DNA of 64,000 bases from a virus (taxonomy: Duplodnaviria > Caudoviricetes), in IMG/VR virus record IMGVR_UViG_3300021959_007005; one strand, given 5' to 3'. Below are positions 1 through 64,000 of the stretch, piece after piece (within the stretch, counting starts at the first letter, position 1; every line of letters starts with the position of its first letter). The translations under genes were made by a program, and so were the position numbers. The notes under the pieces were generated by a model. The model searched no databases and was not told the DNA's origin. It was given only the letters and a program-made list of their open reading frames with translations.

Positions 1-883
1 TAGTTGAAGGAAACGCTCGTCCTGTACCGTATATAATACGAACTGCGCCATCACCGCCGTCTAATGTATAAGAACCCCCGTAAGCACTACCAGTACCAGC
101 ACCATGAGTTACACCCGATCCACTTGATCCTGCAGTACCGTGTGCATCTGCTTGAGTTGATGCATTAGCCTGTCCTGCGGTTCCATTTGAACCTTCGCCG
201 TATATGCCTACACCACCACCTGACCCGCCATAGTCATATGTGTTTGAAGCCGTACCAGCACCAGAACCGCCAGAACCACCTGCTCCTGCCGCACCGCCAG
301 AAGATGCGTATGCGCTACCACCGTTTTTACCATTTGAACTATAACCTGCAGCACTACCACCGCCTGCGTTATCGCCTATGCCTGAATGTCCTCCACCGCG
401 ACCGCCTGTACGTCCAATTGTATATACACCACTTGGTACTCCACCAAGGCCACCGCCTCCAAATTGTCCATCTGTACCATATGCAGGGGTACCAGACTGA
501 CCGCCTCGGCCTCCGCCAGCATGGGCACCTAACGCATAACTACTTCCACCATCTTCCCCAGGTTGGTTATTTGTACCAGCACCTGATGGTCCTGTCCCAC
601 CAGCGCCAACAACAATAGTAAGAATCGTGCCTGAATTATATGTTTTATTATTTACATATACTAACGCACCGCCGCCTGCGGCATTTGTGCCTTTACCTCC
701 TGAGCCACCAGCTCCAACAACTACTGCACTAAGCGATGTGACACCAGCAGGTACTGTAAAATAATATTGACCCGGTGTGGTATAAGTGTGTTCACCAATT
801 AAAGGGTCGAAACTGCCGCCTCCGCCTGCTGTGTTACCTCTTAACATTGAACTACTTGAACTTGGTAAATTAATAATTGGCAT
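1..883 (-). CDS. Glycine-rich virion/tail-associated protein (partial, runs off the window start)
   Basis: Read manually: ATG at 883, MPIINLPSSSSSMLRGNTAGGGG..HTYTTPGQYYFTVPAGVTSLSAVVVGAGGSGG..GGDGAVRIIYGTGRAFPST with no stop inside the window; typical Gly-rich phage domain. Missing from the ORF track. Confidence 0.8.
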   Translation of the reverse strand, partial: MPIINLPSSSSSMLRGNTAGGGGSFDPLIGEHTYTTPGQYYFTVPAGVTSLSAVVVGAGGSGGKGTNAAGGGALVYVNNKTYNSGTILTIVVGAGGTGPSGAGTNNQPGEDGGSSYALGAHAGGGRGGQSGTPAYGTDGQFGGGGLGGVPSGVYTIGRTGGRGGGHSGIGDNAGGGSAAGYSSNGKNGGSAYASSGGAAGAGGSGGSGAGTASNTYDYGGSGGGVGIYGEGSNGTAGQANASTQADAHGTAGSSGSGVTHGAGTGSAYGGSYTLDGGDGAVRIIYGTGRAFPST

Positions 884-892
884 TTTTATTCC

Positions 893-3800
893 TTAACTAT
901 ATGCTACTGATTGACCTAACACTACATAAGTTCCACCATCATTAAGTATTGTAAAGGATACAATATCTATTCCAGAATCTGTACCAGATGGTGCACTTCC
1001 ACCTTGCCAATTAATTGTCTGTACTGACCCGCCAATTTGTAATGCAGTTGGCATGTATGCTGTAGCACCTTGATTGACAACTACTGCTATTCCTTTTGCA
1101 TATTCTTGTGTAGAATTTATATTTGTTAGGTTTATAGTAAAATCTCCTGTCGCCCCTGTATGATAAAATATAGCGGCTGTACTACAGTCGTGTGCAACGA
1201 TTGATGATGAACTTGTAAGTGTAGTAAACTTTTCCTCAACATCTCCAGAAACTTTAAATCCACTAACATCAAGTGTTCCGTCAACTTTTACTAGAGTAGT
1301 TGCACCGCCCAACGCAATTGTATCGTTACCAGTTGCAGAGGCATTTTTACCAATGGCAACTGAAAAGTCTCCTGCAGCTTTAGCATAATATCCTAAGGCA
1401 ACTGCATTTGTAGCACTAGCGCCATATGAAGACGAATTGCTACTAATAGCAGCCGCAAAACTATCTGATCCGCTAGCTCTTGCCTGAGTAAATGCTACTG
1501 AATTATCACCTATAGCCACAGCAGATGATCCAATAGCATTAGCAAACGCTCCACTGGCACTCGATCCGTAACCTAATGAATTTGAACCTGCTCCAGTGGC
1601 ACTCGATCCATGTCCGTATGCTGATGCATGATTTCCTGTAACTTGTGCAGTATAACCAATAGCAGTTGATCGATCAGCCGCCGCTTTTGCCTGATATCCT
1701 ATTGCAATACTATGTGGATTTAACGCACCATATGATGATGTGTTGTTATCAATAGCCGCTGCAAAACTTTGAGTACCTCCTGCATACGAATTACCTAACG
1801 CAATTGCATCTGTTGCAACGGCTTGTGCTGAGTTACCGCCAATAGCAATCGAGTCGTTTCCTGTAGCATAAGAAAGATAGCCTATTGCAACCGCCCCGGT
1901 GCCTTGTGCAGTAGCTTGTCCGCTAATAGCAACGCCTCCCCAGCCAGTAGCATTTGCTCTGTTGGCATTTGCTGTGGAATTAACATCAATATCCCAGTTA
2001 GTACTATGAGTATCAAAAAGAAAGTTATCAGATGCTTCAGGATCTACAAATAAAATACCACCTTGTCTAGCCCTCATAATCCAGTTAGTATTTCCGTTAA
2101 CCCGTCCACCGTGCAAACTATATTGTGGATCAATGGTTAAGTCACCAACTGATCCATAACTTGGTTGGAAACTATTACCTTTGGTGTAGATTCTAATAAA
2201 CCAGTCACTATCTAAAGTAGAATCTTCTGGTAAAGTAAGAGTTAAGTTATCAGTATCAACAATATATACTTTACCTTTATCTGCATTAGTTACTGACCAA
2301 TCCGATGTTTTAACTTCAGGCGTTGTAAAAGCTGATCCTCCTCCAGCGTTTGCATCAACATATGCTTTGGTTGCAGCATCTGATGTTGATGTTGGTGTTC
2401 CTAGGTTTGTAATTTTACTTCCACTAACATTAACTATCCCGCTGCCACTATTGGCCGCTAGAACAATATCAGTACTACTAGTAATAGTTGGTGTGCCTAC
2501 GGCAGTTGATGTAATGGAACCTGTTAGAGAAACATCACCTGTAACATCTACACCAGTGGAAGCTGTTTTGAGTTTAATATTACCGCCTTGGCGTAATCTA
2601 ACTTCAGATGCATCTGCAGAAATTAATTCCACATTGCTTGCATCTTTAATATCTAAAAATGACGATTTAATAATAAGATTTCCAGTACCAGTCTCGTCAA
2701 TATAACTATTAGATCCGTCATGTTTTATTACTAAATCATCAGTACTACCAAAACGTGCTTGTACTCCATCTCTAAAACTCCAATGTCCTACAGATAACCA
2801 TTCAGTAGTATAGCTAGTACCTACAAATTGTATTTCGTTTTCAAATTCAGTATGTCCTGTTCCAGCAGGCTTAATTTGAATATTTCCGTTACTAGAACTA
2901 GTAATTACTTTTCCATTTACGTCTAGTGGTCCGCCAAGTTGTGGACTAATATCTTCTACTATATTACCTAAGCCACTACTCATCGTTACCCAGTTAAAGT
3001 CTGAGCCAGTCCAACCTAATACTTGTCCAATTCCAGCACTTGTTGTTTTGAGATGTGTGTCTACATCTCCTTCCAATGCATTTTCGTTTTGTAATGCTAT
3101 CCAGTTACCACTATGTGCAAAATATCCTTTTCCGGTACCATGAACATGTGCAAACATTCCATGATATGTACTAGCATTTGGCAGGTCAACTTCGGCACTA
3201 TAAACATTACTATAAAGCATTTGGCCTGTTGTGGTAATATTATTACTGCCCATGTCTAATGGTTTGTTGAACGCCCAATTATCTCCTGCACTTGCATATG
3301 TTAATGTTGCACTAGCCCCATCAACAGTAAGGCCTGCACCATTAGCAGCGGCGGCGTTTGCCGCTCCCTTTGCTACAGTAATATTGATATCTGCAACGTC
3401 AAGTGTGGCGCTGTTTACTGTGGTTGTGGTCCCATCAACTTGTAAGTCTCCTGCTATTACAACTGTACCAGTATCGTCGCCCACCGCAGCTGGATCAATT
3501 GTCAATGTAGCAGGTCCAGCAATATATCCTGTTGTAGTTATGTTACCTGATACTGTAATACCATCAGCAGATAAAGCGAGCTTTTCAGAGTTACTACCAA
3601 AATAAAATTTAACTTCGTCTACTGTTGTTCCACCAGAGGCTCGACCTGACATATATTTGTATCCGCCAGAAGCTCTTAATTCCATATGGTTTGAATTAAC
3701 CATAAGTTTTCCAGGAGCCGTTGGACGATGTTCAATATAACTATTAGTTCCATCATGGAATATCCAAAAATCTTCACCGTTAGCTGCACCAGAGCCTGTG

Positions 3801-6800
3801 CCCATTCTTATTGTCATACCATCTTCAAAATGAAGTATGTCTTGACTAGCATCAAAAGTTATATTATTATTATAAAAAGGACCAGTACCTTTAAGCACTA
3901 CATCATGGTTGTTAGAATCTAGAGCACCACCTAGTTGTGGTGTTGTGTCATCTGCTAAACTAACCATGCCTCCACTGCTTAATGATGTAAAACTTAAAAC
4001 ACCTGCGCCATTGGTTTGTAGTACTTGTCCGGTTGTGCCATCACTTGAAGGAAGAGTATATGCCTGGCTAATTGTAACGACATTTCCAACAACTTCTAAA
4101 GGCGTGAAATGACTAGAGTCATATGTCTGCAATCGTATGTATTCGCCCCCACTATTAGATTTTATTTCAAATCCACTATTTGCGATATGTGTAATGTGTC
4201 CTGATACGCCAGTTATGCCGGCGTTGAAATTGATAATAGGATTACCGAAGTTGCCAGTACCGTCACCAAGGTTTATGCTAGGACTTCCAGATGCTGGGCC
4301 TGTGGTAATATCAGTAACGCCTGTCAGTGTGCCTGTAACTGCTACGCCAGTTGCGGTCGTTTCTAGCTTTTTAGAGCCTGAATGATATAAGTCTACCGCA
4401 CCAGTAGCACGGAGTGTAATTCTATCAGAATTAGACACTTTCATGTCTACTTCTTTGTTAGATATTATTTGAAAATTTCCAGAACCAGATTGATTATAGG
4501 TAAGGTTTGTTTCATTAATGGTTAAAGCCGAGCCTATTGCCGCGGCGCCTGTAACAGTAATACCCGATGGCGATGTCTTAACCTTTTCATTTCCATTGTG
4601 GTAAAGCTGTACAGCACCGTTTGACCCAAATCTCGCTAAAAACTCGTCTGACGGGCCCCCTGTGTAGACCAAATCAAGGCCGTAAAGACTTGGAATTTCA
4701 ATATCCATGCCAAGGCCGCTAGCGTTAGTAGGGCCAATTATTTTGCCTGAAGCAAAAGTTACATCACCAGTAAACGTGCCGCCTGATGTTGGCATATCGC
4801 CACTAAGTCCAGGAGCCCATTGGCTGCCCCCCCATTTTAAAACATGGCCAGTTGTTGGGGCTACCGGATCTACATTTGATAAATCTCCTAGTGATAAAGC
4901 TAAATTGTTAATTGTAGCACCATTGAAATCTACTGTACCTGAGAATGATGATGAACCATTTGATGAAATATTACCACCGAAACCTGCCGCACCACTTGTA
5001 TTATCAAGTAGAACATTACCGTTAGTATCGTATAGTTTACCTTGGAATGCATTTGCTGTAACTGTAGTTGTTGTAGCAATACGATTAAATGTTACATCGT
5101 CTGTAGTAGAAAGTGCTTGATCAGAAACAACTGCCTGAGAATATTCATACTGATTGTTAAGTGCATTCCATACTAAAGTATCACCGTTTGTCGGATTATT
5201 CAGTCTATCAACATTTGATAAATGCTGTGTATTAGGATAAGCGTTTACCCATTTTGTCCCACTCCATTGTAATGATTGGAATTGCTGTACGCTTGCAATT
5301 GTTGTATCAGTTAGTCCAGAAAGTGTAGTAGATCCACCAGCTGAAATAGATTGGAAGGTAAAGTTTCCGCTACCATCTGTTGTTAATATTTGACCATTTG
5401 TGCCATCACTAATACTTAAATCTGTAAGCACAGCAGGTATGGTAGGTTTATTTGTTAAGTTCGTGTAGTCACCATCAAATAATGCTGTATCACCTGCTAG
5501 TGCTGTTGTACTAGTTGTACCTAATGCCAATGCATCAGTAATTCCATAACCTGCTATTGTAGTTGGCGTGTTAGTTAAAGAACTAAACTTCCCATCAAAT
5601 AATGTTGGTTTGTTTGTTAAATTTGTATAGTCACCATCAAATGCATCTGTAATTCCATACCCTGATATTGTAGTTGGTTTACCAGTAAGACTACCAAATT
5701 GTCCATTAAATAGAGTTGGTAGGTTTGTTAGTGAATTATAATCTCCATCAAACAAACCAGCATTAGTGATTCTTGCATCTACTCTAGCATCTGTATAGTA
5801 AAGGTTGTTTCCTTCGGAAAGGTCTGTTGTAGATTTAGTAGATAGTGCAGAATTGAATCTTGCTTGAGTATAATAAAGATTTGTAGACCCTTCAGAAAGA
5901 TTATCAGTATCTTGCGCGGCTAAGTTTTGTAGATATCTACCGTCCAAACTGACGGTAGATGCAGTTGATGCATCACTTCTAGTAAGTGTTAGAGTTCCAC
6001 TAGCAAAGGTTGCGCTGTCAATTCTAGATAAGTTTGTATCGTCAAAGAGTTGACTAAAATCAACTGTAAAAGATGAAGCATCATCTCTGAGAAATGTTGC
6101 TATACCAGTAGCTCCATCAATTGTACCAGATGTTAATTTTGCTAAATTTGTGTCGTCTAAATATAAACTTAAATCTATGTTTGTTACTGCGCCAGCTTCG
6201 TCTGTATACTTTAGTATATTAGTAGCAAGTGATAAACTAGTATTCGTTTCTGTAAAACTTGTTAAGTAACCTGCTGTGCTATGATCTCCCCACCCATATG
6301 ATGTATCCCAATTGGTAATTTTTGTATTTGTTATAGTACTTGCTGGACTTGCGGTAAATATTGGATCTGTTTCTGACTTTAAATAACCTTCTACTGAGTG
6401 ATCTCCCCACCCATATGATGTATCCCAATTAGTAATTTTTGTATTTGTTACGTTATTTGCCGCATGTGCTGTAAAGATTGGATCTGTTTCTGACTTTAAA
6501 TAACCTTCTACTGAGTGATCTCCCCACCCATATGATGTATCCCAATTGGTAATTTTTGTATTTGTTATAGTACTTGCTGGACTTGCGGTAAATATTGGAT
6601 CTGTTTCAGTAATAACTCCATTGTCTACCCACGTATAATCACTACCATTCCAACTAAGAACATAACCATTAGTTGGGTTACTTTGGTTTAAATGTGAATC
6701 TACATCTGAAGTTGTAAATAATTGAGTTGTTTTAGCATATGGTGTTAAATCTGGCATTGCAATAGTAAATTGTCCAGTTACGCTGTTATATGTTGCAGAA

Positions 6801-7111
6801 CCTAAGCCGCTATCTGCAGATTGTATTAAGCTCAGGTCTGTTAGTGCAATCCCTCCTCCACTACCGCCACCAGACAAATCTGATGATGGTTTCCATTTGT
6901 TAGCATTACTATCATATTTCAATACTTGCCCATTAATAACACCAGTTGTATCCACATTAAGTAATGAACCAATATTAGCATTAGTTACTTGTGAACTAGT
7001 ACTATTTGCAGTTTCAAGTACTACTGTTCTTTCATCTAAGTCAGTAAAATTTGCATCCATTTCTGCATATGATAGTTCACTTCCTTTTACTAATCTTTTT
7101 GTTATAGTCAT
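893..7111 (-). CDS. Long tail fibre / adhesin, 2072 aa, with YadA-head-like repeats near the C-terminus
   Basis: N-terminal KGSELSYAEMDANF fibre motif, G/S/T-rich beta repeats, AxAxGxxSxAIG repeats at about 1300-1950. Confidence 0.85.
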   Translation of the reverse strand: MTITKRLVKGSELSYAEMDANFTDLDERTVVLETANSTSSQVTNANIGSLLNVDTTGVINGQVLKYDSNANKWKPSSDLSGGGSGGGIALTDLSLIQSADSGLGSATYNSVTGQFTIAMPDLTPYAKTTQLFTTSDVDSHLNQSNPTNGYVLSWNGSDYTWVDNGVITETDPIFTASPASTITNTKITNWDTSYGWGDHSVEGYLKSETDPIFTAHAANNVTNTKITNWDTSYGWGDHSVEGYLKSETDPIFTASPASTITNTKITNWDTSYGWGDHSTAGYLTSFTETNTSLSLATNILKYTDEAGAVTNIDLSLYLDDTNLAKLTSGTIDGATGIATFLRDDASSFTVDFSQLFDDTNLSRIDSATFASGTLTLTRSDASTASTVSLDGRYLQNLAAQDTDNLSEGSTNLYYTQARFNSALSTKSTTDLSEGNNLYYTDARVDARITNAGLFDGDYNSLTNLPTLFNGQFGSLTGKPTTISGYGITDAFDGDYTNLTNKPTLFDGKFSSLTNTPTTIAGYGITDALALGTTSTTALAGDTALFDGDYTNLTNKPTIPAVLTDLSISDGTNGQILTTDGSGNFTFQSISAGGSTTLSGLTDTTIASVQQFQSLQWSGTKWVNAYPNTQHLSNVDRLNNPTNGDTLVWNALNNQYEYSQAVVSDQALSTTDDVTFNRIATTTTVTANAFQGKLYDTNGNVLLDNTSGAAGFGGNISSNGSSSFSGTVDFNGATINNLALSLGDLSNVDPVAPTTGHVLKWGGSQWAPGLSGDMPTSGGTFTGDVTFASGKIIGPTNASGLGMDIEIPSLYGLDLVYTGGPSDEFLARFGSNGAVQLYHNGNEKVKTSPSGITVTGAAAIGSALTINETNLTYNQSGSGNFQIISNKEVDMKVSNSDRITLRATGAVDLYHSGSKKLETTATGVAVTGTLTGVTDITTGPASGSPSINLGDGTGNFGNPIINFNAGITGVSGHITHIANSGFEIKSNSGGEYIRLQTYDSSHFTPLEVVGNVVTISQAYTLPSSDGTTGQVLQTNGAGVLSFTSLSSGGMVSLADDTTPQLGGALDSNNHDVVLKGTGPFYNNNITFDASQDILHFEDGMTIRMGTGSGAANGEDFWIFHDGTNSYIEHRPTAPGKLMVNSNHMELRASGGYKYMSGRASGGTTVDEVKFYFGSNSEKLALSADGITVSGNITTTGYIAGPATLTIDPAAVGDDTGTVVIAGDLQVDGTTTTVNSATLDVADINITVAKGAANAAAANGAGLTVDGASATLTYASAGDNWAFNKPLDMGSNNITTTGQMLYSNVYSAEVDLPNASTYHGMFAHVHGTGKGYFAHSGNWIALQNENALEGDVDTHLKTTSAGIGQVLGWTGSDFNWVTMSSGLGNIVEDISPQLGGPLDVNGKVITSSSNGNIQIKPAGTGHTEFENEIQFVGTSYTTEWLSVGHWSFRDGVQARFGSTDDLVIKHDGSNSYIDETGTGNLIIKSSFLDIKDASNVELISADASEVRLRQGGNIKLKTASTGVDVTGDVSLTGSITSTAVGTPTITSSTDIVLAANSGSGIVNVSGSKITNLGTPTSTSDAATKAYVDANAGGGSAFTTPEVKTSDWSVTNADKGKVYIVDTDNLTLTLPEDSTLDSDWFIRIYTKGNSFQPSYGSVGDLTIDPQYSLHGGRVNGNTNWIMRARQGGILFVDPEASDNFLFDTHSTNWDIDVNSTANANRANATGWGGVAISGQATAQGTGAVAIGYLSYATGNDSIAIGGNSAQAVATDAIALGNSYAGGTQSFAAAIDNNTSSYGALNPHSIAIGYQAKAAADRSTAIGYTAQVTGNHASAYGHGSSATGAGSNSLGYGSSASGAFANAIGSSAVAIGDNSVAFTQARASGSDSFAAAISSNSSSYGASATNAVALGYYAKAAGDFSVAIGKNASATGNDTIALGGATTLVKVDGTLDVSGFKVSGDVEEKFTTLTSSSSIVAHDCSTAAIFYHTGATGDFTINLTNINSTQEYAKGIAVVVNQGATAYMPTALQIGGSVQTINWQGGSAPSGTDSGIDIVSFTILNDGGTYVVLGQSVAYS
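5437..5760 (-). repeat. Degenerate LFDGDYxxLTNxPT / TTIxGYGITDA peptide repeats in the tail fibre
   Basis: Seen in the translation; boundaries approximate. Confidence 0.8.
6281..6607 (-). repeat. Three tandem 117-nt (39-aa) in-frame repeats in the tail fibre
   Basis: Units start at 6281, 6398 and 6515; they encode ETDPIFTA..ITNTKITNWDTSYGWGDHS; the unique segments of copies 1 and 3 match while copy 2 differs. Confidence 0.95.
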
Positions 7112-7114
7112 GTT

Positions 7115-8275
7115 TTATTCTCCATCAGGTGTTACATAGCCAGTAGCTACATATCCAGCAGTCATATATAGACTACTTTTTTTTTGATTGTCTGGTTGTG
7201 CAGTTATCGCTGTACTAATTGGTTGCAGCTCTTGCGTTTCTCTGTTATCTACAACTGTAGTGTTTTTTTCATTAAAAATATAATCACTAGCATTATATGT
7301 TTTATCTGTCCATGTTTGTTCAGTGATATTATCATATAGCCTATGCCATCTTGATCCACGACGAACAAACATTCTATTAGGAACAAAGTCGTTTCTTATA
7401 AAGTAATCGCCCTCATTAGGTTCTACTGGAAATTGATCACCAGTTGCAATTGTCTCACCGTGGTTATAACTATTGTCCTTGTTAACAATACCACCACTAG
7501 TAGCATGGTCATATCCAAATAAATGGTCAACCATACTTGTACCATTTGGATCAGCAGCGTCAGCGGCTGCAATAATCGCATCACTTATATTATATTCTGC
7601 TTTATATGTACTAACATCATTTTTGAGACTATTAGCATCACTGCTATCGCCAAGTATATCGTAGTATTCTTGACTGTCTGTTAGTGGGCTTAGTTTGACT
7701 CGCCAAATATGCGGATACCAAGTTTGACTAAATCCTTCAGCACCTCTGTTCGCATCGTTAACAACATAATATTTGTTTACTGCGGCTTTACTAGCATTAA
7801 GAAGTAAGTCATCACGTAAATGTGGTAATTCCAAGACATCACCAGGCATCAAACGCCTACCCATTATCTCCACCATATCATTTATATGAAAGGTCATATA
7901 TAATTGATCATTACTGAGAAATAATCCAAACTGTGTTAAATCATAATCATTATCTTGAACATTATACACTCCACGCATATCGAAAATATCTTGATCATAT
8001 TTTCGATCTCTGTTTTCCATAAACAATAAATCTTGTATTTTTGTTTCATTAATTATGCCTTCAACATTGATATATTCACCACTAAGTGGATCAATTTCAC
8101 CGCCACCAATATAATTTGGTTGACTTGGGTCGTCCTTGTTGGGTTGTGCTGCTGGTCCAAGATATTTGTGTACATGTACCCCAGTCCCTCCGATATTAAA
8201 CTGTTCACGGATTGATCGATCCTGAAAGTAAAAATCGTTAGTTTTAGTTGGTTTATATAAGGTCAAACGTGGCAT
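7115..8275 (-). CDS. Virion structural protein, probably neck/head-closure (T4 gp14-like)
   Basis: 386-aa ORF with TAAATA 5 nt upstream of the ATG, next to fibre genes; family assignment from recall only. Confidence 0.5.
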   Translation of the reverse strand: MPRLTLYKPTKTNDFYFQDRSIREQFNIGGTGVHVHKYLGPAAQPNKDDPSQPNYIGGGEIDPLSGEYINVEGIINETKIQDLLFMENRDRKYDQDIFDMRGVYNVQDNDYDLTQFGLFLSNDQLYMTFHINDMVEIMGRRLMPGDVLELPHLRDDLLLNASKAAVNKYYVVNDANRGAEGFSQTWYPHIWRVKLSPLTDSQEYYDILGDSSDANSLKNDVSTYKAEYNISDAIIAAADAADPNGTSMVDHLFGYDHATSGGIVNKDNSYNHGETIATGDQFPVEPNEGDYFIRNDFVPNRMFVRRGSRWHRLYDNITEQTWTDKTYNASDYIFNEKNTTVVDNRETQELQPISTAITAQPDNQKKSSLYMTAGYVATGYVTPDGE

Positions 8276-8374
8276 GTACTTATTTATCAGAACATTAGTT
8301 AGAAAAAAGTGTTGACTATTGGTATTATTTGCTTTATAAGGTGTAAGTATAAATTAATTAAATGGAGAAACGAC

Positions 8375-9541
8375 ATGGCTAAGATAGCTGGTATAAAAGT
8401 TAAAAAGAAAGCTCCAAGAGCTAAACGCCGTACTACTGGAATTAATGCCATGCCGGTTAATGATGGATGGCATGCATGTCACTATTATGTACATAATGAA
8501 GTTGAAAACCGTGAATGGGGTTCAATTGTAAAAGCATATATTAGTCAAAATTGGAGCAAAGAAGACGCACAGGCTGTGAATAGACTGCCAGACTGGAAAA
8601 CTTCTATGCATAGTGGATGGTCAACAGCCGCCTGGTTGTTTGTTAATGATTTTGCAGATGTGGTGCATCCCGACTACATTACTGGACTTCCTAAACGAAT
8701 TAATGCATTGGTTGAAGAAGGAAAACTAGTTGCGGAAGTTAAGAAATCAGCAAAGGCGTCTAAGAAACATATTCATGTCCCAACTATTCAAGAACGTCTT
8801 CAAGAAGCTACCATCGATAAATTAGAAGACATGGACAGTTGGTTGGACGATTGGATGCGTGACAGCAAAAAGAATCCATTAATTAAGCAAAATCCATTGC
8901 TGTATTTTAAAAAGCACGAAATGAATCTAGGTCATTTGCGTTTTGTTAGTGAGTTCTTTAAAGGTGCGCATGAAGAAATGCAGGAATTAAATAATTTACC
9001 TGCTCCTAAGAAACGTAATGATATGCAAGAACAGCTTGCAGAAGGATATAGCTCGTACAGTAAAAAAGAAATCAAGGAACTAACAGATTTTTATAAACGA
9101 CTGTTTGATGCTATTGAAATTTTTAAAGCAGAAAGAAAACAGTCACAAACACCACGTAGAGCAAAGGTTAAAAGTGCAGCAGACCAAGTTAAGAAACTCA
9201 AGTTTAATCCTAGTGATACTAAAATTGGAATTGCTAGTATTAATCCAGCTGATGTTATTGATGCAACATGTGTTGTTGTGTTTAATACAAAAAACCGTAA
9301 ACTTGGAGTATATTATGCAGATGATAATTGTACACTTAAAGTCAAAGGAACCACACTTCAGTTCTTTGATGAAAAGAAAAGTGTACAACGTACAGTACGT
9401 AAGCCAAGTGAAATTATGCCACAGTGGAAAAAAGTTACACGGCATAAGGTACCAACACAGTTTGGATATTTAAAAACTACTGAGACTAAACTTAATGGTA
9501 GGTTTAATGCAGACACAATCATCCTAAAAGCATTTAAGTAG
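8375..9541 (+). CDS. Conserved T4-like phage hypothetical protein
   Basis: Start re-called to ATG 8375 (GGAGA RBS); TTGACT early promoter upstream; C-terminal VKGTTLQFFD..K..RKP motif. Confidence 0.7.
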   Translation: MAKIAGIKVKKKAPRAKRRTTGINAMPVNDGWHACHYYVHNEVENREWGSIVKAYISQNWSKEDAQAVNRLPDWKTSMHSGWSTAAWLFVNDFADVVHPDYITGLPKRINALVEEGKLVAEVKKSAKASKKHIHVPTIQERLQEATIDKLEDMDSWLDDWMRDSKKNPLIKQNPLLYFKKHEMNLGHLRFVSEFFKGAHEEMQELNNLPAPKKRNDMQEQLAEGYSSYSKKEIKELTDFYKRLFDAIEIFKAERKQSQTPRRAKVKSAADQVKKLKFNPSDTKIGIASINPADVIDATCVVVFNTKNRKLGVYYADDNCTLKVKGTTLQFFDEKKSVQRTVRKPSEIMPQWKKVTRHKVPTQFGYLKTTETKLNGRFNADTIILKAFK

Positions 9542-9551
9542 TAAAATATAA

Positions 9552-9577
9552 ATGCGGCGAGGATAACTTCGCCGCAT
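9552..9577. terminator. Hairpin, probable terminator
   Basis: ATGCGGCGA/TCGCCGCAT 9-bp inverted repeat after the stop codon. Confidence 0.6.
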
Positions 9578-9587
9578 AAATATTAAC

Positions 9588-10325
9588 ATGGCTTATAGAG
9601 ATGATTTAATTAAAGAGATAGAACTACGTTTAGGTGGGCAAATGGTAGATGTGGAATTAGATCCTGAACACTACGATTTAGCTATGAATAAGAGTTTTGA
9701 AAAGTATAGACAGCGTAGTGAAAATGCTATTGAAGAAACATTTATTCCACTGCAAGTTATTAAAGATGTAGCTGAGTATACTTTAGCATCAGACATTATT
9801 GAAGTAAAAGATATTTACAGATATGCTACCGGCACAAGTTCAACTAGCAGTGGTGGTATTGAGCCATTTGAGAGCGCATACTTAAATAATTTTTTACTCA
9901 ATAGTGGTAGAGCAGGCGGTATGGCAACATATGATGCTTTAGCGCAACACCGAGAAGCATTAGGACGTATGTTTGGTCAAGAAATTATGTTTACTTGGAA
10001 TACTGTTAATAAAAAATTACTACTTCATCGTAAAATTAAATCTTCGGATGAAATATTTTTACACGTATATAAGCAACGTGGCGACGAAGAGATATTACAA
10101 GATAGTTATGCATCGCCTTGGATTAAGGAATATGCTTTAGCACAGGCCAAACTAATGTTAGCAGAAGCTCGTGGAAAATTTAACACAGTAGCTGGACCAC
10201 AGGGAGGTACATCAATGAATGCAGACGCACTTAGAACTGATGCGTTTACAAGCATTGATAAACTAGAGGAAGACTTAAAATTCTATGCTGAAGGCAGTGC
10301 AGGTTTAGGATTTATTATAGGCTAA
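9588..10325 (+). CDS. Neck protein (T4 gp13-like)
   Basis: LRLGGQMVDVELDPEHY and WIKEYALAQAKLMLAEARGKF motifs; TAAATA at 9577-9582. Confidence 0.7.
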   Translation: MAYRDDLIKEIELRLGGQMVDVELDPEHYDLAMNKSFEKYRQRSENAIEETFIPLQVIKDVAEYTLASDIIEVKDIYRYATGTSSTSSGGIEPFESAYLNNFLLNSGRAGGMATYDALAQHREALGRMFGQEIMFTWNTVNKKLLLHRKIKSSDEIFLHVYKQRGDEEILQDSYASPWIKEYALAQAKLMLAEARGKFNTVAGPQGGTSMNADALRTDAFTSIDKLEEDLKFYAEGSAGLGFIIG

Positions 10326-10329
10326 AATT

Positions 10330-10515
10330 ATGAAGATTAATGAAGTAATTCAACCATTAACTGAAGAACAGTTTGATGAAAAAGCAGGTAAAAAAGATGC
10401 TTGCTATCACAAAGTTAAATCACGTTACAAAGTATGGCCATCAGCATACGCATCAGGTGCATTAGTTAAGTGTCGTAAAGTTGGTGCAAAGAACTGGGGT
10501 AATTCAAAGAAATGA
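10330..10515 (+). CDS. Small basic protein conserved in T4-like marine phages
   Basis: KKDACYHKVKSRYKVWPSAYASGALVKCRKVGAKNWG motif; MKINEVI N-terminus. Confidence 0.75.
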   Translation: MKINEVIQPLTEEQFDEKAGKKDACYHKVKSRYKVWPSAYASGALVKCRKVGAKNWGNSKK

Positions 10516-10811
10516 AGATAACCGAAATCATAAACGAAGATTTACGTGCATGGTTTGGCAAAGGTAAAAAGGGCGGTGCAGGCGGCGGTGGCTGGGATGC
10601 ATACAATACAAAAGGCGAACGTATAGGCAAATGCGGAGACACAAAAAGCAAAGCAAAGCCCAAGTGTTTAAGTAAAAGTAAAGCCGCAAGTCTAAGAGCA
10701 AAAGGTGGCAAAAAAGCAATTGGCGCCGCAGTTAGTAAGAAACGTAGACAAGACCCTAATAAAAATCGCAGAGGCAAAGCTAAAAACGTAAGCAATACCA
10801 AAGGGAAATAA
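10512..10811 (+). CDS. Small Lys-rich protein conserved in T4-like marine phages
   Basis: EDLRAWFGKG..GGGGW..PKCLSKSKA motif; MKITEIINED N-terminus. Confidence 0.75.
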   Translation: MKITEIINEDLRAWFGKGKKGGAGGGGWDAYNTKGERIGKCGDTKSKAKPKCLSKSKAASLRAKGGKKAIGAAVSKKRRQDPNKNRRGKAKNVSNTKGK

Positions 10812-10813
10812 CA

Positions 10814-10927
10814 GTGCATACAAAAACTTGTACAAAATGTGGACATGCTTGTCATTGTGACAAAGTAACTTGTCCTACCTGTGTAAATGATGTATGCGGA
10901 CACTGCGATTGCAAAACAAAATCTTAG
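10814..10927 (+). CDS. Cys/His-rich 37-aa microprotein (metallothionein-like)
   Basis: GTG start after AAGGGA; MHTKTCTKCGHACHCDKVTCPTCVNDVCGHCDCKTKS, 9 Cys and 4 His; below the ORF-track cutoff. Confidence 0.7.
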   Translation: MHTKTCTKCGHACHCDKVTCPTCVNDVCGHCDCKTKS

Positions 10928-10956
10928 TTGACATTTGTATATAAATCTGTTATCAT
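10928..10956 (+). promoter_or_regulatory. sigma70-like early promoter
   Basis: TTGACA-N17-TATCAT, ATG 5 nt downstream. Confidence 0.7.
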
Positions 10957-10961
10957 AAATT

Positions 10962-11474
10962 ATGAAATTAAAATTACTTGTAATAGGCCATGGACGTCAT
11001 GGCAAAGATACAGTTTGTGAAATACTGAGAGATCGGTATGGTTATACTTTTGAAAGTAGTAGTAAGTTTTGTAGTAAACTATTCATATATAATGACTTAA
11101 AAAACAAATATAACTATTTAAATGAAGAAGAATGCTATGCTGATAGACATAATCACAGAGCAGAATGGTATAATGCAATATGCAACTATAATGTAAAAGA
11201 TGGTGCATCTCTAGGAAGAGAAATATTTAAAGAACATGATATCTATTGTGGATTACGTAACAAACGTGAATTCTTTGCAATGCAGAATACAGGCGTATTT
11301 GATAAGGTTATATGGGTTGACCGTAGTGATCATTTACCACCAGAAAGTATAAACAGTATGAGTTTACAACAATGGATGGCAGATCATACTATTGATAATA
11401 ATGGAACATTAGATGATCTTGCATTTAATGTACGACAATTATTGACACATATTGATTCTTATAGTGTTAGTTAA
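10962..11474 (+). CDS. Deoxynucleoside monophosphate kinase (T4 gp1-like)
   Basis: P-loop GHGRHGKDT, LRNKRE and VIWVDR motifs. Confidence 0.75.
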   Translation: MKLKLLVIGHGRHGKDTVCEILRDRYGYTFESSSKFCSKLFIYNDLKNKYNYLNEEECYADRHNHRAEWYNAICNYNVKDGASLGREIFKEHDIYCGLRNKREFFAMQNTGVFDKVIWVDRSDHLPPESINSMSLQQWMADHTIDNNGTLDDLAFNVRQLLTHIDSYSVS

Positions 11475-11561
11475 CTACTAAGATAACTACCGTAACCCCC
11501 TGGATAAATGGCAATCTTGTTAAATACATATAACATTATGTAAACAAAGAGGAGTAATGAA

Positions 11562-14048
11562 ATGGCCTTAACGTCACCAGGCGTACAAGTATCGGTAGTT
11601 GATGAGAGTGCATATGGTGCACCAGGATCCGGTACTGTACCACTATTAGTTCTAGCTACTAGATCAAACAAAGCAGATCCAACCGGCGGATCGGCAGATA
11701 ATATTGCGGCAAAAACTAAATCCACAGCCGCTGGCGAAGTAGTGAAAGTTACTAGCCAAAGAGAATTAACACAATTTTTTGGAAACCCAACATTTACCAC
11801 AGTTGGCTCAACAGTTTCACAAGGAAGTGAAACAAGTGAATATGGTCTGTTAGCTGCATATAGTTATCTTGGACAAGGAAGCCAAGCATTTGTTGTAAGA
11901 GCAGATATTGATCTTGCACAATTAGAAAATAGTGCAACTGAACCAACAGCGCCATATAATATAGGCAACACAGTGTGGTTAGACACAGACGCTAGTAAGT
12001 ATGGTATCCATCAGTGGAACAGCACAACTAGCAAATGGGAAAACAAAATACCAGCAGTACAGACTAATTATGATGACGCAGATATTGATGGTGACGTTAA
12101 TACACCAAGCGGCGCAAGTGCTGCAACTGACGGAACATTCCTAGTTGTAACAAACGTTGATAACGAAATAGCAAATAGCGCAGGTCGTGGTATGAGTATT
12201 GAATACTTTTACGGCGTAGGCGGCGCATGGGAATCACTAGATTCAGATACTGCTCTAAGCACTGGTGAAGCTGTAACTTATGATGCACACTATAATGCAC
12301 CAAGCTCTCCAGTAGCAAACGATGTTTGGGTTAAAACAACACGCCCAGGCAACGGTTTGGCACTAGCACTAAGCACACACAATGGCACGGCATTTACAAC
12401 AGCTACAGTACAAGGTATTAGTACTACACAAGCTGATGGTGCAGGAGCCATTGGTGATTTTGTAGCACAAGACGGTTCAAGCACAACTGCATTATCCGCA
12501 AGCACAGCTACAGTAGGTGCTTATTTGTTAGACCAACAAGCAAATACCAAAGCTACTGTTGTTATTAGAGAAGTTATAACAGCGGGTGCAGTAGGCGATT
12601 TAACAGCAACTACAGTATTAGGACAAGCTGCAACACCAACTAGAACACTAGCTACAGGTACATATTGGTTTGATAATACAATTGATAAGTTAGATTTGTA
12701 TGTAATTACAGCAGGTGAATTTTTACCAAAGTCAGCAACTTATAGTTCAACTGCTCCAACAGGTGCTTCTCTAAATGATATTTGGGTTGATACATCACTA
12801 GCAGCAGAAAACCAAACTAACGAACGTGCTTATCCACACATCAAAGTTTATAACGGAAGTGCATGGATTTCACATGACAATACAGATCAAACAACTACAA
12901 CAGGCGTATTGTTTGCAGATATTACAGACGCAGCAGGCGATGCTACTAATAGTGGTAATGCTACAGTTATTAGTGGCGGTCCAAACCCAGCAGTGTATCC
13001 AAATGGAATGGTAGCTGTTAATATGGGGCAGAGTAAAAACACAGTTCGAGCATGGAATGGAACTGCTTGGAGAAATGGTGCAAGCAATCATGCAGATGGT
13101 AGCGGACGTTTTGGTAGATATGCCCAACGTGGTGTTATTGCAACTGCAATGCAGGCAGTGGCAGCAGGTGCAGATCTTAGAGATCCAAGTAATGCATTTA
13201 GTTTAATTGCAGCACCTAACTATCCTGAACTAGTTGATGAAATGGTTACACTTAATAGTGATAGAGGCGAAACTGCATTTATTATTGTTGACTCACCAAT
13301 GCGTAAGAGTCCAACAGATGTTATTAATTGGACTAATAATACAGGAAGTGCATCAGAAAACGGTGAAGATGGTCTGGTAACTAATAATACATATAGTGCA
13401 GTTTATTACCCATCTGGCAGTTCTACATTGCCATCAACTGGTGCATCAGTAATGGTACCACCAAGTCATATGGCATTATATACATTTGCATATAACGATA
13501 ATATTAGTTTCCAATGGTTTGCACCAGCTGGACTAACACGTGGTGTGGTACAAAATGCTACTAGTGTTGGGCACTTGACAACTGAAGGCGAATTTAAAGC
13601 AATTAGCCTTACACAAGGACAGCGTGATGCAATGTATACAGCAAAGCTAAATCCAATCACAACTTTCCCTGGACAAGGCACAATAGTATTTGGACAGAAA
13701 ACTTTACATGCTGGAACTAGTGCATTAGATAGAGTTAATGTTGCTAGATTAGTTGCATACTTGCGTGACAGATTTGATGAACTAGGACGTCCGTTCTTGT
13801 TTGAGATTAATGATGAACAAACAAGAGCAAGAGCAAAGATTGCATTTGAAAGATTCCTCGCAGACATTTTAAGCAGACGTGGACTTACAGATTTTGCAGT
13901 TGTTTGTGATACAAGTAATAACACACCAGCAAGAATTGATCGTAATGAATTTTACGTTGATGTTGCAATTGAACCTTCAAAAGCAGCAGAATTCATCTAT
14001 ATTCCAATTAGATTAGTTAATACTGGTACATTAGCCACTACTAACTAA
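11562..14048 (+). CDS. Tail sheath protein (gp18-like)
   Basis: MALTSPGVQVSVVDES N-terminus; WFAPAGLTRG, LNPITTFPGQG..FGQKT, ALDRVNVARL, VDVAIEPSKAAEFIYIPI. Confidence 0.97.
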   Translation: MALTSPGVQVSVVDESAYGAPGSGTVPLLVLATRSNKADPTGGSADNIAAKTKSTAAGEVVKVTSQRELTQFFGNPTFTTVGSTVSQGSETSEYGLLAAYSYLGQGSQAFVVRADIDLAQLENSATEPTAPYNIGNTVWLDTDASKYGIHQWNSTTSKWENKIPAVQTNYDDADIDGDVNTPSGASAATDGTFLVVTNVDNEIANSAGRGMSIEYFYGVGGAWESLDSDTALSTGEAVTYDAHYNAPSSPVANDVWVKTTRPGNGLALALSTHNGTAFTTATVQGISTTQADGAGAIGDFVAQDGSSTTALSASTATVGAYLLDQQANTKATVVIREVITAGAVGDLTATTVLGQAATPTRTLATGTYWFDNTIDKLDLYVITAGEFLPKSATYSSTAPTGASLNDIWVDTSLAAENQTNERAYPHIKVYNGSAWISHDNTDQTTTTGVLFADITDAAGDATNSGNATVISGGPNPAVYPNGMVAVNMGQSKNTVRAWNGTAWRNGASNHADGSGRFGRYAQRGVIATAMQAVAAGADLRDPSNAFSLIAAPNYPELVDEMVTLNSDRGETAFIIVDSPMRKSPTDVINWTNNTGSASENGEDGLVTNNTYSAVYYPSGSSTLPSTGASVMVPPSHMALYTFAYNDNISFQWFAPAGLTRGVVQNATSVGHLTTEGEFKAISLTQGQRDAMYTAKLNPITTFPGQGTIVFGQKTLHAGTSALDRVNVARLVAYLRDRFDELGRPFLFEINDEQTRARAKIAFERFLADILSRRGLTDFAVVCDTSNNTPARIDRNEFYVDVAIEPSKAAEFIYIPIRLVNTGTLATTN

Positions 14049-14068
14049 ATAAAATTAACATAATACTT

Positions 14069-14097
14069 AATAGGTCCTTTATTGGGCCTATTTTTTT
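14069..14097 (+). terminator. Rho-independent terminator after the sheath gene
   Basis: AATAGGTCC/GGGCCTATT stem followed by a T-run. Confidence 0.8.
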
Positions 14098-14144
14098 GAG
14101 CAGGTTTTAATAAATACTAACAGCCGGTATAAAGGAGAAATTCG

Positions 14145-14750
14145 ATGGCAGTTATCACAACACTTGGTGTACCAGACAATGCAGGTAGCACCACAACAAT
14201 AATGCCCAAACTACAATATCGTTTTAGAGCGACATTCATTGGGGCAGCTTTTAGCAGTACACCTACACGTAGTGTTATTAGCGCAACTAGGCCTTCGTTA
14301 ACACACGAAGATGTAATTATTGAATCCTACAATAGTAGAATTTATGCAGCAGGAAAACACACATGGGATATGGTTACTGTAACCTTCCGTGATGATGTTG
14401 ATAGTGTAGTAATTAAAGAAATGAACAAACAATTAAATATGCAAGTCGATCATGCAAACCAAAGTGCAAGCCGTTCAGGAAGTGCTTATAAATTCCAATT
14501 TATACTTGAATCATTAGATGGTGCAAGCCCAACACCAGGAGTGTTAGACAAATTTGAATTAGCAGGTTGCTATATCCAAAATATTAATTATGGCGATATG
14601 GCTTATGGTAGTAGTGAACAAGTACAAGTAACAGTAAGTATTCGTTATGACAATGCAGAAATTTATGATGCAGCAGGTAATGCAACACTAACTGGAGAAA
14701 CACTTGATCAAACATTAAGTAATGCATCAGGTGCTGGTACACAGGGTTAA
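14145..14750 (+). CDS. Tail tube protein (gp19-like)
   Basis: Follows the sheath; PKLQYRFR, YAAGKHTWD, TVSIRYDNA; TAAATA at 14111 and AAGGAG RBS. Confidence 0.9.
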   Translation: MAVITTLGVPDNAGSTTTIMPKLQYRFRATFIGAAFSSTPTRSVISATRPSLTHEDVIIESYNSRIYAAGKHTWDMVTVTFRDDVDSVVIKEMNKQLNMQVDHANQSASRSGSAYKFQFILESLDGASPTPGVLDKFELAGCYIQNINYGDMAYGSSEQVQVTVSIRYDNAEIYDAAGNATLTGETLDQTLSNASGAGTQG

Positions 14751-14758
14751 TATAGAAT

Positions 14759-15793
14759 ATGGGATTAACTTCTAATACTGGCTTTTATAATGCTGCGGCA
14801 GATCATTTTGGTTCAGACGACCCTGTTACCTTAAGATATCCAAGGCAGAAGTTTAACTTTAGTATAGAGTTTATACTAAACGAAAATATCCCATTAATTG
14901 ACGATAGTTATGGTAGGTCTTTTACGTTTCACAGAGTGTTAGGTATAAGTCTACCAGACTTTGACTACAGTGTTCAGAGACTTAATCAATATAACAGACC
15001 TAGATATGTCCCTACTAGGTTAGAAACAGGACCAGCTGGTATTACCTTTTATGATACAAAAGATAATCAATTTTTACATTTAATGATGGCGTATGCTGGG
15101 CATTATTTTCATGGTCATCAGCTTGACCCTAGGAATTTTAGTGGAAATAATATAATACAAGAACAATTTAGCACTGGTGCAGGTCAACCATTTGGTGCTG
15201 AATCAATTACGCATGACACTAGATTTATGTTTGAAGAAATAAGAGTGCATCAAAAAGATACAGCACAGGGTGGAAAAACAACTACAATGTATAATTGTAT
15301 GATAAACAATGTACAGTACGATAGATTAGATTATAGTGACAGTCAACCAGTGATGTGGCAGGTAGCAATACAACCAGAACATGTTAACTTTGATCCATTA
15401 GGGGGTTCAGCACCTGAAAATAGTGTTAATGTTCAACAGGCAGCAAGACAACAAGCAGAAACTGGTAATACAACTGCTAGCACAATTGGTAATAGATCAG
15501 GGACAAATAAACAAACTCAATCAGATACAACTATAGCACAAACGTATACACCTCCACAAATTGGAGGAACTACTGTTGGTGATACTCTTAGATCACTACA
15601 AGAACAGCAAGGTGGACTTGTACAAGTCCCTACTATTACAAATATTGGTAAGCCAGTTAATATGCCAACCATTGGTGATGGTACAACAGCAGACGTTGAC
15701 CCAGGTATGGTTATACCAAATGACTCTGATAATAGTGAAACAGCAAAAAAATTAAATAATGGCACAATAACATTTGCAGCTGGACCACAGTAA
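14759..15793 (+). CDS. Tail-tube-fold baseplate protein (gp48/gp54-like)
   Basis: PRQKFNF..SLPDFD..LNQYNR..ITFYD tube-like N-terminal half; low-complexity C-terminal tail. Confidence 0.6.
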   Translation: MGLTSNTGFYNAAADHFGSDDPVTLRYPRQKFNFSIEFILNENIPLIDDSYGRSFTFHRVLGISLPDFDYSVQRLNQYNRPRYVPTRLETGPAGITFYDTKDNQFLHLMMAYAGHYFHGHQLDPRNFSGNNIIQEQFSTGAGQPFGAESITHDTRFMFEEIRVHQKDTAQGGKTTTMYNCMINNVQYDRLDYSDSQPVMWQVAIQPEHVNFDPLGGSAPENSVNVQQAARQQAETGNTTASTIGNRSGTNKQTQSDTTIAQTYTPPQIGGTTVGDTLRSLQEQQGGLVQVPTITNIGKPVNMPTIGDGTTADVDPGMVIPNDSDNSETAKKLNNGTITFAAGPQ

Positions 15794-15804
15794 ATAAATA
15801 CAAC

Positions 15805-16506
15805 ATGGAAGATGATATTATATTAGCAGAGCTCAACGACGAAGAGCTTGTACTGCAAATGGGTGACGACCTCTACGATGGACTCAAGGAAGAAATTGAA
15901 GAAGGTACTAATATTCTATTAGAACGTGGATGGGAACCATATCGGGTATTAACAGAATCTTTAGTTGCTGGTATGACTATTGTGGGCATAGACTTCCGTG
16001 ATGGTATATTGTTTGTGCCTGAAGTGCTACTAGCCGCAAACGCAATGAAAGGTGGTATGGCAATACTCAAACCATTGCTGGCTGAAACAGGTGCACCACA
16101 AGTTGGCAAGATGGTTATTGGCACAGTCAAAGGTGACATACACGACATTGGTAAAAACCTAGTAGGTATGATGATGGAAGGCGCCGGCTTTGAAGTTGTT
16201 GACTTAGGTATCAACAACTCAGTTGATGCATACCTCGATGCAATAGACGAACATGAGCCAGACATATTAGGAATGAGTGCATTGCTTACAACTACTATGC
16301 CTTATATGAAAGTTGTTATTGATACAATGACTGAGAAAGGTATACGTGACAACTATACAGTATTAGTTGGAGGAGCTCCTTTAAATGAAGAGTTCGGTAA
16401 AGCAATAGGTGCTGATGCTTACTGTCGAGATGCAGCCGTAGCAGTAGAAACTGCCAAAGTCTTTATGGATAGAAAACATAATCAACAAAACCTAGTTAGA
16501 AACTAG
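15805..16506 (+). CDS. Stand-alone cobalamin-binding (corrinoid) protein; cap plus B12-binding domains of a split methionine synthase/methyltransferase
   Basis: FVPEVLLAANAMK cap motif; GTVKGDIHDIGKNLV (DxHxxG base-off His-on motif), GMSALLTTT, VGGAP. Confidence 0.95.
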   Translation: MEDDIILAELNDEELVLQMGDDLYDGLKEEIEEGTNILLERGWEPYRVLTESLVAGMTIVGIDFRDGILFVPEVLLAANAMKGGMAILKPLLAETGAPQVGKMVIGTVKGDIHDIGKNLVGMMMEGAGFEVVDLGINNSVDAYLDAIDEHEPDILGMSALLTTTMPYMKVVIDTMTEKGIRDNYTVLVGGAPLNEEFGKAIGADAYCRDAAVAVETAKVFMDRKHNQQNLVRN

Positions 16507-16527
16507 TACATAATAAATACTTACATA

Positions 16528-16971
16528 ATGCCTAGAAAAACACATTTTCAACAAGGAAACTACCAAGTAAAGAATCCTAATAAGTACATAGGCAAAGGTG
16601 CGCCTAGGTATAGAAGTGGTTGGGAATTAAAATTCATGAGATTGTTAGACGGGCATCCTTATGTTAAAGCATGGGCTAGTGAAAGTCATAGAATACCATA
16701 TAGGCATCCAGCAACTGGTAAATCGACAACATATGTACCAGATTTTTTCATTGTTTATGAAGATAAAAACAAACAACAGAGAGCTGAGTTTATAGAAATA
16801 AAGCCTGCAGGACAAACAATGAAATTTGCTAAAAGTCAAGCACAGAAAATTGCAGCTATAGTAAACGAAGCTAAATGGCAAGCGGCTACTGCTTTTGCTA
16901 AACGTCAAGGAGTAGGGTTTAGAGTACTAACTGAAAATGAATTATTCAATAACCCTAAAAAGAGAAATTGA
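16528..16971 (+). CDS. Head completion nuclease (T4 gp4 / TnsA-like)
   Basis: YRSGWELKFM, WASE..IPY.HP..YVPDF, EIKP motifs; TAAATA at 16514. Confidence 0.88.
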   Translation: MPRKTHFQQGNYQVKNPNKYIGKGAPRYRSGWELKFMRLLDGHPYVKAWASESHRIPYRHPATGKSTTYVPDFFIVYEDKNKQQRAEFIEIKPAGQTMKFAKSQAQKIAAIVNEAKWQAATAFAKRQGVGFRVLTENELFNNPKKRN

Positions 16972-17222
16972 AGCCTGGTGACATTATAGACATACTAGAA
17001 GAATGGTATAATGAACGAAAACGTCATAAGGATAAAACCTTTAAACAGTGGCTTAAACATGTGGGTGGATTATGGACGTCTAAAGAAGAATGGGCTAAAT
17101 TAGGACGTTGGGAAACTTGGAAACACCCAGTTAAAGATACTGGAAAAGGTATCGGAAAAATGTTTCTAGTAAAAGTAATTACAGTAATTGTATTAATAAT
17201 AATATTTAAGTTGGGATTTTAA
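16968..17222 (+). CDS. Hypothetical protein with a C-terminal TM helix
   Basis: ORF track; hydrophobic VKVITVIVLIIIF. Confidence 0.55.
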   Translation: MKPGDIIDILEEWYNERKRHKDKTFKQWLKHVGGLWTSKEEWAKLGRWETWKHPVKDTGKGIGKMFLVKVITVIVLIIIFKLGF

Positions 17223-17750
17223 ATGACAAAGAAAATAGAAGAAATACTTAATTTGCCTAGTGCAGACGATATTGAACAAGAAGAGTCGACGATTAGTTTG
17301 CCACAGTCAGACTTTGATATTGGTACAATGAGTACAATTTTAGATAATGCGGATAAGATTGATTCAGCACTACCAATGGTTAGAGATTTAGATAATTTAG
17401 ATGCTGATATGGACAAGTACGCTGATAAAGCAATGCATGCATTTGCAGACTTAATGGATCTTGGACAAAATGTTGAAGACAGACACGCTGCTAATATTTT
17501 TGCTGTGGCAAGTACAATGATGGGAAATGCTATCACTGCCAAAACAGCAAAAATGGATAAAAAACTTAAAATGGTACAGTTACAGTTACAAAAAGCTAAA
17601 CTAGATCATACAGTACAGGTACAAGCTACCAAAGGAGCAAAAGACGATGGTATGATGCAAGGAGAAGCTGAAGAATTTGAAGATCGAAACAGTTTAATTA
17701 ATGCAGTACTTGATAAAATGGGCACTCAATCGTCTAATAAAGATAAATAA
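17223..17750 (+). CDS. Possible terminase small subunit (gp16-like)
   Basis: Helical DLMDLGQNVEDRHAANIFAVA motif resembles the gp16 core; upstream of TerL. Confidence 0.45.
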   Translation: MTKKIEEILNLPSADDIEQEESTISLPQSDFDIGTMSTILDNADKIDSALPMVRDLDNLDADMDKYADKAMHAFADLMDLGQNVEDRHAANIFAVASTMMGNAITAKTAKMDKKLKMVQLQLQKAKLDHTVQVQATKGAKDDGMMQGEAEEFEDRNSLINAVLDKMGTQSSNKDK

Positions 17751-17770
17751 TAGTAACAAGGATATTCGCG

Positions 17771-18277
17771 ATGAAAAGTTTAAAACATTATTTGGCAGAA
17801 AATGAAAGAACATACGAGTTTAGATTACGTAGTGTTGTAGATATGTCAAACGAACAAATTGATAAATTAGAAATGCATATGAAAAAATATAATGTTGAGA
17901 GTGTGAGCTCTCCTAAGAAAACAATTATGCAACAAACTCCTAGAGGATTTAATGCAGACTTGGGTCCTAGAGAAGTATTTGTCACTGATATTGCCACCAA
18001 GTTGCCAGTAACAACTGCACAACTAAAAGATGAAATTAGAGTATGTTGTGGACTTTCAGAAGGCGAATTAATAGTCAATAGTAAACATGAATCACAAGAG
18101 CTTTGGGAAACAGATGAAGAAGCTGTAGATGAAGATGTAACAAGTGTTCTTGCCGATGCAGAATATAAAGACTCAGAAAAGGTTGACCATAGTGAGCATT
18201 ATGGTGATGCATATAATGAAAAAATGATTAAAGATGCAGTAGGATCTAGTGAGCTATACAAAGAATATAAGGTGTAA
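17771..18277 (+). CDS. Hypothetical late (probably head) protein
   Basis: TAAATA at 17744; MKSLKHYLAE N-terminus. Confidence 0.6.
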   Translation: MKSLKHYLAENERTYEFRLRSVVDMSNEQIDKLEMHMKKYNVESVSSPKKTIMQQTPRGFNADLGPREVFVTDIATKLPVTTAQLKDEIRVCCGLSEGELIVNSKHESQELWETDEEAVDEDVTSVLADAEYKDSEKVDHSEHYGDAYNEKMIKDAVGSSELYKEYKV

Positions 18278-18278
18278 C

Positions 18279-19526
18279 ATGGATTTAAATGATTTATACA
18301 AATTAGCAGGAATTCAAAAAAATGATACACCTGCAATAGAGCCAACAGAAGTATCTGAACAACCAATGGGTGATAGAGAACAAATGCAAGCAATGATTGC
18401 GTTAGTTTCTCCAGAACTTTTAAATAAATTACAAGGCACAACAGAAGTTGAAGAAGTTGTTAGCGATCCAGGCGGACAAGGTGAAGGCTATGCTAATAGT
18501 GGTGCAGAGATGGGCTACGATGGTAAGGCAAGAGAAGTAAAACCAAATGATACTGCTGGCGATACAAGTTTAAGACGTTATTTAGGAGCAATGGGAGACC
18601 ATGTTTCTGTAGACGAAGATGTGTATCCAGATCACACAGTAGAAAGTGTCAGCGAAGCATATCAGTCATTTAAAGCAGAAGGCAAATACGGTAAAAAAAA
18701 GAAGTATAAAGAAGATTGTGGATGTGAAGATTGTGGATGTAGTGATGAGGTTGCAACAGAATCTAAAAACCTCCATGATATGGATTGGCCAACTGATGAA
18801 ATGAGACAGCATGCTGAAAATGCTGTACGTCATGAATTTACGCCAAATGATTCAGTTTCTCATATTTTTTCTATGGCACATCCTGAAGAACAAGAGTGGA
18901 TCAAACATAACATGGATGATTTAGAAGAAATGTTTGCACAGTATGCAGTAGATGAGTCAGTAGAAGAAGACTTTACTCCAATGACAAAGTGTACTGATTG
19001 CGATGGTGACGGAGAGGTTGAAGTTGAAACATACAGACCACAAAGTTTTAGCAGAGATATTGGTGAGATTGACAGTCATATGGAAACATGTGAGACTTGT
19101 AACGGTGAGGGTGAAGTTGAAGATGAAGACTACGACTGGGACCAAATGGAAGAGGTCGATGTTGAAGAGGGCAACAAATTCTCACTAGAACTTAAAAAAG
19201 CAAAAGACGCCAACCAAGATGAGTTTGAAGTAGACGGTAAAACCTACAAAGTAACAGAAGCTGAGGGTGAAATGTACGATGATGACGAACAACTAATGAT
19301 TCGTTGGTCAACCGATGATGGTGAAACATGGAACCTAGAAGCATATAATAGAAATGATCAATATGTTCCATTATCACAAGAGGAAGAAATGCGATACATT
19401 GATCAGATTAGAGACGAAGAAGAAGATAGACAAACAATGTCTGCAGACGATGCTGCACATGCAATGCGTGATACAATGCGTATGGATGACGACATTGATA
19501 TGTTAAGAAAGTTAGCAGGAGTTTAA
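18279..19526 (+). CDS. Very acidic probable prohead core/internal protein with a CxxCxGxG zinc-finger pair
   Basis: Start re-called to ATG 18279; KCTDCDGDG..TCETCNGEG; LYKLAG / LRKLAG terminal motifs. Confidence 0.6.
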   Translation: MDLNDLYKLAGIQKNDTPAIEPTEVSEQPMGDREQMQAMIALVSPELLNKLQGTTEVEEVVSDPGGQGEGYANSGAEMGYDGKAREVKPNDTAGDTSLRRYLGAMGDHVSVDEDVYPDHTVESVSEAYQSFKAEGKYGKKKKYKEDCGCEDCGCSDEVATESKNLHDMDWPTDEMRQHAENAVRHEFTPNDSVSHIFSMAHPEEQEWIKHNMDDLEEMFAQYAVDESVEEDFTPMTKCTDCDGDGEVEVETYRPQSFSRDIGEIDSHMETCETCNGEGEVEDEDYDWDQMEEVDVEEGNKFSLELKKAKDANQDEFEVDGKTYKVTEAEGEMYDDDEQLMIRWSTDDGETWNLEAYNRNDQYVPLSQEEEMRYIDQIRDEEEDRQTMSADDAAHAMRDTMRMDDDIDMLRKLAGV

Positions 19527-19528
19527 TA

Positions 19529-19816
19529 ATGTTAGAACCAAAAATAGACAGAACTTTTATGGGTGCAATGAGTAAAGTAGACGCATTACAGAAAGTTTTC
19601 CGTAATGAAGGCAGGTTGCAGAAAGCATGTACTGAAATTGGCGGTGACTCAGACTTTACCGAAATCCAAGAAGCATTTGACGAGCTATATGATGCATTGG
19701 AACGTGGACATCATGACTGTGTAGCACACTTAGGTGCCAATGGCGGAAATACAGAAGAATCATTAGAAACAAACGAATCAATTAATACTCTTAAGATGTT
19801 ATCAGGCATCTTATAA
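19529..19816 (+). CDS. Hypothetical protein
   Basis: 95 aa, ends LKMLSGIL, like the upstream protein. Confidence 0.6.
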   Translation: MLEPKIDRTFMGAMSKVDALQKVFRNEGRLQKACTEIGGDSDFTEIQEAFDELYDALERGHHDCVAHLGANGGNTEESLETNESINTLKMLSGIL

Positions 19817-19830
19817 GTAGGTTTACATTA

Positions 19831-19861
19831 AAGAGGCTGCATAATATTGTAGCCTCTTTTT
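19831..19861 (+). terminator. Rho-independent terminator
   Basis: AAGAGGCTGC/GTAGCCTCTT stem plus T-run. Confidence 0.75.
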
Positions 19862-19879
19862 CCTATCATAAGTAGTTGT

Positions 19880-21427
19880 ATGTCAGTAGATACAAATTTA
19901 ATAAAAAAACCATATCAAAAGGAAAAATTTACAACCGAGCAATTCCAAGAACTTGCTCGTTGTGCTGTTGATCCAGAATACTTTATGTTAGAACACTGCT
20001 ATATTCAACATCCCACTAAGGGACGTATGAAATTTTCATTGTATCCATATCAAAAACGTTTAGTAGAAGTATATCATCAAAATCGTTATAGTATTGCTAT
20101 GTTACCCAGACAAACAGGTAAATCAACATGTGCGGCAGGATACTTGCTATGGTATGCAATGTTTAATCCAGACCAAACTATTCTAATTGCAGCACACAAG
20201 TACAGTGGCGCTCAAGAGATCATGCAACGTATACGGTTTGCATATGAAACATTACCTAATCATATACGTGCAGGTGTTACTGCATATAACAAAGGAAGTT
20301 TAGAGTTTGATAATGGCAGTCGTATTATTGCACAAGCTACAACAGAAAATACAGGACGTGGTTTATCATTATCATTAGTATACTTAGACGAGTTTGCATT
20401 TGTGCCACCCCGTATTGCCAAAGAGTTTTGGACAGCACTGAGTCCAACACTTAGTACAGGTGGTAAATGTATGATCACAAGTACACCAAACCAGGATAAT
20501 GATCAATTTGCACAAATTTGGAAAGCAGCAAATAAAACTATTGATCAATATGGTAATGAAACAAAAGTAGGAGTTAATGGATTTAAACATATTCTAGTTG
20601 ATTGGAGAGAACATCCGGATAGAGATCAAGAATGGGCTGACGAAGAAGCAGCTAAAATTGGTGAAGAAAGATTTAGACGAGAACACGGATGTGAATTTAT
20701 TAGTGCTGACGAAACACTTATTAGTGGACTAATATTGCCAACACTAGAGTCTAAAGAAGTATACAAACGTACAGGTCAAGTACGCTGGTATAAAAATTTA
20801 CAAAAGGGAAAAACTTATATTGCAGGGCTTGATCCAAGTTTAGGTACTGGTGGTGATAATGCAGCAATACAAGTTTTTGAACTACCAGGAATGAATCAAG
20901 TAGCTGAATGGATGCACAACAAGACGCCAATCACGGAACAGATAAGAATACTCAGACAAATACTGAAGGAAATAGAACAAGAAGTAACCGATACTGAAAT
21001 ATATTGGAGTGTGGAAAATAACACGCTGGGTGAAGCTGCCCTTGTGGTCATAGCGGAAATGGGTGAAGAAAACATTCCTGGTACATTAATTAGTCAGCCA
21101 AAAAGCAGTAATAGAGGACACAGAAAAGGATTTACAACAACTAATAAAAGTAAACTTGAGGCATGTAGTAGATTAAAGAACTGGATTGAAACTGGAAAAA
21201 TGGTGGTTAACAGCGAAGCGTTATTACAAGAGCTTAAAACGTTTATTGCTAGGGGATCAAGTTTTGCTGCTAAATCTAGCGAAACAGATGATTTAGTTAT
21301 GGCAAGTGTACTAGTTGTCCGTATAGCTCAACAGGTTGCACAGTATGACGAAGTAACTTATGAAGAGCTTAAAGATAGTTTTGATGAAGATGGAACTGAT
21401 GCACCAATGCCAATTATGGTCTTTTAG
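19880..21427 (+). CDS. Terminase large subunit (gp17-like)
   Basis: Walker A PRQTGKS, Walker B LDEFAF, ITSTPN coupling motif, RNase H-like GLDPSLGTGGD and TDDLVMA. Confidence 0.97.
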   Translation: MSVDTNLIKKPYQKEKFTTEQFQELARCAVDPEYFMLEHCYIQHPTKGRMKFSLYPYQKRLVEVYHQNRYSIAMLPRQTGKSTCAAGYLLWYAMFNPDQTILIAAHKYSGAQEIMQRIRFAYETLPNHIRAGVTAYNKGSLEFDNGSRIIAQATTENTGRGLSLSLVYLDEFAFVPPRIAKEFWTALSPTLSTGGKCMITSTPNQDNDQFAQIWKAANKTIDQYGNETKVGVNGFKHILVDWREHPDRDQEWADEEAAKIGEERFRREHGCEFISADETLISGLILPTLESKEVYKRTGQVRWYKNLQKGKTYIAGLDPSLGTGGDNAAIQVFELPGMNQVAEWMHNKTPITEQIRILRQILKEIEQEVTDTEIYWSVENNTLGEAALVVIAEMGEENIPGTLISQPKSSNRGHRKGFTTTNKSKLEACSRLKNWIETGKMVVNSEALLQELKTFIARGSSFAAKSSETDDLVMASVLVVRIAQQVAQYDEVTYEELKDSFDEDGTDAPMPIMVF

Positions 21428-21451
21428 CATAAATAATACAAAGGACGTAAT

Positions 21452-22804
21452 ATGATTAGTGATGACAAAATAACAACTGGTATTTTTAAAATTTTAAAAG
21501 GCAACGGTTATAATATAGAATTATTTACTGAAGAAGGTGAAAATACTATTGATCCAAATAATGCTCGTAGATTCTATGTTAAAGATATGGGAGCAATGGT
21601 TAATTTTGAAACTAGTAATGCTAATAGAGAAATTAGAGTTAGTGTTAGTCAAACCACTAGTGTAGAACAACTAAAAGATACATTGGCTCAGTTAAAAAAT
21701 TTAGCCAATAAAAGTATAGTAGAATATACACTAAAGAGTTTTTCTAAAGCTATTACTCCTAAAGATCAAGATTTTGAAGCACAAAAGGCGAGAGATATGA
21801 AACAAGATGTACAAGAAGGCATTAGCACAGCATATGGTAGCACAAAAAGTAGTTATCAAAAATTAGAATCAGCAAAGTTGGTTATTAAACACACTAAACC
21901 AGTCAATGAAGAAACACGTGGTAGCAGAAGTAGAAATATTAGTGCTATCTATATTGAAAACGCAGATGGTGAAAGACATAAATTTCCAAGTAAAAATCTA
22001 GCAGGTGGCCGAGCAATGTTGCGTCATATACAACAAGGTGGACAAATGCATGACGATCTTGGAGAACATATTATTGAACAGTGTAAAGAACTTAGTAAAC
22101 TAAAAGAGTTTAAAAAGTATAGTCAACGTAATGGATTAGTAAATGAAGAGACAAACGATATTCTAGAAGCAGTTACAGCAAGAATAGAACATGTTAGAGA
22201 AACAATTAGTAAAATGAAAGGCAGTAAAGGATATGCTGCTATGCGTGATACATTCGAATCAAGAGAGTTAAAAATTAACGAAAGAGATAAGACTTCACTA
22301 CGCAACCAATTTACAGTACGGCATTTTGACGAAAATTTAGAAGATGCGTTACCATATGTTAATTCAATTATGAAAGAAGTAAATGGAGTTAAGGAAGCAA
22401 ATATTTCAGCAGCTAATACAGTTAAAGAACTAGCAGAAGCAATTGCAGAAATGGAAACTATTAACTTCACTGGTGCTGATCCAAAATCAGATCCAGAAAA
22501 TCCATTAGTTAATGAACATTCAGCATCTGCGTCAGCTAATACACAACTTGCAATGACAATGAAATACTTTTCAGAAGCAGTTTGTGAAAACGAAAAACTA
22601 TCAGGATTACTTGAACAGTTTGGTAGTATGGTAACTGATGTTACTGAGCAATCAACAATAGCAGCAGGTATTACGGCAGTCAAAAATATGATGCCAAAAC
22701 TTTCTGCTAAAACAAGTGAAAGCAGTGAACGTAACACTGTAGATTATGAAGCACAATTTGAAAGCACACTCGACAGTTATGAGTTTGATGATTTATTTAA
22801 ATAA
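21452..22804 (+). CDS. Hypothetical late protein, 450 aa
   Basis: ORF track; TAAATA at 21430 and AAGGA RBS. Confidence 0.7.
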   Translation: MISDDKITTGIFKILKGNGYNIELFTEEGENTIDPNNARRFYVKDMGAMVNFETSNANREIRVSVSQTTSVEQLKDTLAQLKNLANKSIVEYTLKSFSKAITPKDQDFEAQKARDMKQDVQEGISTAYGSTKSSYQKLESAKLVIKHTKPVNEETRGSRSRNISAIYIENADGERHKFPSKNLAGGRAMLRHIQQGGQMHDDLGEHIIEQCKELSKLKEFKKYSQRNGLVNEETNDILEAVTARIEHVRETISKMKGSKGYAAMRDTFESRELKINERDKTSLRNQFTVRHFDENLEDALPYVNSIMKEVNGVKEANISAANTVKELAEAIAEMETINFTGADPKSDPENPLVNEHSASASANTQLAMTMKYFSEAVCENEKLSGLLEQFGSMVTDVTEQSTIAAGITAVKNMMPKLSAKTSESSERNTVDYEAQFESTLDSYEFDDLFK

Positions 22805-22918
22805 AATCTTGACAATCTAGACAAAACGTAATATAGTGGTAACATGTATTATTATATACACTGTTGTCACAAAGGCATACTTAGGCAAACAAACATAGGC
22901 AAATAGGAGATTAAAACT

Positions 22919-23965
22919 ATGGCATCATTAGCAGAAATTCGAGCAAAATTACAAGCATCTGAGCAAGGCAATCAACGCCAAGGCGGAGCAACTGGTGGAG
23001 ATAACGCTATCTTCCCATTTTGGAACATCCCAGAAAATACAACTAGCGTGATTCGCTTTTTACCAGATGGAGATACGGAAAATCCGTATTTTTGGAGAGA
23101 GCGTCAAATGATCCGCATGGAATTTGCGGGTGTAAAAAACCAACCAGACAGTCGTAAAGTGATTGTTAATATTCCATGTAATGAAATGTGGGGACCAGTA
23201 GGCAGTTGCCCAGTACTATCTGAAGTACGTGCCTGGTTTAAAGATCCTAACTTAGAAGAAATGGGTCGCAAGTATTGGAAAAAACGTTCATATGTATTCC
23301 AAGGCTTTGTAACTGAAAATAGCTTACAAGAGGAATCTCCAGATAATCCAATCCGTAGATTTATTATTAATCCAAGTATCTTTAATATTATCAAAGGTGC
23401 ATTAATGGATACAGATTTTGTTGAACTTCCAACAGATATTGAACAAGGTACTGACTTCCGTCTTACTAAAACTACTAAAGGTCAATATAGTGATTATAGT
23501 ACGAGTAGTTGGGCACGCCGTGAGCGTAGTTTAGACAGTAATGAGCGTTCAGCAATTGACACTCATGGGTTGTATAACTTAAATGACTATCTTCCTAAAC
23601 AACCTAGCGAATCTGAATTAGCAGTAATTGCTGAAATGTTTGAAGCTAGTGTAGATGGGCAATTATATGATGCAGAGCGTTGGGGTAATTTTTATCGTCC
23701 AAGTGGTGTACAAATCGATACATCAAATAGTGCGCCAAATACGTCAGCTGGTAAAGCACCAGCAGCAAGCATTCCACAAGCACCAGTAGCACCAGTTGCT
23801 GATAGTCAACCAGCGCCGGTACCAGTTGCTCCCCCTGTTCAACAGGAAGTAGTAGCACCAACACCGCAGCCTGCTCCAGTAGCAGAGCCAGCGATAGCAG
23901 GTGGTGATGAAGCTAAACCATCAGCACAAGATATACTTGCTGCTATCCGTAACCGCGGATCATAA
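22919..23965 (+). CDS. Single-stranded DNA-binding protein (gp32-like)
   Basis: IRFLPDGD..NPYFW, C..CPV, YWKKRSY, GTDFRLTKT..YSDYSTSSW; Pro/Ala-rich tail. Confidence 0.9.
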   Translation: MASLAEIRAKLQASEQGNQRQGGATGGDNAIFPFWNIPENTTSVIRFLPDGDTENPYFWRERQMIRMEFAGVKNQPDSRKVIVNIPCNEMWGPVGSCPVLSEVRAWFKDPNLEEMGRKYWKKRSYVFQGFVTENSLQEESPDNPIRRFIINPSIFNIIKGALMDTDFVELPTDIEQGTDFRLTKTTKGQYSDYSTSSWARRERSLDSNERSAIDTHGLYNLNDYLPKQPSESELAVIAEMFEASVDGQLYDAERWGNFYRPSGVQIDTSNSAPNTSAGKAPAASIPQAPVAPVADSQPAPVPVAPPVQQEVVAPTPQPAPVAEPAIAGGDEAKPSAQDILAAIRNRGS

Positions 23966-23982
23966 TTAACCTTACATCTTAA

Positions 23983-24007
23983 AGAAGGCAGTACTATGCT
24001 GCCTTCT
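23983..24007 (+). terminator. Hairpin, probable terminator
   Basis: AGAAGGCAG/CTGCCTTCT 9-bp stem. Confidence 0.6.
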
Positions 24008-24030
24008 ATTATTCTTATTAGGAGACATAA

Positions 24031-25146
24031 ATGCCAAGACCTTTTGACGTAAGTAAATTCCGCAAAAGTATTACCAAAGCGGTGCCCGGACTAAGTGTTG
24101 GGTTTAATGATCCAGATACATGGATTTCAACAGGTAATTATACACTAAACAAACTAATCAGTGGAGACTTTAATAAAGGTATTCCACTAGGTAAAGTATC
24201 AGTATTGGCTGGAGAAAGTGGCGCAGGTAAGTCATATATTGCGGCTGGTAATATTGTTAAACAAGCACAAGACCAAAACATCTTTGTTGTGCTAATTGAT
24301 ACTGAAAACGCACTAGATGAGACTTGGTTACATGCACTGGATGTAGACACAAGTCCAGACAAATTGCTAAAACTTAACTTAGCAATGATTGACGATGTAG
24401 CCAAAGTTATGAGTGATTTTATGACAGACTACAAAAAAGAATGGGCAGACAAAGAAAAGGATGAACGTCCTAAAGTATTGTTTGTAATTGACTCATTAGG
24501 TATGATGTTGACGCCAACTGATGTTAAACAGTTTGAAGCAGGTGATATGAAAGGTGACTTGGGTCGTAAGCCTAAGGCATTAACGTCATTGGTTCGTAAT
24601 ACTGTCAATATGTTGGGAGAATACAATGTAGGACTAATGGCAACTAACCATACATATGCATCACAAGATATGTTTGATCCAGATGACAAGATTAGTGGCG
24701 GACAAGGCTTTATCTACGCAAGTAGTATTGTAGTTGCCATGCGTAAACTTAAACTAAAAACTGATGCAGATGGTAACAAAACATCACAGGTACATGGTAT
24801 TAGAGCGGCGTGTAAAGTAATGAAAACACGTTATGCTAAACCTTTTGAAAGTGTACAAGTGGAGATTCCATATGAGACAGGAATGTCACCATATAGTGGA
24901 CTTGTTGAGTTTTTAGAAGCAAAAGAGGTTCTTAAGAAAAGTGGCAATAGTTTAGAATATACTAGTCATGTAACTGGCGAAGTAATTAAAATGTTTCGTA
25001 AACCTTGGAATGCTAATAAAGATGGTGCTCTTGACCTAGTTATGACAGAATGGGATGACATCGCTGTTGACAAAGCAGCCGATGAACTAAATAACCAAGC
25101 TGATGACCAAGTATTAGAGGACAACGAATCATATGAAAATGAGTGA
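24031..25146 (+). CDS. uvsX: RecA-like recombinase (UvsX)
   Basis: GESGAGKS Walker A, IDTENA, VIDSLG, TNHTY, SGGQGFIYASS. Confidence 0.95.
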   Translation: MPRPFDVSKFRKSITKAVPGLSVGFNDPDTWISTGNYTLNKLISGDFNKGIPLGKVSVLAGESGAGKSYIAAGNIVKQAQDQNIFVVLIDTENALDETWLHALDVDTSPDKLLKLNLAMIDDVAKVMSDFMTDYKKEWADKEKDERPKVLFVIDSLGMMLTPTDVKQFEAGDMKGDLGRKPKALTSLVRNTVNMLGEYNVGLMATNHTYASQDMFDPDDKISGGQGFIYASSIVVAMRKLKLKTDADGNKTSQVHGIRAACKVMKTRYAKPFESVQVEIPYETGMSPYSGLVEFLEAKEVLKKSGNSLEYTSHVTGEVIKMFRKPWNANKDGALDLVMTEWDDIAVDKAADELNNQADDQVLEDNESYENE

Positions 25147-25387
25147 AACAGAACTATCTACGTTTATTGATATTTGGATTTCGTTAAAGCCTTACATTAA
25201 TTCTAAAGATAGAGATTCTGCATGCGAAAAATATTTAGAACTGATTAATGAAAATTTACATGATTTAAGTGAAGTTGGTGATGAATGGTTTGGCTATGAT
25301 AATACACTTGATAAATCACTCAAAGAAAACTTTTATAGTGAGCCCACTGGTGGTGACTATGAACAAGATGAGGATGACGACTGGTAA
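25133..25387 (+). CDS. Hypothetical acidic protein
   Basis: ORF track; coupled between uvsX and uvsY. Confidence 0.65.
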   Translation: MKMSETELSTFIDIWISLKPYINSKDRDSACEKYLELINENLHDLSEVGDEWFGYDNTLDKSLKENFYSEPTGGDYEQDEDDDW

Positions 25388-25845
25388 TGAGCGCATGGTT
25401 TGGTAAAATACGCCAAGACTTAGCTAACATTATTCCTGCAATTGATTACTTCGAACTACAATTACAAGAAGCAAAACTTGAATGTGGTCTCAAAGGAAAC
25501 GTTGAGAGACACAGTAGAGATATGCCTGGTATAGTAGAATATCGATTTAATCAGTTACAGGAACTAGAAGCTATACTTGAATATTTGAATATTGAAATGC
25601 GTAAAATACGCAATAAGCATTATCGCATATATTTGGAAGGATATAACAAGGCACTTTCAAGTAGAGATGCAGAAAAATTTGCTGATGGCGAAAGTGAAGT
25701 AATTAACCAACAACATATTATTAATGAGCTTTCATTAGTAAGGAACAAGTTTATGGGATTAGTTAAAGCACTTGATGCCAAACAATTTCAAATTAATAAC
25801 ATTGTAAAACTACGTGCAGCAGGTCTGGAAGATATTAGTTTATGA
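25387..25845 (+). CDS. uvsY: Recombination mediator (UvsY-like)
   Basis: Helical; Y.EGYNKALSSRDAEKFADGE and KALDAKQFQINNIVKLR motifs; follows uvsX. Confidence 0.75.
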   Translation: MSAWFGKIRQDLANIIPAIDYFELQLQEAKLECGLKGNVERHSRDMPGIVEYRFNQLQELEAILEYLNIEMRKIRNKHYRIYLEGYNKALSSRDAEKFADGESEVINQQHIINELSLVRNKFMGLVKALDAKQFQINNIVKLRAAGLEDISL

Positions 25846-26057
25846 ATTGGATGGAAATTGATAAGATACTTCATAGTATGATTTCCATCTATAGTGATAA
25901 AGAGTTGTTGTATAGTGATGTAAAGAAAAAATTTAAATGGACTGATAGCCAAGTAGAAGCGGCTGTTGGTCCATTGTTACGATATAGTAACTTAAAGAAA
26001 GTTGAAGAAATAAAGCCTAAGGCTAAACCCAAAGCGAGGAAAGCAAAGAGAAAATGA
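25842..26057 (+). CDS. Hypothetical protein with a basic tail
   Basis: ORF track. Confidence 0.55.
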   Translation: MNWMEIDKILHSMISIYSDKELLYSDVKKKFKWTDSQVEAAVGPLLRYSNLKKVEEIKPKAKPKARKAKRK

Positions 26058-26476
26058 TTATAACAATAGCAAGTGATCATGGAGGTTACAAAACAAAACA
26101 AGCAATTAGTGAATGGTTAATGGACCAAGGACACAATGTTCGAGATTGGGGTTGTGATAGTGAAGAAAGTTGCGACTATCCAGACTTTGCTAAAGGTGTA
26201 TGTGAACTTGTAGCAACAGGCGCCGCTACCTTTGGTATCCTTGTTTGCGGTACAGGTATTGGCATGAGTATGACAGCTAATCGTAATCCAAAGATTCGTG
26301 CAGGGCTTTGTAAAGATACACATACTGCAATGCTTACAAGACAGCATAACAATGCAAATGTATTATGTTTGGGTGCTAGAGTAACTGATCCAGCTTGGAT
26401 TATTAACATAGTTGACACCTTTCTCACTACAGAATTTGAAGGTGGCAGACACGAAAAAAGAATAGAAAAACTTTAA
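26054..26476 (+). CDS. rpiB: Ribose-5-phosphate isomerase B
   Basis: IASDHGG, DYPD, CGTGIGMS, ANR, RQHNNANVL, FEGGRH. Confidence 0.95.
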   Translation: MIITIASDHGGYKTKQAISEWLMDQGHNVRDWGCDSEESCDYPDFAKGVCELVATGAATFGILVCGTGIGMSMTANRNPKIRAGLCKDTHTAMLTRQHNNANVLCLGARVTDPAWIINIVDTFLTTEFEGGRHEKRIEKL

Positions 26477-26531
26477 GAAAAAGGTTGACTACCAATACGT
26501 CTTACTATATGGTATAAGAGTAATAGCGGAG

Positions 26532-26933
26532 ATGGTACATATGCTTTATTCAGTAATTGGCGGAACTAAAAAAGAACGTGCAGCGGTAACTGAAGCACTT
26601 TGGTTTGCTAAATCATATCTACTTCCCAAGCATCGTAAACTAACAGTTGATGTTGAAATTGCACCTGGATTAAGTGCTGAAGCAGATCTATTAGATGGTG
26701 ATGATGATAGAGAATATGAACTAAGAGTTCGCAAAGGACTTAGCTACGAAGATTTGATTACTGCTATCTTTCACGAAATGGTACATGTAAAGCAGGCAGT
26801 ACGTAAAGAGTTTCCAATGTTTGAGCCTAGTGACATTCCTTATTTTGACCGTCCTTGGGAGATTGAAGCATATGCTGAACAAGAAAAAATGTTAGAAAGT
26901 TTTAATAACAGTGTTGACACTAGGAACTCTTGA
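26532..26933 (+). CDS. HExxH metallopeptidase-like protein
   Basis: FHEMVHVKQ and PWEIEAY. Confidence 0.7.
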   Translation: MVHMLYSVIGGTKKERAAVTEALWFAKSYLLPKHRKLTVDVEIAPGLSAEADLLDGDDDREYELRVRKGLSYEDLITAIFHEMVHVKQAVRKEFPMFEPSDIPYFDRPWEIEAYAEQEKMLESFNNSVDTRNS

Positions 26934-26977
26934 TGCTATATATGATATATAGAAACAGCGAAACAAAGGAATACTAA

Positions 26978-27214
26978 ATGATTCACTCAATGTTAGAAAT
27001 CGAAATCCGTGACGCAATTGAAAAAGAAGAGAACCTTAATGAAGATGGTTCTATTAATTGGAGCTTCGTGGATGCAGATGCATACGCAGAATGTCGTTCT
27101 TTCTGGAAAGATGATGAACAGTTTTATGAATCATTTGATGAAATTGTGTCAGCTATTATTGCAAATGAAGAAGAAGAAGTTGCTGTTGATACACAAATTG
27201 AAATGGCATTTTAA
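26978..27214 (+). CDS. Hypothetical acidic early protein
   Basis: TTGACA promoter at about 26914 and AAGGA RBS. Confidence 0.6.
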   Translation: MIHSMLEIEIRDAIEKEENLNEDGSINWSFVDADAYAECRSFWKDDEQFYESFDEIVSAIIANEEEEVAVDTQIEMAF

Positions 27215-28078
27215 ATGGGTAAACTATGGATCTTTGGTGATAGTTTCACAAACGCACCATTAGAAAAAAGAATGTTAGTAAATGACTTGGTGTTTACAGA
27301 AGAAAGTAAAAAAGACTTTTCAATGACTTGGCAATCTTTATTATGTCAAAAACTTGGATTGTCTGAAATCTGTAATCACGGTATGCCAGGGATAGGATTA
27401 GATTATATTCAATGGAGATATGTTCAAGAAAGAACCGATATTGATAAAGAAAATGACGTTATTATAATTGGACACACAATGCCTGCTCGTAGATGGTTTA
27501 TACAAAAATCGCCAGAGCTTAGTAACTTTATTAATTTTATCAAAACAGATAGCACACTAAACATAGAATATCTTAAAAAAATGACATTACGTCATGATCA
27601 TGAAACAAGACAAAAGTCTCTTTATCAAGCAGAAGCGGCTAGGCAATATGTTATTAATATAGCTGATCCAGTAATGGAGGAATTGTACGGAGTATCTGTA
27701 TTAGCGTATTTTAATATGCAACAGCATGAGGGGTATCAAATAATTAATATCCCAATTTATGAAAATAGTGAAGTAACTAAATGGAATAATAATTTTAATT
27801 CAATTGGAAATTTAAATTCAGTTAGTGCTAATGAATGGCAATCAGAAAAAAGAGATGAACAAAGTCTTTGGACAGCATTTATGGATATTTGCGGTGGAGC
27901 TGACGGCAGGGTTAACCATCTAATAATGGATAACCATACTATACTAGCTGATAAATTATTTAAAACCATAACAGAAAATGAAACTTTAGACTTGACAACA
28001 GGGTTTATTTCTAATATAGTTAATGCAACAAGTTACGACAGTAAATATGATGTTTATAAAATGAAACAGGTCCCTTAG
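27215..28078 (+). CDS. SGNH/GDSL hydrolase-like protein
   Basis: IFGDSF block I, NHGMPGIG block II, NHL..NH near the C-terminus; stop codon lies inside tRNA-Arg. Confidence 0.6.
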   Translation: MGKLWIFGDSFTNAPLEKRMLVNDLVFTEESKKDFSMTWQSLLCQKLGLSEICNHGMPGIGLDYIQWRYVQERTDIDKENDVIIIGHTMPARRWFIQKSPELSNFINFIKTDSTLNIEYLKKMTLRHDHETRQKSLYQAEAARQYVINIADPVMEELYGVSVLAYFNMQQHEGYQIINIPIYENSEVTKWNNNFNSIGNLNSVSANEWQSEKRDEQSLWTAFMDICGGADGRVNHLIMDNHTILADKLFKTITENETLDLTTGFISNIVNATSYDSKYDVYKMKQVP

Positions 28079-28145
28079 CTCAGCTGGATAGAGCAAGTGC
28101 CTTCTAAGCACTAGGTCAGAGGTTCGAATCCTCTAGGGTCCGCCA
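28069..28145 (+). tRNA. tRNA-Arg(UCU)
   Basis: Cloverleaf; anticodon arm AGTGC-CTTCTAA-GCACT; GGTTCGAATCC; encoded CCA; U3:U70 mismatch. Confidence 0.93.
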
Positions 28146-28153
28146 GAATATGT

Positions 28154-28230
28154 ACTCCTCTAGCTCAATTGGTTAGAGCAGAACGCTCATAACGTTTTGG
28201 TTACAGGTTCGAGTCCTGTGGGGAGTACCA
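28154..28230 (+). tRNA. tRNA with CAU anticodon (Ile2-lysidine type or elongator Met)
   Basis: ACTCCTC/GGGGAGT acceptor stem, CTCATAA loop, encoded CCA; paired 1-72 so not initiator. Confidence 0.9.
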
Positions 28231-28235
28231 ATTAT

Positions 28236-28309
28236 AAGGGTGTGGTGAAATGGTATCACGCTGGTCTCCAAAACCAGAAGCAGGAGTTCGATTCTCCTCA
28301 CCTTTGCCA
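28236..28309 (+). tRNA. tRNA-Trp(CCA)
   Basis: CTGGT-CTCCAAA-ACCAG arm, G73, encoded CCA. Confidence 0.93.
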
Positions 28310-28318
28310 AAGTTTATG

Positions 28319-28490
28319 GTGCAGAGAACACCGCAGGAATAAACTGATAAGAGTAAACTGCAACGTTCTTTGTACAGTAGGAAAATCGTCGGAAGACTAG
28401 ATAGTTAAAATCTATGCATAGTCATATCTAGCTTCGACAGGCGTTGGAAATTAATAGGAGTAATTACCTAGTGACCTTCCTGAATCCTAC
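28319..28490 (+). ncRNA. Candidate structured RNA of unknown class inside the tRNA array
   Basis: Stems 28319-29/28365-75, 28377-82/28485-90, 28397-403/28425-31 and TAGG/CCTA; no convincing ORF. Confidence 0.5.
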
Positions 28491-28499
28491 AAGTGTTAA

Positions 28500-28589
28500 G
28501 GTGAGGTGGCTGAGTGGCCGAAAGCGCCGGATTACTAATCCGGAGAACGTGCAAGCGTTCCGTGGGTTCGAATCCCACCCTCACTGCCA
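28500..28589 (+). tRNA. tRNA-Ser(ACU), type II with long variable arm
   Basis: CCGGA-TTACTAA-TCCGG anticodon arm, GAACG/CGTTC variable arm, G73, encoded CCA. Confidence 0.92.
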
Positions 28590-28592
28590 GAT

Positions 28593-28676
28593 GCTCGCAT
28601 GATGGAATGGTAGACATAACAGACTTAAAATCTGTGGCCGTAAGGCGTCCCGGTTCGAGTCCGGGTGCGAGTACCA
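28593..28676 (+). tRNA. tRNA-Leu(UAA)
   Basis: ACAGA-CTTAAAA-TCTGT arm, long variable arm, A73, encoded CCA. Confidence 0.95.
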
Positions 28677-28701
28677 AATTAAACCACGGATAAGTATTTT
28701 T

Positions 28702-28776
28702 ATGAAAACTTGTCCAGATTGTAAAACAGAATTAGGTCATAACGATTTTTGTCCTAATTGCAGAGTAAAACGATAA
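28702..28776 (+). CDS. 24-aa zinc-ribbon microprotein
   Basis: MKTCPDCKTELGHNDFCPNCRVKR; TAAGTA promoter-like motif just upstream. Confidence 0.55.
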   Translation: MKTCPDCKTELGHNDFCPNCRVKR

Positions 28777-28777
28777 C

Positions 28778-28853
28778 GCCGCAATAGCTCAGTTGGTAGA
28801 GCAACTGATTTGTAATCAGTAGGTCCCGAGTTCGAATCTTGGTTGCGGCACCA
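28778..28853 (+). tRNA. tRNA-Thr(UGU)
   Basis: GCCGCAA/TTGCGGC acceptor stem, ACTGA-TTTGTAA-TCAGT arm, encoded CCA. Confidence 0.95.
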
Positions 28854-28873
28854 CAACAACAATGGATTAAATA

Positions 28874-29305
28874 ATGTATAGAGTAACAGCATGGTTTAAA
28901 GATCGTAAAGTGTCAGAAGAGTTTCATGATGTGAACGATGCAATTGAATATCGTGATGATGTCGATGCACATTATCCATTAAAAGTAACTTTTAGAAAGG
29001 TAATATCAATGAGAGAATGGGTATATAATTGTTGGAACGTAGTAATGGATCATAACTTGAATCCACTGAGTAACATTCCAGACTTTAGCACACGACATAT
29101 GATCATGCAGGTACTTGCATGGATGTGGTGTATTGTGTTTGCTATTATAGTAGGTAGTATGTGGGCAGGAGTGTTCAGCATGATTCTACACGTACTATTG
29201 CTAGGAGCTATTGCAATTACAGTAGCAACATTTGAAACAGCCAAACGTAAACCAAATATGTTTGGCGCATATAATGGCCGCGGTTTAGGCGGCGAACACG
29301 AATAA
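28874..29305 (+). CDS. Hypothetical membrane protein
   Basis: Two hydrophobic helices in the C-terminal half. Confidence 0.6.
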   Translation: MYRVTAWFKDRKVSEEFHDVNDAIEYRDDVDAHYPLKVTFRKVISMREWVYNCWNVVMDHNLNPLSNIPDFSTRHMIMQVLAWMWCIVFAIIVGSMWAGVFSMILHVLLLGAIAITVATFETAKRKPNMFGAYNGRGLGGEHE

Positions 29306-29439
29306 TGTATTATGTAATGAATCTTAAAACTGGAAGTATCATAGATACCTATGATAGTTTGTTAGAAGCAAATGAACTTGTTAACAAACACCCAGAATGG
29401 ACAATTATGATAAAATATAATGAAAGGAATGTAAAATGA
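29305..29439 (+). CDS. Small hypothetical protein, 44 aa
   Basis: Read manually; TAATG coupling upstream and ATGA coupling downstream. Confidence 0.5.
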   Translation: MYYVMNLKTGSIIDTYDSLLEANELVNKHPEWTIMIKYNERNVK

Positions 29440-29642
29440 GTATGAGTGCTCAATTAGTTAAAGCCGCACGTATGCACGCCGAAGGTGAGCTAGAACGTGC
29501 CAAAACAAACATCATGGTGTATATGCATCAGGCTGTTGGTATTGGTGAACATAGTGATATTGTTGAGGCTATTCAAGAAGAACTTGATAAAATGGCCGCG
29601 GCAACTGATCGTATTGAAATGTTAAATGTACATTTTAGCTAA
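29436..29642 (+). CDS. Conserved T4-like marine phage protein
   Basis: HAEG..N..VY....GIGEHSDIVEAIQEEL motif. Confidence 0.7.
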   Translation: MSMSAQLVKAARMHAEGELERAKTNIMVYMHQAVGIGEHSDIVEAIQEELDKMAAATDRIEMLNVHFS

Positions 29643-29667
29643 AATAAAGAAAAGATATTAATTGTAG

Positions 29668-30273
29668 ATGGCTAATATTACAGAACTAGGTCAAGTTAGT
29701 AACAATATTTCTTTATATGATAAGTGCGTTATTGGTCTGGACAGAGATGGTGTAATTAATGTGGACCGAGGAACTTACACATTTAGATCTGCTGACTTCC
29801 AGCCTATACCTGGTAGTATAGAAGCAATAGCTAGGTTACGCAATGCAGGACATAAAATTGTGATCATCACCAATCAAGGTGGTATTGAAAAAGGTTTGTT
29901 TACTCCAGCTGATGTAGATAAACTTCATGAGTATATGTTTGAACTTCTAGGGAAGGCTGGATGCAGTAGTATTGATGCACTATATTATAGTACTAGTAGT
30001 CGAAAAGACGATATTTACGCTAAACCAAATTTAGGCATGTTTCAGCGTTGCCAAAAAGAACATCCACATATAAAATTTAAAAGTGGATTATATGTTGGAG
30101 ATAAACTTTCTGACATGAAAGCCGCTGTTAAGATAGGAGCTCGACCAATTTTAGTTAGAACTGGTTATGGAGAAGCTACAGAAAAGGAACTTCATAAATT
30201 TACGTATCGTTCTATTGCAAAGAAAGTATCAGTGGTTGACTCACTAAGTGCATTAGCTGATGCTATTACGTAG
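29668..30273 (+). CDS. gmhB: HAD IIIA phosphatase (GmhB/HisB-N family)
   Basis: LDRDGVIN, IITNQGGI, KPNLGM, VGDKLSD. Confidence 0.85.
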   Translation: MANITELGQVSNNISLYDKCVIGLDRDGVINVDRGTYTFRSADFQPIPGSIEAIARLRNAGHKIVIITNQGGIEKGLFTPADVDKLHEYMFELLGKAGCSSIDALYYSTSSRKDDIYAKPNLGMFQRCQKEHPHIKFKSGLYVGDKLSDMKAAVKIGARPILVRTGYGEATEKELHKFTYRSIAKKVSVVDSLSALADAIT

Positions 30274-30281
30274 GAATTAAG

Positions 30282-30530
30282 ATGTCTTATAATGAATTTA
30301 AAAATAAAGAAAATAATAAAACTGCATCTATTAGCATAATGGATGATGAAGTATTAATGCTAGTTTGTTATGAAAATAATGAATATATTGGAACTATACA
30401 TTATCCTAATAATAGTTTTCATTATGTAAAGGATGCAGCTAACAATTATATTAACGGTATTTTAACTAATGAAGTAGTAAGAAAACATTCAGTTGAATAT
30501 GCCAATCAAATAAGGAAAGTAAATGATTAA
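30282..30530 (+). CDS. Hypothetical protein
   Basis: ORF track; AGGA RBS. Confidence 0.55.
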   Translation: MSYNEFKNKENNKTASISIMDDEVLMLVCYENNEYIGTIHYPNNSFHYVKDAANNYINGILTNEVVRKHSVEYANQIRKVND

Positions 30531-30936
30531 AAAATATTTGTACATGGCTCTAGGCTTTTTATGTCTAGGTATGGCCTACGTTGGAGTTGTAGTACCAGGG
30601 ATACCATTTAGTATCTTCTTGGTTATTGCAGCTTGGGCATTTGCTAAGTCTAGTAAACGTATGCACGATTGGTTATACAATCACAAATACTTTGGCCCGT
30701 TTTTAACTAATTGGGTAGAGAAAAGAGTATTTCCAACCAAGGGAAAATATGCAATGGTAATTGTGATGTCATCATCACTTGCATTTCTTTGGTTTACTAC
30801 TGGCAATATTATGGCAGTTGTATGGAGCGGTGGTTTTATGGCACTGGTCGCAATCTGGGCGTGGAGATATCCAGGCACAGTTGCTGAACAAGAACGCAGA
30901 ACAACCGCTGGTGAAAAAATAGCTTGGATACGTTAG
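30523..30936 (+). CDS. ybaN: DUF454/YbaN-family inner-membrane protein
   Basis: LGFLCLGMAYVGVVVPGIP..FL..AAW.FAKSS.R.H.WL..H..FGP. Confidence 0.88.
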   Translation: MIKKYLYMALGFLCLGMAYVGVVVPGIPFSIFLVIAAWAFAKSSKRMHDWLYNHKYFGPFLTNWVEKRVFPTKGKYAMVIVMSSSLAFLWFTTGNIMAVVWSGGFMALVAIWAWRYPGTVAEQERRTTAGEKIAWIR

Positions 30937-31442
30937 AGGTAAGAACTCCAACTATGATGTTGCATATTCATATGTAGTTGTTTACGTTTATTAACAAGAT
31001 CGTAATAATCAGGCGCATACGGAACTTTGATTGGTTTCATATGCGTTTTGTCACCTTTATTATGATTACATGGTCCACATGCAGCTACAATATTTTCCCA
31101 TGAAGTGTTACCGCCTTTACTTAACGGTATAACATGGTCTAAGGTTAAATTTGCTTTGGAATATGGAGTATTACAATATTGACAAGTGTAAGTGTCTCTA
31201 ATATATAAGTTGGCTTTTGAAAATCTAGGACGAGCTCGCCGTCGCTGCATTTCTTTAAGCATCATCACAGCCGGGACTCGAGTCTCCCACTTTTCTGATC
31301 TTACCATCCAATCATCATACCATTCTAGTACATGTACTTTATCAAGCCAAAGGTATGTAATTGCTTCTTTCCATTGAATTGCGCTAATTGGAAAATATGA
31401 AATCGGTTGTGCGTCTGCATTTAGTAACAGAGTATCTGCCAA
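30933..31442 (-). CDS. HNH endonuclease
   Basis: RDTYTCQYC, TLDHVIP.SKGG.TSWENIVAACGPCNH.KG. Confidence 0.92.
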   Translation of the reverse strand: MADTLLLNADAQPISYFPISAIQWKEAITYLWLDKVHVLEWYDDWMVRSEKWETRVPAVMMLKEMQRRRARPRFSKANLYIRDTYTCQYCNTPYSKANLTLDHVIPLSKGGNTSWENIVAACGPCNHNKGDKTHMKPIKVPYAPDYYDLVNKRKQLHMNMQHHSWSSYL

Positions 31443-31551
31443 GTGATGTTCCTTCTAATTAATTATATTTATTTTTTAAAAAAGTTCACTTTTATTGTTG
31501 ACACCAAGACGTATTGGTGTTAGAACATATACATAAGTTAAACAAACGGAG

Positions 31552-31941
31552 TTGAACATGACACAGTTTAATAAAGCAGATTTTAGCTACCATGGCGGAT
31601 ACTTAATGTACACAGGCGATTATGAAGGTCGTCCAGTTTATGAAGCAGGTAAAAATGTTCACCCCAGTAATGTTGGACGTGGAATTGATTTGTTTATTGC
31701 ACGTTTCAAGTATTCAGGAACGCCATTTACTAAAGCTAAATTCCTTGCACAACTTATTAAAAACTTCACAGTTGAAGAGTATGTAGCTGAGAGAGCAAAA
31801 GATGGTCTTGACAGCTCACCATTACAAATCCTTAAAAACAAAAATGAGGACTGGTATTACAAAGTGATGTTTGCTTTCAAAGCAAAGCAAGAAGCTCGCC
31901 GTGGTTATACTAGTCCGCATTGTGCATACGACTATGCATAA
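31552..31941 (+). CDS. Hypothetical early protein
   Basis: TTGACA promoter at about 31498 and GGAG RBS. Confidence 0.65.
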   Translation: MNMTQFNKADFSYHGGYLMYTGDYEGRPVYEAGKNVHPSNVGRGIDLFIARFKYSGTPFTKAKFLAQLIKNFTVEEYVAERAKDGLDSSPLQILKNKNEDWYYKVMFAFKAKQEARRGYTSPHCAYDYA

Positions 31942-32110
31942 TGGAACCTGAGTACCTAAGTGTTGAAGCGGCAGAACGTGATCTTCAACACACATTTACC
32001 ACTAGCTTTAAAAAGCCAAGCACTATAAAAGTCGTAATATACACTATTATATTATTGACATTAATATTTCCAGTGCTACTATAAAAATAAGAAAAAACAA
32101 GGATAAGAAA

Positions 32111-32803
32111 ATGACAAAGCGACAAAAACCAACATATAACACTCAGCAGATCCTTCAATTAGCCATCTATGTTGATAAAGCACAAGGTTTTGTTAAGAGC
32201 GGTTATGGTTATTATGATCAAGAAAATGCTACTATGATATATGATAATAAAACAACTATTATGAATTATATCAATGGCGAAGCAGAAATGCCAGAAATTG
32301 ATCAGGATATAATGACACAAGTTGAAGAAATTATTGAAAGTTTTAAATTAGAATTAATTGGCAAGAAAATGTCAGGACGCATCAATGACTTTGAAACAAA
32401 TGTTTTACAAAGCATCAGTAATGAAACTGTTGAGGCATTTGGTGTTGCTGTACTAGCAAGTTTGCCTAATAGTTTTAGAGTACAGTCTAAACGACAAACA
32501 CTTGATGAATGGTTTGATGCACATCGTAAAACTAGTGAATTCGTTGGTGTTATTGGGGATCGTATTAAGCTCGCTGTACATATTAAAGATGTTAAATTCA
32601 TTAGTAAGTATTCAATACACTTGGTAACTTGTGTTGATAATAATAAAAATATTATTAAATTCTTCTTTAATAAAGAGCCTGATATTTCAGGTATTATTGA
32701 AGGGAAAGATGCTATGCTTACTGGTAAAGTTAAAACACATGATATTAGTAAATTTAGTGACTGTAAAGAAACAGTATTCAATTATGTTAGGATACAGCAA
32801 TGA
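32111..32803 (+). CDS. Hypothetical protein, possible C-terminal OB fold
   Basis: FVG.IGDRI.L.V.I..VKF..Y..HLV beta-strand pattern. Confidence 0.55.
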   Translation: MTKRQKPTYNTQQILQLAIYVDKAQGFVKSGYGYYDQENATMIYDNKTTIMNYINGEAEMPEIDQDIMTQVEEIIESFKLELIGKKMSGRINDFETNVLQSISNETVEAFGVAVLASLPNSFRVQSKRQTLDEWFDAHRKTSEFVGVIGDRIKLAVHIKDVKFISKYSIHLVTCVDNNKNIIKFFFNKEPDISGIIEGKDAMLTGKVKTHDISKFSDCKETVFNYVRIQQ

Positions 32804-33354
32804 AACAAGAAATTATTAATACCAGAGATGGTTTAAAAATAATTGTCATTGATGATTTGTTCAATTTCAATGATAGAACCTTAATGATGAATATAATATA
32901 CCAATCTGATTTTAGGTTTGCCACATCCTGGGATAGCCAAGTTACTGACTTTAAAAGTGCAAGTACATTGGGCGTCCAGTGGAATAAAGAAAAATGGGAT
33001 AACTTTGGATTAGAACGTCATCCTAACTGGAAACATATAAGGTCACATCTTGATAGTAGAACACAACAACGTGCTTGGATAAACTTACATACTGGCAGGG
33101 AATTATATCGATATCATGTAGACCATATTGAGCCAAATTCAATGAGTATGCTGTTTTATCCAAATTTAAAATGGGATCCAGACTGGGACGGTCAAACTAT
33201 TTTTAAATCTAAGGATTTAAAAAATATAGAATACTGTAGTGAATATGTTCCTGGAAGAATGGTATTATTTGATACTCGTATACCACACAAAGCCGTGCAT
33301 CCTAATTATGAAGCGGTGGGATTTAGAGCAATAATTAATGCAGTTTTTTATTAA
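32800..33354 (+). CDS. 2OG-Fe(II) oxygenase (prolyl-hydroxylase-like)
   Basis: HVD..GQTIF..PGRMVLFD..IPH..R facial triad. Confidence 0.85.
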   Translation: MKQEIINTRDGLKIIVIDDLFNFNDRTLMMNIIYQSDFRFATSWDSQVTDFKSASTLGVQWNKEKWDNFGLERHPNWKHIRSHLDSRTQQRAWINLHTGRELYRYHVDHIEPNSMSMLFYPNLKWDPDWDGQTIFKSKDLKNIEYCSEYVPGRMVLFDTRIPHKAVHPNYEAVGFRAIINAVFY

Positions 33355-33430
33355 AATACAAAAAACAGTTGACATATAATACAGTGATGCTATTATATAC
33401 ATATAGTTAATGCAAAACGGAGTGAGAACC

Positions 33431-34447
33431 ATGCAGCAAGTGTTAGTACATAACGGAACATATCGTAACGAACCAGTAACTGAACGAGTTTTTAATCTAA
33501 CAAAAGATTTTCGTAACGGCGCAAACGGTGCGTATATTACAGTAGACGGAACTGACCAAATTAATATGCCAGATCGTAATGTAAGAATTGGCGTGTCAGA
33601 TAAAACTTGTTTTTCTTTAATGTCAGAAACTGGAGAGCCACAAGTAACTGTTCCAGAAATAACTGAAACAGATGATCAAATAATTGAACGTCTGCGTGAG
33701 CGTTTTCAAGTACTAGAAGATATGAGCTATGCATCATGTGATGGTGTAGTACGTGGAATGGTTGTTACAGGCCCTCCAGGCGTAGGCAAATCATACGGTG
33801 TTGAAAAAGTAATGCGTGAAGCTGAAACTATGAACAAACTAAGTGGAGGTGCAGAATCAACTGGACGCAAGTTTGGAATGGAAAAAGGTGCAGCAAGTGC
33901 CATTGGTTTGTACAAGCTACTATTTGAATATGCAAATGCAGGAAGTGTACTTGTACTAGATGATTGCGATAGTGTACTGTATGATGAAACTTCGCTTAAC
34001 TTGTTAAAGGCAGCATTAGACAGTAGCCCAAAGCGGTTCCTAAGCTGGCGTAGCGAAAGCCGTGTACTGCATAACGAAGGAATTCCAGATAAGTTCGAAT
34101 TTAAAGGAAGTATTATCTTTATTACTAACCTTAAGTTTGAGAAAACACGTGGTAAGATTAAGGATCACTTAGATGCTATTATGTCACGTTGCCACTATTT
34201 GGACCTTACACTGGACACAATGCACGAAAAGTGGTTGCGTTGTAAGCAGATTGTTTCAGATGGCATGCTAGATGAATACAACTTCCCTCAAGACGAAAAG
34301 CAGGACATGTTGAATCACATACATGATAACCGTACTAAGCTACGTGAGATGAGCTTGCGTATGGTACTTAAAATTGCCGATCTCAAGAAGATGAACGGTG
34401 TAAAGTGGAAACGTTATGTGGAAATGACCTGCATGAAGCGAGGTTAA
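33431..34447 (+). CDS. P-loop AAA-family ATPase
   Basis: GPPGVGKS Walker A, LVLDDCD Walker B, SRC sensor/Arg finger; start after the GGAG RBS preferred. Confidence 0.85.
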   Translation: MQQVLVHNGTYRNEPVTERVFNLTKDFRNGANGAYITVDGTDQINMPDRNVRIGVSDKTCFSLMSETGEPQVTVPEITETDDQIIERLRERFQVLEDMSYASCDGVVRGMVVTGPPGVGKSYGVEKVMREAETMNKLSGGAESTGRKFGMEKGAASAIGLYKLLFEYANAGSVLVLDDCDSVLYDETSLNLLKAALDSSPKRFLSWRSESRVLHNEGIPDKFEFKGSIIFITNLKFEKTRGKIKDHLDAIMSRCHYLDLTLDTMHEKWLRCKQIVSDGMLDEYNFPQDEKQDMLNHIHDNRTKLREMSLRMVLKIADLKKMNGVKWKRYVEMTCMKRG

Positions 34448-34454
34448 CGGAAAA

Positions 34455-34506
34455 TACTAATTGACTAGGACTCCTCTGTCTGCACTCTCACTCAAGTCAA
34501 TTAGTA
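34455..34506 (+). other. 12-bp hairpin with a 28-nt pyrimidine-rich loop in the 3' UTR
   Basis: TACTAATTGACT/AGTCAATTAGTA; loop contains ACTCCTCT. Confidence 0.6.
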
Positions 34507-34510
34507 TAAG

Positions 34511-34541
34511 GAGGGGGCTAGTATTAAATACTAGTCCCCTC
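34511..34541 (+). terminator. Hairpin terminator
   Basis: GAGGGGGCTAGTAT/ATACTAGTCCCCTC. Confidence 0.7.
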
Positions 34542-34554
34542 ATCTTATTAACGA

Positions 34555-34583
34555 TTGACACATTTATTTAAAAAGCGTATAAT
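34555..34583 (+). promoter_or_regulatory. Consensus sigma70 promoter
   Basis: TTGACA-N17-TATAAT, ATG 6 nt downstream. Confidence 0.85.
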
Positions 34584-34589
34584 AATATT

Positions 34590-36044
34590 ATGAAAACTAA
34601 ACTGATTATCAAAGACGAAGTAAATTGTAAGTTTGAAGGTCTTGAGCTCAGCACTCGTAAGAAGTTAGAAAAAGAACTTAAATTTATGTTGCCACATGCC
34701 AGACATGTTCCTGCTTACAAACTAGGACGTTGGGATGGTTGTGTTGGGTATTTTACTATGGGAGGAAATACATTTATTAGTTGCCTTCCCAAGTGTTTGC
34801 CAATTATTCAAAATGAGGGTTATGAAATTGAAATACAAGACGAACGTGAAGCTCATGATTTGTCTTTTGAATTAGTAACAGAAGAATTGTTTTCAGATAG
34901 AGTATGGCCAGATAAACATCCAGCGGCTGGTCAGCCTATTACACTCAGAGACTATCAGGTTGAGATAATTAATCAGTTTTTACAAACACCACAATGTTTA
35001 CAAGAGATTGCCACAGGTGCAGGCAAGACCTTAATTACAGCGGCTCTGAGTTACAAAATTGAAGCATACGGACGCAGTATTGTTATCGTGCCCAACAAGG
35101 ATCTAGTAACACAGACAGAAGCTGACTACATTAACTTAGGTTTAGATGTAGGTGTGTACTTTGGTGACCGTAAAGAGTTTGGTAAAACACATACCATTTG
35201 TACTTGGCAAAGTTTAAACATTATGGAAAAGCGTTTCCGCGATGGTGAACAAGACTGGGGGTTGCATGCATTTGCAGAAGGTGTAGTATGTGTTATGGTA
35301 GACGAAGTACACCAAGCAAAAGCAGATGTACTTAAAAAACTACTAACAGGTGCATTTAGTAATGTTCCAATACGTTGGGGGTTAACTGGTACAATACCCA
35401 AAGCAGAACTTGAACGACTGAGCTTAGAGGTAAGTTTGGGGGAAGTGGTAAATAAACTTAGTGCAGCTGAATTACAAGACATGGGTGTGCTAGCACAATG
35501 TGAAGTTAATGTATTACAACTTCAGGATACTGTAGCGTATGGCGATTATCAAAGTGAGCTTACTTACTTAACTACTAATAAAGAACGATTAGACTATATG
35601 TCAGGTATTATTAAAACAATGTCCGAGTCAGGAAATACACTTGTATTAGTTGACAGAATCAAAGCAGGTGAAGGACTAGTTGAACGACTGGGAGATGATG
35701 TTGTGTTTATTAGTGGTAGTATGAAAAGTAAGGATAGAAAAGACGAATATGATGAAGTAGCTGATGCAACTGGTAAAATTATCGTTGCAACCTATGGGGT
35801 TGCCGCTGTTGGTATTAACATCCCTAGGATTTTTAATTTAGTCCTTTTTGAACCTGGAAAATCTTTTGTTCGTGTAATTCAAAGTATCGGTAGAGGTATT
35901 CGAAAAGCACAAGATAAAGACAGTGTTCAAATCTGGGATATAACGAGTAGTGCAAAATTTAGCAAGAGACATTTGACTGAGCGAAAGAAATTTTATCGAG
36001 AAGCCAAGTATCCCTTTCATATAGAAAAGGTGAATTATAAATGA
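34590..36044 (+). CDS. uvsW: SF2 DNA helicase (UvsW-like)
   Basis: LRDYQ Q-motif, ATGAGKT, VDEVH, GLTGT, QSIGRGIR. Confidence 0.9.
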   Translation: MKTKLIIKDEVNCKFEGLELSTRKKLEKELKFMLPHARHVPAYKLGRWDGCVGYFTMGGNTFISCLPKCLPIIQNEGYEIEIQDEREAHDLSFELVTEELFSDRVWPDKHPAAGQPITLRDYQVEIINQFLQTPQCLQEIATGAGKTLITAALSYKIEAYGRSIVIVPNKDLVTQTEADYINLGLDVGVYFGDRKEFGKTHTICTWQSLNIMEKRFRDGEQDWGLHAFAEGVVCVMVDEVHQAKADVLKKLLTGAFSNVPIRWGLTGTIPKAELERLSLEVSLGEVVNKLSAAELQDMGVLAQCEVNVLQLQDTVAYGDYQSELTYLTTNKERLDYMSGIIKTMSESGNTLVLVDRIKAGEGLVERLGDDVVFISGSMKSKDRKDEYDEVADATGKIIVATYGVAAVGINIPRIFNLVLFEPGKSFVRVIQSIGRGIRKAQDKDSVQIWDITSSAKFSKRHLTERKKFYREAKYPFHIEKVNYK

Positions 36045-36544
36045 CAAAAATACTAACTGTGGAAAATCAAATGTATGATTTAGATTTCGTACCAGAAGAA
36101 ATCGACGACATACGTTACTGTGTATTAGATTATAGTGATGCAAAAAATGCTGATTATATTTTTGTGCCATTGGTATTCTTAGAAAGTTTCAATAGCCCAG
36201 CCGCAGTTTTAAAGATTGGACAACGTACTGTTAAAATACCATTAGATTGGAGTTTAATTGTATGTGACCCAATGGTAGGTGATCCAGAAATATTACCAGT
36301 TACTAGCTTAAATGATAGAGGATTTAAAGCATTTGTTTTTAATCCAATTACTGGGTTCCTACCGAGCTTTGATCAAGTTGAAATTGTTAACTTGTATCAG
36401 GAAGTCAAGTGGTATTTCCCTAAACTAAAGTTTGGGCATATCCTTGCAATTCCACTTGAAGAAGGCGACAATCCACAATGTGCCTACTTTGTAAAAGACA
36501 CCAACAAGGTACCTGATGTACTGAGTACAGAAGACCTTTGGTAA
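36041..36544 (+). CDS. Conserved hypothetical beta-rich protein
   Basis: ORF track; coupled to the helicase stop. Confidence 0.65.
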   Translation: MTKILTVENQMYDLDFVPEEIDDIRYCVLDYSDAKNADYIFVPLVFLESFNSPAAVLKIGQRTVKIPLDWSLIVCDPMVGDPEILPVTSLNDRGFKAFVFNPITGFLPSFDQVEIVNLYQEVKWYFPKLKFGHILAIPLEEGDNPQCAYFVKDTNKVPDVLSTEDLW

Positions 36545-36571
36545 AACAAATGATGTTATAAGGAGAAAAAA

Positions 36572-36760
36572 ATGACAAATCATGAAAAAATTGAAGAAGC
36601 ATTTCGTACATATCTAGCAGAATCTGAAAACTTTGAAGTAAAAGGTGTTAAGGCATCATCTGCTCGTGCTCGTAAAGCACTAAGTGAAATGGGAAAATTA
36701 GCTAAAGAAAGACGAGCAGAAATCCAAGCAACTGTTAATGCTCGCGCCGAGCCCTACTAA
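36572..36760 (+). CDS. Hc1-like small nucleoid/DNA-binding protein
   Basis: KGVKASSARARKALSEMGKLAKERRAEI matches the recalled Hc1-family GNKAAGTRARK motif. Confidence 0.7.
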   Translation: MTNHEKIEEAFRTYLAESENFEVKGVKASSARARKALSEMGKLAKERRAEIQATVNARAEPY

Positions 36761-36762
36761 AA

Positions 36763-36972
36763 ATGAGTGGGCAAAGACGATGGCTTAAATTGTGGGCGAG
36801 AACAGTGGGCATGCCTGTTGGACTCAATGACGACGACAAGCCGGAGTTTTTGCCTATTACACAAACAGACGTTTTAAAAGCACTTGCTTTTAGAACGTTC
36901 TGGATTGTCTTGCATATTGTCACATGTGGCTTTATAATAGTAGGTAACAGTAAAACAATTGGATTATGGTAA
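36763..36972 (+). CDS. Small membrane protein
   Basis: W.LWART.G..DD motif plus a TM helix. Confidence 0.6.
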   Translation: MSGQRRWLKLWARTVGMPVGLNDDDKPEFLPITQTDVLKALAFRTFWIVLHIVTCGFIIVGNSKTIGLW

Positions 36973-37136
36973 TGACAAAAAAGACATGTGATGCATTCTT
37001 TTGTAGTAATAAAACACCAAAGAAATATCGCTATTGCTACGATTGTGCTAGAAGTAGAGGGCTAGTAGGAAATAATGGTATAGGTATTTTTGGCTGGTTT
37101 GTGATTATTGTAATTGTAATAACGGTGTTTGGATGA
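36972..37136 (+). CDS. 54-aa Cys-motif microprotein with a C-terminal TM helix
   Basis: Read manually: MTKKTCDAFFCSNKTPKKYRYCYDCARS..FGWFVIIVIVITVFG. Confidence 0.55.
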   Translation: MTKKTCDAFFCSNKTPKKYRYCYDCARSRGLVGNNGIGIFGWFVIIVIVITVFG

Positions 37137-37603
37137 GTAAACTATCTATCAAAGAAGAGATGCGGGCAATTGATTGTCGTGTTAAAGGTTGGTGGGAAAG
37201 TCTTACTGAAGAAGAAGTTAAAAAAATTAGTCCATTTGTCTTAATGCGTTGGACCAGTGCAGTACAATCTTCTAATTCAGATATCGAATTTCATTATATT
37301 GCATTAGTAAATGAACTAGTAAACAAGCATTATAATATTGTACGTCATCATCCTGAATTACAGTTTAAGTTGTTACAGTGTGTTGGTCTTGGGGTGTCAC
37401 AATACCATAAATGGATACCTCCTGGAAAACAAAAGAAACAGTCAATGGGTAAGTTATATAATTGGTTAAGTGAATTATACCCAACATATAACGATGATGA
37501 ACTTGAGCTACTAGTGAGCACAAATGAAATATCTGATTTTAAAAATATAGCAGAACAACTGGGATTAACCAAAAAACAAATTAAAGAGATCTTTAAAAAA
37601 TGA
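37133..37603 (+). CDS. Clamp-loader small subunit (gp62-like)
   Basis: SPFVLMRW.S, HPELQFKLL, HKWI, YPTYN.DE motifs. Confidence 0.7.
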   Translation: MSKLSIKEEMRAIDCRVKGWWESLTEEEVKKISPFVLMRWTSAVQSSNSDIEFHYIALVNELVNKHYNIVRHHPELQFKLLQCVGLGVSQYHKWIPPGKQKKQSMGKLYNWLSELYPTYNDDELELLVSTNEISDFKNIAEQLGLTKKQIKEIFKK

Positions 37604-38313
37604 ATATTAGTGCAGAGGAGTTAGTTGCGTTGGCAGGATCTATAAAAAATACTCCTGGTGCATTTAAGTGCGAATACTGTAATAAAAGTTTTAAAAGAGA
37701 AGGAACTATGTTAGCTCATAGTTGTGAGAAAAAGAGGCGTTGGCAACAAAAAGACGATAAGGAAACACTTGCAGGGTTTTCAGCATTTGATTTATTTTAT
37801 CGTATTAGTATGGGAAGCAAAGGAAAAGATTACAAGTCTTTTGTAGATAGCCAATACTATACAGCGTTTATTAAATACGGAAACTGGTGCTATAATAGTA
37901 ATGTTATTGATATTGAAGCATATACTAGATGGCTAATAAATAAAGAAGTTAAATTACGTGATTGGGCAAGTGAACGTTTTTATTTAATGTTTATCAAAGA
38001 CTTTGTTAAACGTGAAAGTGTAGAACGTGCATTAGAACGTTTTGTTGAGTATGCTATAGCCACTGGGTACTTTGAAGAATTTTGGGAACGTGCAAGCGGT
38101 TACTTAATTGCAGATTGGATCGAGGGTGGAAAAATATCTCCTTGGATTATAATATGTAGTCAACGAGCACAAACCGCACTAGGTAATATGCCAAGTGAAT
38201 GTTTCGAGAGAATTGCCAATTGTATAGATGCAGATTATTGGGGGAATAAAAGAACAATGAATCCTAAAGATGCATATTTTGTAGAAGAAATGATAGATGG
38301 AATTAAATTTTAA
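37600..38313 (+). CDS. C2H2-type zinc-finger protein
   Basis: FKCEYCNKSFKREGTMLAHSCE. Confidence 0.7.
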   Translation: MNISAEELVALAGSIKNTPGAFKCEYCNKSFKREGTMLAHSCEKKRRWQQKDDKETLAGFSAFDLFYRISMGSKGKDYKSFVDSQYYTAFIKYGNWCYNSNVIDIEAYTRWLINKEVKLRDWASERFYLMFIKDFVKRESVERALERFVEYAIATGYFEEFWERASGYLIADWIEGGKISPWIIICSQRAQTALGNMPSECFERIANCIDADYWGNKRTMNPKDAYFVEEMIDGIKF

Positions 38314-38867
38314 TGGATATTGATATTGATTTTGCAGATAGACAGTTAGCGTTAGATGTTCTTAGGAACACACCAGCTAGGCTTAAGAACAAAAAACATA
38401 ATACAGGTGTGTACTTTCATAATGTTCCAACAGATCCATTTACTGGCTTGTGTACTGTTGAACACACAAAAGCAGACGAAGCTGGATTTTTTAAACTTGA
38501 TATGTTAAATGTCAGTATATATAAAGACGTCAAAGATGATGACCACTTGACGCATTTAATAGAAAGGGAAACAGTATGGCAACTACTGGAGCACAAGGAC
38601 TTCGTCGACAAAGTATTTCATCTGTCAGGGCACGATATGCTCTTAAAACAATTGAAGCCGCAATCGGTAGAACAATTGGCGGCAGCACTAGCGATTATAC
38701 GACCAGCGAAAAGACACCTGGCAAGCAAGCCTTGGCCGTATATAATGGAACACGTTTGGCTAAAGCCAAAAAATAATGACTATTATTTTAAAAAAGCCCA
38801 TGCAGTAAGTTATGCAATGGCAGTTATCGTGCATATAAATCTTATATGCGAACAGTTAGGATATTAA
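38313..38867 (+). CDS. Miniature DNA polymerase III alpha (DnaE)-like catalytic core
   Basis: DIDIDF, KHNTGVY, FKLDML, FKKAHAVSYA. Confidence 0.85.
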   Translation: MDIDIDFADRQLALDVLRNTPARLKNKKHNTGVYFHNVPTDPFTGLCTVEHTKADEAGFFKLDMLNVSIYKDVKDDDHLTHLIERETVWQLLEHKDFVDKVFHLSGHDMLLKQLKPQSVEQLAAALAIIRPAKRHLASKPWPYIMEHVWLKPKNNDYYFKKAHAVSYAMAVIVHINLICEQLGY

Positions 38868-38868
38868 T

Positions 38869-39630
38869 ATGGATCAAACTAGATTTGTAGATGACATCAA
38901 TGATGTGGGGTTCACTGTACATCAAGATGTGTTTGATAAAGATTGTATTTCTGAACTCAATCAATACGCAAGTACATTTGCACCTGAGCGTGGACATACA
39001 AAAGATTTAAAGTGGTGGGGCTGGAATCAGATTTCTGAACAAATTGAAAAAGGTAAAGATCCACATAACGAAATTGATTGGGCTTACTTCTGGACAGCTG
39101 AACCCAAGGGCAACAATTTTATTGACAATATTATTAAGCCTGAGTTAGGTAAATGTGCAGATGCTGCATTTGGAGAAAATAATTGGGAATGGTATATGTG
39201 TGACTTTATTGTGTTACATCCTGGCATGAACTTTATTAGGCCACACATTGATACACCGTATAGGTTTAAAGAATTTAAATATGCAAAAGGATTATTAGGA
39301 TTACAGTTTATGGTAATGCTATGTGATTTCACACCGGATAATGGTGCAACTGGTTATGTTCCTGGATCACACAAATACATTTATGATTATTATCAAGACC
39401 TATATGTAAAAAATGCACATTTTGATATATTCTTTCAGGATAATTATAAACAACATACTGCACCTAAAGGAAGTTTTGTATGCTGGCATCCACGAGTTTT
39501 GCACAGTAGTATGCCCAATAAATCGGATGGCATCCGACGTGGATTGCTTCTACATGCTGCTGAAAAACAGACTGCTAGACATCTTAAAACAGTTGATCCT
39601 CAAAAGAATCAGAGTTTGCGTACTAGCTGA
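38869..39630 (+). CDS. Phytanoyl-CoA dioxygenase (PhyH)-family 2OG-Fe(II) oxygenase
   Basis: HIDTPY, DFTPDNGATGYVPGSH, LHSSMPN.S..RR. Confidence 0.88.
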   Translation: MDQTRFVDDINDVGFTVHQDVFDKDCISELNQYASTFAPERGHTKDLKWWGWNQISEQIEKGKDPHNEIDWAYFWTAEPKGNNFIDNIIKPELGKCADAAFGENNWEWYMCDFIVLHPGMNFIRPHIDTPYRFKEFKYAKGLLGLQFMVMLCDFTPDNGATGYVPGSHKYIYDYYQDLYVKNAHFDIFFQDNYKQHTAPKGSFVCWHPRVLHSSMPNKSDGIRRGLLLHAAEKQTARHLKTVDPQKNQSLRTS

Positions 39631-39989
39631 ATATTTCTTCGTTTAATACGTTTTTGTATGATGTTACTTAAACTTATTATTGGACCGTGCATAACTTCAA
39701 AATCTTTACCGCTAAATGTAACTAGTGAACTCCTATAATGTTCAAATGCTGATTTAAAAATAATGTTAATGGGGATCATTCTATTTGTTCCCCACCACCA
39801 TTCGTCTCCTAGATCTAAAAAATTTTGTTTAAGTTCTAGAGTTTTAATTTTATTATAATCATACATACTAGCTAAGTTATTGTCAATATTTTGAATAATT
39901 CCGATATATTCATTTCCACCATATTTAACTAGCGTTAAAAATGGAAAATCGTCTAATAAGTGTTGATACTTTATTGGTATTTGGCTCAT
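39609..39989 (-). CDS. Conserved hypothetical protein
   Basis: Start re-called to ATG 39989, downstream of TAAGTA; FPFLT..Y.G.EY.GII and WWW..NR.IPINI. Confidence 0.65.
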   Translation of the reverse strand: MSQIPIKYQHLLDDFPFLTLVKYGGNEYIGIIQNIDNNLASMYDYNKIKTLELKQNFLDLGDEWWWGTNRMIPINIIFKSAFEHYRSSLVTFSGKDFEVMHGPIISLSNIIQKRIKRRNIQLVRKL

Positions 39990-40021
39990 ACTAATACTTA
40001 GCACATAAATAATAGTGGAGA

Positions 40022-40807
40022 ATGTCAATGAGTTATCAAGCAACAGCATACAAATATAATCAAAGAGGCGAAGTATTCGTTCCTAATAGAACAGGTACAA
40101 CATATAATATACCTAGCAATCATAAAAATTTTATAGTTTACGCAGGTTATGATTCTGATATAGAATTTTTTGTAATTGGATCTGACAGAAAGCCAGTTGA
40201 TGTTAACAATATAACATTAAATGTAAAAATTATTCATCGTACAAGCCGTGTCGTAGTACTTACAAAAGCACTACAAATTACTTCTTATGAAGATGGACGA
40301 GCTTTATTAAAATTAACCGCAGCCGAAACATCAATACTTGGGTCTGCATTATATGATATGGTATTAACATTCACAGATAGTGCAAATAGAACATTTAGTA
40401 TGCAAAGCGATCAAAATAACAGAATTGGTTATGTATTAGAAAGTAAATTAAATCCAGCGGCTGGTGCTAGAACTACTGTGGAAAATACTTTTTTTGCTTC
40501 CAATGGTAATGAGTATTGGGGAGGGGATCTTGCTTCAACAACTCAATCTTTTAATACCATTGGTAACCAGAATATGGTAGTTTCTTCAACTTCTTATACT
40601 GGCGTACTAAAAGTACAAGCTACGTTAGCTCCAACTCCACAACCAGCTGATTGGCTTGATGTTCCAAATATCAATGATACATTAACTTCATTTACTGGGG
40701 ATACATTATTTCAATGGACGGGAAGATATGCATGGGTTCGATTAGTTCATACTCCTGATTCAGAAAATAATACAGGAACAGTTGACAAAGTAACTTATTC
40801 AAACTAG
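40022..40807 (+). CDS. Beta-rich virion structural protein (baseplate/BppU-like)
   Basis: TAAATA at 40006; Ig-like strand pattern. Confidence 0.5.
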   Translation: MSMSYQATAYKYNQRGEVFVPNRTGTTYNIPSNHKNFIVYAGYDSDIEFFVIGSDRKPVDVNNITLNVKIIHRTSRVVVLTKALQITSYEDGRALLKLTAAETSILGSALYDMVLTFTDSANRTFSMQSDQNNRIGYVLESKLNPAAGARTTVENTFFASNGNEYWGGDLASTTQSFNTIGNQNMVVSSTSYTGVLKVQATLAPTPQPADWLDVPNINDTLTSFTGDTLFQWTGRYAWVRLVHTPDSENNTGTVDKVTYSN

Positions 40808-40816
40808 AATACAACT

Positions 40817-41833
40817 ATGGAAGTATTAACTTTTTTAAAGCAACAGATACCGTCTGGCTGGAAACAAACTCCTAGTGGGTGGATAAGTGGCAACTGTACC
40901 ATGTGTAATAAACGTGGGCATAGTCCAGATAAGCGCAAACGTGGCGGTATTATATTCAGTGAAGATAAGTTTAGCTATAATTGTTTTAACTGTGGCTTTA
41001 AAACTGGCTGGAGTGTTGGGTCACGTATTGGTGATAAACTTGCTGAATTACTACAAACATTTGGTACAGACATGGCTCAGATTCAGCGTGTTAACTTTGA
41101 AATACTTAAACAGGAAAAAGAATCAGATATAGCTGGACAATTTTTAAATACACAAAAAGAAAAAGTTGTTTGTCTAGATTGGCAGTTAAAAGATTTGCCC
41201 ATGGATGCAGTTCGTATTGGTGAGGTTGATGTCGCTAAGTTAAATGATGATAAGTTAGATAAATTAACCCGAGCATGCACTTATCTAGTAGAACGTGGCC
41301 TGGATCATTATGAACATTGGTATTGGTCTCCACATATGCATTTTGCAAGTAGAGTAATTTTACCATTTTATTATAAAGGAAAGATAGTAGGATACACAGC
41401 AAGATGGTGTGGGAACGATCGACCAGATAAAATGCCAAAATACTATAACCAAATGCCTAGTAATTTTGTATATAATTTGGATGAGCAAGAAAAACATCAA
41501 TATGTTATTGTAACAGAAGGACAACTTGATGCACTTCAAGTTGGCGGAGTTGCGCTAGCTGGAAACACACCTAATGACACGCAATGCGCTATTATTAATC
41601 AATTAGGTAAACAAGTTGTGTTGTTGCCAGATTTTGACGCTGCTGGTAAAGAAACAATTGAAATAGCAATTAAACACGGCTGGGCTGTAAGTTTTCCTCC
41701 CTGGGAAGATGTTAAAGATGCATGTGATGCAGTAAACAAATATGGAAGATTATTCACAGTTAGGAGTGTATTAGAAAGTGTCGAGACAAGTAGCACGAAG
41801 ATTAAGATCTTGGCAAAGTCAAGATGCAAATAG
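40817..41833 (+). CDS. DNA primase (gp61-like)
   Basis: CTMC..RGG..YNCFNCG zinc finger; TOPRIM VTEGQLDA and PDFD.AG. Confidence 0.92.
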   Translation: MEVLTFLKQQIPSGWKQTPSGWISGNCTMCNKRGHSPDKRKRGGIIFSEDKFSYNCFNCGFKTGWSVGSRIGDKLAELLQTFGTDMAQIQRVNFEILKQEKESDIAGQFLNTQKEKVVCLDWQLKDLPMDAVRIGEVDVAKLNDDKLDKLTRACTYLVERGLDHYEHWYWSPHMHFASRVILPFYYKGKIVGYTARWCGNDRPDKMPKYYNQMPSNFVYNLDEQEKHQYVIVTEGQLDALQVGGVALAGNTPNDTQCAIINQLGKQVVLLPDFDAAGKETIEIAIKHGWAVSFPPWEDVKDACDAVNKYGRLFTVRSVLESVETSSTKIKILAKSRCK

Positions 41834-42083
41834 TATAGAGTATTTAGATATGAAACATGTTAGTGCGTACACTGATTTACAAAGTTGTTGGACTAAATAT
41901 TTTGCTTGGTTACCAAAGCGTAGCAATGGTAACGACAAGTTTATTTGGTTGACATCTTACTACGAATACGCTATAACTATGGATATGAATGGCGCAGTGC
42001 CAATTAAAGGCACCGCTTGGCGGATGATCTATACTCGGGAAGAATACATCACAAAGAAGTTGCAAGGAGATATGAATGAGTGA
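41778..42083 (+). CDS. Hypothetical protein (true start uncertain)
   Basis: ORF track; W..FAWLP...K.IWL..YY motif. Confidence 0.5.
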   Translation: MSRQVARRLRSWQSQDANSIEYLDMKHVSAYTDLQSCWTKYFAWLPKRSNGNDKFIWLTSYYEYAITMDMNGAVPIKGTAWRMIYTREEYITKKLQGDMNE

Positions 42084-43470
42084 AGATTACAGCGCAGACC
42101 TACAACAGTTATACTTGGAGTTCTTATTGGCTGACAAGGATCTGTTTGTGCGGTGTAATGCTATCTTAGAAAGCAGTTACTTTGACAGACAATTCAGAGA
42201 CACAGTAGATTTTATACAAAAACATGCAGATGAATACAACGATGTTCCCATGCTAGAGCAAGTTAAAGGCGTAGCTGGTGTTGAAATATCTGATGTGCGA
42301 GACAAACTAACCACAGAACATAAAAATTGGTTTATGGATAACTTTGAACAGTTCTGTAGACACAAAGCGTTGGAAGCAGCAATTCTAAAAAGTGCTGATA
42401 TGTTAGAGAACAAAGAGTATGGTACAGTAGAAGGCATCATCAAAGCGGCAACAGAGATTGGACTTGCTAAGAACTTTGGTACAAACTATTGGGATGATCC
42501 TGCAGGACGCATTCAAAGCATCAAAGACAACAGAGGACAGAATAGTAGTGGCTGGGAGACATTTGATAGAGTATTGTATGGTGGATTTAATCCAGGCGAA
42601 TTAAACATCTTTGCAGGTGGTAGTGGTAGTGGTAAGAGTTTGTTTATGCAGAACTTAGCACTAAACTGGGCGTTGCAAGGTAAAAACGTTGTGTACATCA
42701 GTTTAGAACTTAGTGAAGAACTGTGTGCTATGAGATTGGATGCTATGCTTACAGGCATGAGCACCAAAGACGTAATGAAGAATAGTAGCGATGTTGAGTT
42801 ACAAGTTAAGATGGCCAGTAAGAAAGCAGGTAAACTACAAGTAATACAAATGAAGAATGGTACTACTGTTAACGACATCAAAGCATACATGAGAGAATAT
42901 CAGATACAGCACAACTTGCATGTTGATGCACTACTGGTTGACTATTTGGATCTTATGATGCCAGTTACAGTTAAAGTTAATCCAAGCGATCAATTTATTA
43001 AAGATAAATTTGTTAGTGAAGAATTGCGCAATTTAGCAACTGAGCTGGGCATATTATTTGTAACTGCATCACAGTTAAACCGTGGTGCTGTTGATGAGAT
43101 TGAATTTGATCATAGCCATATTGCTGGAGGTATTAGTAAGATCAATACAGCAGATAACTTAATTGGTATCTTTAGTAGCAGGCCAATGCGAGAGCGTGGT
43201 AGAGTACAAATACAATTTATGAAAACACGTAGTAGTAGTGGAGTTGGTAGTAAACTAGATTTATCGTTTAATATTGATAGTTTACGGATACAGGATTTAG
43301 ATGAAAGTGAACGTGATGATCCAAATAGTGACACTACAAGCATATATCAAAAATTAAAAACAAAATCAACTATTGAAGCAGGGGAAAGCGTAACAGAAAA
43401 TAATATGACAGCTGATCCACAAATAAATCCAACTGACAGACTTAAAAGTTTATTAAGAAAGAGCGAGTAA
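42076..43470 (+). CDS. Replicative DnaB-like helicase (gp41-like)
   Basis: GGSGSGKS, ISLELSE, VDYLDL, TASQLNR, QFMKTR. Confidence 0.95.
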   Translation: MSEDYSADLQQLYLEFLLADKDLFVRCNAILESSYFDRQFRDTVDFIQKHADEYNDVPMLEQVKGVAGVEISDVRDKLTTEHKNWFMDNFEQFCRHKALEAAILKSADMLENKEYGTVEGIIKAATEIGLAKNFGTNYWDDPAGRIQSIKDNRGQNSSGWETFDRVLYGGFNPGELNIFAGGSGSGKSLFMQNLALNWALQGKNVVYISLELSEELCAMRLDAMLTGMSTKDVMKNSSDVELQVKMASKKAGKLQVIQMKNGTTVNDIKAYMREYQIQHNLHVDALLVDYLDLMMPVTVKVNPSDQFIKDKFVSEELRNLATELGILFVTASQLNRGAVDEIEFDHSHIAGGISKINTADNLIGIFSSRPMRERGRVQIQFMKTRSSSGVGSKLDLSFNIDSLRIQDLDESERDDPNSDTTSIYQKLKTKSTIEAGESVTENNMTADPQINPTDRLKSLLRKSE

Positions 43471-43471
43471 T

Positions 43472-43873
43472 ATGAGATTGATCAGCAACACTGAACTAGA
43501 TTTACTTAATAATGATCCAGTAAGACCTCATATTAATAAAATAGACATAGGTAAACAAGTATATGTATTAGATGACTTGACAGCCGTAATATGTATATGC
43601 TACTGTACGGGCATACCAACTAATGAGTTAGAGTTGGAAGAATATCGTGACGATACTGGAACGGTTGCAGTAGCATATACCGTATGGAGTAGTAAAAAAG
43701 GTGCAGGTAGAACCATCGTTAATAATTTATTGGGTATAGTAAAGGAAAAACATGTAAAAAAATTGGTTACATTAAGCCCATTAACAGATATGGCGGAACA
43801 TTTTCATATTAGTAATGGTGCAAAGTTAATTGGCAAAAGTGATACTTGCCAAAACTTTGAATACGCAGTTTAG
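43472..43873 (+). CDS. GNAT-like hypothetical protein
   Basis: YTVWSSKKGAGR acetyl-CoA-loop-like motif, TLSP..A..FH..NGA. Confidence 0.5.
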   Translation: MRLISNTELDLLNNDPVRPHINKIDIGKQVYVLDDLTAVICICYCTGIPTNELELEEYRDDTGTVAVAYTVWSSKKGAGRTIVNNLLGIVKEKHVKKLVTLSPLTDMAEHFHISNGAKLIGKSDTCQNFEYAV

Positions 43874-44043
43874 TGTTGAAGCAAAGGTGCAGTGTACCTT
43901 ATCTTTTATATATGTGGTCCTGAACTATTAACCTGTAGTAGGCCAATTTAAGCGTTGGTGAATTAATCTTATCGTTAACGGATCCTATGTTCTAATACCA
44001 GTTTCTGCAATTGCCATAAGTGCTAATCACCAATGCCTCAACT
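43872..44043 (-). ncRNA. Candidate late-expressed structured ncRNA, about 170 nt
   Basis: Minus-strand TAAATA at 44054-44049; terminal stem GTTGAGGCA/TGCTTCAAC; further stems TTGGTGA/TCACCAA, CTTAT/ATAAG, ATTGGCCT/AGGTTAAT and AAGGT/ACCTT; G-U pairs favour the minus strand; no ORF. Confidence 0.65.
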
Positions 44044-44081
44044 AAACTTATTTAACTTAACTTTAACTAAATAGTGTTACA

Positions 44082-44321
44082 ATGAAAAGAAAAACTAGAT
44101 CTTTACTGGAAGAAATTAATTCTATGTCACCCAAGCGTGACAAGAAGCAAATTGTTGAGAGTAATGCACAACAAGTAATTGGTACAGCAATACATCTTAT
44201 TGATTTAATAAATGAATCGTTCGACGAAGAAACAGCTAACGACCTTAACAAACGTTTAATTAACAGTATTAGGGCAAAAGACCCACGTAAGTTTCAACGA
44301 GGTATTGGTAAAGTATTATGA
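44082..44321 (+). CDS. Hypothetical late protein
   Basis: TAAATA at 44068, ATG 8 nt downstream. Confidence 0.65.
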   Translation: MKRKTRSLLEEINSMSPKRDKKQIVESNAQQVIGTAIHLIDLINESFDEETANDLNKRLINSIRAKDPRKFQRGIGKVL

Positions 44322-45151
44322 AAGTATCTGATATAATTGTTGGCGAAAAGTCACGTAAAATACGTAACAAGCGCCAAGTAAGAATTAATGGAAATAGTTT
44401 ACTGGCTAAAAGTGGTAAACATGCTATTAAACGTCTTAGTGAAAAAAATGCAATACCTGGTTCACTAGAAGTACCACATGAAATTATGCCAAGTTTGGTA
44501 AAAATAATTAACAGCGTTCTAGCAAAAACCAATAGCACAGGCATACCCATTGGAAGTGGCGCAACTCCTATACCCGGAGAGACCAGTGGTGATATAGACA
44601 TAATTGTTGATGTTAATGATCTTAAAAAGCACTTTAAGATGGAAGACCAAACTGATGGAGTTATTAGAAAAAAGCTAAAACAATTATTTGATTTAGCTGG
44701 ATTTCAAACAGTACAAACTGGTGTTATTGTTCATGTTGGACTTAACGTAAAAGGTAACTTATATCAAGCAGATGTTATGGTTGTACCTAATGCAGCCAAT
44801 GCGGCACAATTTCATACACACAATATTCCAAAAGGCAGTCCTTTCAAAGGTACTAACAAGCATCAGCTGCTGAGTATTATTGCTAGAGAAAAAGGTATGC
44901 TGTGGAGTAACTATGTTGGATTGTTTAAACGTTTACCAAACGGTAAAAAAGATCCCAACGGATTTATTACCAGTGATATTAATAAAATTGCACAATTATT
45001 ATTGGGTCCAAACGCAAAACCACTTGACATGGGGAGCGTAGAAGCTATAGTATCAGCATTAGGCGATGCAGGACAAGACCTGTTAGCAAACATTAGAGCA
45101 AATGATCCTAACTGGAAAGAAAAAACTAATGAGACTGCAATCAATCCTTAA
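44318..45151 (+). CDS. Pol-beta-superfamily nucleotidyltransferase
   Basis: IGSG..SGDIDIIVD (hGS..DxD motif) and a third Asp in YQADVMVV. Confidence 0.8.
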   Translation: MKVSDIIVGEKSRKIRNKRQVRINGNSLLAKSGKHAIKRLSEKNAIPGSLEVPHEIMPSLVKIINSVLAKTNSTGIPIGSGATPIPGETSGDIDIIVDVNDLKKHFKMEDQTDGVIRKKLKQLFDLAGFQTVQTGVIVHVGLNVKGNLYQADVMVVPNAANAAQFHTHNIPKGSPFKGTNKHQLLSIIAREKGMLWSNYVGLFKRLPNGKKDPNGFITSDINKIAQLLLGPNAKPLDMGSVEAIVSALGDAGQDLLANIRANDPNWKEKTNETAINP

Positions 45152-46211
45152 AGAATCTACCTCTAAAGGTAGAGAGTATAATCATTTAGAAGACCTTGTA
45201 TTTTTTGAAGGATCCAGTGGTGCATTTAAAGCAGCACAGTTACTAACACGTCTTGGACAGGATACTGGTGATGTTAGTATTAAATGGGATGGCAGTCCAA
45301 CTATATTTTGGGGACGTCAACCAAATGGTACATTTGTATTAGTAGGCAAAAATGGTTGGGGTAAGCGTATGAGTACCACACCAGAAGATTTATCAGATTA
45401 TATTTTAAATACTGGAAAAGGTGAAGATTGGCGTAAAGAATTTGCAGCAGGCATGAGTTCTCTTTTTGCTATTATGGAAGATAGTACTCCTGCTGATATG
45501 CGTGGATATGTGTATGGAGATCTATTGTTCCATCCAGGAAAGCCAGCAGTTAAAAATAAAGATAGTATAACATTTAAGCCTAATAATGTAACATATACTG
45601 TTGACAGTCAAAGCCCATTGGGACAAAAAATGTCTAAAAGTAGTGTTTGTGTAGTAGTACATACTTGGCATGATGCATTTGGTGACAAGGTTGGAACACC
45701 AATTAAAGCACCAAAAAAACTTAATAGTGAGTTAGTAACAGTATTAGGACAAACATATGTTACCCAAACTCCTGCTATAGATACTAGTGCAGTTGAAAAT
45801 ATTGTAAACACAACACGAAACAATAGCACTAAGATTGATAATTGGCTAGCACCAGAACAAGGATTGAGTAGGAAAGATCAAATACTTTATACCTATGTTA
45901 ATCAAATGACTAAGATGGGCAAACTAGACCAGATACGTAGTGGATTTTTTGATTGGCTTAAACAAAGTAAAGTAAGTCCAGGCCAACAAACTAAGTTAAT
46001 GTCTAATGACAGTCAAGGACTTGATATTATATTAGATTTAGTTGCACAAATACAGACAGCAAAAAATAATATAATTGATCAATTAGATGCTACTAGCACT
46101 GATGTTAAAGCAGTGACTGGTAATAAGCCAGGCGGCGAAGGATATGTAGTTACTAGGGATAAAATTAAGCTAGTACCTAGAGATAGATGGACACCAGTTC
46201 AAGTTGGATAA
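45129..46211 (+). CDS. RNA-ligase/covalent nucleotidyltransferase-like protein (probably DUF6267-type)
   Basis: Start re-called to ATG 45129; NHLED; motif I KWDG, YVYGDLL, motif IV GEGYVV, motif V KLV. Confidence 0.7.
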   Translation: MRLQSILKESTSKGREYNHLEDLVFFEGSSGAFKAAQLLTRLGQDTGDVSIKWDGSPTIFWGRQPNGTFVLVGKNGWGKRMSTTPEDLSDYILNTGKGEDWRKEFAAGMSSLFAIMEDSTPADMRGYVYGDLLFHPGKPAVKNKDSITFKPNNVTYTVDSQSPLGQKMSKSSVCVVVHTWHDAFGDKVGTPIKAPKKLNSELVTVLGQTYVTQTPAIDTSAVENIVNTTRNNSTKIDNWLAPEQGLSRKDQILYTYVNQMTKMGKLDQIRSGFFDWLKQSKVSPGQQTKLMSNDSQGLDIILDLVAQIQTAKNNIIDQLDATSTDVKAVTGNKPGGEGYVVTRDKIKLVPRDRWTPVQVG

Positions 46212-46219
46212 ATATTATT

Positions 46220-47005
46220 ATGGAAAAATATACAGCAAAACAATGGTCTGAAATTCAAGGTGGACATACTATGTCCAATAATCAAGAAACTAAATTTGGA
46301 TTTATATCAAACCTTAATGAAAGTAGAATGTATCGTACTAAGCAAAGCGTAGTTGGTACTAATGCCAGAGATATGGCAGATTTTGCTTTTATGAATATGT
46401 TAGCTGTTTATATTCTAAGTAAAGAATACGATTTTGCTCCAGCTATGCAAGGATATGCTAAACGTACTATGATGTTTGGTAATTTTTCTGCATATAGACA
46501 GACTGGTACAGATCTATATATTGCTCTTAATAGCCTACAAAATAATAGTAGCGGTACTAGCGATAAAGATAAAATACAAAATAATAAAATTAGTTTGCCT
46601 GATCAAAAAATTAAAGTATTTTTAAGACAAATAATGACTGGCAGACCAGTGTTGAACCCATCAGCATTTTTTCTTGCATTAGAACGAGGACTTGATATAC
46701 AAAGTTCTAACTATAGAAGTGTTAGAAGATTAGCACAAGACTGGGACAGATTAAACGGTATGCAAAAAAGTTTAGTAGTTACTCGAATGTTACAGTTTTT
46801 TAGAGCTAAAGCATTGCGCAGTGAGCTATACACATATATAAGAGATATGTCAAGAACACAGGGCTTAGAAATTAAAGGTGCAGGTAATGCAGAAGACCCC
46901 AAAGCAAGAGGAGTTGACACACTTAAAAGTGTAGCAGCAAATGTTGCTGTGGCGGCTGGGGGGTTTGCTGCTGGTAGAGCATTTGGTAGACGTATAGCCA
47001 AATAA
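46220..47005 (+). CDS. Hypothetical late protein
   Basis: TAAATA at 46209, ATG 46220. Confidence 0.65.
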   Translation: MEKYTAKQWSEIQGGHTMSNNQETKFGFISNLNESRMYRTKQSVVGTNARDMADFAFMNMLAVYILSKEYDFAPAMQGYAKRTMMFGNFSAYRQTGTDLYIALNSLQNNSSGTSDKDKIQNNKISLPDQKIKVFLRQIMTGRPVLNPSAFFLALERGLDIQSSNYRSVRRLAQDWDRLNGMQKSLVVTRMLQFFRAKALRSELYTYIRDMSRTQGLEIKGAGNAEDPKARGVDTLKSVAANVAVAAGGFAAGRAFGRRIAK

Positions 47006-47409
47006 TGAATACCTTTATTGCGTACACGCTGGTTGATATTACCAACAGTGGAATTACTAGACCGTTTAATAATATTTTAGCATATAATCAACAACAAAAT
47101 TTAAACACCTTAATACAGACAATTGGGATTAGGAGTCAGCCATTATCGCCAATAGTTGTAGTTGAATCTACACAAGATCTAGTTAAATATCAGTTCGGAA
47201 AGCAGTATAAAGGACTACATACTGTATGGAAAATAAAATTTAGTATAGAACATAGTGACGTTTTTAGTTATAAGGGTAATAGATTACATCATTTATATAA
47301 TGATTCTGATGGTATTGCTATTATATCTAATTTATCAGAAACAGCAAATATTAATACTGGATGTTTTGAAACTACTGACCAGTATAAAATTAACCTGTAC
47401 TTTAAATAG
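47005..47409 (+). CDS. Hypothetical protein
   Basis: ORF track; TAATG coupling. Confidence 0.6.
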   Translation: MNTFIAYTLVDITNSGITRPFNNILAYNQQQNLNTLIQTIGIRSQPLSPIVVVESTQDLVKYQFGKQYKGLHTVWKIKFSIEHSDVFSYKGNRLHHLYNDSDGIAIISNLSETANINTGCFETTDQYKINLYFK

Positions 47410-47568
47410 TCTAAGAATTTTACTAAATAGACGTACGGCAACAAATACTTAGGCAAATGCGGAGTTAGTCACAAGCCTCCGATATCAAAAGGCATTAATA
47501 TTAATTAATTCAATATCAAGATCCATCAACAGTTAAGACACTGGATGAATATAGAGAAGCAATAAATT

Positions 47569-47862
47569 ATGTCCGTAGGATTAGTAACCACCGCTTTAGA
47601 GCGCACAAATTTAGAAGCACATGTTGATCTGTGCGCTGAGAGGTATCGGGTATTGGAAGAAAAAGTTAATAATATTGATCGACGATTAGACGCCATGGCT
47701 GAAAACATGTATGCATTTAGAGACGAAACAAAACAATCTATTGCTGAAATGCGAGAAGAAAATATCAAATCAAATGCGGCGGCAAACAGAATAATAATTA
47801 CTGCGGCGGCAACCGTAGTAGCTGGTGTATTGAGTACACTAGTTGTACTAGTAATGTCCTAA
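47569..47862 (+). CDS. Coiled-coil protein with a C-terminal TM helix (XhlA/holin-like topology)
   Basis: LEAHVDLCAERY..LEEKVNNIDRRLD coiled coil; IIITAAATVVAGVLSTLVVLVMS. Confidence 0.55.
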   Translation: MSVGLVTTALERTNLEAHVDLCAERYRVLEEKVNNIDRRLDAMAENMYAFRDETKQSIAEMREENIKSNAAANRIIITAAATVVAGVLSTLVVLVMS

Positions 47863-47887
47863 TAATCTTTCCCACATAAATAGTATT

Positions 47888-48181
47888 ATGAATTTAAATG
47901 AATTACATAATGACACTGTGATTGAAGCACAACTTGTTTGGGCGAGGAAAGGTAATCAACTTACTCGTAAATACAGATGCACAGTAGGACAACGTGCTGG
48001 TAGGCTAGTTTCTAAGCCTGGTCAGTGTAGCGCACCTATTGATATCAAAAAAAGAATGACATTAAAAAGAACTAAAGCTAAGTTTGGAAAGAAAATGGCA
48101 CGTAAAGCAGCCAAGACAAAAAAGTTTAATCCAGCAAGCAAAGCACTGAAACGTTTAAACAAACCAGCGAGAAGAAAATGA
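47888..48181 (+). CDS. Basic late protein
   Basis: TAAATA at 47877; K/R-rich. Confidence 0.65.
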   Translation: MNLNELHNDTVIEAQLVWARKGNQLTRKYRCTVGQRAGRLVSKPGQCSAPIDIKKRMTLKRTKAKFGKKMARKAAKTKKFNPASKALKRLNKPARRK

Positions 48182-48537
48182 AGATATTTGAAGTTATTGC
48201 AGAAGATAAAAAGACTTGGATGAAGGATGGCGTTGAAATGTGCAGCAAAGACTGTTGCGGTCAACCTGTTACTGAATGCGAATGCGGTCCAGATTGCAAA
48301 CATTGTGATTGTTATAAAGTAAATGAAGGATATGGTATGCGTAAGGGCACAGCAATGGCACGTACCCAAACTAGTACTAGTATAAATTCTAATAAGCGGG
48401 CAAATAATAGTGCTAGAAATAATGCAGACGAGATTAATATTTCTACAAAAAGACAACAAAGAAAAATAGACCGAAATGCAAAAGTACAGCCAACTGGAAT
48501 ACCTATTAGAGCAATAGAACCGGAAGCAGGTGTATAA
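48178..48537 (+). CDS. Late protein with a Cys-cluster domain
   Basis: MKIFEVIAED; CSKDCCGQPVTECECGPDCKHCDC. Confidence 0.65.
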   Translation: MKIFEVIAEDKKTWMKDGVEMCSKDCCGQPVTECECGPDCKHCDCYKVNEGYGMRKGTAMARTQTSTSINSNKRANNSARNNADEINISTKRQQRKIDRNAKVQPTGIPIRAIEPEAGV

Positions 48538-48761
48538 TGCGTAGTATGGTAACCAAAGGCGGGATACTTACTTGGATCAATGTCGTTGAAAGCGAATTCA
48601 TTGAGTCCCACTTTTCTGGAGATGTTTTACTAGAACAAACAAATTTAAATGAGCGTGAAAAATATATTGCACAAACACTCGTTGGACGAGGCGTCCTAGA
48701 TAAAGTAGTTAGTGGCAAACAAGTCAATTATAAACTAAACATTAATAAATTTGGACAATAA
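48537..48761 (+). CDS. Hypothetical protein
   Basis: ORF track; translationally coupled. Confidence 0.55.
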   Translation: MRSMVTKGGILTWINVVESEFIESHFSGDVLLEQTNLNEREKYIAQTLVGRGVLDKVVSGKQVNYKLNINKFGQ

Positions 48762-48763
48762 TT

Positions 48764-49243
48764 ATGCAGATGCGAGAAATTATAGATACACTATCAAAAA
48801 TAGACTTAGTTACTCAACAACTTGTTGAAGAATCGTATAATGATATGGATCTTGAAGTAGCAATTACTAGTAAAATTACAGAAAATAGTATCACTATACA
48901 AAAATATAGAATTGATATTATTTTAAATGAATTTGCCAGTAAACAAAAGAAATTTTATAATATTGTAGATACTACTAATAATGAAATAATTTATGAACAC
49001 TTGGGACTATTTGAAACTGCTAAAGGAATAGTTAAAAAATTATTGTCTGGATCTAACACTGGGTCGCAAGAATTGCGCCAATTAAAATTATTAGATGACG
49101 CATATAGTAATGCCTTATATGAAGTTTGGATGTATAAGAATAAAGCTAGCACAGGTATCAATGAAGACGTTATGATTGCTAAAATGAGTAATGCAAAACA
49201 CAAATTACAAGAAACAAAACGAAAAATATTAAAGAACTTATAA
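48764..49243 (+). CDS. Hypothetical protein
   Basis: ORF track. Confidence 0.6.
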   Translation: MQMREIIDTLSKIDLVTQQLVEESYNDMDLEVAITSKITENSITIQKYRIDIILNEFASKQKKFYNIVDTTNNEIIYEHLGLFETAKGIVKKLLSGSNTGSQELRQLKLLDDAYSNALYEVWMYKNKASTGINEDVMIAKMSNAKHKLQETKRKILKNL

Positions 49244-49269
49244 ATATACTAAAGGATGGGAATGGTAAC

Positions 49270-50115
49270 ATGTACTTAAACGATTTAAATTCAGCACAGC
49301 ATAGTGTGCAAAAACTAAACAAGGTTCTAGCTGATAGTTTTGACCATGAGGTTAACTTGGCAGAAATGAGCTTTGGTAGCTTAGAGAAAATGTTAAACAC
49401 AACAAACGCTAAAATTCAATCAATTAAAGAAAGCAATGCAACATATTGGGAAAATCCACAATATAATAAATTAAGTTTAATCTCGCATACACTTTCAACA
49501 TATATTACTGAAATTGCACCAGGGCGTTCAGATGGTAAAACCAAAAGAACAATGGAAAGCACAGTAATGGAAGCAGATTTGGAACAAGCAGAAGTATTAT
49601 TGGCAGCAAGAGAATTGGTTGATCAACTTCAAGATATGGCAGAGGATATTGCTAAAATGCAAGTTCAAGAATTAATGCCAATTGTTGATGCAATGAAGGA
49701 TCAACTTGGATTCGAGCAAGCTGAAGCATACAATGCAGTAGCAGATGCAACATTGGGTGCCTTACTTGATGCAGCAAAAGCAGCAAAAACATCACTAGAT
49801 GATGCAACACTTAGTGCAGAAGGCAAACCAACATCAGGTGCAACTGACATGGCTATGGAACCAGACATGGATATGGACATGGACATGGATACTGATGAGG
49901 ACGAGTTTGCAGGAGATGAAGCCGCAGCAGGTGAAGAAAACGCTGTAGGTCGAGAACTTAAAGACGAAAGTGTTCTTTCTAATATGGAAGGCGAAGCATT
50001 AGCTGAGAAAAAGTTTTTAGAGAGTAAAGATAAACTTTTCACTATGGTAAAAGAAGGTAAACTAACACAAGAGCAGTTTATTAATATTATTAGTGAGTTT
50101 GATAAGGCAAAGTAA
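49270..50115 (+). CDS. Acidic helical late protein (scaffold/core-like)
   Basis: Full TATAAATA at 49239-49246; coiled coils; MDMD linker. Confidence 0.55.
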   Translation: MYLNDLNSAQHSVQKLNKVLADSFDHEVNLAEMSFGSLEKMLNTTNAKIQSIKESNATYWENPQYNKLSLISHTLSTYITEIAPGRSDGKTKRTMESTVMEADLEQAEVLLAARELVDQLQDMAEDIAKMQVQELMPIVDAMKDQLGFEQAEAYNAVADATLGALLDAAKAAKTSLDDATLSAEGKPTSGATDMAMEPDMDMDMDMDTDEDEFAGDEAAAGEENAVGRELKDESVLSNMEGEALAEKKFLESKDKLFTMVKEGKLTQEQFINIISEFDKAK

Positions 50116-50432
50116 TGAAGATATTTGAAGTCATAGGCGGAACATTACCACAGGATGACATTATTGATGCTATTCAAGAATTTGTGGCTAGAGCAAAAGC
50201 AAGAAATTTGGCAAAGATTAGTACACCAATGTTATTGGGAAAACTCCAGTCTCAAGGCTTCAGCATTGAAATGGAAACATTAATTCCTATACTCAGTTCA
50301 ATATCAAGTGTAGGGTCAGCAAATGAAAAAACAGTCACTCTGGATATCGCAATCCCCCCATCCGTTGATGATCCAGAGGATGATACCGTTAGTAAGCTAG
50401 CTAGTAGACAAATGAAGAAAGATATGAAATGA
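50115..50432 (+). CDS. Hypothetical late protein
   Basis: MKIFEVI N-terminus. Confidence 0.6.
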   Translation: MKIFEVIGGTLPQDDIIDAIQEFVARAKARNLAKISTPMLLGKLQSQGFSIEMETLIPILSSISSVGSANEKTVTLDIAIPPSVDDPEDDTVSKLASRQMKKDMK

Positions 50433-51046
50433 GTTATTATATTAATAAAAATGAAGCAAGGGCTACTGCTAGAAATGACCTAACAATTTTTAATGAAGTA
50501 CAGGCATTAATGAAACAAGTAATCACAGATGCTGGAAATGGGTTGTACCAAACAACTATATCAGATGCTACAACGATGACTGAATCTACCCCATCAGTGA
50601 CAGTTATTGGTGCGTCTGATCCTACAATTACTGGAACGCCAACTCTTATAATAGCAGGACACACAACTACATTAGGTGCAACTGGAACAAATTTAAATTC
50701 TATTATTGCAGACATCAATGATGCATCAATTTCTGGATTGGTTGCTAGTAAGAATACAAATAATAATTTAATATTAACATATCAAGCACCAGCATCTACG
50801 ACTTGGAGTGTAGAAGTTGGATCTGGTACAGCTAATACTGAACTGGGTCTTACGTCAGGTATTACATATGCTACTGATCCGTCAAGTGTCAGTTACAATA
50901 GTGTATGGCAAGGCAACGTTGCTGATAGAGCTAAGACAGACCAAATGAATCAAGTTGAATTATATTTTAAAAACTTAGGATATTCAATTGACCGTGTTAC
51001 AAATTCAGTTACTGGAAAAACATTTAAATGGGTAATTAGTTATTAA
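50429..51046 (+). CDS. Probable virion structural protein
   Basis: Thr/Ser/Gly-rich, sheath-insert-like segment. Confidence 0.5.
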   Translation: MSYYINKNEARATARNDLTIFNEVQALMKQVITDAGNGLYQTTISDATTMTESTPSVTVIGASDPTITGTPTLIIAGHTTTLGATGTNLNSIIADINDASISGLVASKNTNNNLILTYQAPASTTWSVEVGSGTANTELGLTSGITYATDPSSVSYNSVWQGNVADRAKTDQMNQVELYFKNLGYSIDRVTNSVTGKTFKWVISY

Positions 51047-51090
51047 TCATTACTATTGACAAAACATATTATTAATGTTATTTTAACTAT

Positions 51091-51765
51091 ATGTTAAAAA
51101 TCACATCACCTTATCAATATCAGGAATTAAAGCGTAAAAGTGTAGAAGGTAAACGCCTTTATGCAAACCCGTGGGGAGATCCTGTACCTAGTGTTACTAC
51201 CATTCTAGATAAAACAAAGCCACGTGAAAAACGTGAGGCGCTTAATAACTGGAAAAAACGGGTAGGCGAAAAGAAAGCACAGGAAATAACAACTGAAGCC
51301 GCGAATGTAGGCACAATCATGCATAACATGTTAGAGTCGTGGAGCCTTAATGAGGAATACACGGGCACTAATATGCTACAAGCCAAGATGATGGCAGACA
51401 CTGTTATTAAAAATGTAGAAGATGATATTGACGAAGTTTGGGGAAGTGAAGTAAACTTGTGTTATCCAGGACTATATGCAGGTACTACAGATTTAGTAGG
51501 TATATATAAAGGCCGTCCTACAATTATGGATTTCAAACAAACCAATCGTCCAAAGAAACGTGAATGGATTGATGATTATTTCATGCAAGCTGCCGCTTAT
51601 GGAATGGCACATAACGAATTATATGAAACTAAAATTGAAAATGCTGCTATCTTTATGTGTAGCAGAGATTGTGATTGGCAATTATGGGAAGTAGGGCCAG
51701 AAGAATTTAAACAATGGACAGAAAAATGGGCTTTACGGGTTGCAGAGTTTTATAATTTGTCATAA
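51091..51765 (+). CDS. PD-(D/E)xK exonuclease
   Basis: PSVTTIL, GTIMH, YAGTTDLVG, IMDFKQT, Q.AAY; early promoter at 51056. Confidence 0.85.
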   Translation: MLKITSPYQYQELKRKSVEGKRLYANPWGDPVPSVTTILDKTKPREKREALNNWKKRVGEKKAQEITTEAANVGTIMHNMLESWSLNEEYTGTNMLQAKMMADTVIKNVEDDIDEVWGSEVNLCYPGLYAGTTDLVGIYKGRPTIMDFKQTNRPKKREWIDDYFMQAAAYGMAHNELYETKIENAAIFMCSRDCDWQLWEVGPEEFKQWTEKWALRVAEFYNLS

Positions 51766-51787
51766 ATATAGTATAGAGGAAAAATAG

Positions 51788-52447
51788 ATGGCAGATACAC
51801 GAATTAGTAAAATACAAGTACGACAAGGAAATTATTCAGACTTACCAGTTTTAGATGCAGGAGAGTTTGGGTATGCAAAAGATACTCGTCAACTTTATAT
51901 TGGTAATGACTCAGTGTCAATTGCTACTGGTAATGGTGTTTTAACTGCATTTACTGTACCAATTAGTTTAGGCAACCCAAGTTTAATAACAGTATATGTT
52001 GATGGAACCGCAATTTCAGCTGGAGATTATTCTGTTTCAGGAACTACCTTGACTTTTAATAGTGCACCAACAGGTGTAATTACTGCTAGATTTAATAATG
52101 AACTAGAAATATATAATAACGGTGTAAGACCAACGTCAGTATCGTTAGCAGCTAATGCTAGTGCCGCTGAAACTGGATTTCAGGTTGACACTACTACATA
52201 TAATGTAGTGATTATGAATTATACATTGGAAAGTACTAATGGCGTCAGAGTTGGTGAATTGCGTTTCGCAACAGATGTCAGTGCAAGTACTAGCACAATC
52301 GACGATGTTATGACGGAAACTGCCGCAGTAGGCATTACGTTTAGTGTAGACATTGCAACTGCAAATACTATGAAACTAAAATACACTGATGCTGATAATT
52401 TAATTTCAACCTTTAAATATACGTATAAACTTTGGAACAGCAATTAA
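51788..52447 (+). CDS. Tail-fibre/baseplate-associated protein with an Mtd-N-like N-terminus
   Basis: KIQVRQG..DLP.L..GEFGYAKDTRQLYIGN; TAAATA at 51763. Confidence 0.65.
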   Translation: MADTRISKIQVRQGNYSDLPVLDAGEFGYAKDTRQLYIGNDSVSIATGNGVLTAFTVPISLGNPSLITVYVDGTAISAGDYSVSGTTLTFNSAPTGVITARFNNELEIYNNGVRPTSVSLAANASAAETGFQVDTTTYNVVIMNYTLESTNGVRVGELRFATDVSASTSTIDDVMTETAAVGITFSVDIATANTMKLKYTDADNLISTFKYTYKLWNSN

Positions 52448-52884
52448 ACCATAGAGCTTGGTTCGAATCCCCAAAAACTCGACTGAGTATGTGGAGACAA
52501 TTTAGGCAAAGTCTAGATACAAGCGATACTCATGAAGTATGTAATACAGTAATAACTTGGTGGAAAACTGCTCCTATTAGTAGTATGACCATCGACCCAG
52601 TAAACTGGTCAGCTTGGCCAACTCCCTGGGAGATGTTACATAGTGGAAATTTTTGTGAAAATAGTTTAGCATTAGGTATGAGTTATACGATTTATTATGC
52701 TAATCCAAATATTAAAAATGAACTATTGTACATAACTGACAGAAAAAATAGTAAGGAAATATTATGTTCGTTGATAGGGGATAAACACTTGCTTAACTAC
52801 GAACACGGCGTAATAAGTAGATTACCAGCCAGTGAAATTGATATAACAAATCAAATTAGTGTTGATGATATAGTTAATAGATGA
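52432..52884 (+). CDS. Conserved hypothetical protein
   Basis: WPTPWEML..FC..ALGM.YT motif. Confidence 0.55.
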   Translation: MEQQLNHRAWFESPKTRLSMWRQFRQSLDTSDTHEVCNTVITWWKTAPISSMTIDPVNWSAWPTPWEMLHSGNFCENSLALGMSYTIYYANPNIKNELLYITDRKNSKEILCSLIGDKHLLNYEHGVISRLPASEIDITNQISVDDIVNR

Positions 52885-52934
52885 CGGCCAGTCAGGTAAG
52901 AATAATATATAAATGATAGATAGGATAGGAAAAC

Positions 52935-55244
52935 ATGAGTGAAATTCAAGTAACAAAACGAGACGGCACTAAAGACAAACTAGATTTAGAAAAATTACAC
53001 AAAGTAGTATTTCATGCCTGTGAAGGAATTAATAGCGTAAGTGCAAGCGAAGTAGAAATTAAAAGTCATTTACAATTTTACAATGGTATTACTAGCAGTG
53101 AAATTCAAGAAACTTTAATTAAAAGCGCCGCCGATTTGATTACTGAAGATACACCAAATTACCAATGGGTTGCTGGCAGACTTATAGTTTATCATTTACG
53201 TAAAATGGTATATGGACAATATGATCCGTGGCCATTAATTGATATTGTAAAACATAATACTGATAGTGGATTTTATGACAGTGAATTAATAACCAATTAT
53301 TCAGAATCTGAATGGCAAGAATTGGAAGATCATATTAAACATGATCGTGATGAAACAATGACATACGCTGCAATGGAGCAATGGAGAGGTAAATACCTAG
53401 TACAAAATCGTGTTACTGGTGTTATTCATGAAACTCCACAAGTGGCGTATATGTTAATTGCAGCAACTTTATTCGCAGACTATCCTGTGGAAACGAGAAT
53501 GAAATGGGTAAAAGGTTATTATGATAGCGTCTCAACTTTTGACATTAGTTTGCCTACTCCTGTTATGGCTGGCGTCAGAACTCCGCAGAGACAGTTCTCG
53601 AGCTGCGTCCTTATTGAAACTGGCGATAGTCTTGATAGCATCAATGCTACTACTAGCAGTATTGTTAAGTATGTTAGTCAAAAAGCAGGGATTGGTATCG
53701 GAGCAGGAAGTATACGAGCTCTCGGATCCCCCATACGTAAGGGTGACGCCTATCATACAGGAGTAGTGCCCTTCTACAAAATGTTTCAAAGTGCTACAAG
53801 ATCTTGTTCACAAGGTGGTGTACGAAACGGCGCTGCAACCTTATATTACCCTATATGGCATTATGAAGTAGAAGATTTACTTGTGCTAAAGAATAACAAA
53901 GGTACAGAAGAAAATCGAGTGCGTCATATGGACTATGGTGTGCAGTTTAGTAAATTGTTTTACGAAAGACTAATCAGCAACGGAAATATTACTTTGTTTA
54001 GTCCACATGATGTTCCAGGATTGTATGATGCTTTTTTTGCTGACCAAGATAAATTTCGTGAACTATATGAAGCAGCAGAACGTAAAACTAGCATCCGTAA
54101 AAAAGTAGTAAGCGCAACTGAACTATTCAGTAGTTTTATGGAAGAGCGTAAAAACACAGGACGCATTTACTTACAAAACGTAGATAACTCAAATGATCAT
54201 AGTAGTTTTAAAGCAGATATTGCACCAGTAAAACAAAGTAATCTATGTTGTGAAATTAATTTACCTACTAAGCCACTTAACGACTTCAATGACGAAGAAG
54301 GTGAGATTGCACTGTGTACACTGAGTGCAATTAATTGGGGCAATATGCGTAGTCCAGCAGATTTTGAAAAAGCATGTACATATGCAGTACGTGGTCTTGA
54401 TGCACTTTTAACATATCAGAATTATCCAGTTAAAGCAGCGGAACGAGCTACAATGGGAAGACGACCATTAGGCGTAGGTATTATTAACCTTGCGTATTGG
54501 ATGGCCAAGAATGATATGACTTATTCCAATCCAGACTTGGTTAAAATTGATGAGTATGCAGAAGCATGGAGTTACTATCTAATCAAAGCAAGTGCAGACC
54601 TAGCAGCAGAAAAAGGTGCATGTTTGTGGAATGACCAAACAAAATATAGTGATGGATTACTTCCCATTGACACATACAAAAGAGATGTTGATGATTTATG
54701 TGCGCCAGTAGAGCGTATGGACTGGGCAGGATTGCGTGAACAATTAAAAGAAACAGGCATTCGTAATAGTACACTGATGGCACTCATGCCCGCTGAAACA
54801 TCAGCACAAATTAGTAATGCTACAAACGGTATTGAACCGCCACGTAGCCTAGTAAGTGTCAAGCAAAGTAAACACGGTGTATTACGGCAAGTTGTTCCTG
54901 GCATTCATAAACTGAAAAACAAATATGAACTACTATGGGATCAGTCTAGTCCTGAAGGTTATATGAGTATCATGGCAATACTACAAAAGTATATTGATCA
55001 AGGAATTAGTGTTAATACAAGTTATAATCCTACATTTTTTGATGATGAGAAAATACCAATGAGTACAATGTTACAGCATTTAATGATATTTTACAAATAT
55101 GGTGGTAAACAATTATATTATTTCAATACTTACGATGGTCAAGGTGAAATAGATATTGACAAATTAAATGAATCTAGTAATATAACTATATCTAGTGAGC
55201 TAGAAATATTAGAAGAAGAAGACTGCGAAAGCTGTGTACTGTAA
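52935..55244 (+). CDS. nrdA: Ribonucleotide reductase class Ia alpha subunit
   Basis: N-terminal ATP cone, PTPVMAG, FSSCVL, SNLCCEI, MPAETSAQ, C-terminal CESCVL. Confidence 0.98.
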   Translation: MSEIQVTKRDGTKDKLDLEKLHKVVFHACEGINSVSASEVEIKSHLQFYNGITSSEIQETLIKSAADLITEDTPNYQWVAGRLIVYHLRKMVYGQYDPWPLIDIVKHNTDSGFYDSELITNYSESEWQELEDHIKHDRDETMTYAAMEQWRGKYLVQNRVTGVIHETPQVAYMLIAATLFADYPVETRMKWVKGYYDSVSTFDISLPTPVMAGVRTPQRQFSSCVLIETGDSLDSINATTSSIVKYVSQKAGIGIGAGSIRALGSPIRKGDAYHTGVVPFYKMFQSATRSCSQGGVRNGAATLYYPIWHYEVEDLLVLKNNKGTEENRVRHMDYGVQFSKLFYERLISNGNITLFSPHDVPGLYDAFFADQDKFRELYEAAERKTSIRKKVVSATELFSSFMEERKNTGRIYLQNVDNSNDHSSFKADIAPVKQSNLCCEINLPTKPLNDFNDEEGEIALCTLSAINWGNMRSPADFEKACTYAVRGLDALLTYQNYPVKAAERATMGRRPLGVGIINLAYWMAKNDMTYSNPDLVKIDEYAEAWSYYLIKASADLAAEKGACLWNDQTKYSDGLLPIDTYKRDVDDLCAPVERMDWAGLREQLKETGIRNSTLMALMPAETSAQISNATNGIEPPRSLVSVKQSKHGVLRQVVPGIHKLKNKYELLWDQSSPEGYMSIMAILQKYIDQGISVNTSYNPTFFDDEKIPMSTMLQHLMIFYKYGGKQLYYFNTYDGQGEIDIDKLNESSNITISSELEILEEEDCESCVL

Positions 55245-55259
55245 TAAGAGAGAGAATTA

Positions 55260-56387
55260 ATGAGCGTACTAAATCAAAATCAACGAAATAAACACATGGA
55301 AAGTCTGATGTTTCTCGACCCAAACGGTGGGGTAGATATTCAGCGTTATGATACATTAAAGTATCGTCAGTTTGATAAATTAACTGACAAGCAGTTGGGA
55401 TTCTTTTGGCGTCCTGAAGAAGTGGATGTAACTAAGGACAGTAAAGACTTTAAAGCATTAACTGATCATGAACAGCATATTTTTAGTAGTAACTTAAAAC
55501 GGCAGATTCTATTAGATAGTGTACAAGGCCGAGCACCAGCTGACAGTTTTAATCCACTTGTTAGTTTACCTGAATTAGAGAATTGGGTAACAACATGGAC
55601 GTTCAATGAAACGATCCACAGTCGCAGTTACACACATATTATTCGTAATATCTACACTAATCCAAGTATCATCTTTGATGAAATGATGGACATTGCACCC
55701 ATTATGGATTGTGCAGGCGATATTAGTAAGCACTACGATGATCTTATTGAAATGGGTATGTGGTATAACCTATTAGGTGAAGGAACACATACAGTTAACG
55801 GTAAGAAAATTACAGTGGACAAATATGAACTTAAAAAACTAATCTGGAAAGCTATGATGAGTGTAAACATACTTGAAGGCGTTCGCTTTTATGTATCGTT
55901 TGCATGTAGTTGGGCATTTGCTGAACTTAAAAAGATGGAAGGCAATGCTAAGATTATTAAACTTATTTGTAGAGATGAGAATGTACACTTGGGTAGTACC
56001 CAAACGTTACTTAAACTGATGCCCAAAGATGATCCTGACTTTGCTCGTATCCAACAAGAAACTCAGGACGAAATGGTACAACTATTTGTAGATGCAGTAG
56101 ACCAAGAAAAGGCTTGGGCAGATTACTTGTTTAAAGATGGATCGATGATTGGTCTTAATGCACAACTTTTAGCTGAGTACGTAGAATGGATTGCAAACAA
56201 GCGTATGATTGCTGTTGGTTTACCGAGTCCGTATAAAGGGAGTAGTAACCCATTACCATGGACACAGAAATGGATTGCTGGTGCAGAAGTACAAGTGGCA
56301 CCACAAGAAACAGAAATTAGTAGCTATGTAATCGGCGGTACTAAACAAGATGTAAATGGAAGTACGTTTGCGGGTATGAAATTGTGA
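55260..56387 (+). CDS. nrdB: Ribonucleotide reductase class Ia beta subunit
   Basis: FFWRPEE, ETIHSRSY, EGVRFY, RDENVH, APQETEISSY. Confidence 0.98.
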   Translation: MSVLNQNQRNKHMESLMFLDPNGGVDIQRYDTLKYRQFDKLTDKQLGFFWRPEEVDVTKDSKDFKALTDHEQHIFSSNLKRQILLDSVQGRAPADSFNPLVSLPELENWVTTWTFNETIHSRSYTHIIRNIYTNPSIIFDEMMDIAPIMDCAGDISKHYDDLIEMGMWYNLLGEGTHTVNGKKITVDKYELKKLIWKAMMSVNILEGVRFYVSFACSWAFAELKKMEGNAKIIKLICRDENVHLGSTQTLLKLMPKDDPDFARIQQETQDEMVQLFVDAVDQEKAWADYLFKDGSMIGLNAQLLAEYVEWIANKRMIAVGLPSPYKGSSNPLPWTQKWIAGAEVQVAPQETEISSYVIGGTKQDVNGSTFAGMKL

Positions 56388-56662
56388 TAACTCTTTATAC
56401 TAAGCCGTTATGCCATTATTGTACAATGGCAAAAAACTACCTAAATCAGCACGGATTTAAATTTGAAGAAATCCGTGCTGATAATAATCCAGAAGTGAGA
56501 AACTTTCTAATAGAGAAAGGACATAAATCAATGCCGCAGATTTATCACAACGGAACATTATTAGTGTCTGGCGGGGGACAAGCACTTGTCCGACTTGATC
56601 CAGGATATGTAAGAAAATTAATAGGAGATGAACAAATAGATGTTAGTGACTTCAAACTTTAA
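56384..56662 (+). CDS. Glutaredoxin (NrdC/NrdH-like)
   Basis: CHYC active site and SMPQI; follows nrdAB. Confidence 0.9.
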   Translation: MITLYTKPLCHYCTMAKNYLNQHGFKFEEIRADNNPEVRNFLIEKGHKSMPQIYHNGTLLVSGGGQALVRLDPGYVRKLIGDEQIDVSDFKL

Positions 56663-56963
56663 GAAAAATAATGCAATATCAATTAAACTTGGTACAGGAG
56701 AGGAAGTCGTAGCTAGATTTCATACAAGTACACGAGATGAACTCAAGGTAACCAAAGCAAAAGTACTGACTTTAAATCCACAAACTGGTGCTGCAATGCT
56801 TATACCTTGGTTAATGAGTACTGATGCAGAAAATAATGATGTTGTTACGATTAATAATGCACAAGTTGTTGCACTTGCAAAGCCTAGTGAAGGACTTGCG
56901 ACTAGTTATATTAACAGTACTAGTTCAGTTAAAATGCAAGAGAAATCTACTCTACTAATTTAA
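56640..56963 (+). CDS. Hypothetical protein, possibly Sm-like
   Basis: IKL.TGEEVVA..PWL motif. Confidence 0.5.
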   Translation: MLVTSNFKKNNAISIKLGTGEEVVARFHTSTRDELKVTKAKVLTLNPQTGAAMLIPWLMSTDAENNDVVTINNAQVVALAKPSEGLATSYINSTSSVKMQEKSTLLI

Positions 56964-56974
56964 TAAATACTGGT

Positions 56975-57274
56975 ATGACAAATTATGTACACCGAAATAA
57001 TGACGCACGAGCTTGTGGTGCTAGAACAGTAGCTACAAGTCCAAATGTTAGAGTAAATTACGAGCCAATAAGCACACAAGGTAACCCTAATACCCATGGT
57101 GGCGGTGCATTAAAAGCCACGGAAACATTAGGAAAAGTTAGGGCAAATAACATTTCAGTTATAATCCTTAATGATCCAGCTAGTCCAGACTCATTATGTC
57201 CGACGGCTGGCGGCGCTCATTGTGGACCAAAAGCATCTAGCGCAAGTCCAAATGTTAGAGCAGGGAGTGGTTAA
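56975..57274 (+). CDS. PAAR-like spike tip protein (T4 gp5.4-like)
   Basis: HRNND.R.CGA..V.VN..H..; C/H zinc ligands; TAAATA at 56964. Confidence 0.8.
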   Translation: MTNYVHRNNDARACGARTVATSPNVRVNYEPISTQGNPNTHGGGALKATETLGKVRANNISVIILNDPASPDSLCPTAGGAHCGPKASSASPNVRAGSG

Positions 57275-59805
57275 TGGCATTAACAGATTTTACAAGTGGT
57301 TTACAAAGTGCTAGTGATTACCTCGATACTCGGCACCATTTAAGTGGAACAACTGCACTAGGAAGTGATGCACTTCGTGTAGTGGCAAATGCTGAATACA
57401 GTTTTTCTCTCAGAGAAATTTTGTGTGGAGTACTAGGCGGTAATGGCTTAAAAATGCCTAACTTGCAAATATGCATGAGTAGTAATATTAATGCATTATT
57501 AAACATACCAGGAATACAATCTGAATTATTCGACGCACTTAGTAATCTTGATTCGTCAATGAATAATTTTATGGAGCATACTAAACTTGATAGTGTGTTA
57601 GGAAGACTTAACGGTATATTAGCAGAAGCACAACAGGTCGCAAATTTAATTAATTTCTGTAGCGCACCAGTTGATCCAATTGCTATACCAAATATGTTAG
57701 AACGTGCATTTGGTAGTTTTCTTGGTGCTGGTAAATCAATTATTGACGATATTGGTTCTATTGCTCCTGAAAACGTGTGTGCATGTTTAAGTCTTGATGG
57801 TGGATTTAACGCCAATGTATTCAATGGCGGCGTACTAGGACGTATTGCAAACAATATTAACGATATTACTAGTGGAAATTTACTGCAAAGTGAACTAGAT
57901 GCAATCACAAATGATATTTCTAGTATTGGAGACGCAGTATCAGGTTTACTAGCATTTGAAAATAATATTAGCGGAAGTTATTCTAGTGGCGGAAGTCAAT
58001 TTGCCACACCAGACGGATCGTGTAATAGTGAAGTAGGTGTATTACATAATCCAACCAGTGGCAATATTGCAGATAATGCAAGACTTACGAGTAGTTTAAA
58101 GAGCTTATATGACAGAATGGCTGGATATCCAGTACAATATAGTTTAGGAGCAAGTACAGGCGGCAGCGGTACTGGACACCAATTTGATTCAAATGGTAAA
58201 CGTATTTTATCTGGTGATGTAGTTGAATATCCTAATATATTCCATTTATTACTTGATCCGGAAATGATTGCTCTATTAGATACATTAGATGATCCCCAAC
58301 CTGAAATTAATAACCAAGTACCAGTATATGACTACTGTGGGAATATAATTGGATATACTAGCAATTTAAGTCAGCGTGACTTAGATGAAAAAAGTCAAGG
58401 CACAAATCCATCTGTGCCAAATAGCCCAGGATATCTAGCAGGAGGATTACCAACAAGTACTTCTGGTACGACATCAACAGGTGGTGATGTCACTGTTATC
58501 AATAATTTTACCAGTGGTGGTGCTACGTTATATATTGTAAGCAGTGAAGCTGGACAACTTTCTTTGTCTGTTAATACCAATGATCTTGTAGTCAGATCTG
58601 ATCAGTTAGCAACATATGTTAGATTAGATACAGCAACATTTAATACTGGAACAATGGCTGATTATCAACCTAGTACACCAATATTAAATCCGTTTGTGGC
58701 AGATTTAAATACTACAAACAATAGTGGAATTATCATTAAAGATGGAAATACTAGTCGTGCAAGAGCATTAGAAGGCCAAGCTGGACAGATATCTATTGCC
58801 AACCCAACAGGACAAGGTGGTAATATAAAAGTTGAGATAGCTGAAAATGCAAGGATGCCAGGAACAGAAGCTATAAAAATACCAACTGGTTCAACAAGTC
58901 AACGTCCTAACACTGAAATCGGTGAAATAAGATATAATACAGATAGTGATAGAATTGAAGGATATTTTGGTGATACTAATTCTTGGAAAAGTATTGCGTT
59001 ACTTCCTGATATTGTAACAGCAAGTGTTAATAACGCAAACATTGGATCTGGTACTGGTATATTTAAACAAACTGCTGGAACAGTACAACAGTTTAAAAGT
59101 CTCACACCAGATGGTGCAATTACAATTGCAGATGGTGATCAAATTACCATTGGTGATAGTATTACTGCTAGTAATCAAGGATCTGGTGCTGGCGTATTTA
59201 AACAACGTAACGGGAATGATTTACAATTTAAATCATTAACAAGTACAGATAATAGTGTAGTGATTACAAATAATGCTGATACTATTGACGTAAGTGGAGA
59301 TCCAAATGTTCTTAAAGCGACACTTACTACTACAAACAATAACGTAACTGAAGTGTTATTTAATTCAGCGTCACTTAATATACCTACTGGAAAAACATGG
59401 TTATTTAATGCGTTAGTTTTAGCAAAAAATGGGACAGAAAATCAAGGTTGGAAACTTGAAGGTATGGTGCAGGATAACAGTGGAGCAGCGAGTCTAATTG
59501 GCAGTGTAAGTAAAGTGTATTATCAAAGAAATACTGCAGATGCGCAACCATTGGGAGTATGGGATGCAATGCAGACATATAATACAAGTGATTTAGTAGA
59601 ATATGATCTCAATGTATATCAAGCTAACACTGCGATTACTGGTGGTGGATTATCTCCTGATCAAGCAGGATCTAATTGGCAGGTAACATATACTGGTTGG
59701 AATGCTAGTGCAGATATAAATTCATCTGCTTTTAAAATAAGAGTTAAAGGAGAAATATCAACAACTGTAAACTGGAGCATACGATTAACGTATGTTGAGG
59801 CATAA
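57274..59805 (+). CDS. Large virion structural protein (baseplate/fibre), 843 aa
   Basis: Coupled to PAAR; GEIRYNTD fibre motif; duplicated N.GSG.G.FKQ..QFKSL units. Confidence 0.6.
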   Translation: MALTDFTSGLQSASDYLDTRHHLSGTTALGSDALRVVANAEYSFSLREILCGVLGGNGLKMPNLQICMSSNINALLNIPGIQSELFDALSNLDSSMNNFMEHTKLDSVLGRLNGILAEAQQVANLINFCSAPVDPIAIPNMLERAFGSFLGAGKSIIDDIGSIAPENVCACLSLDGGFNANVFNGGVLGRIANNINDITSGNLLQSELDAITNDISSIGDAVSGLLAFENNISGSYSSGGSQFATPDGSCNSEVGVLHNPTSGNIADNARLTSSLKSLYDRMAGYPVQYSLGASTGGSGTGHQFDSNGKRILSGDVVEYPNIFHLLLDPEMIALLDTLDDPQPEINNQVPVYDYCGNIIGYTSNLSQRDLDEKSQGTNPSVPNSPGYLAGGLPTSTSGTTSTGGDVTVINNFTSGGATLYIVSSEAGQLSLSVNTNDLVVRSDQLATYVRLDTATFNTGTMADYQPSTPILNPFVADLNTTNNSGIIIKDGNTSRARALEGQAGQISIANPTGQGGNIKVEIAENARMPGTEAIKIPTGSTSQRPNTEIGEIRYNTDSDRIEGYFGDTNSWKSIALLPDIVTASVNNANIGSGTGIFKQTAGTVQQFKSLTPDGAITIADGDQITIGDSITASNQGSGAGVFKQRNGNDLQFKSLTSTDNSVVITNNADTIDVSGDPNVLKATLTTTNNNVTEVLFNSASLNIPTGKTWLFNALVLAKNGTENQGWKLEGMVQDNSGAASLIGSVSKVYYQRNTADAQPLGVWDAMQTYNTSDLVEYDLNVYQANTAITGGGLSPDQAGSNWQVTYTGWNASADINSSAFKIRVKGEISTTVNWSIRLTYVEA

Positions 59806-59927
59806 TTAATAAAAAGTAAAACTTTTTACTTGACAAGTAAGTCGTCTTACCATAAACTTTTACTATATGGTTAGACGTCATGGCACATCTAAAATAGAAT
59901 ATTTTGGCATAAAGAAAGGCAAACAAA

Positions 59928-60215
59928 ATGAGGTCCAAAGATACTGGTGACGGTAGAAAAATTATAGCAAAGGTGGAAGTTCCACTAGGAGTAGATGATA
60001 TTGCAATATATGCATTACGTTACTTAACGGAGATGGAAGATAAAAAACCTTGCAAAACTGCTGATAGCAGTCAAAAACGTGAGATATTTAATATGGCGAA
60101 AACAGCTATACGAAATTGGGGGATAGAAGAACCCAAGATGTATATTACGAAAAACAATAAAGATTTACCGCATTTTCATGCTGTAATCAAAAATAAATTT
60201 CCGGAGTGTGATTAA
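59928..60215 (+). CDS. Hypothetical early protein
   Basis: TTGACA promoter at about 59830; GGCA-rich leader. Confidence 0.6.
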   Translation: MRSKDTGDGRKIIAKVEVPLGVDDIAIYALRYLTEMEDKKPCKTADSSQKREIFNMAKTAIRNWGIEEPKMYITKNNKDLPHFHAVIKNKFPECD

Positions 60216-60544
60216 TGGCTGATGATATTATTGACTTTAAATTTGAAAAAGCAAAGCGTAAGAGCGGAATAACTGATACAGCATTAATTAAGGATATGCT
60301 GGATAATGGTTATGATCCGTGTAATTCCATAGATGGAGTTAATTATTTTAACGAGCAGGAATTCAATGCAATGGTTCAAAATATGGAAACACCAGGAAGT
60401 ATACAAAACTGGTCTGATGAATCAATAAAACGATTGTTTAGAGATATCATGTCATCAGATCCTGAGAACATTCAAACTGAAACTGTGTCGTATACATTTG
60501 ATAGTAATGATTCTTACACATTTAATACAGACGATTATAATTAA
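60215..60544 (+). CDS. Hypothetical acidic protein
   Basis: ORF track; coupled. Confidence 0.55.
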   Translation: MADDIIDFKFEKAKRKSGITDTALIKDMLDNGYDPCNSIDGVNYFNEQEFNAMVQNMETPGSIQNWSDESIKRLFRDIMSSDPENIQTETVSYTFDSNDSYTFNTDDYN

Positions 60545-60759
60545 TGACACCAGTAGAAATGTTTGAATATAAACTAAATTGGAAACCAGGTTATAGTGTT
60601 AAATTACATAGTGACTGGGTTGACAAAGGTAAGACTTGGTGTCGAAAAAACTTAAAAAGGCATCAATGGAGTATGACACAATGGACTGACGTCTATGAGC
60701 ATACATTCCATTTTGAAGATCCAAGTGCTGGAAAAGAATTTAAAATAGATATGGCTTGA
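60544..60759 (+). CDS. Small conserved phage protein
   Basis: W..TDVYEHTFHFED motif. Confidence 0.6.
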   Translation: MTPVEMFEYKLNWKPGYSVKLHSDWVDKGKTWCRKNLKRHQWSMTQWTDVYEHTFHFEDPSAGKEFKIDMA

Positions 60760-60809
60760 CAATGTATCCTTATTCCTATACGATATTCTAGTATAACAAG
60801 GAGAGTAAC

Positions 60810-60995
60810 ATGCAAACATATGACATAGACGGCTTAACCTATATGCAAATTGTAATGCTAGAGCATATGCAAGAATTAGAAACAGCAAAAGAATGTTCAG
60901 ATTTCATTGCTAGCCTAACTCCAGCACAGCTCAAAATGGCTAAGTGTTTGCAAACACTTCTAAAGCAAATATACTCAGAAGTAGAAGAATTGTAA
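60810..60995 (+). CDS. Hypothetical protein
   Basis: AGGAG RBS and early promoter upstream. Confidence 0.55.
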   Translation: MQTYDIDGLTYMQIVMLEHMQELETAKECSDFIASLTPAQLKMAKCLQTLLKQIYSEVEEL

Positions 60996-62044
60996 TGTCT
61001 AATCAAAACATACAGCGTATCGGATTTGCATGTAAATATATGCACCCGGACCAAACACAAAAACCTAAAATACTTAAAGAAATACAATCTCAGTATACTG
61101 AGCGTAGTACAACTATTACATGGCTTAACAGACAGACACGTGAGGTAGCTGAAGAACGTCTATATGAGATTGCATTTGATAATATTGCAAACTTAGAAAG
61201 GCTAGTCAGATATGTTGGATCTTTACCACCACAATTACGTATGGTACGTATTGGTAGTAATCTTTTACCTGCTTATACTCACCATGATTGGTCTTATTTT
61301 TATAGGCAAAGAAGTCTCCAAGAAAGGCTCGAGAAAGGATACTCAGCAATCGGCACTCTTGCTCGCGAGCTTGATGTACGCCTGTCTATGCACCCTGGTC
61401 AGTTTACTGTGCTGGCAAGTGATAGTCCTGATATTGTAAATAGAAGTATAGAGGAGTTTGAATACCATGCGGATATCATCAGGTGGATGGGCTACGGTCA
61501 AAAGTGGCAAGATTTCAAATGTAACGTCCACATCTCAGGACGCCAAGGTCCAGCCGGTATCAAAGCCGTCCTTCCGAGACTCTCTCCAGAAGCAAGAAAC
61601 TGTATTACTATCGAAAACGACGAAAACGCCTGGGGTCTCGAAGCTAGCTTAGAACTAGAAAAAGATGTTGCACTAGTTGTAGATATCCATCACCATTGGG
61701 TAAACAGTGGTGGCGAATATATATCTCCTACAGATGACCGTATCAAGCGTGTACGTGACAGTTGGCGTGGTGTACGTCCTACTATGCACTACAGCGTAAG
61801 CCGTGAAGACTTATTAGTAGATCATAATGCATCCATAAAGCCAGATTATCAACAGTTGCTAGAAGCAGGATATAAGAAAGCAAAGATGCGAGCACACAGT
61901 GATTACATGTGGAATACTGCGGTTAACGATTGGGCCTTAAGTTTCTGGAACGACTTTGATATTATGGTCGAGGCTAAACACAAAAACTTAGCCAGTAATC
62001 AATTATTCAAACAATCTCAAATAAAAAGTAGTCTAGCGGCATAA
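60995..62044 (+). CDS. uvsE: UV damage endonuclease (UvsE/UvdE)
   Basis: Start re-called to 60995; RIGFAC, RLSMHPGQF, TIENDE, DIHHH, HYS, HSDY, MVEAKHK. Confidence 0.92.
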   Translation: MSNQNIQRIGFACKYMHPDQTQKPKILKEIQSQYTERSTTITWLNRQTREVAEERLYEIAFDNIANLERLVRYVGSLPPQLRMVRIGSNLLPAYTHHDWSYFYRQRSLQERLEKGYSAIGTLARELDVRLSMHPGQFTVLASDSPDIVNRSIEEFEYHADIIRWMGYGQKWQDFKCNVHISGRQGPAGIKAVLPRLSPEARNCITIENDENAWGLEASLELEKDVALVVDIHHHWVNSGGEYISPTDDRIKRVRDSWRGVRPTMHYSVSREDLLVDHNASIKPDYQQLLEAGYKKAKMRAHSDYMWNTAVNDWALSFWNDFDIMVEAKHKNLASNQLFKQSQIKSSLAA

Positions 62045-62049
62045 AACTG

Positions 62050-62078
62050 TTGACATTAACATGCTATGATGCTATAAA
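62050..62078 (+). promoter_or_regulatory. sigma70-like early promoter
   Basis: TTGACA-N17-TATAAA with an extended TG. Confidence 0.7.
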
Positions 62079-62109
62079 TTAAGAGTAAGTTAACACAGAG
62101 GAACATAAA

Positions 62110-62493
62110 ATGGCTTTTGCAAACACTGGTTGGAACCCAAAAAATGCATCATGGGGATGCACTACTGAAACCAAACAACTAGCAGAAGGTCTTACTTCTC
62201 TTAGTACTTGGCCATCGGCTGGCGAAGTTGAAGATAAGAAAAATAATCCTGCTATGGAAAAGTTTCGTAAAGCACAAAATGTTGTCTATGATATCTTTAA
62301 CAATGGGTTAGGCAATCGTGCTTATCAATGCAGACATGCATTAGATGGACTTACCAAAGCAGAACTTGCGTTTGCAACATATATTAATGGTCGGTTTTGT
62401 TATCCTGCAAATTGGGACCAGATTGAAGAAAAAGTTGAAGAAAAGTTTACGCCAATTGTAATGGCAGCGGCCCGGGAACAGGGTCTAATATAA
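62110..62493 (+). CDS. Hypothetical early protein
   Basis: GAGG RBS; N.VYDIFNNGLGN motif. Confidence 0.65.
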   Translation: MAFANTGWNPKNASWGCTTETKQLAEGLTSLSTWPSAGEVEDKKNNPAMEKFRKAQNVVYDIFNNGLGNRAYQCRHALDGLTKAELAFATYINGRFCYPANWDQIEEKVEEKFTPIVMAAAREQGLI

Positions 62494-62559
62494 AATAATT
62501 TTGGGAGGCAAAATTACCACCTGGGCAATAATGCCCCGCTCAACATAAAGGAGATCCCA

Positions 62560-62811
62560 ATGAGTGAAAAAACTGAAACTGTTGTTGAAGCAACAAAAAT
62601 TGTAGGCAAATTTGCATTTATATTTGTTGTATTAATGGCTAGCATCACTGCTTTTACATGGCTATATAAACAATATGGCGTAGAAGGAACACTAGCAGAA
62701 ATGTATGGAATTGGCACATTTGCAGTACCATTTTTTGTATACATGATTGCAAGTATGGTGTGGGGCGAAGCCAAACACCGTGTTTGGATGCGTAACAACA
62801 ACATAGAATAA
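62560..62811 (+). CDS. Two-TM membrane protein
   Basis: AAGGAG RBS; two hydrophobic helices. Confidence 0.6.
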   Translation: MSEKTETVVEATKIVGKFAFIFVVLMASITAFTWLYKQYGVEGTLAEMYGIGTFAVPFFVYMIASMVWGEAKHRVWMRNNNIE

Positions 62812-62974
62812 ACTATAAAAGGATGCAGTAAAATGCATCCTTTTTAAAGGAGAAGGAAATGAACAATTTACCAGATTATATTGCGGCACGATTTGCCCAA
62901 GTCGCGATTATTGTAATATTTTTAATGGGCATGATTGGTTTAGGTATTGAACTTTATACAGGGAGTCTTCCACT

Positions 62975-63184
62975 ATGAGCGTAGAAAATTTTATTGCAGA
63001 TGAAGTGTCTAAGATTAATGCTACATCCAAACAAGGAGAGCAAGCCGAGATGGTACAACTTGACATGAATGTGTGGGCAAAACAAAATGGTTATGAAGAC
63101 CGTACAAGTGCAATTTCTGTATATGCACAACAACGAGGTTGGTTACAGAAAAATATTAATGGAATGGAAATTGTGAATCTGTAA
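62975..63184 (+). CDS. Hypothetical protein
   Basis: ORF track. Confidence 0.5.
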   Translation: MSVENFIADEVSKINATSKQGEQAEMVQLDMNVWAKQNGYEDRTSAISVYAQQRGWLQKNINGMEIVNL

Positions 63185-63187
63185 AGA

Positions 63188-63226
63188 TTGACTAATCGTA
63201 TATAATCGTATATAATCGTATATAAT
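63188..63226 (+). promoter_or_regulatory. sigma70 promoter overlaid by a 3.4-copy 10-bp tandem repeat
   Basis: TTGACT at 63188, (TAATCGTATA)x3 from 63193, TATAAT at 63211 (17-bp spacer). Confidence 0.75.
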
Positions 63227-63245
63227 TTAGTTGTAAAGGTAGACT

Positions 63246-63437
63246 ATGGGATTTAATAATAAAGAAGATATTACTGAATGGGCAATGGTGCAAATAAACA
63301 AATATGGTATCAGACATCCTGATACATTTACTGAAAATGAGATTGCATATGCATGTCCAGAAATTCCAGTGCAAGTTATTAAAAATCACGTACATCAACG
63401 TGATATAGAAGAATATGAAATGGATGACGGGTCATAA
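63246..63437 (+). CDS. Hypothetical protein
   Basis: ORF track; downstream of the promoter. Confidence 0.55.
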   Translation: MGFNNKEDITEWAMVQINKYGIRHPDTFTENEIAYACPEIPVQVIKNHVHQRDIEEYEMDDGS

Positions 63438-63461
63438 CCCTCCAGAAAGATACGGCAATAA

Positions 63462-63701
63462 ATGACATACGAGATTGAAACTATTTTTTATAACAACTTA
63501 GGAGGAATTCGTACGAAGGAATGTGAGTTGTTTGATACTAAACAAAAAGCTATCAAGCATATGCATTATAAAGCATCTAAACGAGAACACCTAAAAAAAC
63601 AAGGTGCAGTTAAAGAGGGATGCATAAAATTTGTAGATGAACGAGGTGTCGTTAGAGAGGAAATTAAAATAGGTACTTTGTTATCTACACGTGAAACTTA
63701 A
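63462..63701 (+). CDS. Hypothetical protein
   Basis: ORF track. Confidence 0.5.
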   Translation: MTYEIETIFYNNLGGIRTKECELFDTKQKAIKHMHYKASKREHLKKQGAVKEGCIKFVDERGVVREEIKIGTLLSTRET

Positions 63702-63728
63702 TCATAATTATTACGAGGCAGAGTAAAA

Positions 63729-64000
63729 ATGAAGGCAGTTTTAATAGTAGTATCAATTGGGCTATTGTGGGCACAAGAATCGTTCGCAGAAACGATTACC
63801 CGTCCAAAGTCAAAAATACATCCAACTGTTGTTTTTGATCCAATAACATATCCTGAAGAACACTGTTTAGCTCTTAATGTATATTACGAAGCAAGAAGCA
63901 GTAATTTAGCAGATAAGTATGCAGTATCAGATGTTGTTCTTAATCGGGTATTAGATAGCAGATATCCAAACACTGTATGTGAAGTAATTAAGCAAGGGCC
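63729..64000 (+). CDS. Cell wall hydrolase, SleB/Hydrolase_2 family (partial, runs off the window end)
   Basis: Read manually: signal peptide, then CLALNVYYEARS..AV.DVVLNRV..YPNTVCEVIKQG. Confidence 0.9.
   Translation, partial: MKAVLIVVSIGLLWAQESFAETITRPKSKIHPTVVFDPITYPEEHCLALNVYYEARSSNLADKYAVSDVVLNRVLDSRYPNTVCEVIKQG

Follow-up and report, generated by a model that had tools for sequence, protein, structure and literature searches.

Why do proteins with unrelated bodies begin alike in this stretch of phage DNA? The window, by which we mean the whole 64,000-nucleotide stretch analysed, comes from an uncultured marine T4-superfamily jumbo myovirus that has gene order in common with Pseudomonas phage PA5oct. 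A first-pass annotation had listed ten similar N-termini, all of which are present where it placed them. Judging from the sequence, we put at about 60% the probability that the shared N-terminus is a lineage-specific, T4-like capsid-targeting propeptide (capsid-targeting sequence, CTS). Because this tag closely resembles the head-loading tag of T4, the proteins carrying it are probably packaged with the DNA.

Definition and conservation of the tag

The strict core of the tag, M-K-[IV]-x-[ED]-[IV]-I, opens five genes (those starting at 10330, 10512, 44318, 48178 and 50115), while six weaker members (17771, 18279, 45129, 47888, 49270 and 48764, the last with MQMREII) fit only a looser form, defined as M-x-h-x-[ED]-h, where h is hydrophobic, or MK[ST]LxxYLAE. 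The peptide [IV]x[ED][IV]I occurs five times at protein residue 3 and just twice within 19,834 residues; about 0.03 would be expected at N-termini by chance, against the five observed. The back-translated DNA pattern likewise has five matches in the 64-kb window, compared with 0.23 expected, and none of 100 shuffles gave five or more; the five matches are all plus-strand gene starts. Longer open frames enclose two of the starts in the first-pass list, 18279 and 45129, yet orthologues start at the same positions. Past residue 12 there is no significant pairwise similarity among the proteins, with all BLASTP E-values above 0.05, in agreement with the earlier statement that their bodies are unrelated.

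We considered the possibility that the similarity is a by-product of AT-rich translation-start constraints, or of a recent duplication of 5' gene ends, and that the peptide has no function. Genes 48178 and 50115 are indeed identical at 19 of their first 21 nucleotides, and Lys is common as a second residue (12 of the 87 proteins in the window). Most genes of the window, however, have a start different from the tag, and the codons of the other tags differ at synonymous sites, which indicates conservation at the protein level. The pattern is kept by orthologues in about 80 marine contigs, including orthologues at 40-70% identity in which the x positions vary freely. All 119 strict tags in 160 related loci read in the coding direction and precede 13 unrelated families of bodies, and in 1.8 Mb of related DNA the non-coding strand has no copy of the pattern. 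On these grounds a functionless by-product seems barely credible.

A pattern of this kind could also be the recognition sequence of a modifying enzyme, for example a radical-SAM maturase with many precursors. This is highly improbable, as the surroundings of the tagged genes in the 64-kb window contain no radical-SAM gene, PA5oct has the tag but only a QueE-type radical-SAM gene, and such substrates typically have a Cys, Ser or Thr pattern that the tag lacks.

Late-type units and the proteins they encode

The earlier proposal that the tagged genes sit in TAAATA-driven units agrees with the gene layout, each tagged gene being in a unit with a TAAATA motif near the start codon at its head. The longer form ATAAATA occurs 13 times on the plus strand, 12 of them within 36 nt of a start codon, and 18 of 49 TAAATA motifs lie within 45 nt of a start, compared with 5.9% of positions. 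A comparison of late-type genes with the rest, which had been suggested as a check, also favours the association: of the 43 genes in units headed by TAAATA, 5 open with a strict tag, against none of the 40 genes outside such units (p = 0.03), and for loose tags the counts are 10/43 and 0/40 (p = 0.0008). This late-type arrangement suggests that the tagged genes are expressed late, together with head genes.

All of the genes and motifs described below are on the plus strand. A TAAATA late-type promoter motif at 9577..9582, 11 nt 5' of neck gene 9588, heads the unit 9588-10811, which ends with two tagged genes. The first (10330..10515) encodes a small basic protein of 61 aa that starts MKINEVIQPLTEE, has a body pI of 9.9 and matches phrog_727 (E 9e-26), with 84% identity to residues 412-468 of the 591-aa gp114 of cyanophage S-RIM8. 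The second (10512..10811) encodes a very basic protein of 99 aa (MKITEIINED, body pI 10.9), which also matches phrog_727 and aligns with another module of S-RIM8 gp114, residues 77-155 (E 1e-9). The cyanomyovirus 'structural protein' T4-GC0119 / S-RIM8 gp114 (phrog_727) thus has the same two basic modules, and its gene has a matching place in the genome, following the neck genes and preceding that for the large terminase. In cyanophages, however, a single protein of 530-590 aa holds both modules, linked by acidic, Glu-rich stretches, whereas here they are separate genes, each with its own tag.

A TAAATA motif at 17744..17749, 27 nt 5' of gene 17771, precedes an acidic virion protein of 168 aa (17771..18277; phrog_14802, 'virion structural protein'), and its N-terminus, MKSLKHYLAE, is the closest position-by-position match to the T4 CTS among the ten listed. 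The next gene, 18279..19526, placed by synteny with PA5oct gp281, encodes a very acidic loose member of 415 aa (pI 4.1) that starts MDLNDLYKLAGI and is probably a prohead-core or scaffold-type protein.

The motif at 44068..44073, 14 nt 5' of gene 44082, heads the unit 44082-46211. The first gene of this unit (44082..44321) encodes an untagged 79-aa protein, a phrog_11854 'virion structural protein' (E 5e-20) and orthologue of PA5oct gp259; the two genes behind it encode candidate enzymes. The protein from 44318..45151 (277 aa), predicted with AlphaFold2 and Foldseek to be a nucleotidyltransferase of Pol X fold, starts MKVSDIIVGE and continues with a basic linker. Its AlphaFold2 model has a mean pLDDT of 84, with residues 1-40 below 50 and residues 41-271 mostly above 90, and it matches DNA polymerase lambda/beta over about 205 residues (E 4e-9, TM 0.45-0.50 by Foldseek); there is no hit in Pfam. 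All 18 orthologues compared keep a G-D-x-D motif and a third Asp (D92, D94 and D152). The model thus predicts a palm and thumb of Pol beta type bearing three catalytic carboxylates, which would place the protein in the DNA polymerase X family.

The 360-aa protein from 45129..46211, with a loose leader MRLQSILKE, is a ligase-like DUF6267 protein (Pfam PF19782, E 4e-29). The Pfam match starts at residue 18, so the leader is outside DUF6267, and in its orthologues L-T-E and then A stand ahead of the body, also where an extra Cys motif has been inserted. All 16 sequences compared retain K52-W-D-G55, a KxDG motif I. RNA and DNA ligases come out as the best structural matches, at Z scores of only 5.0-5.9 (VIA-align), and neither Foldseek against the PDB nor phmmer against PDB sequences gave anything significant.

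In the unit 47888-49243, headed by a TAAATA motif at 47877..47882 (11 nt 5' of gene 47888), the first gene (47888..48181) encodes a protamine-like basic protein of 97 aa with a body pI of 12.0 and a loose leader, MNLNELHNDTVIE. The second (48178..48537) encodes a tagged Cys-rich protein of 119 aa (MKIFEVIAED) whose leader-body layout is seen in relatives, some of them without the Cys-rich insert; it had no matches in PHROG, Pfam or the phage database. The gene at 48764..49243, absent from the first-pass list, encodes a 159-aa loose member that starts MQMREIID.

The last of these motifs, at 49241..49246 and 29 nt 5' of gene 49270, heads the unit 49270-51046. Gene 49270..50115 encodes an acidic virion protein of 281 aa (pI 4.3; phrog_14154, 'virion structural protein') that starts MYLNDL, is a loose member and has as homologues PA5oct gp247 and an Atu_ph07 'virion structural protein'; it too is probably of core or scaffold type. 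The tagged 105-aa protein from 50115..50432 (MKIFEVIGG) is the orthologue of PA5oct gp246, and its marine orthologues start MLINEVI.ED.

Likeness to known leaders and the end of the leader

In T4, too, the CTS takes up about 10 residues at the very N-terminus of late proteins that are not otherwise related, and has a Glu at its end. The likeness claimed in the first-pass annotation holds up in a common core, hydrophobic-x-E-hydrophobic-hydrophobic-x-E, with the same spacing and the M-K start in both (MKIFEVIAE versus MKTYQEFIAE), as judged by eye on about 10 residues of MKIFEVIAE, MKITEIINE and MKSLKHYLAE rather than by statistical alignment. Published descriptions have the T4 internal proteins as highly basic, with a single cut beside the CTS; several T4 cargo proteins are small and highly basic, as are three bodies here, at pI 9.9-12. 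T4 and the present phage are both of the T4 superfamily, and an S77 protease is present in more distant members of the clade studied here. There are differences as well. The consensus here is one residue shorter (MKIxEVIxE versus MKTYQEFIAE) and more degenerate, with Asp for Glu, often so at tag position 5, and R, L or N for K; some families lack the terminal Glu; and the putative cargo here includes enzymes predicted to be of Pol X fold and ligase-like.

In the jumbo phages SPN3US, phiKZ and 201phi2-1, head and ejection propeptides are cut at A/S/G-x-E by an S80 prohead protease, and paralogues have common conserved N-termini that the authors read as CTS-like (PMC5694885, PMC7411985). As jumbo phages in which many head-internal proteins are processed after Glu, they resemble the present case, but their propeptides are mostly longer than 100 residues whereas the leaders here are of T4 size, the residue two before the cut is small there and hydrophobic here, and both the protease family and the phage lineage are different.

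Across orthologues most leaders stop at hydrophobic-x-Glu just ahead of the conserved body, as several families show. In those of 47888, 48178, 45129 and 50115 the leader varies in length, and its hydrophobic-x-Glu end stands directly before the conserved body; such an end is present and conserved in the 10330, 10512, 45129, 47888 and 48178 families and in most 50115 orthologues. Orthologues and paralogues of 47888 have leaders of 8-13 residues, all of which end in Glu directly before the conserved body, relatives of 48178 have the final Glu directly before a conserved GYG body, and 48764 orthologues have a longer leader with V-A-E at its end. Of the tagged proteins, 49% have a second hydrophobic-x-Glu site somewhere in residues 6-18, compared with 26% of control proteins. 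The final Glu is missing in most 44318 orthologues, which read MKIADILGG, and the 50115 protein of the window itself (MKIFEVIGG) has no hydrophobic-x-Glu leader end. These departures count against the CTS reading, as does the frequent Asp in place of Glu at position 5; for T4-type proteases, cleavage after Glu has been reported. A further point against it is that residue identity in the leader is no higher than conservation in the body, the pattern positions alone being kept.

Several observations mark the leader as separable. Both AlphaFold2 models show it as disordered and clear of the folded domain, a homologue of 47888 in Salicola phage SCTP-2 has the body with no leader, and the segment of cyanophage gp114 equivalent to the leader is internal.

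Head module, virion proteins and proposed head loading

A gp21-type S77 protease (PF03420) is encoded by the more distant clade members G003, G004 and G005 (E 1e-27 to 1e-29), and PF03420 is found in at least 598 related contigs; a near-identical contig of 74 kb has no head module. In G003 and G004, which are freshwater relatives, strict tags are no commoner than chance, so the expansion of the tag is lineage-specific and not tied to mere possession of the protease. In 80 loci the head module opens with a small protein that carries the motif (MKLFEMF); after it come, in this order, an acidic protein, protease, scaffold and major capsid protein.

We infer a course of core binding, cleavage, head retention and ejection. 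The short, amphipathic and acidic leader, M-K-h-x-E-h-h-x-E (h again hydrophobic), would bind the scaffolding core of the assembling prohead, so that the protein behind it is enclosed in the head, and would then in most cases be cut off after hydrophobic-x-Glu by the gp21-type (S77) prohead protease. The mature cargo, which would include small, very basic proteins of DNA-binding type, the Pol X-like nucleotidyltransferase and the ligase-like enzyme, would stay in the head with the DNA and probably be delivered to the host at infection. The very acidic 18279 and 49270 proteins are more likely components of the prohead core or scaffold that use the same motif than injected effectors. The idea that the motif could be used to mine anti-defence factors finds no backing here, as none of the putative cargo proteins shows a sign of an anti-defence role.

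Virion data are available for PA5oct, in which 93 of about 445 proteins were detected in CsCl-purified virions by ESI-MS/MS; the main text of that paper makes no mention of N-terminal, propeptide or targeting features (Lood et al. 2020, PMC7318152). All three strictly tagged PA5oct proteins are on the virion list, namely gp333 (MKINDIITE, adjoining the portal gene), gp279 (MKLFEVF) and gp246 (VKIKDILVE), although this is a small sample and the listing is not specific, since it includes ribonucleotide reductase and thymidylate synthase. The 17771 orthologue gp282 (MKSFRDYYDA), gp281 (MFNINDILRLAGV) at the position of 18279, and the 49270 homologue gp247 are listed as well. The likely counterpart of 45129, gp256, which is paired with it by motifs and position only, with no BLAST match, is absent from the mass-spectrometry list.

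It is possible, although unlikely, that the motif is a signal for assembly of the prohead core only, and that the proteins, having helped to form the internal core or travelled with it, are degraded or expelled at maturation like T4 gp22, gp67 and gp68. Tagged proteins would then be neither retained nor injected, and the tag would not mark effectors. Consistent with this, the motif opens a small conserved protein whose gene lies between those for portal and protease, loose tags open very acidic, scaffold-like proteins, and in T4 the fragments into which the core proteins are cut leave the head. The detection of gp246, gp279, gp333 and gp282 in mature, CsCl-purified PA5oct virions argues against it, however, and the enzyme and protamine-like bodies resemble cargo rather than scaffold.

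Some ClpX N-terminal signals begin Met-basic-hydrophobic, and PA5oct-type phages encode ClpX-, ClpA-, ClpS-, FtsH- and DnaJ-like proteins. The leader might then be a recognition peptide for a Clp/AAA+ unfoldase or chaperone, of phage or host, a signal for N-terminal degradation or handling that would time or localise late proteins with no capsid loading. We find this quite improbable, as it would leave unexplained the match to the T4 CTS spacing, the Glu-ended leaders before conserved bodies, the tagged head-module protein and the virion-detected tagged orthologues. The same N-terminal motif in PA5oct is found at syntenic positions, but the strict tags of that phage number only about three in 287 kb, compared with five in the 64-kb window.

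A shared N-terminal leader in late-type units

The first-pass annotation had listed ten gene starts as carrying a common tag like the phage T4 capsid targeting sequence (CTS, MKTYQEFIAE), and all ten N-termini are present where it placed them. The genes starting at 10330, 10512, 44318, 48178 and 50115 form a tight group with the strict pattern M-K-[IV]-x-[ED]-[IV]-I, while the other five (17771, 18279, 45129, 47888 and 49270) match only a looser one, M-x-h-x-[ED]-h (h, hydrophobic) or MK[ST]LxxYLAE. MQMREII at 48764, which was outside that list, also matches the looser pattern only. Of the occurrences of the peptide [IV]x[ED][IV]I, five begin at residue 3 of a protein, and two lie in the other 19,834 residues. 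Back-translated to DNA, the strict tag has five matches, every one a gene start, where 0.23 would be expected; in 100 shuffles the count never reached five. The shuffles, together with the strand specificity of the tag, rule out chance or codon bias as its source, and targeting by a signal peptide or to the membrane is ruled out by the lack of any hydrophobic stretch in the leader. The strict tags use different synonymous codons, save those of 48178 and 50115, which are alike at 19 of 21 nucleotides; that the tag is a by-product of translation starts or of duplication is the least probable of the readings we considered. The bodies behind the tag had been called unrelated, rightly so, as past residue 12 we found no significant pairwise similarity among the tagged proteins. 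The internal ATGs that had been chosen as the starts of 18279 and 45129 agree with the start positions of orthologues. No match was found in PHROG or Pfam for 44318, 47888, 48178 or 50115, nor any homologue of ORF 48178 in the phage collection.

The tagged genes had also been placed in TAAATA-driven units. ATAAATA occurs 13 times on the + strand, 12 of them within 36 nt of a start codon if 46220 is taken as the better start of gene 46187, and 18 of 49 TAAATA motifs lie within 45 nt of a start, such positions making up 5.9% of the window. By analogy with T4, these motifs would function as late promoters, and the annotation of PA5oct, a cultured Pseudomonas phage relative, includes a late sigma factor. 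With genes assigned to late units by a crude rule (a start-proximal motif, or tight coupling to the preceding gene), the tag is found in late-type units and not elsewhere, both for strict tags (5 of the 43 genes in late units and none of the 40 outside them; p = 0.03) and for loose ones (10 of 43 and 0 of 40; p = 0.0008). Translation of ORF 46187-47005 (+ strand) probably does not begin at its first ATG: across 35 orthologues the initial 10 residues show no conservation, and ATAAATA lies 11-13 nt before the ATG at 46220, so that orthologues and motif spacing both point to the latter (MEKYTAKQW) as the probable true start.

Conservation, head assembly and virion proteins

We considered 80 IMG/VR loci around the orthologue of 49270 and 80 around the neck gene, 1.8 Mb in all. 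Among these related loci are 119 strict tags, which without exception are on the coding strand and precede bodies of 13 unrelated families. The pattern is kept in orthologues at 40-70% identity, with positions 2, 3, 5, 6 and 7 conserved and 4 and 8 free. Conservation of the leader is confined to these pattern positions; its mean residue identity does not exceed that of the body, ranking between the 6th and 55th percentile of 8-residue windows. In the families of 47888, 48178, 45129 and 50115 the leader varies from 8 to 13 residues in length, with its hydrophobic-x-Glu end directly before the conserved body, and some 45129 orthologues have a small CxxC...CxC insert between an MRFTEF-type start and a kept L-S/T-E followed by A. 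A second hydrophobic-x-Glu falls in residues 6-18 of 49% of tagged proteins versus 26% of controls. The Salicola phage SCTP-2 homologue of 47888 consists of the body without the leader, and the leader is therefore a separable piece. That the leader is a recognition sequence for a maturase we regard as very improbable.

The internal head proteins of T4 are highly basic, all enter the core via the CTS, are cut once next to it, and have their propeptides removed by the prohead protease gp21; any protein fused to the CTS becomes encapsidated. Cleavage after Glu is common to T4-type and giant-phage proteases. The tags of the window have the same spacing as the CTS. They belong to late-type genes, usually have a hydrophobic-x-Glu end, and lie outside the folded bodies.

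A gp21-type prohead protease (Peptidase_S77) is encoded in three more distant related genomes (G003, G004 and G005) and in at least 598 related contigs; the gene is absent from the 74-kb fragment that is the nearest record to the window's genome. In 80 protease loci the head module opens with a small protein (about 75 aa), followed in order by an acidic one (about 270 aa), the protease, a scaffold protein starting MLDAIKPLLESGLINE, and the major capsid protein. The N-terminus of the small protein reads MKLFEMF, MILNEVY or similar; a conserved component of the head module thus has the tag motif at its start as well. Judging from T4 gene order, this tagged protein presumably occupies the place of the T4 small core proteins. 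Given its occurrence in the head module, the tag might be a core-assembly motif that involves neither retention nor ejection, which we consider unlikely.

The large terminase of the window is at most 57% identical to that of any deposited phage; its best matches are PA5oct and relatives, followed by Atu_ph07 and the Rak2/GAP32 group, and the gene order of PA5oct closely matches the window's. PA5oct virions have been purified on CsCl and 93 proteins identified in them by ESI-MS/MS (PMC7318152). By our count of annotation flags, 93 of about 445 PA5oct proteins are on the virion list. Strict tags begin three annotated PA5oct proteins, gp333 (whose gene adjoins the portal gene), gp279 and gp246 (the orthologue of 50115), and all three are on the list (p of about 0.01 against the 21% background), as are the orthologues of 17771, 18279 and 49270. 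Ribonucleotide reductase and thymidylate synthase are listed as well, so this is not a clean list of structural proteins.

Because of the T4-CTS spacing, the late genes, the leader ends and the position of the leader outside the folded bodies, and because the protease family is present in more distant members of the lineage and tagged orthologues in PA5oct virions, we favor the reading of the shared leader as a capsid-targeting propeptide, at a probability of roughly 60%. The tag would bind the prohead core, the leader would be cleaved off, and the tagged proteins would be retained in the head and then ejected. This reading has its weak points. PA5oct gp256, the likely counterpart of the DUF6267 protein 45129, is absent from the virion list; a terminal Glu is missing from the leader in the window's 50115 and in most members of the 44318 family; and Asp is frequent at tag position 5. 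Counting against it as well, the freshwater relatives that have the protease carry strict tags only at chance level: no expansion was found in the more distant G003 and G004, whose 1-2 matches in 230-330 kb equal the reversed-pattern control. Recognition of the leader by another partner, for example a Clp or chaperone system, seems to us quite improbable.

Candidate cargo and cyanophage counterparts

If the leader is a capsid-targeting propeptide, the candidate cargo is concrete: Pol X-like and ligase-like enzymes that would be packaged, and protamine-like basic proteins that cyanophages share. The proteins 10330, 10512 and 47888 are all small and very basic (body pI 9.9, 10.9 and 12.0), and 18279 and 49270 are very acidic (pI 4.1 and 4.3). 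In the model of 44318, the first 40 residues, comprising the leader and a Lys/Arg-rich linker, are disordered, and the confident domain matches DNA polymerases lambda and beta (E 4e-9), with three invariant Asp. Gene 45129 encodes a DUF6267 protein with an invariant K-W-D-G and a leader that is disordered in the model; VIA-align returned weak structural matches in which RNA and DNA ligases are dominant (Z 5-6), and no decisive match came from Foldseek run on the PDB, phmmer run on PDB sequences or a protein-atlas search. We describe it as ligase-like, short of a proven ligase. In some marine relatives (L043:451-1755 and L050:1204-2505), the 44318-type leader and basic linker are joined directly to the DUF6267 body, without the Pol X domain, so reshuffling between strains has affected the modules that follow the tag. 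The 415-aa protein of 18279-19526 (+ strand) has the motif L-x-K-L-A-G-[IV] at both termini (MDLNDLYKLAGI at the N-terminus and MLRKLAGV at the C-terminus), and the N-terminus of PA5oct gp281 is MFNINDILRLAGV; this motif may be a second assembly or processing signal.

Protein 10330 is 84% identical to residues 412-468 of gp114 of Synechococcus phage S-RIM8, a match that includes the K-x-N-E...L-T-E-E of the leader, and for 10512 the alignment is to residues 77-155 of gp114. The S-E7 homologue is annotated as 'structural protein, T4-GC0119', and in both S-RIM8 and S-E7 the gp114-type gene is located after the neck and small-terminase genes. These cyanophage proteins (L001:4768-6543 and L002:5032-6621) are chains of small Lys/Arg/Cys-rich basic modules with Glu-rich linkers between them, and from their sequences look like a polyprotein that a prohead protease could cleave. 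The two gp114 modules that are joined in cyanophages are stand-alone tagged genes, 10330 and 10512, in the window. In marine relatives at 70-75% identity, the position following the neck gene has other genes or none, and in G003 a different protein starting MRAKEFINE is encoded there; with contents that differ among relatives, the slot is variable. Directly after gp114 in S-RIM8, a 108-aa ORF (L001:6543-6869) starts MKSYNEFISE, identical to the T4 CTS at 7 of 10 positions. T4-like cyanophages may use a near-canonical CTS.

The T4 CTS and giant-phage propeptides are already established. Full-text literature searches found no description of CTS-type tags in PA5oct-like, bS21-encoding or marine jumbo phages, or in cyanophages, and the terms prohead protease, internal and N-terminal are all absent from the main text of the PA5oct paper (PMC7318152). 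We tentatively propose, as a possibility that is itself rather doubtful, that a marine jumbo-phage lineage expanded T4 capsid targeting into a portable, sequence-readable label for varied head cargo delivered with the DNA, namely protamine-like DNA-coating proteins and a ready-made gap-filling and sealing pair (Pol X-like and ligase-like), and that cyanophages make the same modules in the form of a single protease-cleavable polyprotein. In that case, the proteins ejected by uncultured T4-like phages would be legible from sequence alone, one of few computational routes to factors for first-minute host takeover, anti-defence or DNA protection; if the tag acts as in T4, the packaged and injected proteins of an uncultured ocean phage could be listed in this way. 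As PA5oct is cultured and has the same tag on three virion-detected proteins, the idea is accessible in culture.

Other features of the window

The window has a GC content of about 36%, and its coding is almost all on the + strand from 8.3 kb onward. By PHROG and Pfam, it encodes a 2072-aa tail fibre, a neck adaptor, a tail sheath, two tube proteins, a head-closure protein and the large terminase, together with a gp32-type SSB, UvsX and UvsY, and a primase, a DnaB-type helicase and an exonuclease; the structural region had no match in a DNA-level search of the phage collection. Six tRNA genes (Arg-TCT, Met-CAT, Trp-CCA, Ser-ACT, Leu-TAA and Thr-TGT; 28069-28853, + strand) lie between an SGNH-like gene and the next late-motif unit. 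Within the tail/neck module, flanked by the tube genes on one side and the head-closure gene on the other, a gene preceded by an ATAAATA late-type motif (15805-16506, + strand) encodes a 233-aa protein with two cobalamin-binding domains (PF02607, E 2e-15; PF02310, E 5e-26), and the PA5oct gene in this slot encodes an unrelated virion protein. The tail-fibre gene (893-7111, - strand) contains two different 22-nt strings, each in two copies separated by about 120-230 nt (one string at 6355 and 6589, the other at 6380 and 6497; span 6355-6610), which indicates an internal duplication in the 5' part of the gene.

Follow-up and report, generated by a model that had tools for sequence, protein, structure and literature searches.

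The central currencies of surface seawater include vitamin B12, methionine/SAM and glycine betaine, and marine phages are known to carry B12-related auxiliary genes, namely cobS and cobT in cyanophages and cobaviruses and the genes for B12-dependent class II ribonucleotide reductases. The bacterial MtgBCDE system, which links all three currencies and is absent as a whole from SAR11, was recognised only between 2018 and 2025. Its hub is the corrinoid protein MtgC, which serves both methionine synthase and glycine betaine demethylation, is phylogenetically distinct in roseobacters and is represented in Ruegeria pomeroyi by SPO2160 (Mausz et al. 2025, PMC12478193). In Phaeobacter inhibens, the corrinoid subunit is PGA1_c13350 ('MtbC'), and the arrangement of homocysteine methyltransferase (HcyMT), radical-SAM, corrinoid and DUF1638 genes has been shown genetically to be a split methionine synthase (Price et al. 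2018, PMC5764234). A literature search returned no paper on phage mtgC, on corrinoid-protein auxiliary genes or on B12-binding domains in jumbo phages.

Here we describe an mtgC-like gene in a 64,000-nt stretch of DNA (the window) from a jumbo myovirus resembling PA5oct and Atu_ph07 (Table 1). The encoded 233-aa protein comprises a cap followed by a B12 domain and nothing else, the architecture expected of an MtgC-type protein of ~230 aa, and its DIHDIG, SALL and GG (VGGA) motifs, which correspond to the DxHxxG, SxL and GG cobalamin motifs of that type, are all intact. The first-pass annotation, made from sequence alone, had described a complete cap plus cobalamin-binding protein with an intact DxHxxG motif, and the domain matches agree. 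All three motifs are unvarying in an alignment of 40 phage-clade and 80 bacterial sequences, and SALL and VGGA align with their counterparts in MetH (1BMT) and in the corrinoid protein of known structure 1Y80 (E 2e-56). His113 of DIHDIG is the expected lower axial cobalt ligand. A fold model places the cap helices at residues 12-25, 28-40, 45-65 and 71-95, and in comparison with PDB structures it matches the cobalamin modules of MttC, 4JGI and MetH. No targeting leader has been added to the N-terminus, which equals that of bacterial corrinoid proteins.

Table 1. Features of the mtgC-like locus and its flanks, in window coordinates.
Feature	Position	Strand	Basis or remark
Tail-tube paralog (tube2, 344 aa), left flank of insertion site	14759..15793	+	phrog_13438, phrog_4542
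Left copy of 9-bp direct repeat AATAAATAC, late-promoter-like	15793..15801	+	overlaps tube2 stop codon
Inserted cassette, 719 bp: mtgC ORF, preceded by 3 nt and followed by 14 nt that hold the right repeat	15802..16520	+	
mtgC-like gene, stand-alone corrinoid (cobalamin-binding) protein	15805..16506	+	PF02607 + PF02310; alphaproteobacterial corrinoid proteins 83-90% identical
B12-binding cap, four-helix bundle, residues 21-89	15865..16071	+	PF02607 B12-binding_2, E 2.3e-15
Rossmann-type B12-binding domain, residues 102-209	16108..16431	+	PF02310 B12-binding, E 5.2e-26
DxHxxG motif, D111-I-H113-D-I-G116	16135..16152	+	sequence reading; alignment to 1Y80 and 7XCN
Right copy of direct repeat AATAAATAC, late-promoter-like motif of gp4-like gene	16512..16520	+	
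gp4-like head-closure gene (147 aa), right flank of insertion site	16528..16971	+	phrog_218, PF08722 TnsA-like N

The phage protein is 83-90% identical to those of Rhodobacteraceae and Mesorhizobium members, with identities of up to 90% to proteins of Pelagimonas, Yoonia and Tropicibacter and of 85% to an Aliisedimentitalea protein (locus L087). The Aliisedimentitalea gene is flanked by a PF02574 homocysteine methyltransferase gene, a radical-SAM gene and DUF1638, and the HcyMT (PF02574)/radical-SAM/corrinoid/DUF1638 order of the bacterial ortholog locus is that of PGA1_c13370/60/50/40. The phage protein is thus close kin to a corrinoid protein encoded beside MtgE and DUF1638. Judged by kinship to the Rhodobacteraceae proteins compared, the phage gene is a copy of mtgC, the hub gene of a modular system of Rhodobacterales/Hyphomicrobiales-type Alphaproteobacteria, and the early assignment to the stand-alone corrinoid protein of a Rhodobacteraceae-type split methionine synthase is borne out by both identity and bacterial gene arrangement. 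Length, two-domain architecture, cobalamin motifs and level of purifying selection are all shared with Rhodobacteraceae MtgC. The phage copy differs in lacking MtgE, DUF1638 or radical-SAM neighbours, in its low-GC codon usage, in falling in a separate clade that has four near-fixed substitutions and no named bacterial member, and in its apparent late-promoter-type control, where the bacterial copy is part of an operon.

Resemblance to other corrinoid proteins is more distant. The phage protein shares the cap and Cob fold and the His-on B12 motif with the cobalamin module of MetH (1BMT, 8SSC), and the fold and His-on motif with the anaerobic-system proteins MttC (7XCN), MtaC (2I2X), Desulfitobacterium MtgC and the Moorella protein 1Y80, but identity to these groups is only 29-54%. 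Against the NCBIfam models for anaerobe-type MtgC, NF047996 and NF047995, it scores 198 and 170 bits, where the cut-offs stand at 370 and 310. Its ortholog from a roseobacter likewise falls under both, and the shortfall agrees with the distinct phylogenetic position of roseobacter MtgC (Mausz et al. 2025, PMC12478193). Classical MetH combines homocysteine, pterin, cap, B12 and reactivation modules in one polypeptide; only the cap and B12 modules are found here, and the score against the MetH model TIGR02082 is 146 bits, with a cut-off of 1011.

In the phylogeny, all 12 copies with a phage context fall into one clade (support 100/99) that holds no named bacterium and branches between Rhodobacterales and Rhizobiales-type groups. 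Every clade member whose context was checked is phage-borne, either in PA5oct-like jumbo phages or in a distant T4-like phage, and verified phage context is present in every subclade; two clusters of the clade at 90% identity each contain more than 100 member sequences. Purifying selection on the protein is strong, with dN/dS of 0.04-0.10 among phage copies and 0.06-0.12 among bacterial copies. Across 120 sequences, 140 of the 233 positions are at least 98% invariant, the whole cap included, and only four near-fixed phage-specific residues, F20G, A52S, A62I and R99Q, define the clade. Taken with its neighbours (sheath, tube, head-closure and TerL genes) and its recurrence on independent contigs, the dN/dS values and the absence of a named bacterium from the clade identify a phage auxiliary metabolic gene, that is, a host-type gene under purifying selection in a bona fide phage genome. 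Joining of unrelated segments, a concern raised at the outset, is ruled out, as the tube2-B12-gp4 junctions recur on independent metagenome contigs (L002 and L013).

The composition of the gene is almost fully phage-like, its GC3 of 0.31 ranking 8 of 58 in a window that averages 0.25 ± 0.08 (z 0.7), and synonymous sites are saturated relative to the bacterial copies. The first-pass annotation had proposed capture from a Roseobacter-type host and had pointed to more C-ending codons at the 5' end. The roseobacter-like character of the protein stands, but direct capture finds no support in a clade that very different marine phages share and that has no named bacterium, in saturated synonymous sites or in a GC3 that is no outlier, and the same z value leaves the codon argument weak. 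Two alternative accounts of the clade were rejected. Recent host capture by way of low-GC roseobacter DNA, considered for IMG/VR contigs L004-L010, conflicts with the T4-type terminase of G002 and G003; the latter has many genes in common with the window phage, with order kept across the terminase-to-helicase region. Grouping by low GC content as an artefact is contradicted by a low-GC bacterial copy (L063, GC 0.41, DUF1638 neighbour) that falls outside the clade. Among GenBank phages, megablast with an 11-kb block gave no match and tblastn with the protein found no cultured phage carrying the gene, the only matches being unannotated gut contigs (≤48% identity) and bacterial metH sequence contaminating phage records.

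The position of the gene in the window has a precise history. In about 75 of 80 related loci the tube2 homolog directly adjoins the gp4 homolog, and in silico deletion of the cassette restores the exact tube2/gp4 junction of one relative (L121), whose flanks are 96-98.8% identical to the window at the nucleotide level. Judging from these junctions, the precisely unoccupied site of this close relative shows that the gene came into its present position as a small cassette through recombination at the promoter repeat, and the donor was most likely another phage. The reverse order of events, in which a relative carrying both orf339 and the B12 gene (G001) is ancestral and the window a deletion derivative, was rejected: G001 retains the first 10 nt of the B12 ORF ahead of orf339, so the additional 1.1 kb came in secondarily, by insertion or by replacement of the allele. 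T4-type phages reportedly exchange promoter-flanked mobile gene cassettes, termed PeSL, which Arbiol and colleagues are said to have described in 2010. The cassette described here likewise places a single accessory gene between conserved genes, recombines at repeated promoters and brings its own promoter along, whereas its repeat is a 9-bp late-type box and that of PeSL an early promoter plus stem-loop. The empty site and the promoter-repeat junctions together provide a clean example of single-gene shuffling by T4-like and jumbo phages.

The left repeat ends 3 nt ahead of the mtgC ATG, and within this region a promoter-like ATAAATAC occupies 15794-15801, with no Shine-Dalgarno sequence ahead of the start codon; the first-pass annotation had noted both a TAAATA-type motif of the gene's own and the missing ribosome-binding sequence. 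Further copies of the AATAAATAC 9-mer precede the tube gene (at 14109) and an ORF at 56975 (at 56962), and all copies lie on the + strand just upstream of a gene. The shorter ATAAATA is present in 13 copies on the + strand of the window and 2 on the - strand, with ~10 of the 13 preceding a start codon by no more than 45 nt. The frequency of sigma-70-like promoters does not exceed chance expectation, and no cobalamin riboswitch or other Rfam family was found near the gene. In other phage lineages the late-type motif of the mtgC copies is TATAAATA.

The early description of a gene wired into the late structural block between a tube-like baseplate gene and a head-completion gene needs amendment. 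The downstream gene is indeed of the gp4 head-completion type, but the upstream gene is a tail-tube paralog and not a baseplate gene as such; the gene does sit in the block with its own late-type motif, but this position is lineage-specific, as most other phage lineages carry their mtgC copy among metabolic or replication genes and not among virion genes. On L111, L112 and L011 the gene abuts bilin reductase and heme oxygenase genes, on L113 and L114, and as a remnant in G001, it follows a CHASE2-guanylate cyclase gene, and elsewhere an alpha/beta-hydrolase-like gene is its neighbour. A conserved gene of 192 or 219 codons always follows the mtgC copy in some lineages. L114 has a gene for SAM synthetase at a distance of 4 kb from its mtgC copy, and G003 has one elsewhere.

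None of the partner enzymes MtgB, MtgD, MtgE, RamA or DUF1638 is encoded in the window, in G001-G005 or at the other phage loci (the relatives being 6-42% complete), in line with the initial remark that the window holds no partner methyltransferase. A radical-SAM gene near the group B copies was considered as a PGA1_c13360-type gene and rejected, given that tblastn gave no hit at E ≤ 1. With no partner encoded in the phage sequence searched, the partners would have to come from the host, and the roseobacter genome that we searched encodes a single RamA, a single MtgD-type pterin protein and 21 MttB paralogs.

We propose, with a probability of roughly 0.6, that the gene is an auxiliary metabolic gene, expressed late, whose product enlarges the corrinoid-hub capacity of the host system and sustains methionine/SAM supply. 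Cobalamin binding and methyl shuttling are expected from the protein's sequence, whereas host-partner binding, late timing, any influence on flux and the kind of host infected are inferred. Phage late transcription would start at ATAAATAC, the box lying 3 nt before the ATG, and yield a leaderless or near-leaderless mRNA. The apoprotein would load host cobalamin in the base-off/His-on state, with His113 as ligand, and, with no partner enzymes supplied by the phage, would dock with host proteins. It could then receive a methyl group from methyl-tetrahydrofolate via MtgD, or alternatively from glycine betaine or other quaternary amines via MttB-family MtgB enzymes, and pass it to homocysteine at MtgE to form methionine, with host RamA and DUF1638 re-reducing the oxidised protein. 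The surplus hub would keep methionine and SAM regeneration going once host gene expression has collapsed, and since relatives carry SAM synthetase, SAM demand during infection is probably high. A conserved cap with few phage-specific residues is what would be expected if all partner surfaces, and not only the B12 pocket, have been kept.

Some features count against this auxiliary-gene reading. The cassette is dispensable at the window site, as the near-identical phage L121 lacks it there; late timing, suggested here by the motif, is unusual for a metabolic gene; and the heme oxygenase and bilin reductase, CHASE2-cyclase and alpha/beta-hydrolase-like neighbours in other lineages are not methionine genes.

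The absence of a phage-encoded methyltransferase partner also fits a protein that captures scarce host B12 and stores it or hands it over, possibly as methylcobalamin, for use by a B12-dependent enzyme of the phage (a class B radical-SAM methylase, for example), and not for host methionine synthase. The class Ia ribonucleotide reductase of the phage is B12-independent, and B12 freed from host uses could be redirected in this way. Such a role would require the B12 pocket alone, yet the cap and the remaining surface are conserved as in bacteria. Moreover, each relative examined encodes exactly one PF02310 protein, so no class B enzyme travels along with the gene there; class B radical-SAM enzymes carry their own B12 domain and are not known to have a corrinoid-protein donor. 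We regard B12 storage or hand-over as unlikely.

Carriage of the hub subunit alone and the four near-fixed substitutions could instead reflect a competitive decoy that titrates host MtgB, MtgD, MtgE, RamA or cobalamin and thereby redirects or blocks methyl metabolism, for example by stopping betaine catabolism so that the osmolyte or one-carbon units are kept for the phage, with no boost to methionine. A decoy is hard to reconcile with catalytic and cobalamin motifs that are all intact, with dN/dS equal to that of working bacterial orthologs and with surfaces none of which shows signs of loss, and we consider it very unlikely.

The bilin and cyclase neighbours could point to a sensory or regulatory protein that uses B12, like CarH, AerR or the photocobilins, acting with the bilin-making genes or the CHASE2-cyclase of other lineages. 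Given the translational abutment to bilin reductase and heme oxygenase, or to the cyclase, in some lineages and the 192- or 219-codon gene always downstream in others, the corrinoid protein might be part of a tetrapyrrole-based phage module that senses or exploits B12, perhaps together with light, and thereby sets the timing or course of infection. A metabolic carrier would in that case have been turned into the phage equivalent of a B12/bilin photoreceptor; this would be a long shot. B12 photoreceptor domains and photocobilins do appear among the matches to the predicted fold, but at 17-23% identity these matches are weak, and corrinoid proteins and MetH come out ahead of them. With the CarH model of NCBIfam the score is 22 bits against a cut-off of 400, the protein has no extra domain of any kind, neither an output domain nor the DNA-binding, SCHIC or bilin-binding module of such photoreceptors, its identity to metabolic MtgC is ~90%, and in the window itself neither bilin genes nor the CHASE2-cyclase adjoin the gene. 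A sensor role is likewise very unlikely. Finally, a neutral passenger (a selfish or hitch-hiking insert) or a virion cargo bringing B12 to the next cell would suit the presence/absence polymorphism between near-identical phages and the site between virion genes, but strong purifying selection across deep phage divergence, a bacterial-type N-terminus without an added leader and the location away from virion genes in most lineages leave either highly improbable, and nothing supports the packaging into virions that had been suggested initially.

If the auxiliary-gene reading is correct, the phage lineage of the hub subunit, which occurs in many marine metagenomes, would mean that B12-dependent methyl flow in abundant heterotrophs is reprogrammed by infection. 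Phage mtgC resembles cobS/cobT and the class II reductases in touching the cobalamin economy of marine hosts; those genes are biosynthetic or catalytic, however, whereas phage mtgC encodes a non-catalytic carrier that depends on host enzymes. It would then illustrate clearly how a phage can take on just the carrier subunit, itself without catalytic activity, from a system of several enzymes, and would single out that subunit as the component that is limiting or most labile. The window type and the L121 type form a natural pair with and without the cassette. Annotation pipelines label phage mtgC-like proteins 'methionine synthase' (JGI names), and such labels would mislead surveys of auxiliary metabolic genes.

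The product of the mtgC-like ORF has both Pfam domains and the D-I-H-D-I-G motif expected of the cap plus cobalamin-binding protein with DxHxxG that the first-pass annotation had described. Among solved structures, the Moorella corrinoid protein 1Y80 comes closest (E 2e-56 across residues 20-219), followed by MttC (7XCN), 4JGI and the MetH cobalamin module (1BMT). The AlphaFold prediction, made from an alignment of 26 sequences (mean pLDDT 73), consists of four cap helices and a five-stranded Rossmann domain, and its top Foldseek matches are MttC, 4JGI, MetH Cob domains, MtaC and MMCP, with the solved B12/bilin photoreceptors (photocobilins) matching only weakly in fold.

Among the 8000 protein matches listed, those with a name at 85-90% identity come from Rhodobacteraceae, including Pelagimonas, Yoonia, Tropicibacter and Aliiroseovarius, and are labelled 'corrinoid protein' or 'methionine synthase'; a genome scan found orthologs in Mesorhizobium and other Rhizobiales at 83-85% identity. 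In Aliisedimentitalea scapharcae, mtgC is accompanied by a homocysteine S-methyltransferase gene (PF02574), a radical-SAM gene in the opposite orientation and DUF1638, the same arrangement as PGA1_c13370/60/50/40, which fitness genetics identified as a three-part split methionine synthase whose reactivation needs a RamA-like protein and DUF1638 (Price et al. 2018, PMC5764234). The corrinoid protein was renamed MtgC by Mausz et al. 2025 (PMC12478193), who found it essential in Ruegeria pomeroyi for two processes: methionine synthesis, where it works with MtgD and MtgE, and glycine betaine demethylation, where its partners are MtgB and MtgD; viruses are not mentioned in that paper. The NCBIfam MtgC models, which are built on anaerobe proteins, score phage and roseobacter proteins alike at ~198 bits, under their cut-offs, in agreement with the distinct phylogenetic position reported there. 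The phage protein is clearly a member of this known family.

Coordinates of the corrinoid gene, its product and associated features
Feature	Record	Position	Strand	Remark
mtgC-like corrinoid protein, 233 aa	window	15805-16506	+	ORF
B12 cap PF02607	window	residues 21-89		Pfam, E 2.3e-15
B12-binding domain PF02310	window	residues 102-209		Pfam, E 5.2e-26
D-I-H-D-I-G motif	window	16135-16152	+	sequence
Tail sheath	window	11562-14048		
Tail tube	window	14145-14750		
Tube paralog	window	14759-15793		
9-bp direct repeat AATAAATAC	window	15793-15801 and 16512-16520		bounds insert
gp4-type head-closure gene	window	16528-16971		
TerL	window	19880-21427		
339-codon ORF and cyclase remnant	G001 (L003)	4896-5915 and 5935-6000		between tube paralog and B12 gene
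~192-codon gene	L006; L004; L114; L115	6701-7279; 6695-7267; 8684-9271; 2857-3435		after B12 gene

A maximum-likelihood tree built on 127 sequences groups the full set of 12 phage-context copies with 28 short metagenome proteins in one clade (100/99 support) that holds no named bacterium. At the next split this clade joins a Rhizobiales-type group, and it is therefore not nested within the roseobacters. In every subclade, the metagenomic members whose context was retrieved had phage-like surroundings. Just four substitutions (F20G, A52S, A62I, R99Q) are near-fixed and specific to the phages, at least 98% invariance holds at 140 of the 233 positions, and synonymous differences between phage and bacterial copies have reached saturation. 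Copies of the phage clade have a dS of 0.2-2.1 among themselves and a dN/dS of 0.04-0.10, compared with a dN/dS of 0.06-0.12 between bacteria. The GC3 of the gene (0.31) lies only 0.7 sd over the window mean. Taken together, these sequence comparisons argue that the gene has long been resident in phages under full functional constraint and that its ultimate source is an alphaproteobacterial MtgC, with Rhodobacteraceae closest by identity; they do not support capture from a Roseobacter-type host, as proposed earlier, as a direct event. The low-GC copy that lies next to DUF1638 on a bacterial-type contig falls outside the phage clade; this contig (L063, WTKA01000145.1, labelled a Hyphomicrobiales MAG, GC 0.40, mtgC then DUF1638) may derive from an unusually AT-rich alphaproteobacterium.

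The window TerL shares 56% identity with its counterpart in Pseudomonas phage PA5oct, 55% with that in Sinorhizobium phage Phosso and 50% with that in Agrobacterium phage Atu_ph07, which places the phage as a marine member of this jumbo-myovirus group. The modules follow one another in the same way in PA5oct (sheath, tube, tube paralog, small structural protein, head closure ... TerL), which lacks a B12 gene there. In IMG/VR the gene recurs at 96-100% identity and in the same place on three independent contigs (L002, L013 and G001, the closest relative among the phage genome records searched), and at ~90% amino acid and 80-83% nucleotide identity on further low-GC contigs with different neighbours. 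Two of these, G002 and G003 (146 and 155 kb, ~40% complete), encode a T4-type terminase, and G003 is related to the window phage (TerL 59% identical; many proteins 35-75% identical in conserved order), with ~48 kb between its B12 gene and TerL.

Of 376 related loci found through the gp4-like gene, the best 80 were compared; in ~75 of these the tube paralog is the immediate neighbour of gp4 (gap 19-264 nt), and only the window type and G001 have the B12 gene between them. A near-identical relative, L121, has an empty site with flanks 96-98.8% identical in nucleotides, and removing 15802-16520 (719 bp) from the window restores its junction exactly. The 9-mer AATAAATAC that bounds the insert recurs ahead of the tube gene (14109) and ahead of ORF 56975. 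Its core, ATAAATA, has 13 copies on the + strand versus 2 on the - strand, ~10 of the + copies preceding a start codon by 45 nt or less, and resembles the T4 late box TATAAATA, an exact copy of which precedes the B12 gene in other phage lineages. Given the exact empty site and the late-box-like repeats, the cassette evidently entered by recombination at a putative late-promoter repeat, which would provide a box copy for both the new gene and gp4. We found no terminator between the tube paralog, B12 gene and gp4, no enrichment of sigma-70-like sites and no riboswitch. In a class of window genes (7115-8275 on the - strand, 9588, 15805, 16528, 56975), ATAAATA ends 3-8 nt before the ATG and a Shine-Dalgarno sequence is lacking, which implies that their putative late mRNAs have little or no leader.

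G001 has a second copy of the opening 10 nt of the B12 ORF ahead of an extra 339-codon ORF (no Pfam, NCBIfam or PHROG match), followed by a ~65-nt remnant of a CHASE2-guanylate-cyclase 3' end, as in L113, and a B12 allele differing by 6% in nucleotides; this structure indicates a second recombination, with the cyclase-B12 locus of another phage. In two phage contigs, L113 (2576-4627) and L114 (5945-7996), the gene just ahead of the B12 gene encodes a 683-residue protein combining CHASE2 with a guanylate/adenylate cyclase. It is unusual for a phage to encode a cyclic-nucleotide cyclase whose sensor domain is of the extracellular type. Other neighbours include ClpX, IF3 and S21 (L115). The T4-like marine phage L111, whose UvsX and helicase are just 24-26% identical to those of the window phage, has the order gp43, heme oxygenase and bilin reductase, B12 gene, 219-aa gene, gp59, gp32, UvsX, gp41. 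Within it, 6558-9359 comprises heme oxygenase, a small ORF, bilin reductase (PF05996), the B12 gene beginning at the next base and the conserved, uncharacterised 219-codon gene; this tetrapyrrole-flavoured string recurs in L112, L011, L012 and L014. In G002/G003-type jumbo phages a conserved ~192-codon gene (67-96% identity between loci), with only faint alpha/beta-hydrolase matches (PGAP1, Abhydrolase_5), always comes next after the B12 gene; neither the window nor G001 has this gene, which may be a functional partner.

Each of the phage records G001-G005 encodes exactly one PF02310 protein, and Pfam models for MtgE (PF02574), MtgD (PF00809), MtgB (PF06253), RamA (PF14574) and DUF1638 (PF07796) have no match in these incomplete genomes. 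With Aliisedimentitalea partner proteins as queries, the sole tblastn match at E<=1 was DUF1638 on the bacterial contig L063; neither the window nor G001, G003 or any of the other phage loci gave one, which upholds the first-pass statement that the window has no partner methyltransferase. The Aliisedimentitalea genome combines 21 MttB-family (PF06253) paralogs with a single RamA and a single MtgD-type pterin protein, so the hub would serve many enzymes, which suggests heavy competition for a single MtgC in such hosts.

The most economical reading of these genomic data is that mtgC is an auxiliary metabolic gene for methionine and SAM supply late in infection: the phage would provide extra hub protein, which would have to work with host MtgB, MtgD, MtgE and RamA, and methionine, hence SAM, regeneration would be kept up. 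Constraint indistinguishable from that of bacterial orthologs, cap domain included, favours this reading, as do the SAM synthetase genes of relatives, one of them 4 kb from the B12 gene in L114. It is tempered by the dispensable cassette, the differing neighbours in other lineages and the incompleteness of the searched phage genomes. A less favoured rival is that the phage protein would keep cobalamin as a store; the window's own ribonucleotide reductase is the B12-independent class Ia (NrdA with ATP cone, and NrdB, 52935-56387; 74% identical to the G003 copies). Roles as decoy, sensor, passenger or virion cargo are less likely.

Phage auxiliary genes are an already known kind, and we found no paper reporting a phage mtgC or corrinoid protein. 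What appears new is a phage-only clade spanning distant myovirus groups, a hub subunit apparently carried alone, and the exact anatomy of the cassette and its empty site.

Among minor observations, the SAM synthetases (MetK) of G003 (52264-53340) and L114 (3831-4919) are 75% identical to each other, and the window encodes six clustered tRNAs (28069-28853: Arg-TCT, Met-CAT, Trp-CCA, Ser-ACT, Leu-TAA, Thr-TGT). A TTG-start ORF of 143 codons at 187-618 (+), with a GC3 of 0.73 against a genome mean of 0.25, may be a gene of foreign composition or else a spurious frame; it is conserved in G001 at 74%.

Follow-up and report, generated by a model that had tools for sequence, protein, structure and literature searches.

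Within the tRNA array of an uncultured marine phage, a 190-nt spacer (28310-28499) reaches from the end of tRNA-Trp to the start of tRNA-Ser(ACU). The explanation that we regard as best, held tentatively and at a little under an even chance, is that this spacer represents a non-coding, lineage-specific cassette, which is transcribed and then excised by tRNA processing and which is a positional analogue of the species 1/2 RNAs of T4. Two tRNA modules, Arg-Met-Trp and Ser-Leu-micro-ORF-Thr, meet at the spacer. Its coding capacity is nil, with 3-7 stop codons in each of the three frames of the + strand, and its GC content of 37.9% compares with a genome mean of 36.6% and with 28-35% in the other non-coding gaps of the window, i.e. 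the whole 64-kb stretch of DNA that was analysed. The transcription, excision and stability of the spacer RNA are what we infer, and the designation "structured RNA gene" is a hypothesis.

The tRNA array and the predicted fold of its spacer

The source phage is an uncultured marine myovirus of the T4 superfamily (a giant phage), the window encoding a UvsX-like recombinase, a gp32-like SSB, a tail sheath protein and a large terminase; the nearest cultured phages by the large terminase are the PA5oct-like jumbo phages, at 57% identity only. Coding density in the window is high: across its 64 kb, only about 10 gaps without an ORF reach 150 nt. Six co-oriented tRNA genes, on which ARAGORN and Rfam are concordant, lie on the + strand (Table 1), and the CCA end is encoded in all six. 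Their order, with the gaps given in nucleotides, is Arg-8-Met-5-Trp-190-Ser-3-Leu-101-Thr. The gap between tRNA-Trp and tRNA-Ser, which the initial annotation had singled out as unusually long, is indeed so by both programs, the other gaps measuring 8, 5, 3 and 101 nt.

As judged from its match to the consensus, the putative sigma-70-like site upstream of tRNA-Arg is likely to drive the tRNA operon. The scan for terminators revealed no terminator-like site either in the spacer or downstream of the array, and an intrinsic terminator was rejected as the identity of the spacer itself, no GC-rich hairpin followed by a U tract being present in 28310-28499. Support for an excised spacer comes from the co-oriented array, the promoter-like site upstream and the lack of a predicted terminator within or after the spacer.

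The 3' end of a 287-aa ORF overlaps tRNA-Arg by 10 nt, and the sigma-70-like promoter is situated within the last 90 nt of this ORF (27992-28078). The product belongs to no Pfam or PHROG family and has two close clusters only among 5.8 billion proteins; one further relative, 27% identical, has no tRNA array beside its gene. Meanwhile, the 143-aa protein encoded downstream of the array has more than 590 relatives, and the arrays differ at the best 80 of these loci. The tRNA-Ser(ACT) gene is common in related marine phages, being present in about 20 of the fetched loci, with at least 8 distinct sequences among the first 83 loci.

The spacer is predicted to fold into two domains, which stand one base apart and are flanked by single-stranded tails; the two ends of the spacer do not pair with each other in the predicted fold. 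In domain 1, a 3x3 internal loop separates an 11-bp stem from a 4-bp stem, which is capped by a 21-nt loop. The 11-bp stem with G-U pairs, the inner GCAG/CUGC stem and the closing GUAGGA/UCCUAC stem, all of which had been drawn by eye in the initial annotation, are recovered with pair probabilities of at least 0.96. The interior of domain 2 is ambiguous: in the minimum free energy (MFE) structure it forms a long rod with interruptions, whose pairs have probabilities of about 0.7. The branched interior proposed earlier, made up of a bulged GUCG..CGAC hairpin and a UAGG/CCUA hairpin, does exist as a suboptimal fold, yet it is not the MFE structure and lies 2 kcal/mol higher (-48.0 as compared to -50.0 kcal/mol for the whole spacer).

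Table 1. Features of the tRNA array and of the spacer (positions are those of the window; p, pair probability).
Feature	Position	Strand	Basis or remark
Sigma-70-like promoter, TTGACA-17-TATAGT, 11/12	27992-28020	+	consensus scan; putative
Upstream tRNA module (Arg-Met-Trp)	28069-28309	+	ARAGORN/Rfam
tRNA-Arg(TCT)	28069-28145	+	ARAGORN/Rfam; CCA encoded
tRNA-Met(CAT)	28154-28230	+	ARAGORN/Rfam; CCA encoded
tRNA-Trp(CCA)	28236-28309	+	ARAGORN/Rfam; CCA encoded
5' tail, 9 nt, A/U-rich, single-stranded	28310-28318	+	unpaired in MFE and ensemble
Domain 1, 57-nt hairpin	28319-28375	+	pair probabilities >=0.98
Domain 1, 11-bp stem, two G-U pairs	28319-28329/28365-28375	+	p>=0.96
Domain 1, inner GCAG/CUGC stem	28333-28336/28358-28361	+	p>=0.96
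Domain 2, 114 nt, closed by 6-bp stem GUAGGA/UCCUAC	28377-28490	+	closing stem p>=0.96
Domain 2, closing stem	28377-28382/28485-28490	+	p>=0.96
3' tail, 9 nt, single-stranded, 5' leader of tRNA-Ser	28491-28499	+	fold and tRNA call
Downstream module (Ser-Leu-micro-ORF-Thr)	28500-28853	+	
tRNA-Ser(ACT; anticodon ACU)	28500-28589	+	ARAGORN/Rfam
tRNA-Leu(TAA)	28593-28676	+	ARAGORN/Rfam
24-aa CxxC..CxxC micro-ORF	28702-28776	+	lies in the 101-nt Leu-Thr gap
tRNA-Thr(TGT)	28778-28853	+	ARAGORN/Rfam

Several smaller features of the sequence were considered and set aside. A 16-nt direct repeat (28341-56/28448-63) is common to the loops of both domains, and the 9-mer GAATCCTAC is common to the spacer and the T-arms of the tRNA-Ser genes of relatives; both are expected by chance, by estimate. 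The likeness of the spacer to tRNA-Met (28191-28206) amounts to 12 of 16 positions only and rests on the palindromic AACGTT. A simple H-type pseudoknot of 28311-28317 with 28339-28345 is sterically implausible, since a linker of only 1 nt would be left to cross about 15 bp of stacked helix.

The precursor offers a further observation. The 3' strand of tRNA-Trp (28296-28304) is a perfect 9-nt complement of 28498-28506, that is, of the last two bases of the spacer and the first seven of tRNA-Ser; the MFE structure of the precursor that comprises tRNA-Trp, the spacer and tRNA-Ser contains the corresponding helix, which encloses the entire spacer and displaces both acceptor stems. About one repeat of this type is expected by chance in the region, by estimate.

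Strength of the fold and comparison with known RNA families

The whole spacer folds at -50.0 kcal/mol and does so better than shuffled sequence (z=-3.58 on the + strand; z=-2.15 on the - strand), contrary to a refuting condition named in the initial annotation. Domain 1 reaches -19.4 kcal/mol (z -4.97) on the + strand and -13.4 kcal/mol (z -2.55) on the - strand, the opposite strand being 6 kcal/mol weaker because of the G-U pairs in the + stem. Domain 2 exhibits no strand asymmetry (z -2.09 on the + strand and -2.01 on the - strand), and 8 of 200 shuffles fold at least as well. Against the background of the genome, with MFE regressed on GC, the spacer falls in the top 2.5%: 25 of 998 windows of 190 nt, most of them coding, fold as well. 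Likewise, at about 16 other sites in the 64 kb, or roughly one per 4 kb, the stability of domain 1 is matched by a 57-nt window. As evidence for an RNA gene, the predicted folding of the spacer is therefore suggestive and not decisive, the robust features of the model being the domain 1 hairpin and the 6-bp closing stem of domain 2. One must bear in mind that in this genome a folding prediction alone, without relatives, cannot tell an RNA gene from a spacer.

The equal folding of domain 2 on both strands is what would be expected of a DNA palindrome and, together with the position at a cassette junction, would agree with a DNA-level element, such as a site of recombination or protein binding or a miniature inverted repeat. 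The dependence of domain 1 on G-U pairs, however, means that it works as + strand RNA only. Moreover, the spacer is a single copy, with no other found by the covariance model in the window or in related loci, and it contains no promoter or terminator match, so that a DNA-level element seems very improbable. A repeat or miniature inverted-repeat element was also rejected on copy number, one copy being present per genome and none in relatives.

No Rfam 15 family matched the spacer at the gathering threshold, nor was there any match within it at E<=10, both when it was searched as part of a 1.1-kb stretch and alone, on both strands. This blank covers 6S, SRP, RNase P, Y RNA/YrlA, riboswitches and small ribozymes, and the impression gained by eye, that the spacer resembles neither tmRNA nor RNase P, SRP or a riboswitch, is upheld at E<=10. 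A tRNA, tRNA-like or tmRNA identity was rejected as well, as there is no match to the tRNA clan of Rfam at E<=10 and ARAGORN (bacterial mode, introns allowed, 80% threshold) reports none.

The least probable of the explanations, and one hardly to be expected, is a self-cleaving ribozyme (HDV-like/theta or of an unknown class) that generates the 3' terminus of tRNA-Trp. HDV-like ribozymes fold into a nested double pseudoknot in which the P3 hairpin immediately precedes the 3' strand of P1; their catalytic C lies in J4/2, and their junction has the pattern C-N-R-A. Theta ribozymes are about one third of the size of the spacer. The spacer begins with 7-8 nt (28311-28317) that could pair with 28339-28345 and are in this respect superficially P1-like. 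On inspection, however, no 3-bp P3 hairpin is possible directly 5' of the 3' strand of this candidate P1, no U(C/U)(C/U) partner for 28336-28338 is found in 28310-28375, and the junction reads CAAC and not C-N-R-A, the HDV-like pattern. The hammerhead-like CUGAUAA of the spacer has an A where the hammerhead ribozyme needs an essential G, and no match of the spacer to HDV, hammerhead, twister, pistol or hatchet was obtained at E<=10. HDV-like theta ribozymes adjoin phage tRNAs directly on the 3' side (Kienbeck et al. 2024, PMC10879173), which is also where the spacer lies. However, the nucleotide that follows the tRNA (28310) is an A and not the G1 of the theta cleavage site (PMC10879173), and tRNA-Trp encodes its CCA, as do only 4.5% of theta-associated tRNAs (PMC10879173). 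Theta ribozymes come from phages of gut Bacteroidota and Bacillota, whereas the spacer belongs to a marine phage.

The same genome encodes a Y-shaped late RNA (43872-44054), which is similar to the spacer in length and GC content and is also without an Rfam family. Paralogy of the two was rejected: their pairwise local alignment is not significant (49 of 500 shuffles score as well). The blocks that are invariant in an alignment of 8 members of the late-RNA family (e.g. GGATCCTA, TGCCATAAGT) are missing from the spacer, and the three short motifs common to both RNAs are not conserved within that family.

Distribution of the spacer and variability of related arrays

Four more assemblies contain the identical 190 nt (two IMG/VR contigs, JGI 3300060372 and the GenBank metagenome contig JACKZZ010006905.1; 100% identity), and all sampled 31-mers of the spacer are present in sequencing runs of at least 13 marine studies dating from 2014-2025. 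For the most part, the region around the spacer is itself about 100% identical among the genomes that carry it, although diverged patches form a mosaic on both sides. Since the surrounding sequence is as good as identical, the invariance of the spacer says nothing about selection, and since every copy found is 100% identical, covariation is not assessable.

Diverged homologues were sought by several routes. Sensitive blastn detected none in 50,697 GenBank phage records, while blastn and tblastx against 83, 204 and then about 350 fetched loci returned identical copies only. A single-sequence covariance model of the spacer was run against the window, 77 loci with the downstream 143-aa gene, the T4 tRNA region, 100 loci with a similar tRNA-Ser 5' end and the pattern matches; it recovered the single copy in the window, none in related loci and no diverged copy in the approximately 190 related or tRNA-Ser-anchored loci. 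Three pattern scans across IMG/VR (domain 1; the twin loop motif; the domain 2 rod with R/Y wobble) led to the same two contigs only, and the pattern GCGTTGGNNAATTAAT was too unspecific, with chance matches only. No diverged copy was seen in a scan of one JGI metagenome, and among 185,579 prokaryote genomes, scanned with 20-mers, there were two matches, both due to chance. On these searches, the spacer is confined to one near-clonal phage lineage and is widespread within it.

The initial annotation had looked to conservation and to covariation across homologous arrays. Conservation is essentially lacking, the spacer not having been found outside the one near-clonal lineage, and covariation gave nothing, all copies being 100% identical and no diverged relative having been found. 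Of the proposed structured RNA, what stands is that the spacer is non-coding, lies in a co-oriented operon, folds better than shuffles and has a domain 1 that prefers the sense strand; conservation and covariation lend it no support.

The tRNA arrays of relatives are hypervariable. Three relatives (L267, L283 and L235) possess tRNA-Ser(ACU) as well as the micro-ORF-tRNA-Thr pair, and the spacer is absent from all three. Long gaps in the arrays of relatives are occupied by small ORFs, and it appears that small genes move in and out of tRNA arrays. The hypervariability and the long, ORF-filled gaps would be consistent with the spacer being a decaying remnant or recombination scar (a former small ORF, a former tRNA or a cassette junction) in which the hairpins are incidental, as would its location exactly at the module junction in one lineage only and a fold that is unexceptional against the genome background. 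We nonetheless consider this unlikely. When about 2.5 Mb of related loci were compared by tblastx, relaxed blastn and tRNA models, no ORF or tRNA with residual similarity to the spacer came to light; the many stops in every frame imply a long decay, unusual in so compact a genome; and the sense-strand specificity of domain 1 and a GC content above that of the other non-coding gaps also speak against a scar.

The arrays of relatives provided some additional observations. Small ORFs, about 80 aa in length, lie in the long inter-tRNA gaps of four loci (L038, L047, L051 and L077). One family of array ORFs in relatives (MDYYNKF...) resembles, by eye, the 82-aa ORF of the window (30282-30530), and another (MGRVFIEEAM...) lies upstream of the micro-ORF. 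The micro-ORF itself (28702-28776) is of the zinc-ribbon type CxxC-N11-CxxC and gave only sub-threshold zinc-ribbon matches in Pfam; its homologues, 67-81% identical, directly precede tRNA-Thr(TGT) in L267, L283 and L235, and from this comparison the micro-ORF and tRNA-Thr(TGT) look like a conserved module. Relative to L002/L003, patches with 12-18% nucleotide divergence are located at 27200-27500 and 28900-29500, the array between them is identical, and a block of about 150 nt is fully replaced at 29300-29450. By nucleotide comparison, then, the array is flanked by a recombination mosaic.

In three studies with RNA libraries, assembled contigs extend over the spacer wholly or in part; they show zero differences, and their depth does not exceed that of the flanking DNA. 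One of them, 420 nt long and without differences, corresponds to 28202-28621 and bridges tRNA-Met/Trp, the spacer, tRNA-Ser and tRNA-Leu. The depth in the RNA libraries is about 5.8 for the spacer and about 10 for the upstream ORF, these being assembled contigs that carry no information on ends, strand or level. The contigs fit a precursor transcript and DNA carry-over equally well.

It might also be that the spacer is the gene of a stable, trans-acting ncRNA of a new family, a processed two-domain RNA whose large loops bind a protein of the phage or host or base-pair with a target; this, too, we hold to be rather doubtful. The fold, the closing stems, the GC content and the array context would speak for such a gene in the same way as for the excised cassette, and ORFan-like restriction to a lineage is common here, the 287-aa upstream gene being an example. 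On the other hand, the searches made gave no homologue and no covariation, the loops have only the chance-expected 16-nt repeat in common, no target or partner is identifiable, and the RNA-library contigs bear no sign of accumulation. Similarly, there is a small probability that the spacer represents an orphan gene whose product, a stable RNA of two domains and about 180 nt, is excised from the tRNA precursor by the processing enzymes of the host and has its own role in infection, e.g. the sequestering of a host RNA-binding protein or nuclease. If true, this orphan RNA would be a new lineage-specific counterpart of the T4 species 1/2 RNAs.

Comparison with the T4 species 1/2 RNAs and the proposed processing route

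The species 1/2 RNAs of T4 (rnaC and rnaD; NC_000866 70908-71171) are, like the spacer, co-oriented and ORF-free and lie inside a phage tRNA cluster. They are small non-tRNA RNAs with an unexplained function and, again like the spacer, belong to no Rfam family; the blank in Rfam is therefore no argument against an RNA of the T4 type. A further likeness is that rnaC folds far better than its shuffles (z -4.6). The resemblance does not extend to homology, as the covariance model of the spacer had no match in the T4 tRNA region and no similarity to rnaC or rnaD in sequence or structure was found. The T4 rnaC has a T-arm-like GGGUUCGAAUCCC hairpin and a terminal acceptor-like stem, whereas the spacer has neither (there is no GGTTCGA-type T-arm). 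In addition, rnaC and rnaD are 139 and 119 nt long, as compared to the 190 nt of the spacer, and are situated at the end of the array, while the spacer occupies its middle.

Another ORF-free element, of about 155-180 nt, was observed beside tRNAs in relatives (L235:9209-9388, L053:2037-2190 and L012/L013:6213-6363). In L235 it measures 180 nt and directly follows tRNA-Ser(ACU); it shows 86-92% identity to its counterparts in three other loci, which stand for two additional contigs at the least. The element has 48% GC in a locus of 39% GC, a z of -2.75, a long closing stem, no Rfam match and, in three sequences, one compensatory pair only. It comes from the same phage group as the spacer, is similar in length, adjoins tRNAs as well (tRNA-Ser(ACU), tRNA-Gln or tRNA-Leu) and likewise lacks an Rfam match, but it is absent from the window, unrelated to the spacer in sequence, higher in GC, equipped with a long terminal stem and present on at least three distinct contigs, whereas no diverged copy of the spacer was found. 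Since this element is conserved in related arrays, non-tRNA inserts do occur in this phage group.

Under the preferred reading, that of a cassette excised by tRNA processing, the spacer would be transcribed together with the tRNAs from the sigma-70-like promoter. As expected from general tRNA biology, RNase P would cleave immediately 5' of tRNA-Ser (28499/28500), and the 3' maturation of tRNA-Trp, by endonucleolytic and exonucleolytic steps, would take place after the CCA that ends at 28309. The two cuts would release a free RNA of about 170-190 nt, consisting of the two adjacent hairpin domains and the 9-nt A/U-rich tails. For such an RNA, roles in cis and in trans are equally likely; in cis, it could for instance keep the two tRNA modules apart, or it could guide or hinder nucleases that act on the precursor.

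At present, the spacer mainly marks a junction at which cassettes of the tRNA array are exchanged. Phage tRNA operons are a recurring home of non-tRNA RNAs without assigned roles, and the species 1/2 RNAs of T4 have been unexplained for decades. If accumulation of the spacer RNA were shown, it would provide an example from marine uncultured phages made by the same processing route as the T4 species 1/2 RNAs.

Follow-up and report, generated by a model that had tools for sequence, protein, structure and literature searches.

We have analyzed a 64,000-nt stretch of viral DNA (the window) that carries a type II tRNA-Ser gene with the anticodon ACU on its plus strand (28500..28589). This gene is one more member of a large tRNA-Ser(ACU) family. 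According to a 2021 review, A34 is universally missing in the Ser-Arg split codon box, and phage tRNAs lack the same anticodons as those of bacteria (PMC8007984). The occurrence of tRNA-Ser(ACU) in the window, in more than 100 viral contigs, in many Patescibacteria and in cultured E. coli jumbo phages contradicts this rule. The reading that we prefer, and to which we assign a probability of about 0.7, is that the gene encodes a serine-charged tRNA whose unmodified A34 would read AGU only.

ARAGORN predicted a tRNA-Ser(act) at 28500-28589 (+), and the same interval matched the Rfam tRNA family RF00005 over the full model (1-71) with a score of 60.5 bits, against a gathering score of 29. The acceptor stem (1-7/66-72), as read from the sequence, consists of seven pairs, opens with G1-U72, includes the G2-C71 pair and is followed by the discriminator G73 at 28586 and an encoded CCA. 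The D stem has three pairs, including C11:G24. The anticodon stem CCGGA/UCCGG encloses the loop at 28532-28538 (TTACTAA; U32 U33 A34 C35 U36 A37 A38), within which the anticodon A34-C35-U36 occupies 28534..28536 (+). The variable region of 18 nt contains a stem of 5 pairs, and the T arm, GGGTTCGAATCCC, is standard. The intact long-arm serine tRNA with the loop UU-ACU-AA described in the original prediction is therefore borne out by ARAGORN, by Rfam and by our reading of the sequence, with one correction: position 28533, at which A34 was to be checked, is U33, and A34 is found one nucleotide further on, at 28534. G73 is present in 21 of 22 aligned Ser(ACU) genes. At 1:72 the window copy has G-U, whereas G1-C72 is usual in bacterial tRNA-Ser; its 22 relatives are evenly divided, 11 with G-U and 11 with G-C.

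The serine gene belongs to an array of six tRNA genes identified by ARAGORN, all on the plus strand, between 28069 and 28853. The first of them is tRNA-Arg(UCU) (28069..28145), which reads AGA, in the other half of the split AGN box, and which had correctly been listed before as carried by this phage. It is followed by tRNA-Met(CAU) (28154..28230; Rfam score 66.7 bits), tRNA-Trp(CCA) (28236..28309; 66.8 bits) and, after the serine gene and 3 nt downstream of it, tRNA-Leu(UAA) (28593..28676); tRNA-Thr(UGU) (28778..28853) is the last gene of the array. A consensus scan located a sigma-70-like promoter sequence (TTGACA, 17 nt, TATAGT; 27992..28020, +) with 11 of 12 consensus matches, 49 nt upstream of the first tRNA; since the scan overall was not enriched over shuffles, this sequence is regarded as a candidate only. 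The spacer between tRNA-Trp and tRNA-Ser (28310-28499, +) is 190 nt long, whereas most other spacers in the array are shorter than 10 nt. It is identical in two metagenome contigs described below (L002 and L005), and more distant relatives did not align to it. Between tRNA-Leu and tRNA-Thr is a 24-codon ORF (28702-28776, +) whose product is a mini zinc-ribbon peptide containing two CxxC pairs. Copies with about 71% protein identity that keep both CxxC pairs are found in two diverged viral contigs (L025, 9743-9814; L009, 11527-11589), within or adjoining their tRNA arrays, and the ORF may encode a genuine micro-protein that moves together with the array.

The window has a GC content of about 36%, and its genes include those for a tail sheath, a T4-type large terminase, helicases and ribonucleotide reductase. 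The nearest matches of the terminase are in jumbo myoviruses, namely Pseudomonas phage PA5oct (56% identity), Sinorhizobium phage Phosso (55%) and E. coli phage 121Q and its relatives (45%). Neighbours of the tRNA array encode RpiB (ribose-5-phosphate isomerase B; 26054-26476, +; E = 2e-58), a heptose-phosphate-type HAD phosphatase (29668-30273, +), a DUF454 protein and a 2OG-Fe(II) oxygenase-like protein. The rpiB and HAD phosphatase genes, which flank the array, resemble sugar-metabolism auxiliary genes. A Pfam PNK3P match had suggested an RNA-repair phosphatase for 29668-30273 (+); this assignment was rejected, as PHROGs and the adjoining RpiB point to a heptose/sugar-phosphate HAD phosphatase.

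Codon usage in the window was counted over 72 crude longest-ORF calls. AGT was said in the original prediction to be conspicuously common among the serine codons, and it does account for 644 of 1373 of them (47%), with AGC at 173 (13%). It is the most frequent serine codon in most of the 12 large window genes that were checked, and the gene at 24031-25146 has 15 AGT and 0 AGC codons. The same holds for other tRNAs of the array, which fit the most used codon for their amino acid (AGA, 39% of Arg; TTA, 41% of Leu; ACA, 48% of Thr), and each of the four codon-specific tRNAs in the array, Ser(ACU) included, thus fits the commonest codon of its amino acid. An anticodon matching a codon that is overused relative to the host is seen in the pair formed by phage 121Q (AGT 33%, AGC 6%) and E. 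coli K-12 (AGT 14%, AGC 27%).

For the expression, charging, modification state and benefit of this tRNA we infer the following. The gene would be transcribed together with the rest of the phage tRNA array, and the host seryl-tRNA synthetase would charge the product, which it would recognize by its acceptor stem, G73 and long variable arm irrespective of the anticodon. Serine identity is known to rest on the variable arm as its main element, on G73 and on the acceptor stem, and to be independent of the anticodon (PMC9976931), so that charging with serine is to be expected. A34 would stay a plain adenosine and form a Watson-Crick pair with the U of AGU, with the result that essentially AGU alone would be read. 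The modification t6A37, which is found in readers of ANN codons, would probably be gained as well. As the host tRNA-Ser(GCU) would still serve AGC, the phage could afford a one-codon reader on which no cell could rely alone, and a bacterium that keeps Ser(GCU) beside Ser(ACU) could likewise afford one. The payoff would be faster or more robust translation of the AGU-rich phage proteome, with the array acting similarly for AGA, UUA and ACA. For phage biology, this would be a clear example of a tRNA whose only sensible role is to supplement the host set.

Codon usage was also compared between viral loci with Ser(ACU) and control loci with Ser(GCU), 94 and 91 respectively among the matches listed; the loci are not phylogenetically independent and the ORF sets are crude longest-ORF calls. 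The median share of AGT among serine codons is 0.287 in the ACT loci and 0.185 in the GCT loci (p = 2e-11), and the median share of AGY is 0.455 and 0.331 (p = 2e-9). The ACT loci are also lower in GC (median 0.374 versus 0.402; p = 5e-4). After regression on GC, the AGT share is still higher by 0.086 in the ACT loci (p = 2e-8). Tuning of the tRNA to AGU, one of the two explanations put forward in the original prediction, is therefore supported by the rank of AGU as top serine codon and by this GC-corrected difference; in addition, an engineered ACU tRNA read AGU only in E. coli (PMC11066159). The higher overall weight of AGU in the ACT loci could, however, have arisen because the tRNA was present, and need not be what favoured the tRNA.

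A stronger bias for U over C in phages with ACT was considered and rejected: once GC is corrected for, ACT and GCT loci have AGT:AGC ratios that do not differ (p = 0.47). Thus, U-over-C bias does not explain why A rather than G is found at position 34. Among the loci listed, 65% of the tRNAs beside Ser(ACU) are U34 readers of A-ending codons, as against 47% in the GCT loci. A role of tRNA-Arg(TCT) as a competitor that guards AGA was also rejected, since this tRNA shows no link with Ser(ACU) (35 of 110 ACT and 37 of 109 GCT loci listed). The tRNAs for other two-codon boxes in the same ACT loci keep G34 (50 Asn, 18 Asp, 17 Tyr and 15 Cys genes among those listed), which shows that Watson-Crick tuning to U-ending codons is not a general rule. 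In bacteria, queuosine is present in several of the tRNAs for Asn, Asp, Tyr and Cys and may remove the need for A34 in them. Something particular to the AGY box may lie behind A34 in Ser(ACU).

The occurrence of tRNA-Ser(ACU) was surveyed with a pattern composed of a fixed anticodon loop and T loop (TTACTAA, 22-34 nt, GGTTCGAATCC), with tRNA calls by ARAGORN alone; the counts that follow are lower bounds and the ratios are rough. In IMG/VR this pattern recovered at least 110 genuine type II tRNA-Ser(act) genes, or 110 of the 116 new loci listed, and the viral loci listed form 53 clusters at 88% identity. When viral contigs were scanned with either A or G allowed at position 34, the 80 matches listed comprised 17 ACT and 63 GCT, so that roughly one-fifth of the pattern-matching viral AGY-type Ser tRNAs carry ACU. 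The same pattern applied to one genome per prokaryotic species found at least 86 real Ser(act) genes (86 of 120 loci listed). Most of the bacterial loci listed are in Patescibacteria MAGs, where Ser(act) often directly adjoins Ser(gct). tRNAs of this type are widespread, and the rarity implied by the original prediction is wrong. Its premise that A34 is largely limited to tRNA-Arg(ACG) agrees with reviews but is contradicted by the viral contigs and the Patescibacteria. Other anticodons that break the rules were seen in the listed viral Ser(ACT) loci (L011-L126): tRNA-Ile(TAT) in at least 19 loci, at least 2 Gly(ACC), at least 1 Phe(AAA) and at least 1 Thr(AGT). ACC, AAA and prokaryotic UAU are listed as missing anticodons (PMC8007984).

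Among cultured phages, 18 records from the 121Q group of E. coli jumbo phages contain a 92-nt Ser(ACU) gene, with identities of at least 99%. By terminase, PA5oct, Vibrio phage 2.275.O, Phosso and Cronobacter phage GAP32 are the nearest cultured relatives; none of these four matched the Ser(ACU) pattern, and only 121Q did. BLAST of the window tRNA region against cultured phages gave generic tRNA similarity only, and BLAST with representatives of three other Ser(ACU) clusters gave no match at E = 1e-12. In phage 121Q and other Asteriusvirus the gene is situated in a tRNA array and is annotated as 'tRNA-Ser(act)' (KM507819.1, gene 131). As in the window, it is a type II Ser tRNA with the anticodon ACU in an AT-rich jumbo myovirus in which AGU is the top serine codon. 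It is, however, the most divergent sequence in the 22-gene alignment and differs from the window copy in its loop (CUACUAA, with C32 instead of U32), in its longer variable arm and in that CCA is not encoded. The host of 121Q is known and can be cultured. These phages thus provide a natural system, tractable in E. coli, for asking why A34 tRNAs are avoided and what stops misreading in split boxes. We found no description of a natural tRNA-Ser(ACU) in the literature, which is weak evidence of absence, as bracketed names of this kind are poorly matched; since public records such as that of 121Q annotate the gene, it is unremarked rather than unseen. Calls of Ser(ACT) in phage genomes should not be dismissed as annotation errors.

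The bacterial and phage tRNA-Ser(GCU) is like Ser(ACU) in isotype, long arm, G73, A37-A38 and codon box, but its G34 reads both AGC and AGU where the A34 of Ser(ACU) should read AGU only. The two nevertheless form separate groups of sequences. When the anticodon was masked, 118 of 122 viral and 83 of 85 bacterial ACT genes among the matches listed had another ACT gene as their nearest neighbour. The closest ACT-GCT pair among these matches is 85% identical, and the GCT tRNA nearest to the window gene is 76% identical to it. From these nearest neighbours and the distance of the closest ACT-GCT pair, Ser(ACU) is a maintained family and not a scatter of recent G-to-A mutations. A FastTree phylogeny of 449 Ser tRNAs contains at least 32 switches between ACT and GCT, a figure on which we do not rely because 90-nt sequences give trees of low resolution; the counts of nearest neighbours are more robust. 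Patescibacterial ACT genes have a median best identity of 0.78 to viral ACT genes and of 0.56 to their own neighbouring GCT genes; this closeness is partly due to the shared search pattern, and a common origin is therefore not claimed.

The family also has its own signature in the anticodon stem. Of the Ser(ACU) genes among the matches listed, 100 of 103 from viruses and 79 of 79 from bacteria have A:U or U:A at 31:39; G:C at 30:40 is found in 99 of the 103 viral and in all 79 bacterial genes. Ser(GCU) genes found with the same pattern are more variable at both pairs. Both pairs might serve to tune A34 decoding, or they might be traits inherited within the family. It is possible, although we put this forward only tentatively, that Ser(ACU) is a distinct and old isoacceptor lineage of phages and Patescibacteria that breaks the ban on A34 in split boxes, and that its role in phages goes beyond codon matching. 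It might then be a private AGU channel that survives the loss or cleavage of the host Ser(GCU), or it might be tuned through 30:40 and 31:39 to read AGU without touching AGA or AGG.

An explanation that we consider unlikely is counter-defence, in which an anticodon nuclease of the host or of a competitor would recognize tRNA-Ser(GCU) by its G34 and cleave it, and a resistant A34 copy would keep AGU decoding going. Changes in the anticodon loop that escape tRNases are documented in phage tRNAs of other isotypes (PMC10264068), and such a role would fit the distinctness of the Ser(ACU) family from Ser(GCU), as well as the preference for A over G that U:C codon bias leaves unexplained once GC is controlled. 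We found no nuclease targeting Ser(GCU) in the literature, however, and the paper on evasion names Ser(gct) as not targeted in mycobacteria (PMC10264068). Judged on the literature alone, the window tRNA does not belong with the nuclease-escaping phage tRNAs of van den Berg et al. 2023. No gene for tRNA repair, modification or defence was found among the genes around the array, the HAD gene at 29668-30273 being heptose-phosphate-phosphatase-like. An A34 tRNA also cannot replace the reading of AGC, and the retention of Ser(ACU) by Patescibacteria beside their own Ser(GCU) argues for a role in decoding. The suggestion in the original prediction that the change from G34 to A evades a host anticodon nuclease is thus unsupported, both by the known nucleases and by the gene content beside the array.

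It is very unlikely that A34 is simply tolerated. On this explanation the host covers AGC, so that a G34-to-A change in a supplementary tRNA would cost nothing and could drift in without any advantage. The lack of a difference in AGT:AGC ratio between ACT and GCT loci once GC is controlled is compatible with such drift, and G-to-A changes are favoured in AT-rich genomes. A neutral site would be expected to flip back and forth, yet the viral and bacterial ACT genes taken together have an ACT gene as nearest relative in 201 of 207 cases among the matches listed, and even the closest ACT-GCT pair listed reaches only the 85% identity given above. A34 is kept, moreover, across at least 53 sequence clusters and in relatives whose stems have diverged.

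Conversion of A34 to inosine, by host TadA or by a phage deaminase, would yield a tRNA that reads AGU and AGC, and possibly AGA; we regard this as highly improbable. The textbook A34 tRNA of bacteria is tRNA-Arg(ACG), a TadA substrate in which A34 is also encoded by the gene and which has the same U33, A34, C35, A37 and A38 as Ser(ACU), and an orthogonal tRNA with the anticodon AUG was about half deaminated in E. coli (PMC5137457). tRNA-Arg(ACG), however, has G36 and works as ICG. The recognition motif of TadA is U33-A34-C35-G36, carried on a stable anticodon stem, and G36 is strictly preferred (PMC10586758). This motif is absent from the window loop, which reads U33-A34-C35-U36; Ser(ACU) is thus predicted to stay A34. 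The concern that an ICU anticodon would misread AGA was a legitimate one in the original prediction, but such misreading is unlikely given the requirement of TadA for G36 and the behaviour of an engineered tRNA in E. coli.

This engineered tRNA, an orthogonal M. jannaschii tRNA with the same ACU anticodon as here, provides the only direct data on ACU decoding. It reassigned AGU at 9.4% and AGG at 0.36%, with AGC and AGA below detection, and only T was seen at position 34 by RT-Sanger, so that A34 was not deaminated (PMC11066159). It differs from Ser(ACU) in having an artificial, tyrosine-charged archaeal body, and it competes with the full tRNA set of the host. A natural bacterial tRNA that keeps a plain A34 is the Mycoplasma tRNA-Thr(AGU) (cited in PMC11066159). 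That tRNA belongs to a four-codon box and reads ACU, ACC and ACG, where loose reading is harmless, unlike Ser(ACU), whose box is split with Arg. Inosine in Ser(ACU) would put serine at AGA, which makes up 39% of the arginine codons of the phage, and the Ser(GCU) that adjoins Ser(ACU) in bacteria would be redundant if ICU read AGC. Finally, no deaminase gene was seen near the array.

The relatives of the window gene were collected from IMG/VR with its anticodon arm as the query and position 34 left as N, a search that returned 10 contigs. Eight of these contain a complete tRNA-Ser, and all 8 have A34; in one of the other two the copy is cut by the contig end, and in the last the match is not a tRNA. 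As position 34 was N in the pattern and was still A in 8 of 8, A34 was not selected by the search. A pattern restricted to the D arm found ACT in 11 of 13 complete tRNAs and added three further Ser(ACT) genes with altered anticodon stems. Two of the relatives, L002 and L005, come from different metagenomes, match the window over 5 kb at about 97% identity and have an identical tRNA-Ser gene; they are independent metagenome contigs of the window's own phage. The other relatives have in common with the window, by BLAST, only tRNAs and patches at 73-89% identity. In these diverged relatives the serine gene itself is 82-98% identical, with flanks that are either at 73-89% or cannot be aligned.

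Diverged relatives with serine genes 88-95% identical to that of the window show compensatory changes in the stems. Compensatory changes among the close relatives are found at acceptor pairs 3:70, 4:69 and 6:67, and A34 is kept while the acceptor and anticodon stems change. In the alignment of 22 diverse Ser(ACU) genes, double compensatory changes occur at 15 of 27 predicted pairs. From this pattern of substitution, the window tRNA-Ser(ACU) is a real tRNA under selection. A sequencing or assembly error, which GCU in close relatives would have betrayed, or a decaying pseudogene is practically untenable, nothing having been found in its favour, and is refuted by the identical gene in two contigs of different metagenomes with flanks about 97% identical, by A34 in all of the diverged orthologues, and by the full cloverleaf, the covariation and the high Rfam score.

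Two further observations were made in the contigs of the relatives. The exact anticodon-arm sequence of the window tRNA-Ser, but with T at position 34, is found in L007 (4647-4665, -), where it adjoins a tRNA-Met and received no tRNA call from ARAGORN; it could represent either the remains of a tRNA or a coincidental match. Permuted, two-piece tmRNA genes are present in L003 (3368-3876), L004 (10522-11030), L006 (4929-5274) and L010 (2196-2703), a few kb from the Ser(ACU) gene in each, with tag peptides that end in ALAA. These genes hint at a host with a tmRNA of the alphaproteobacterial type.
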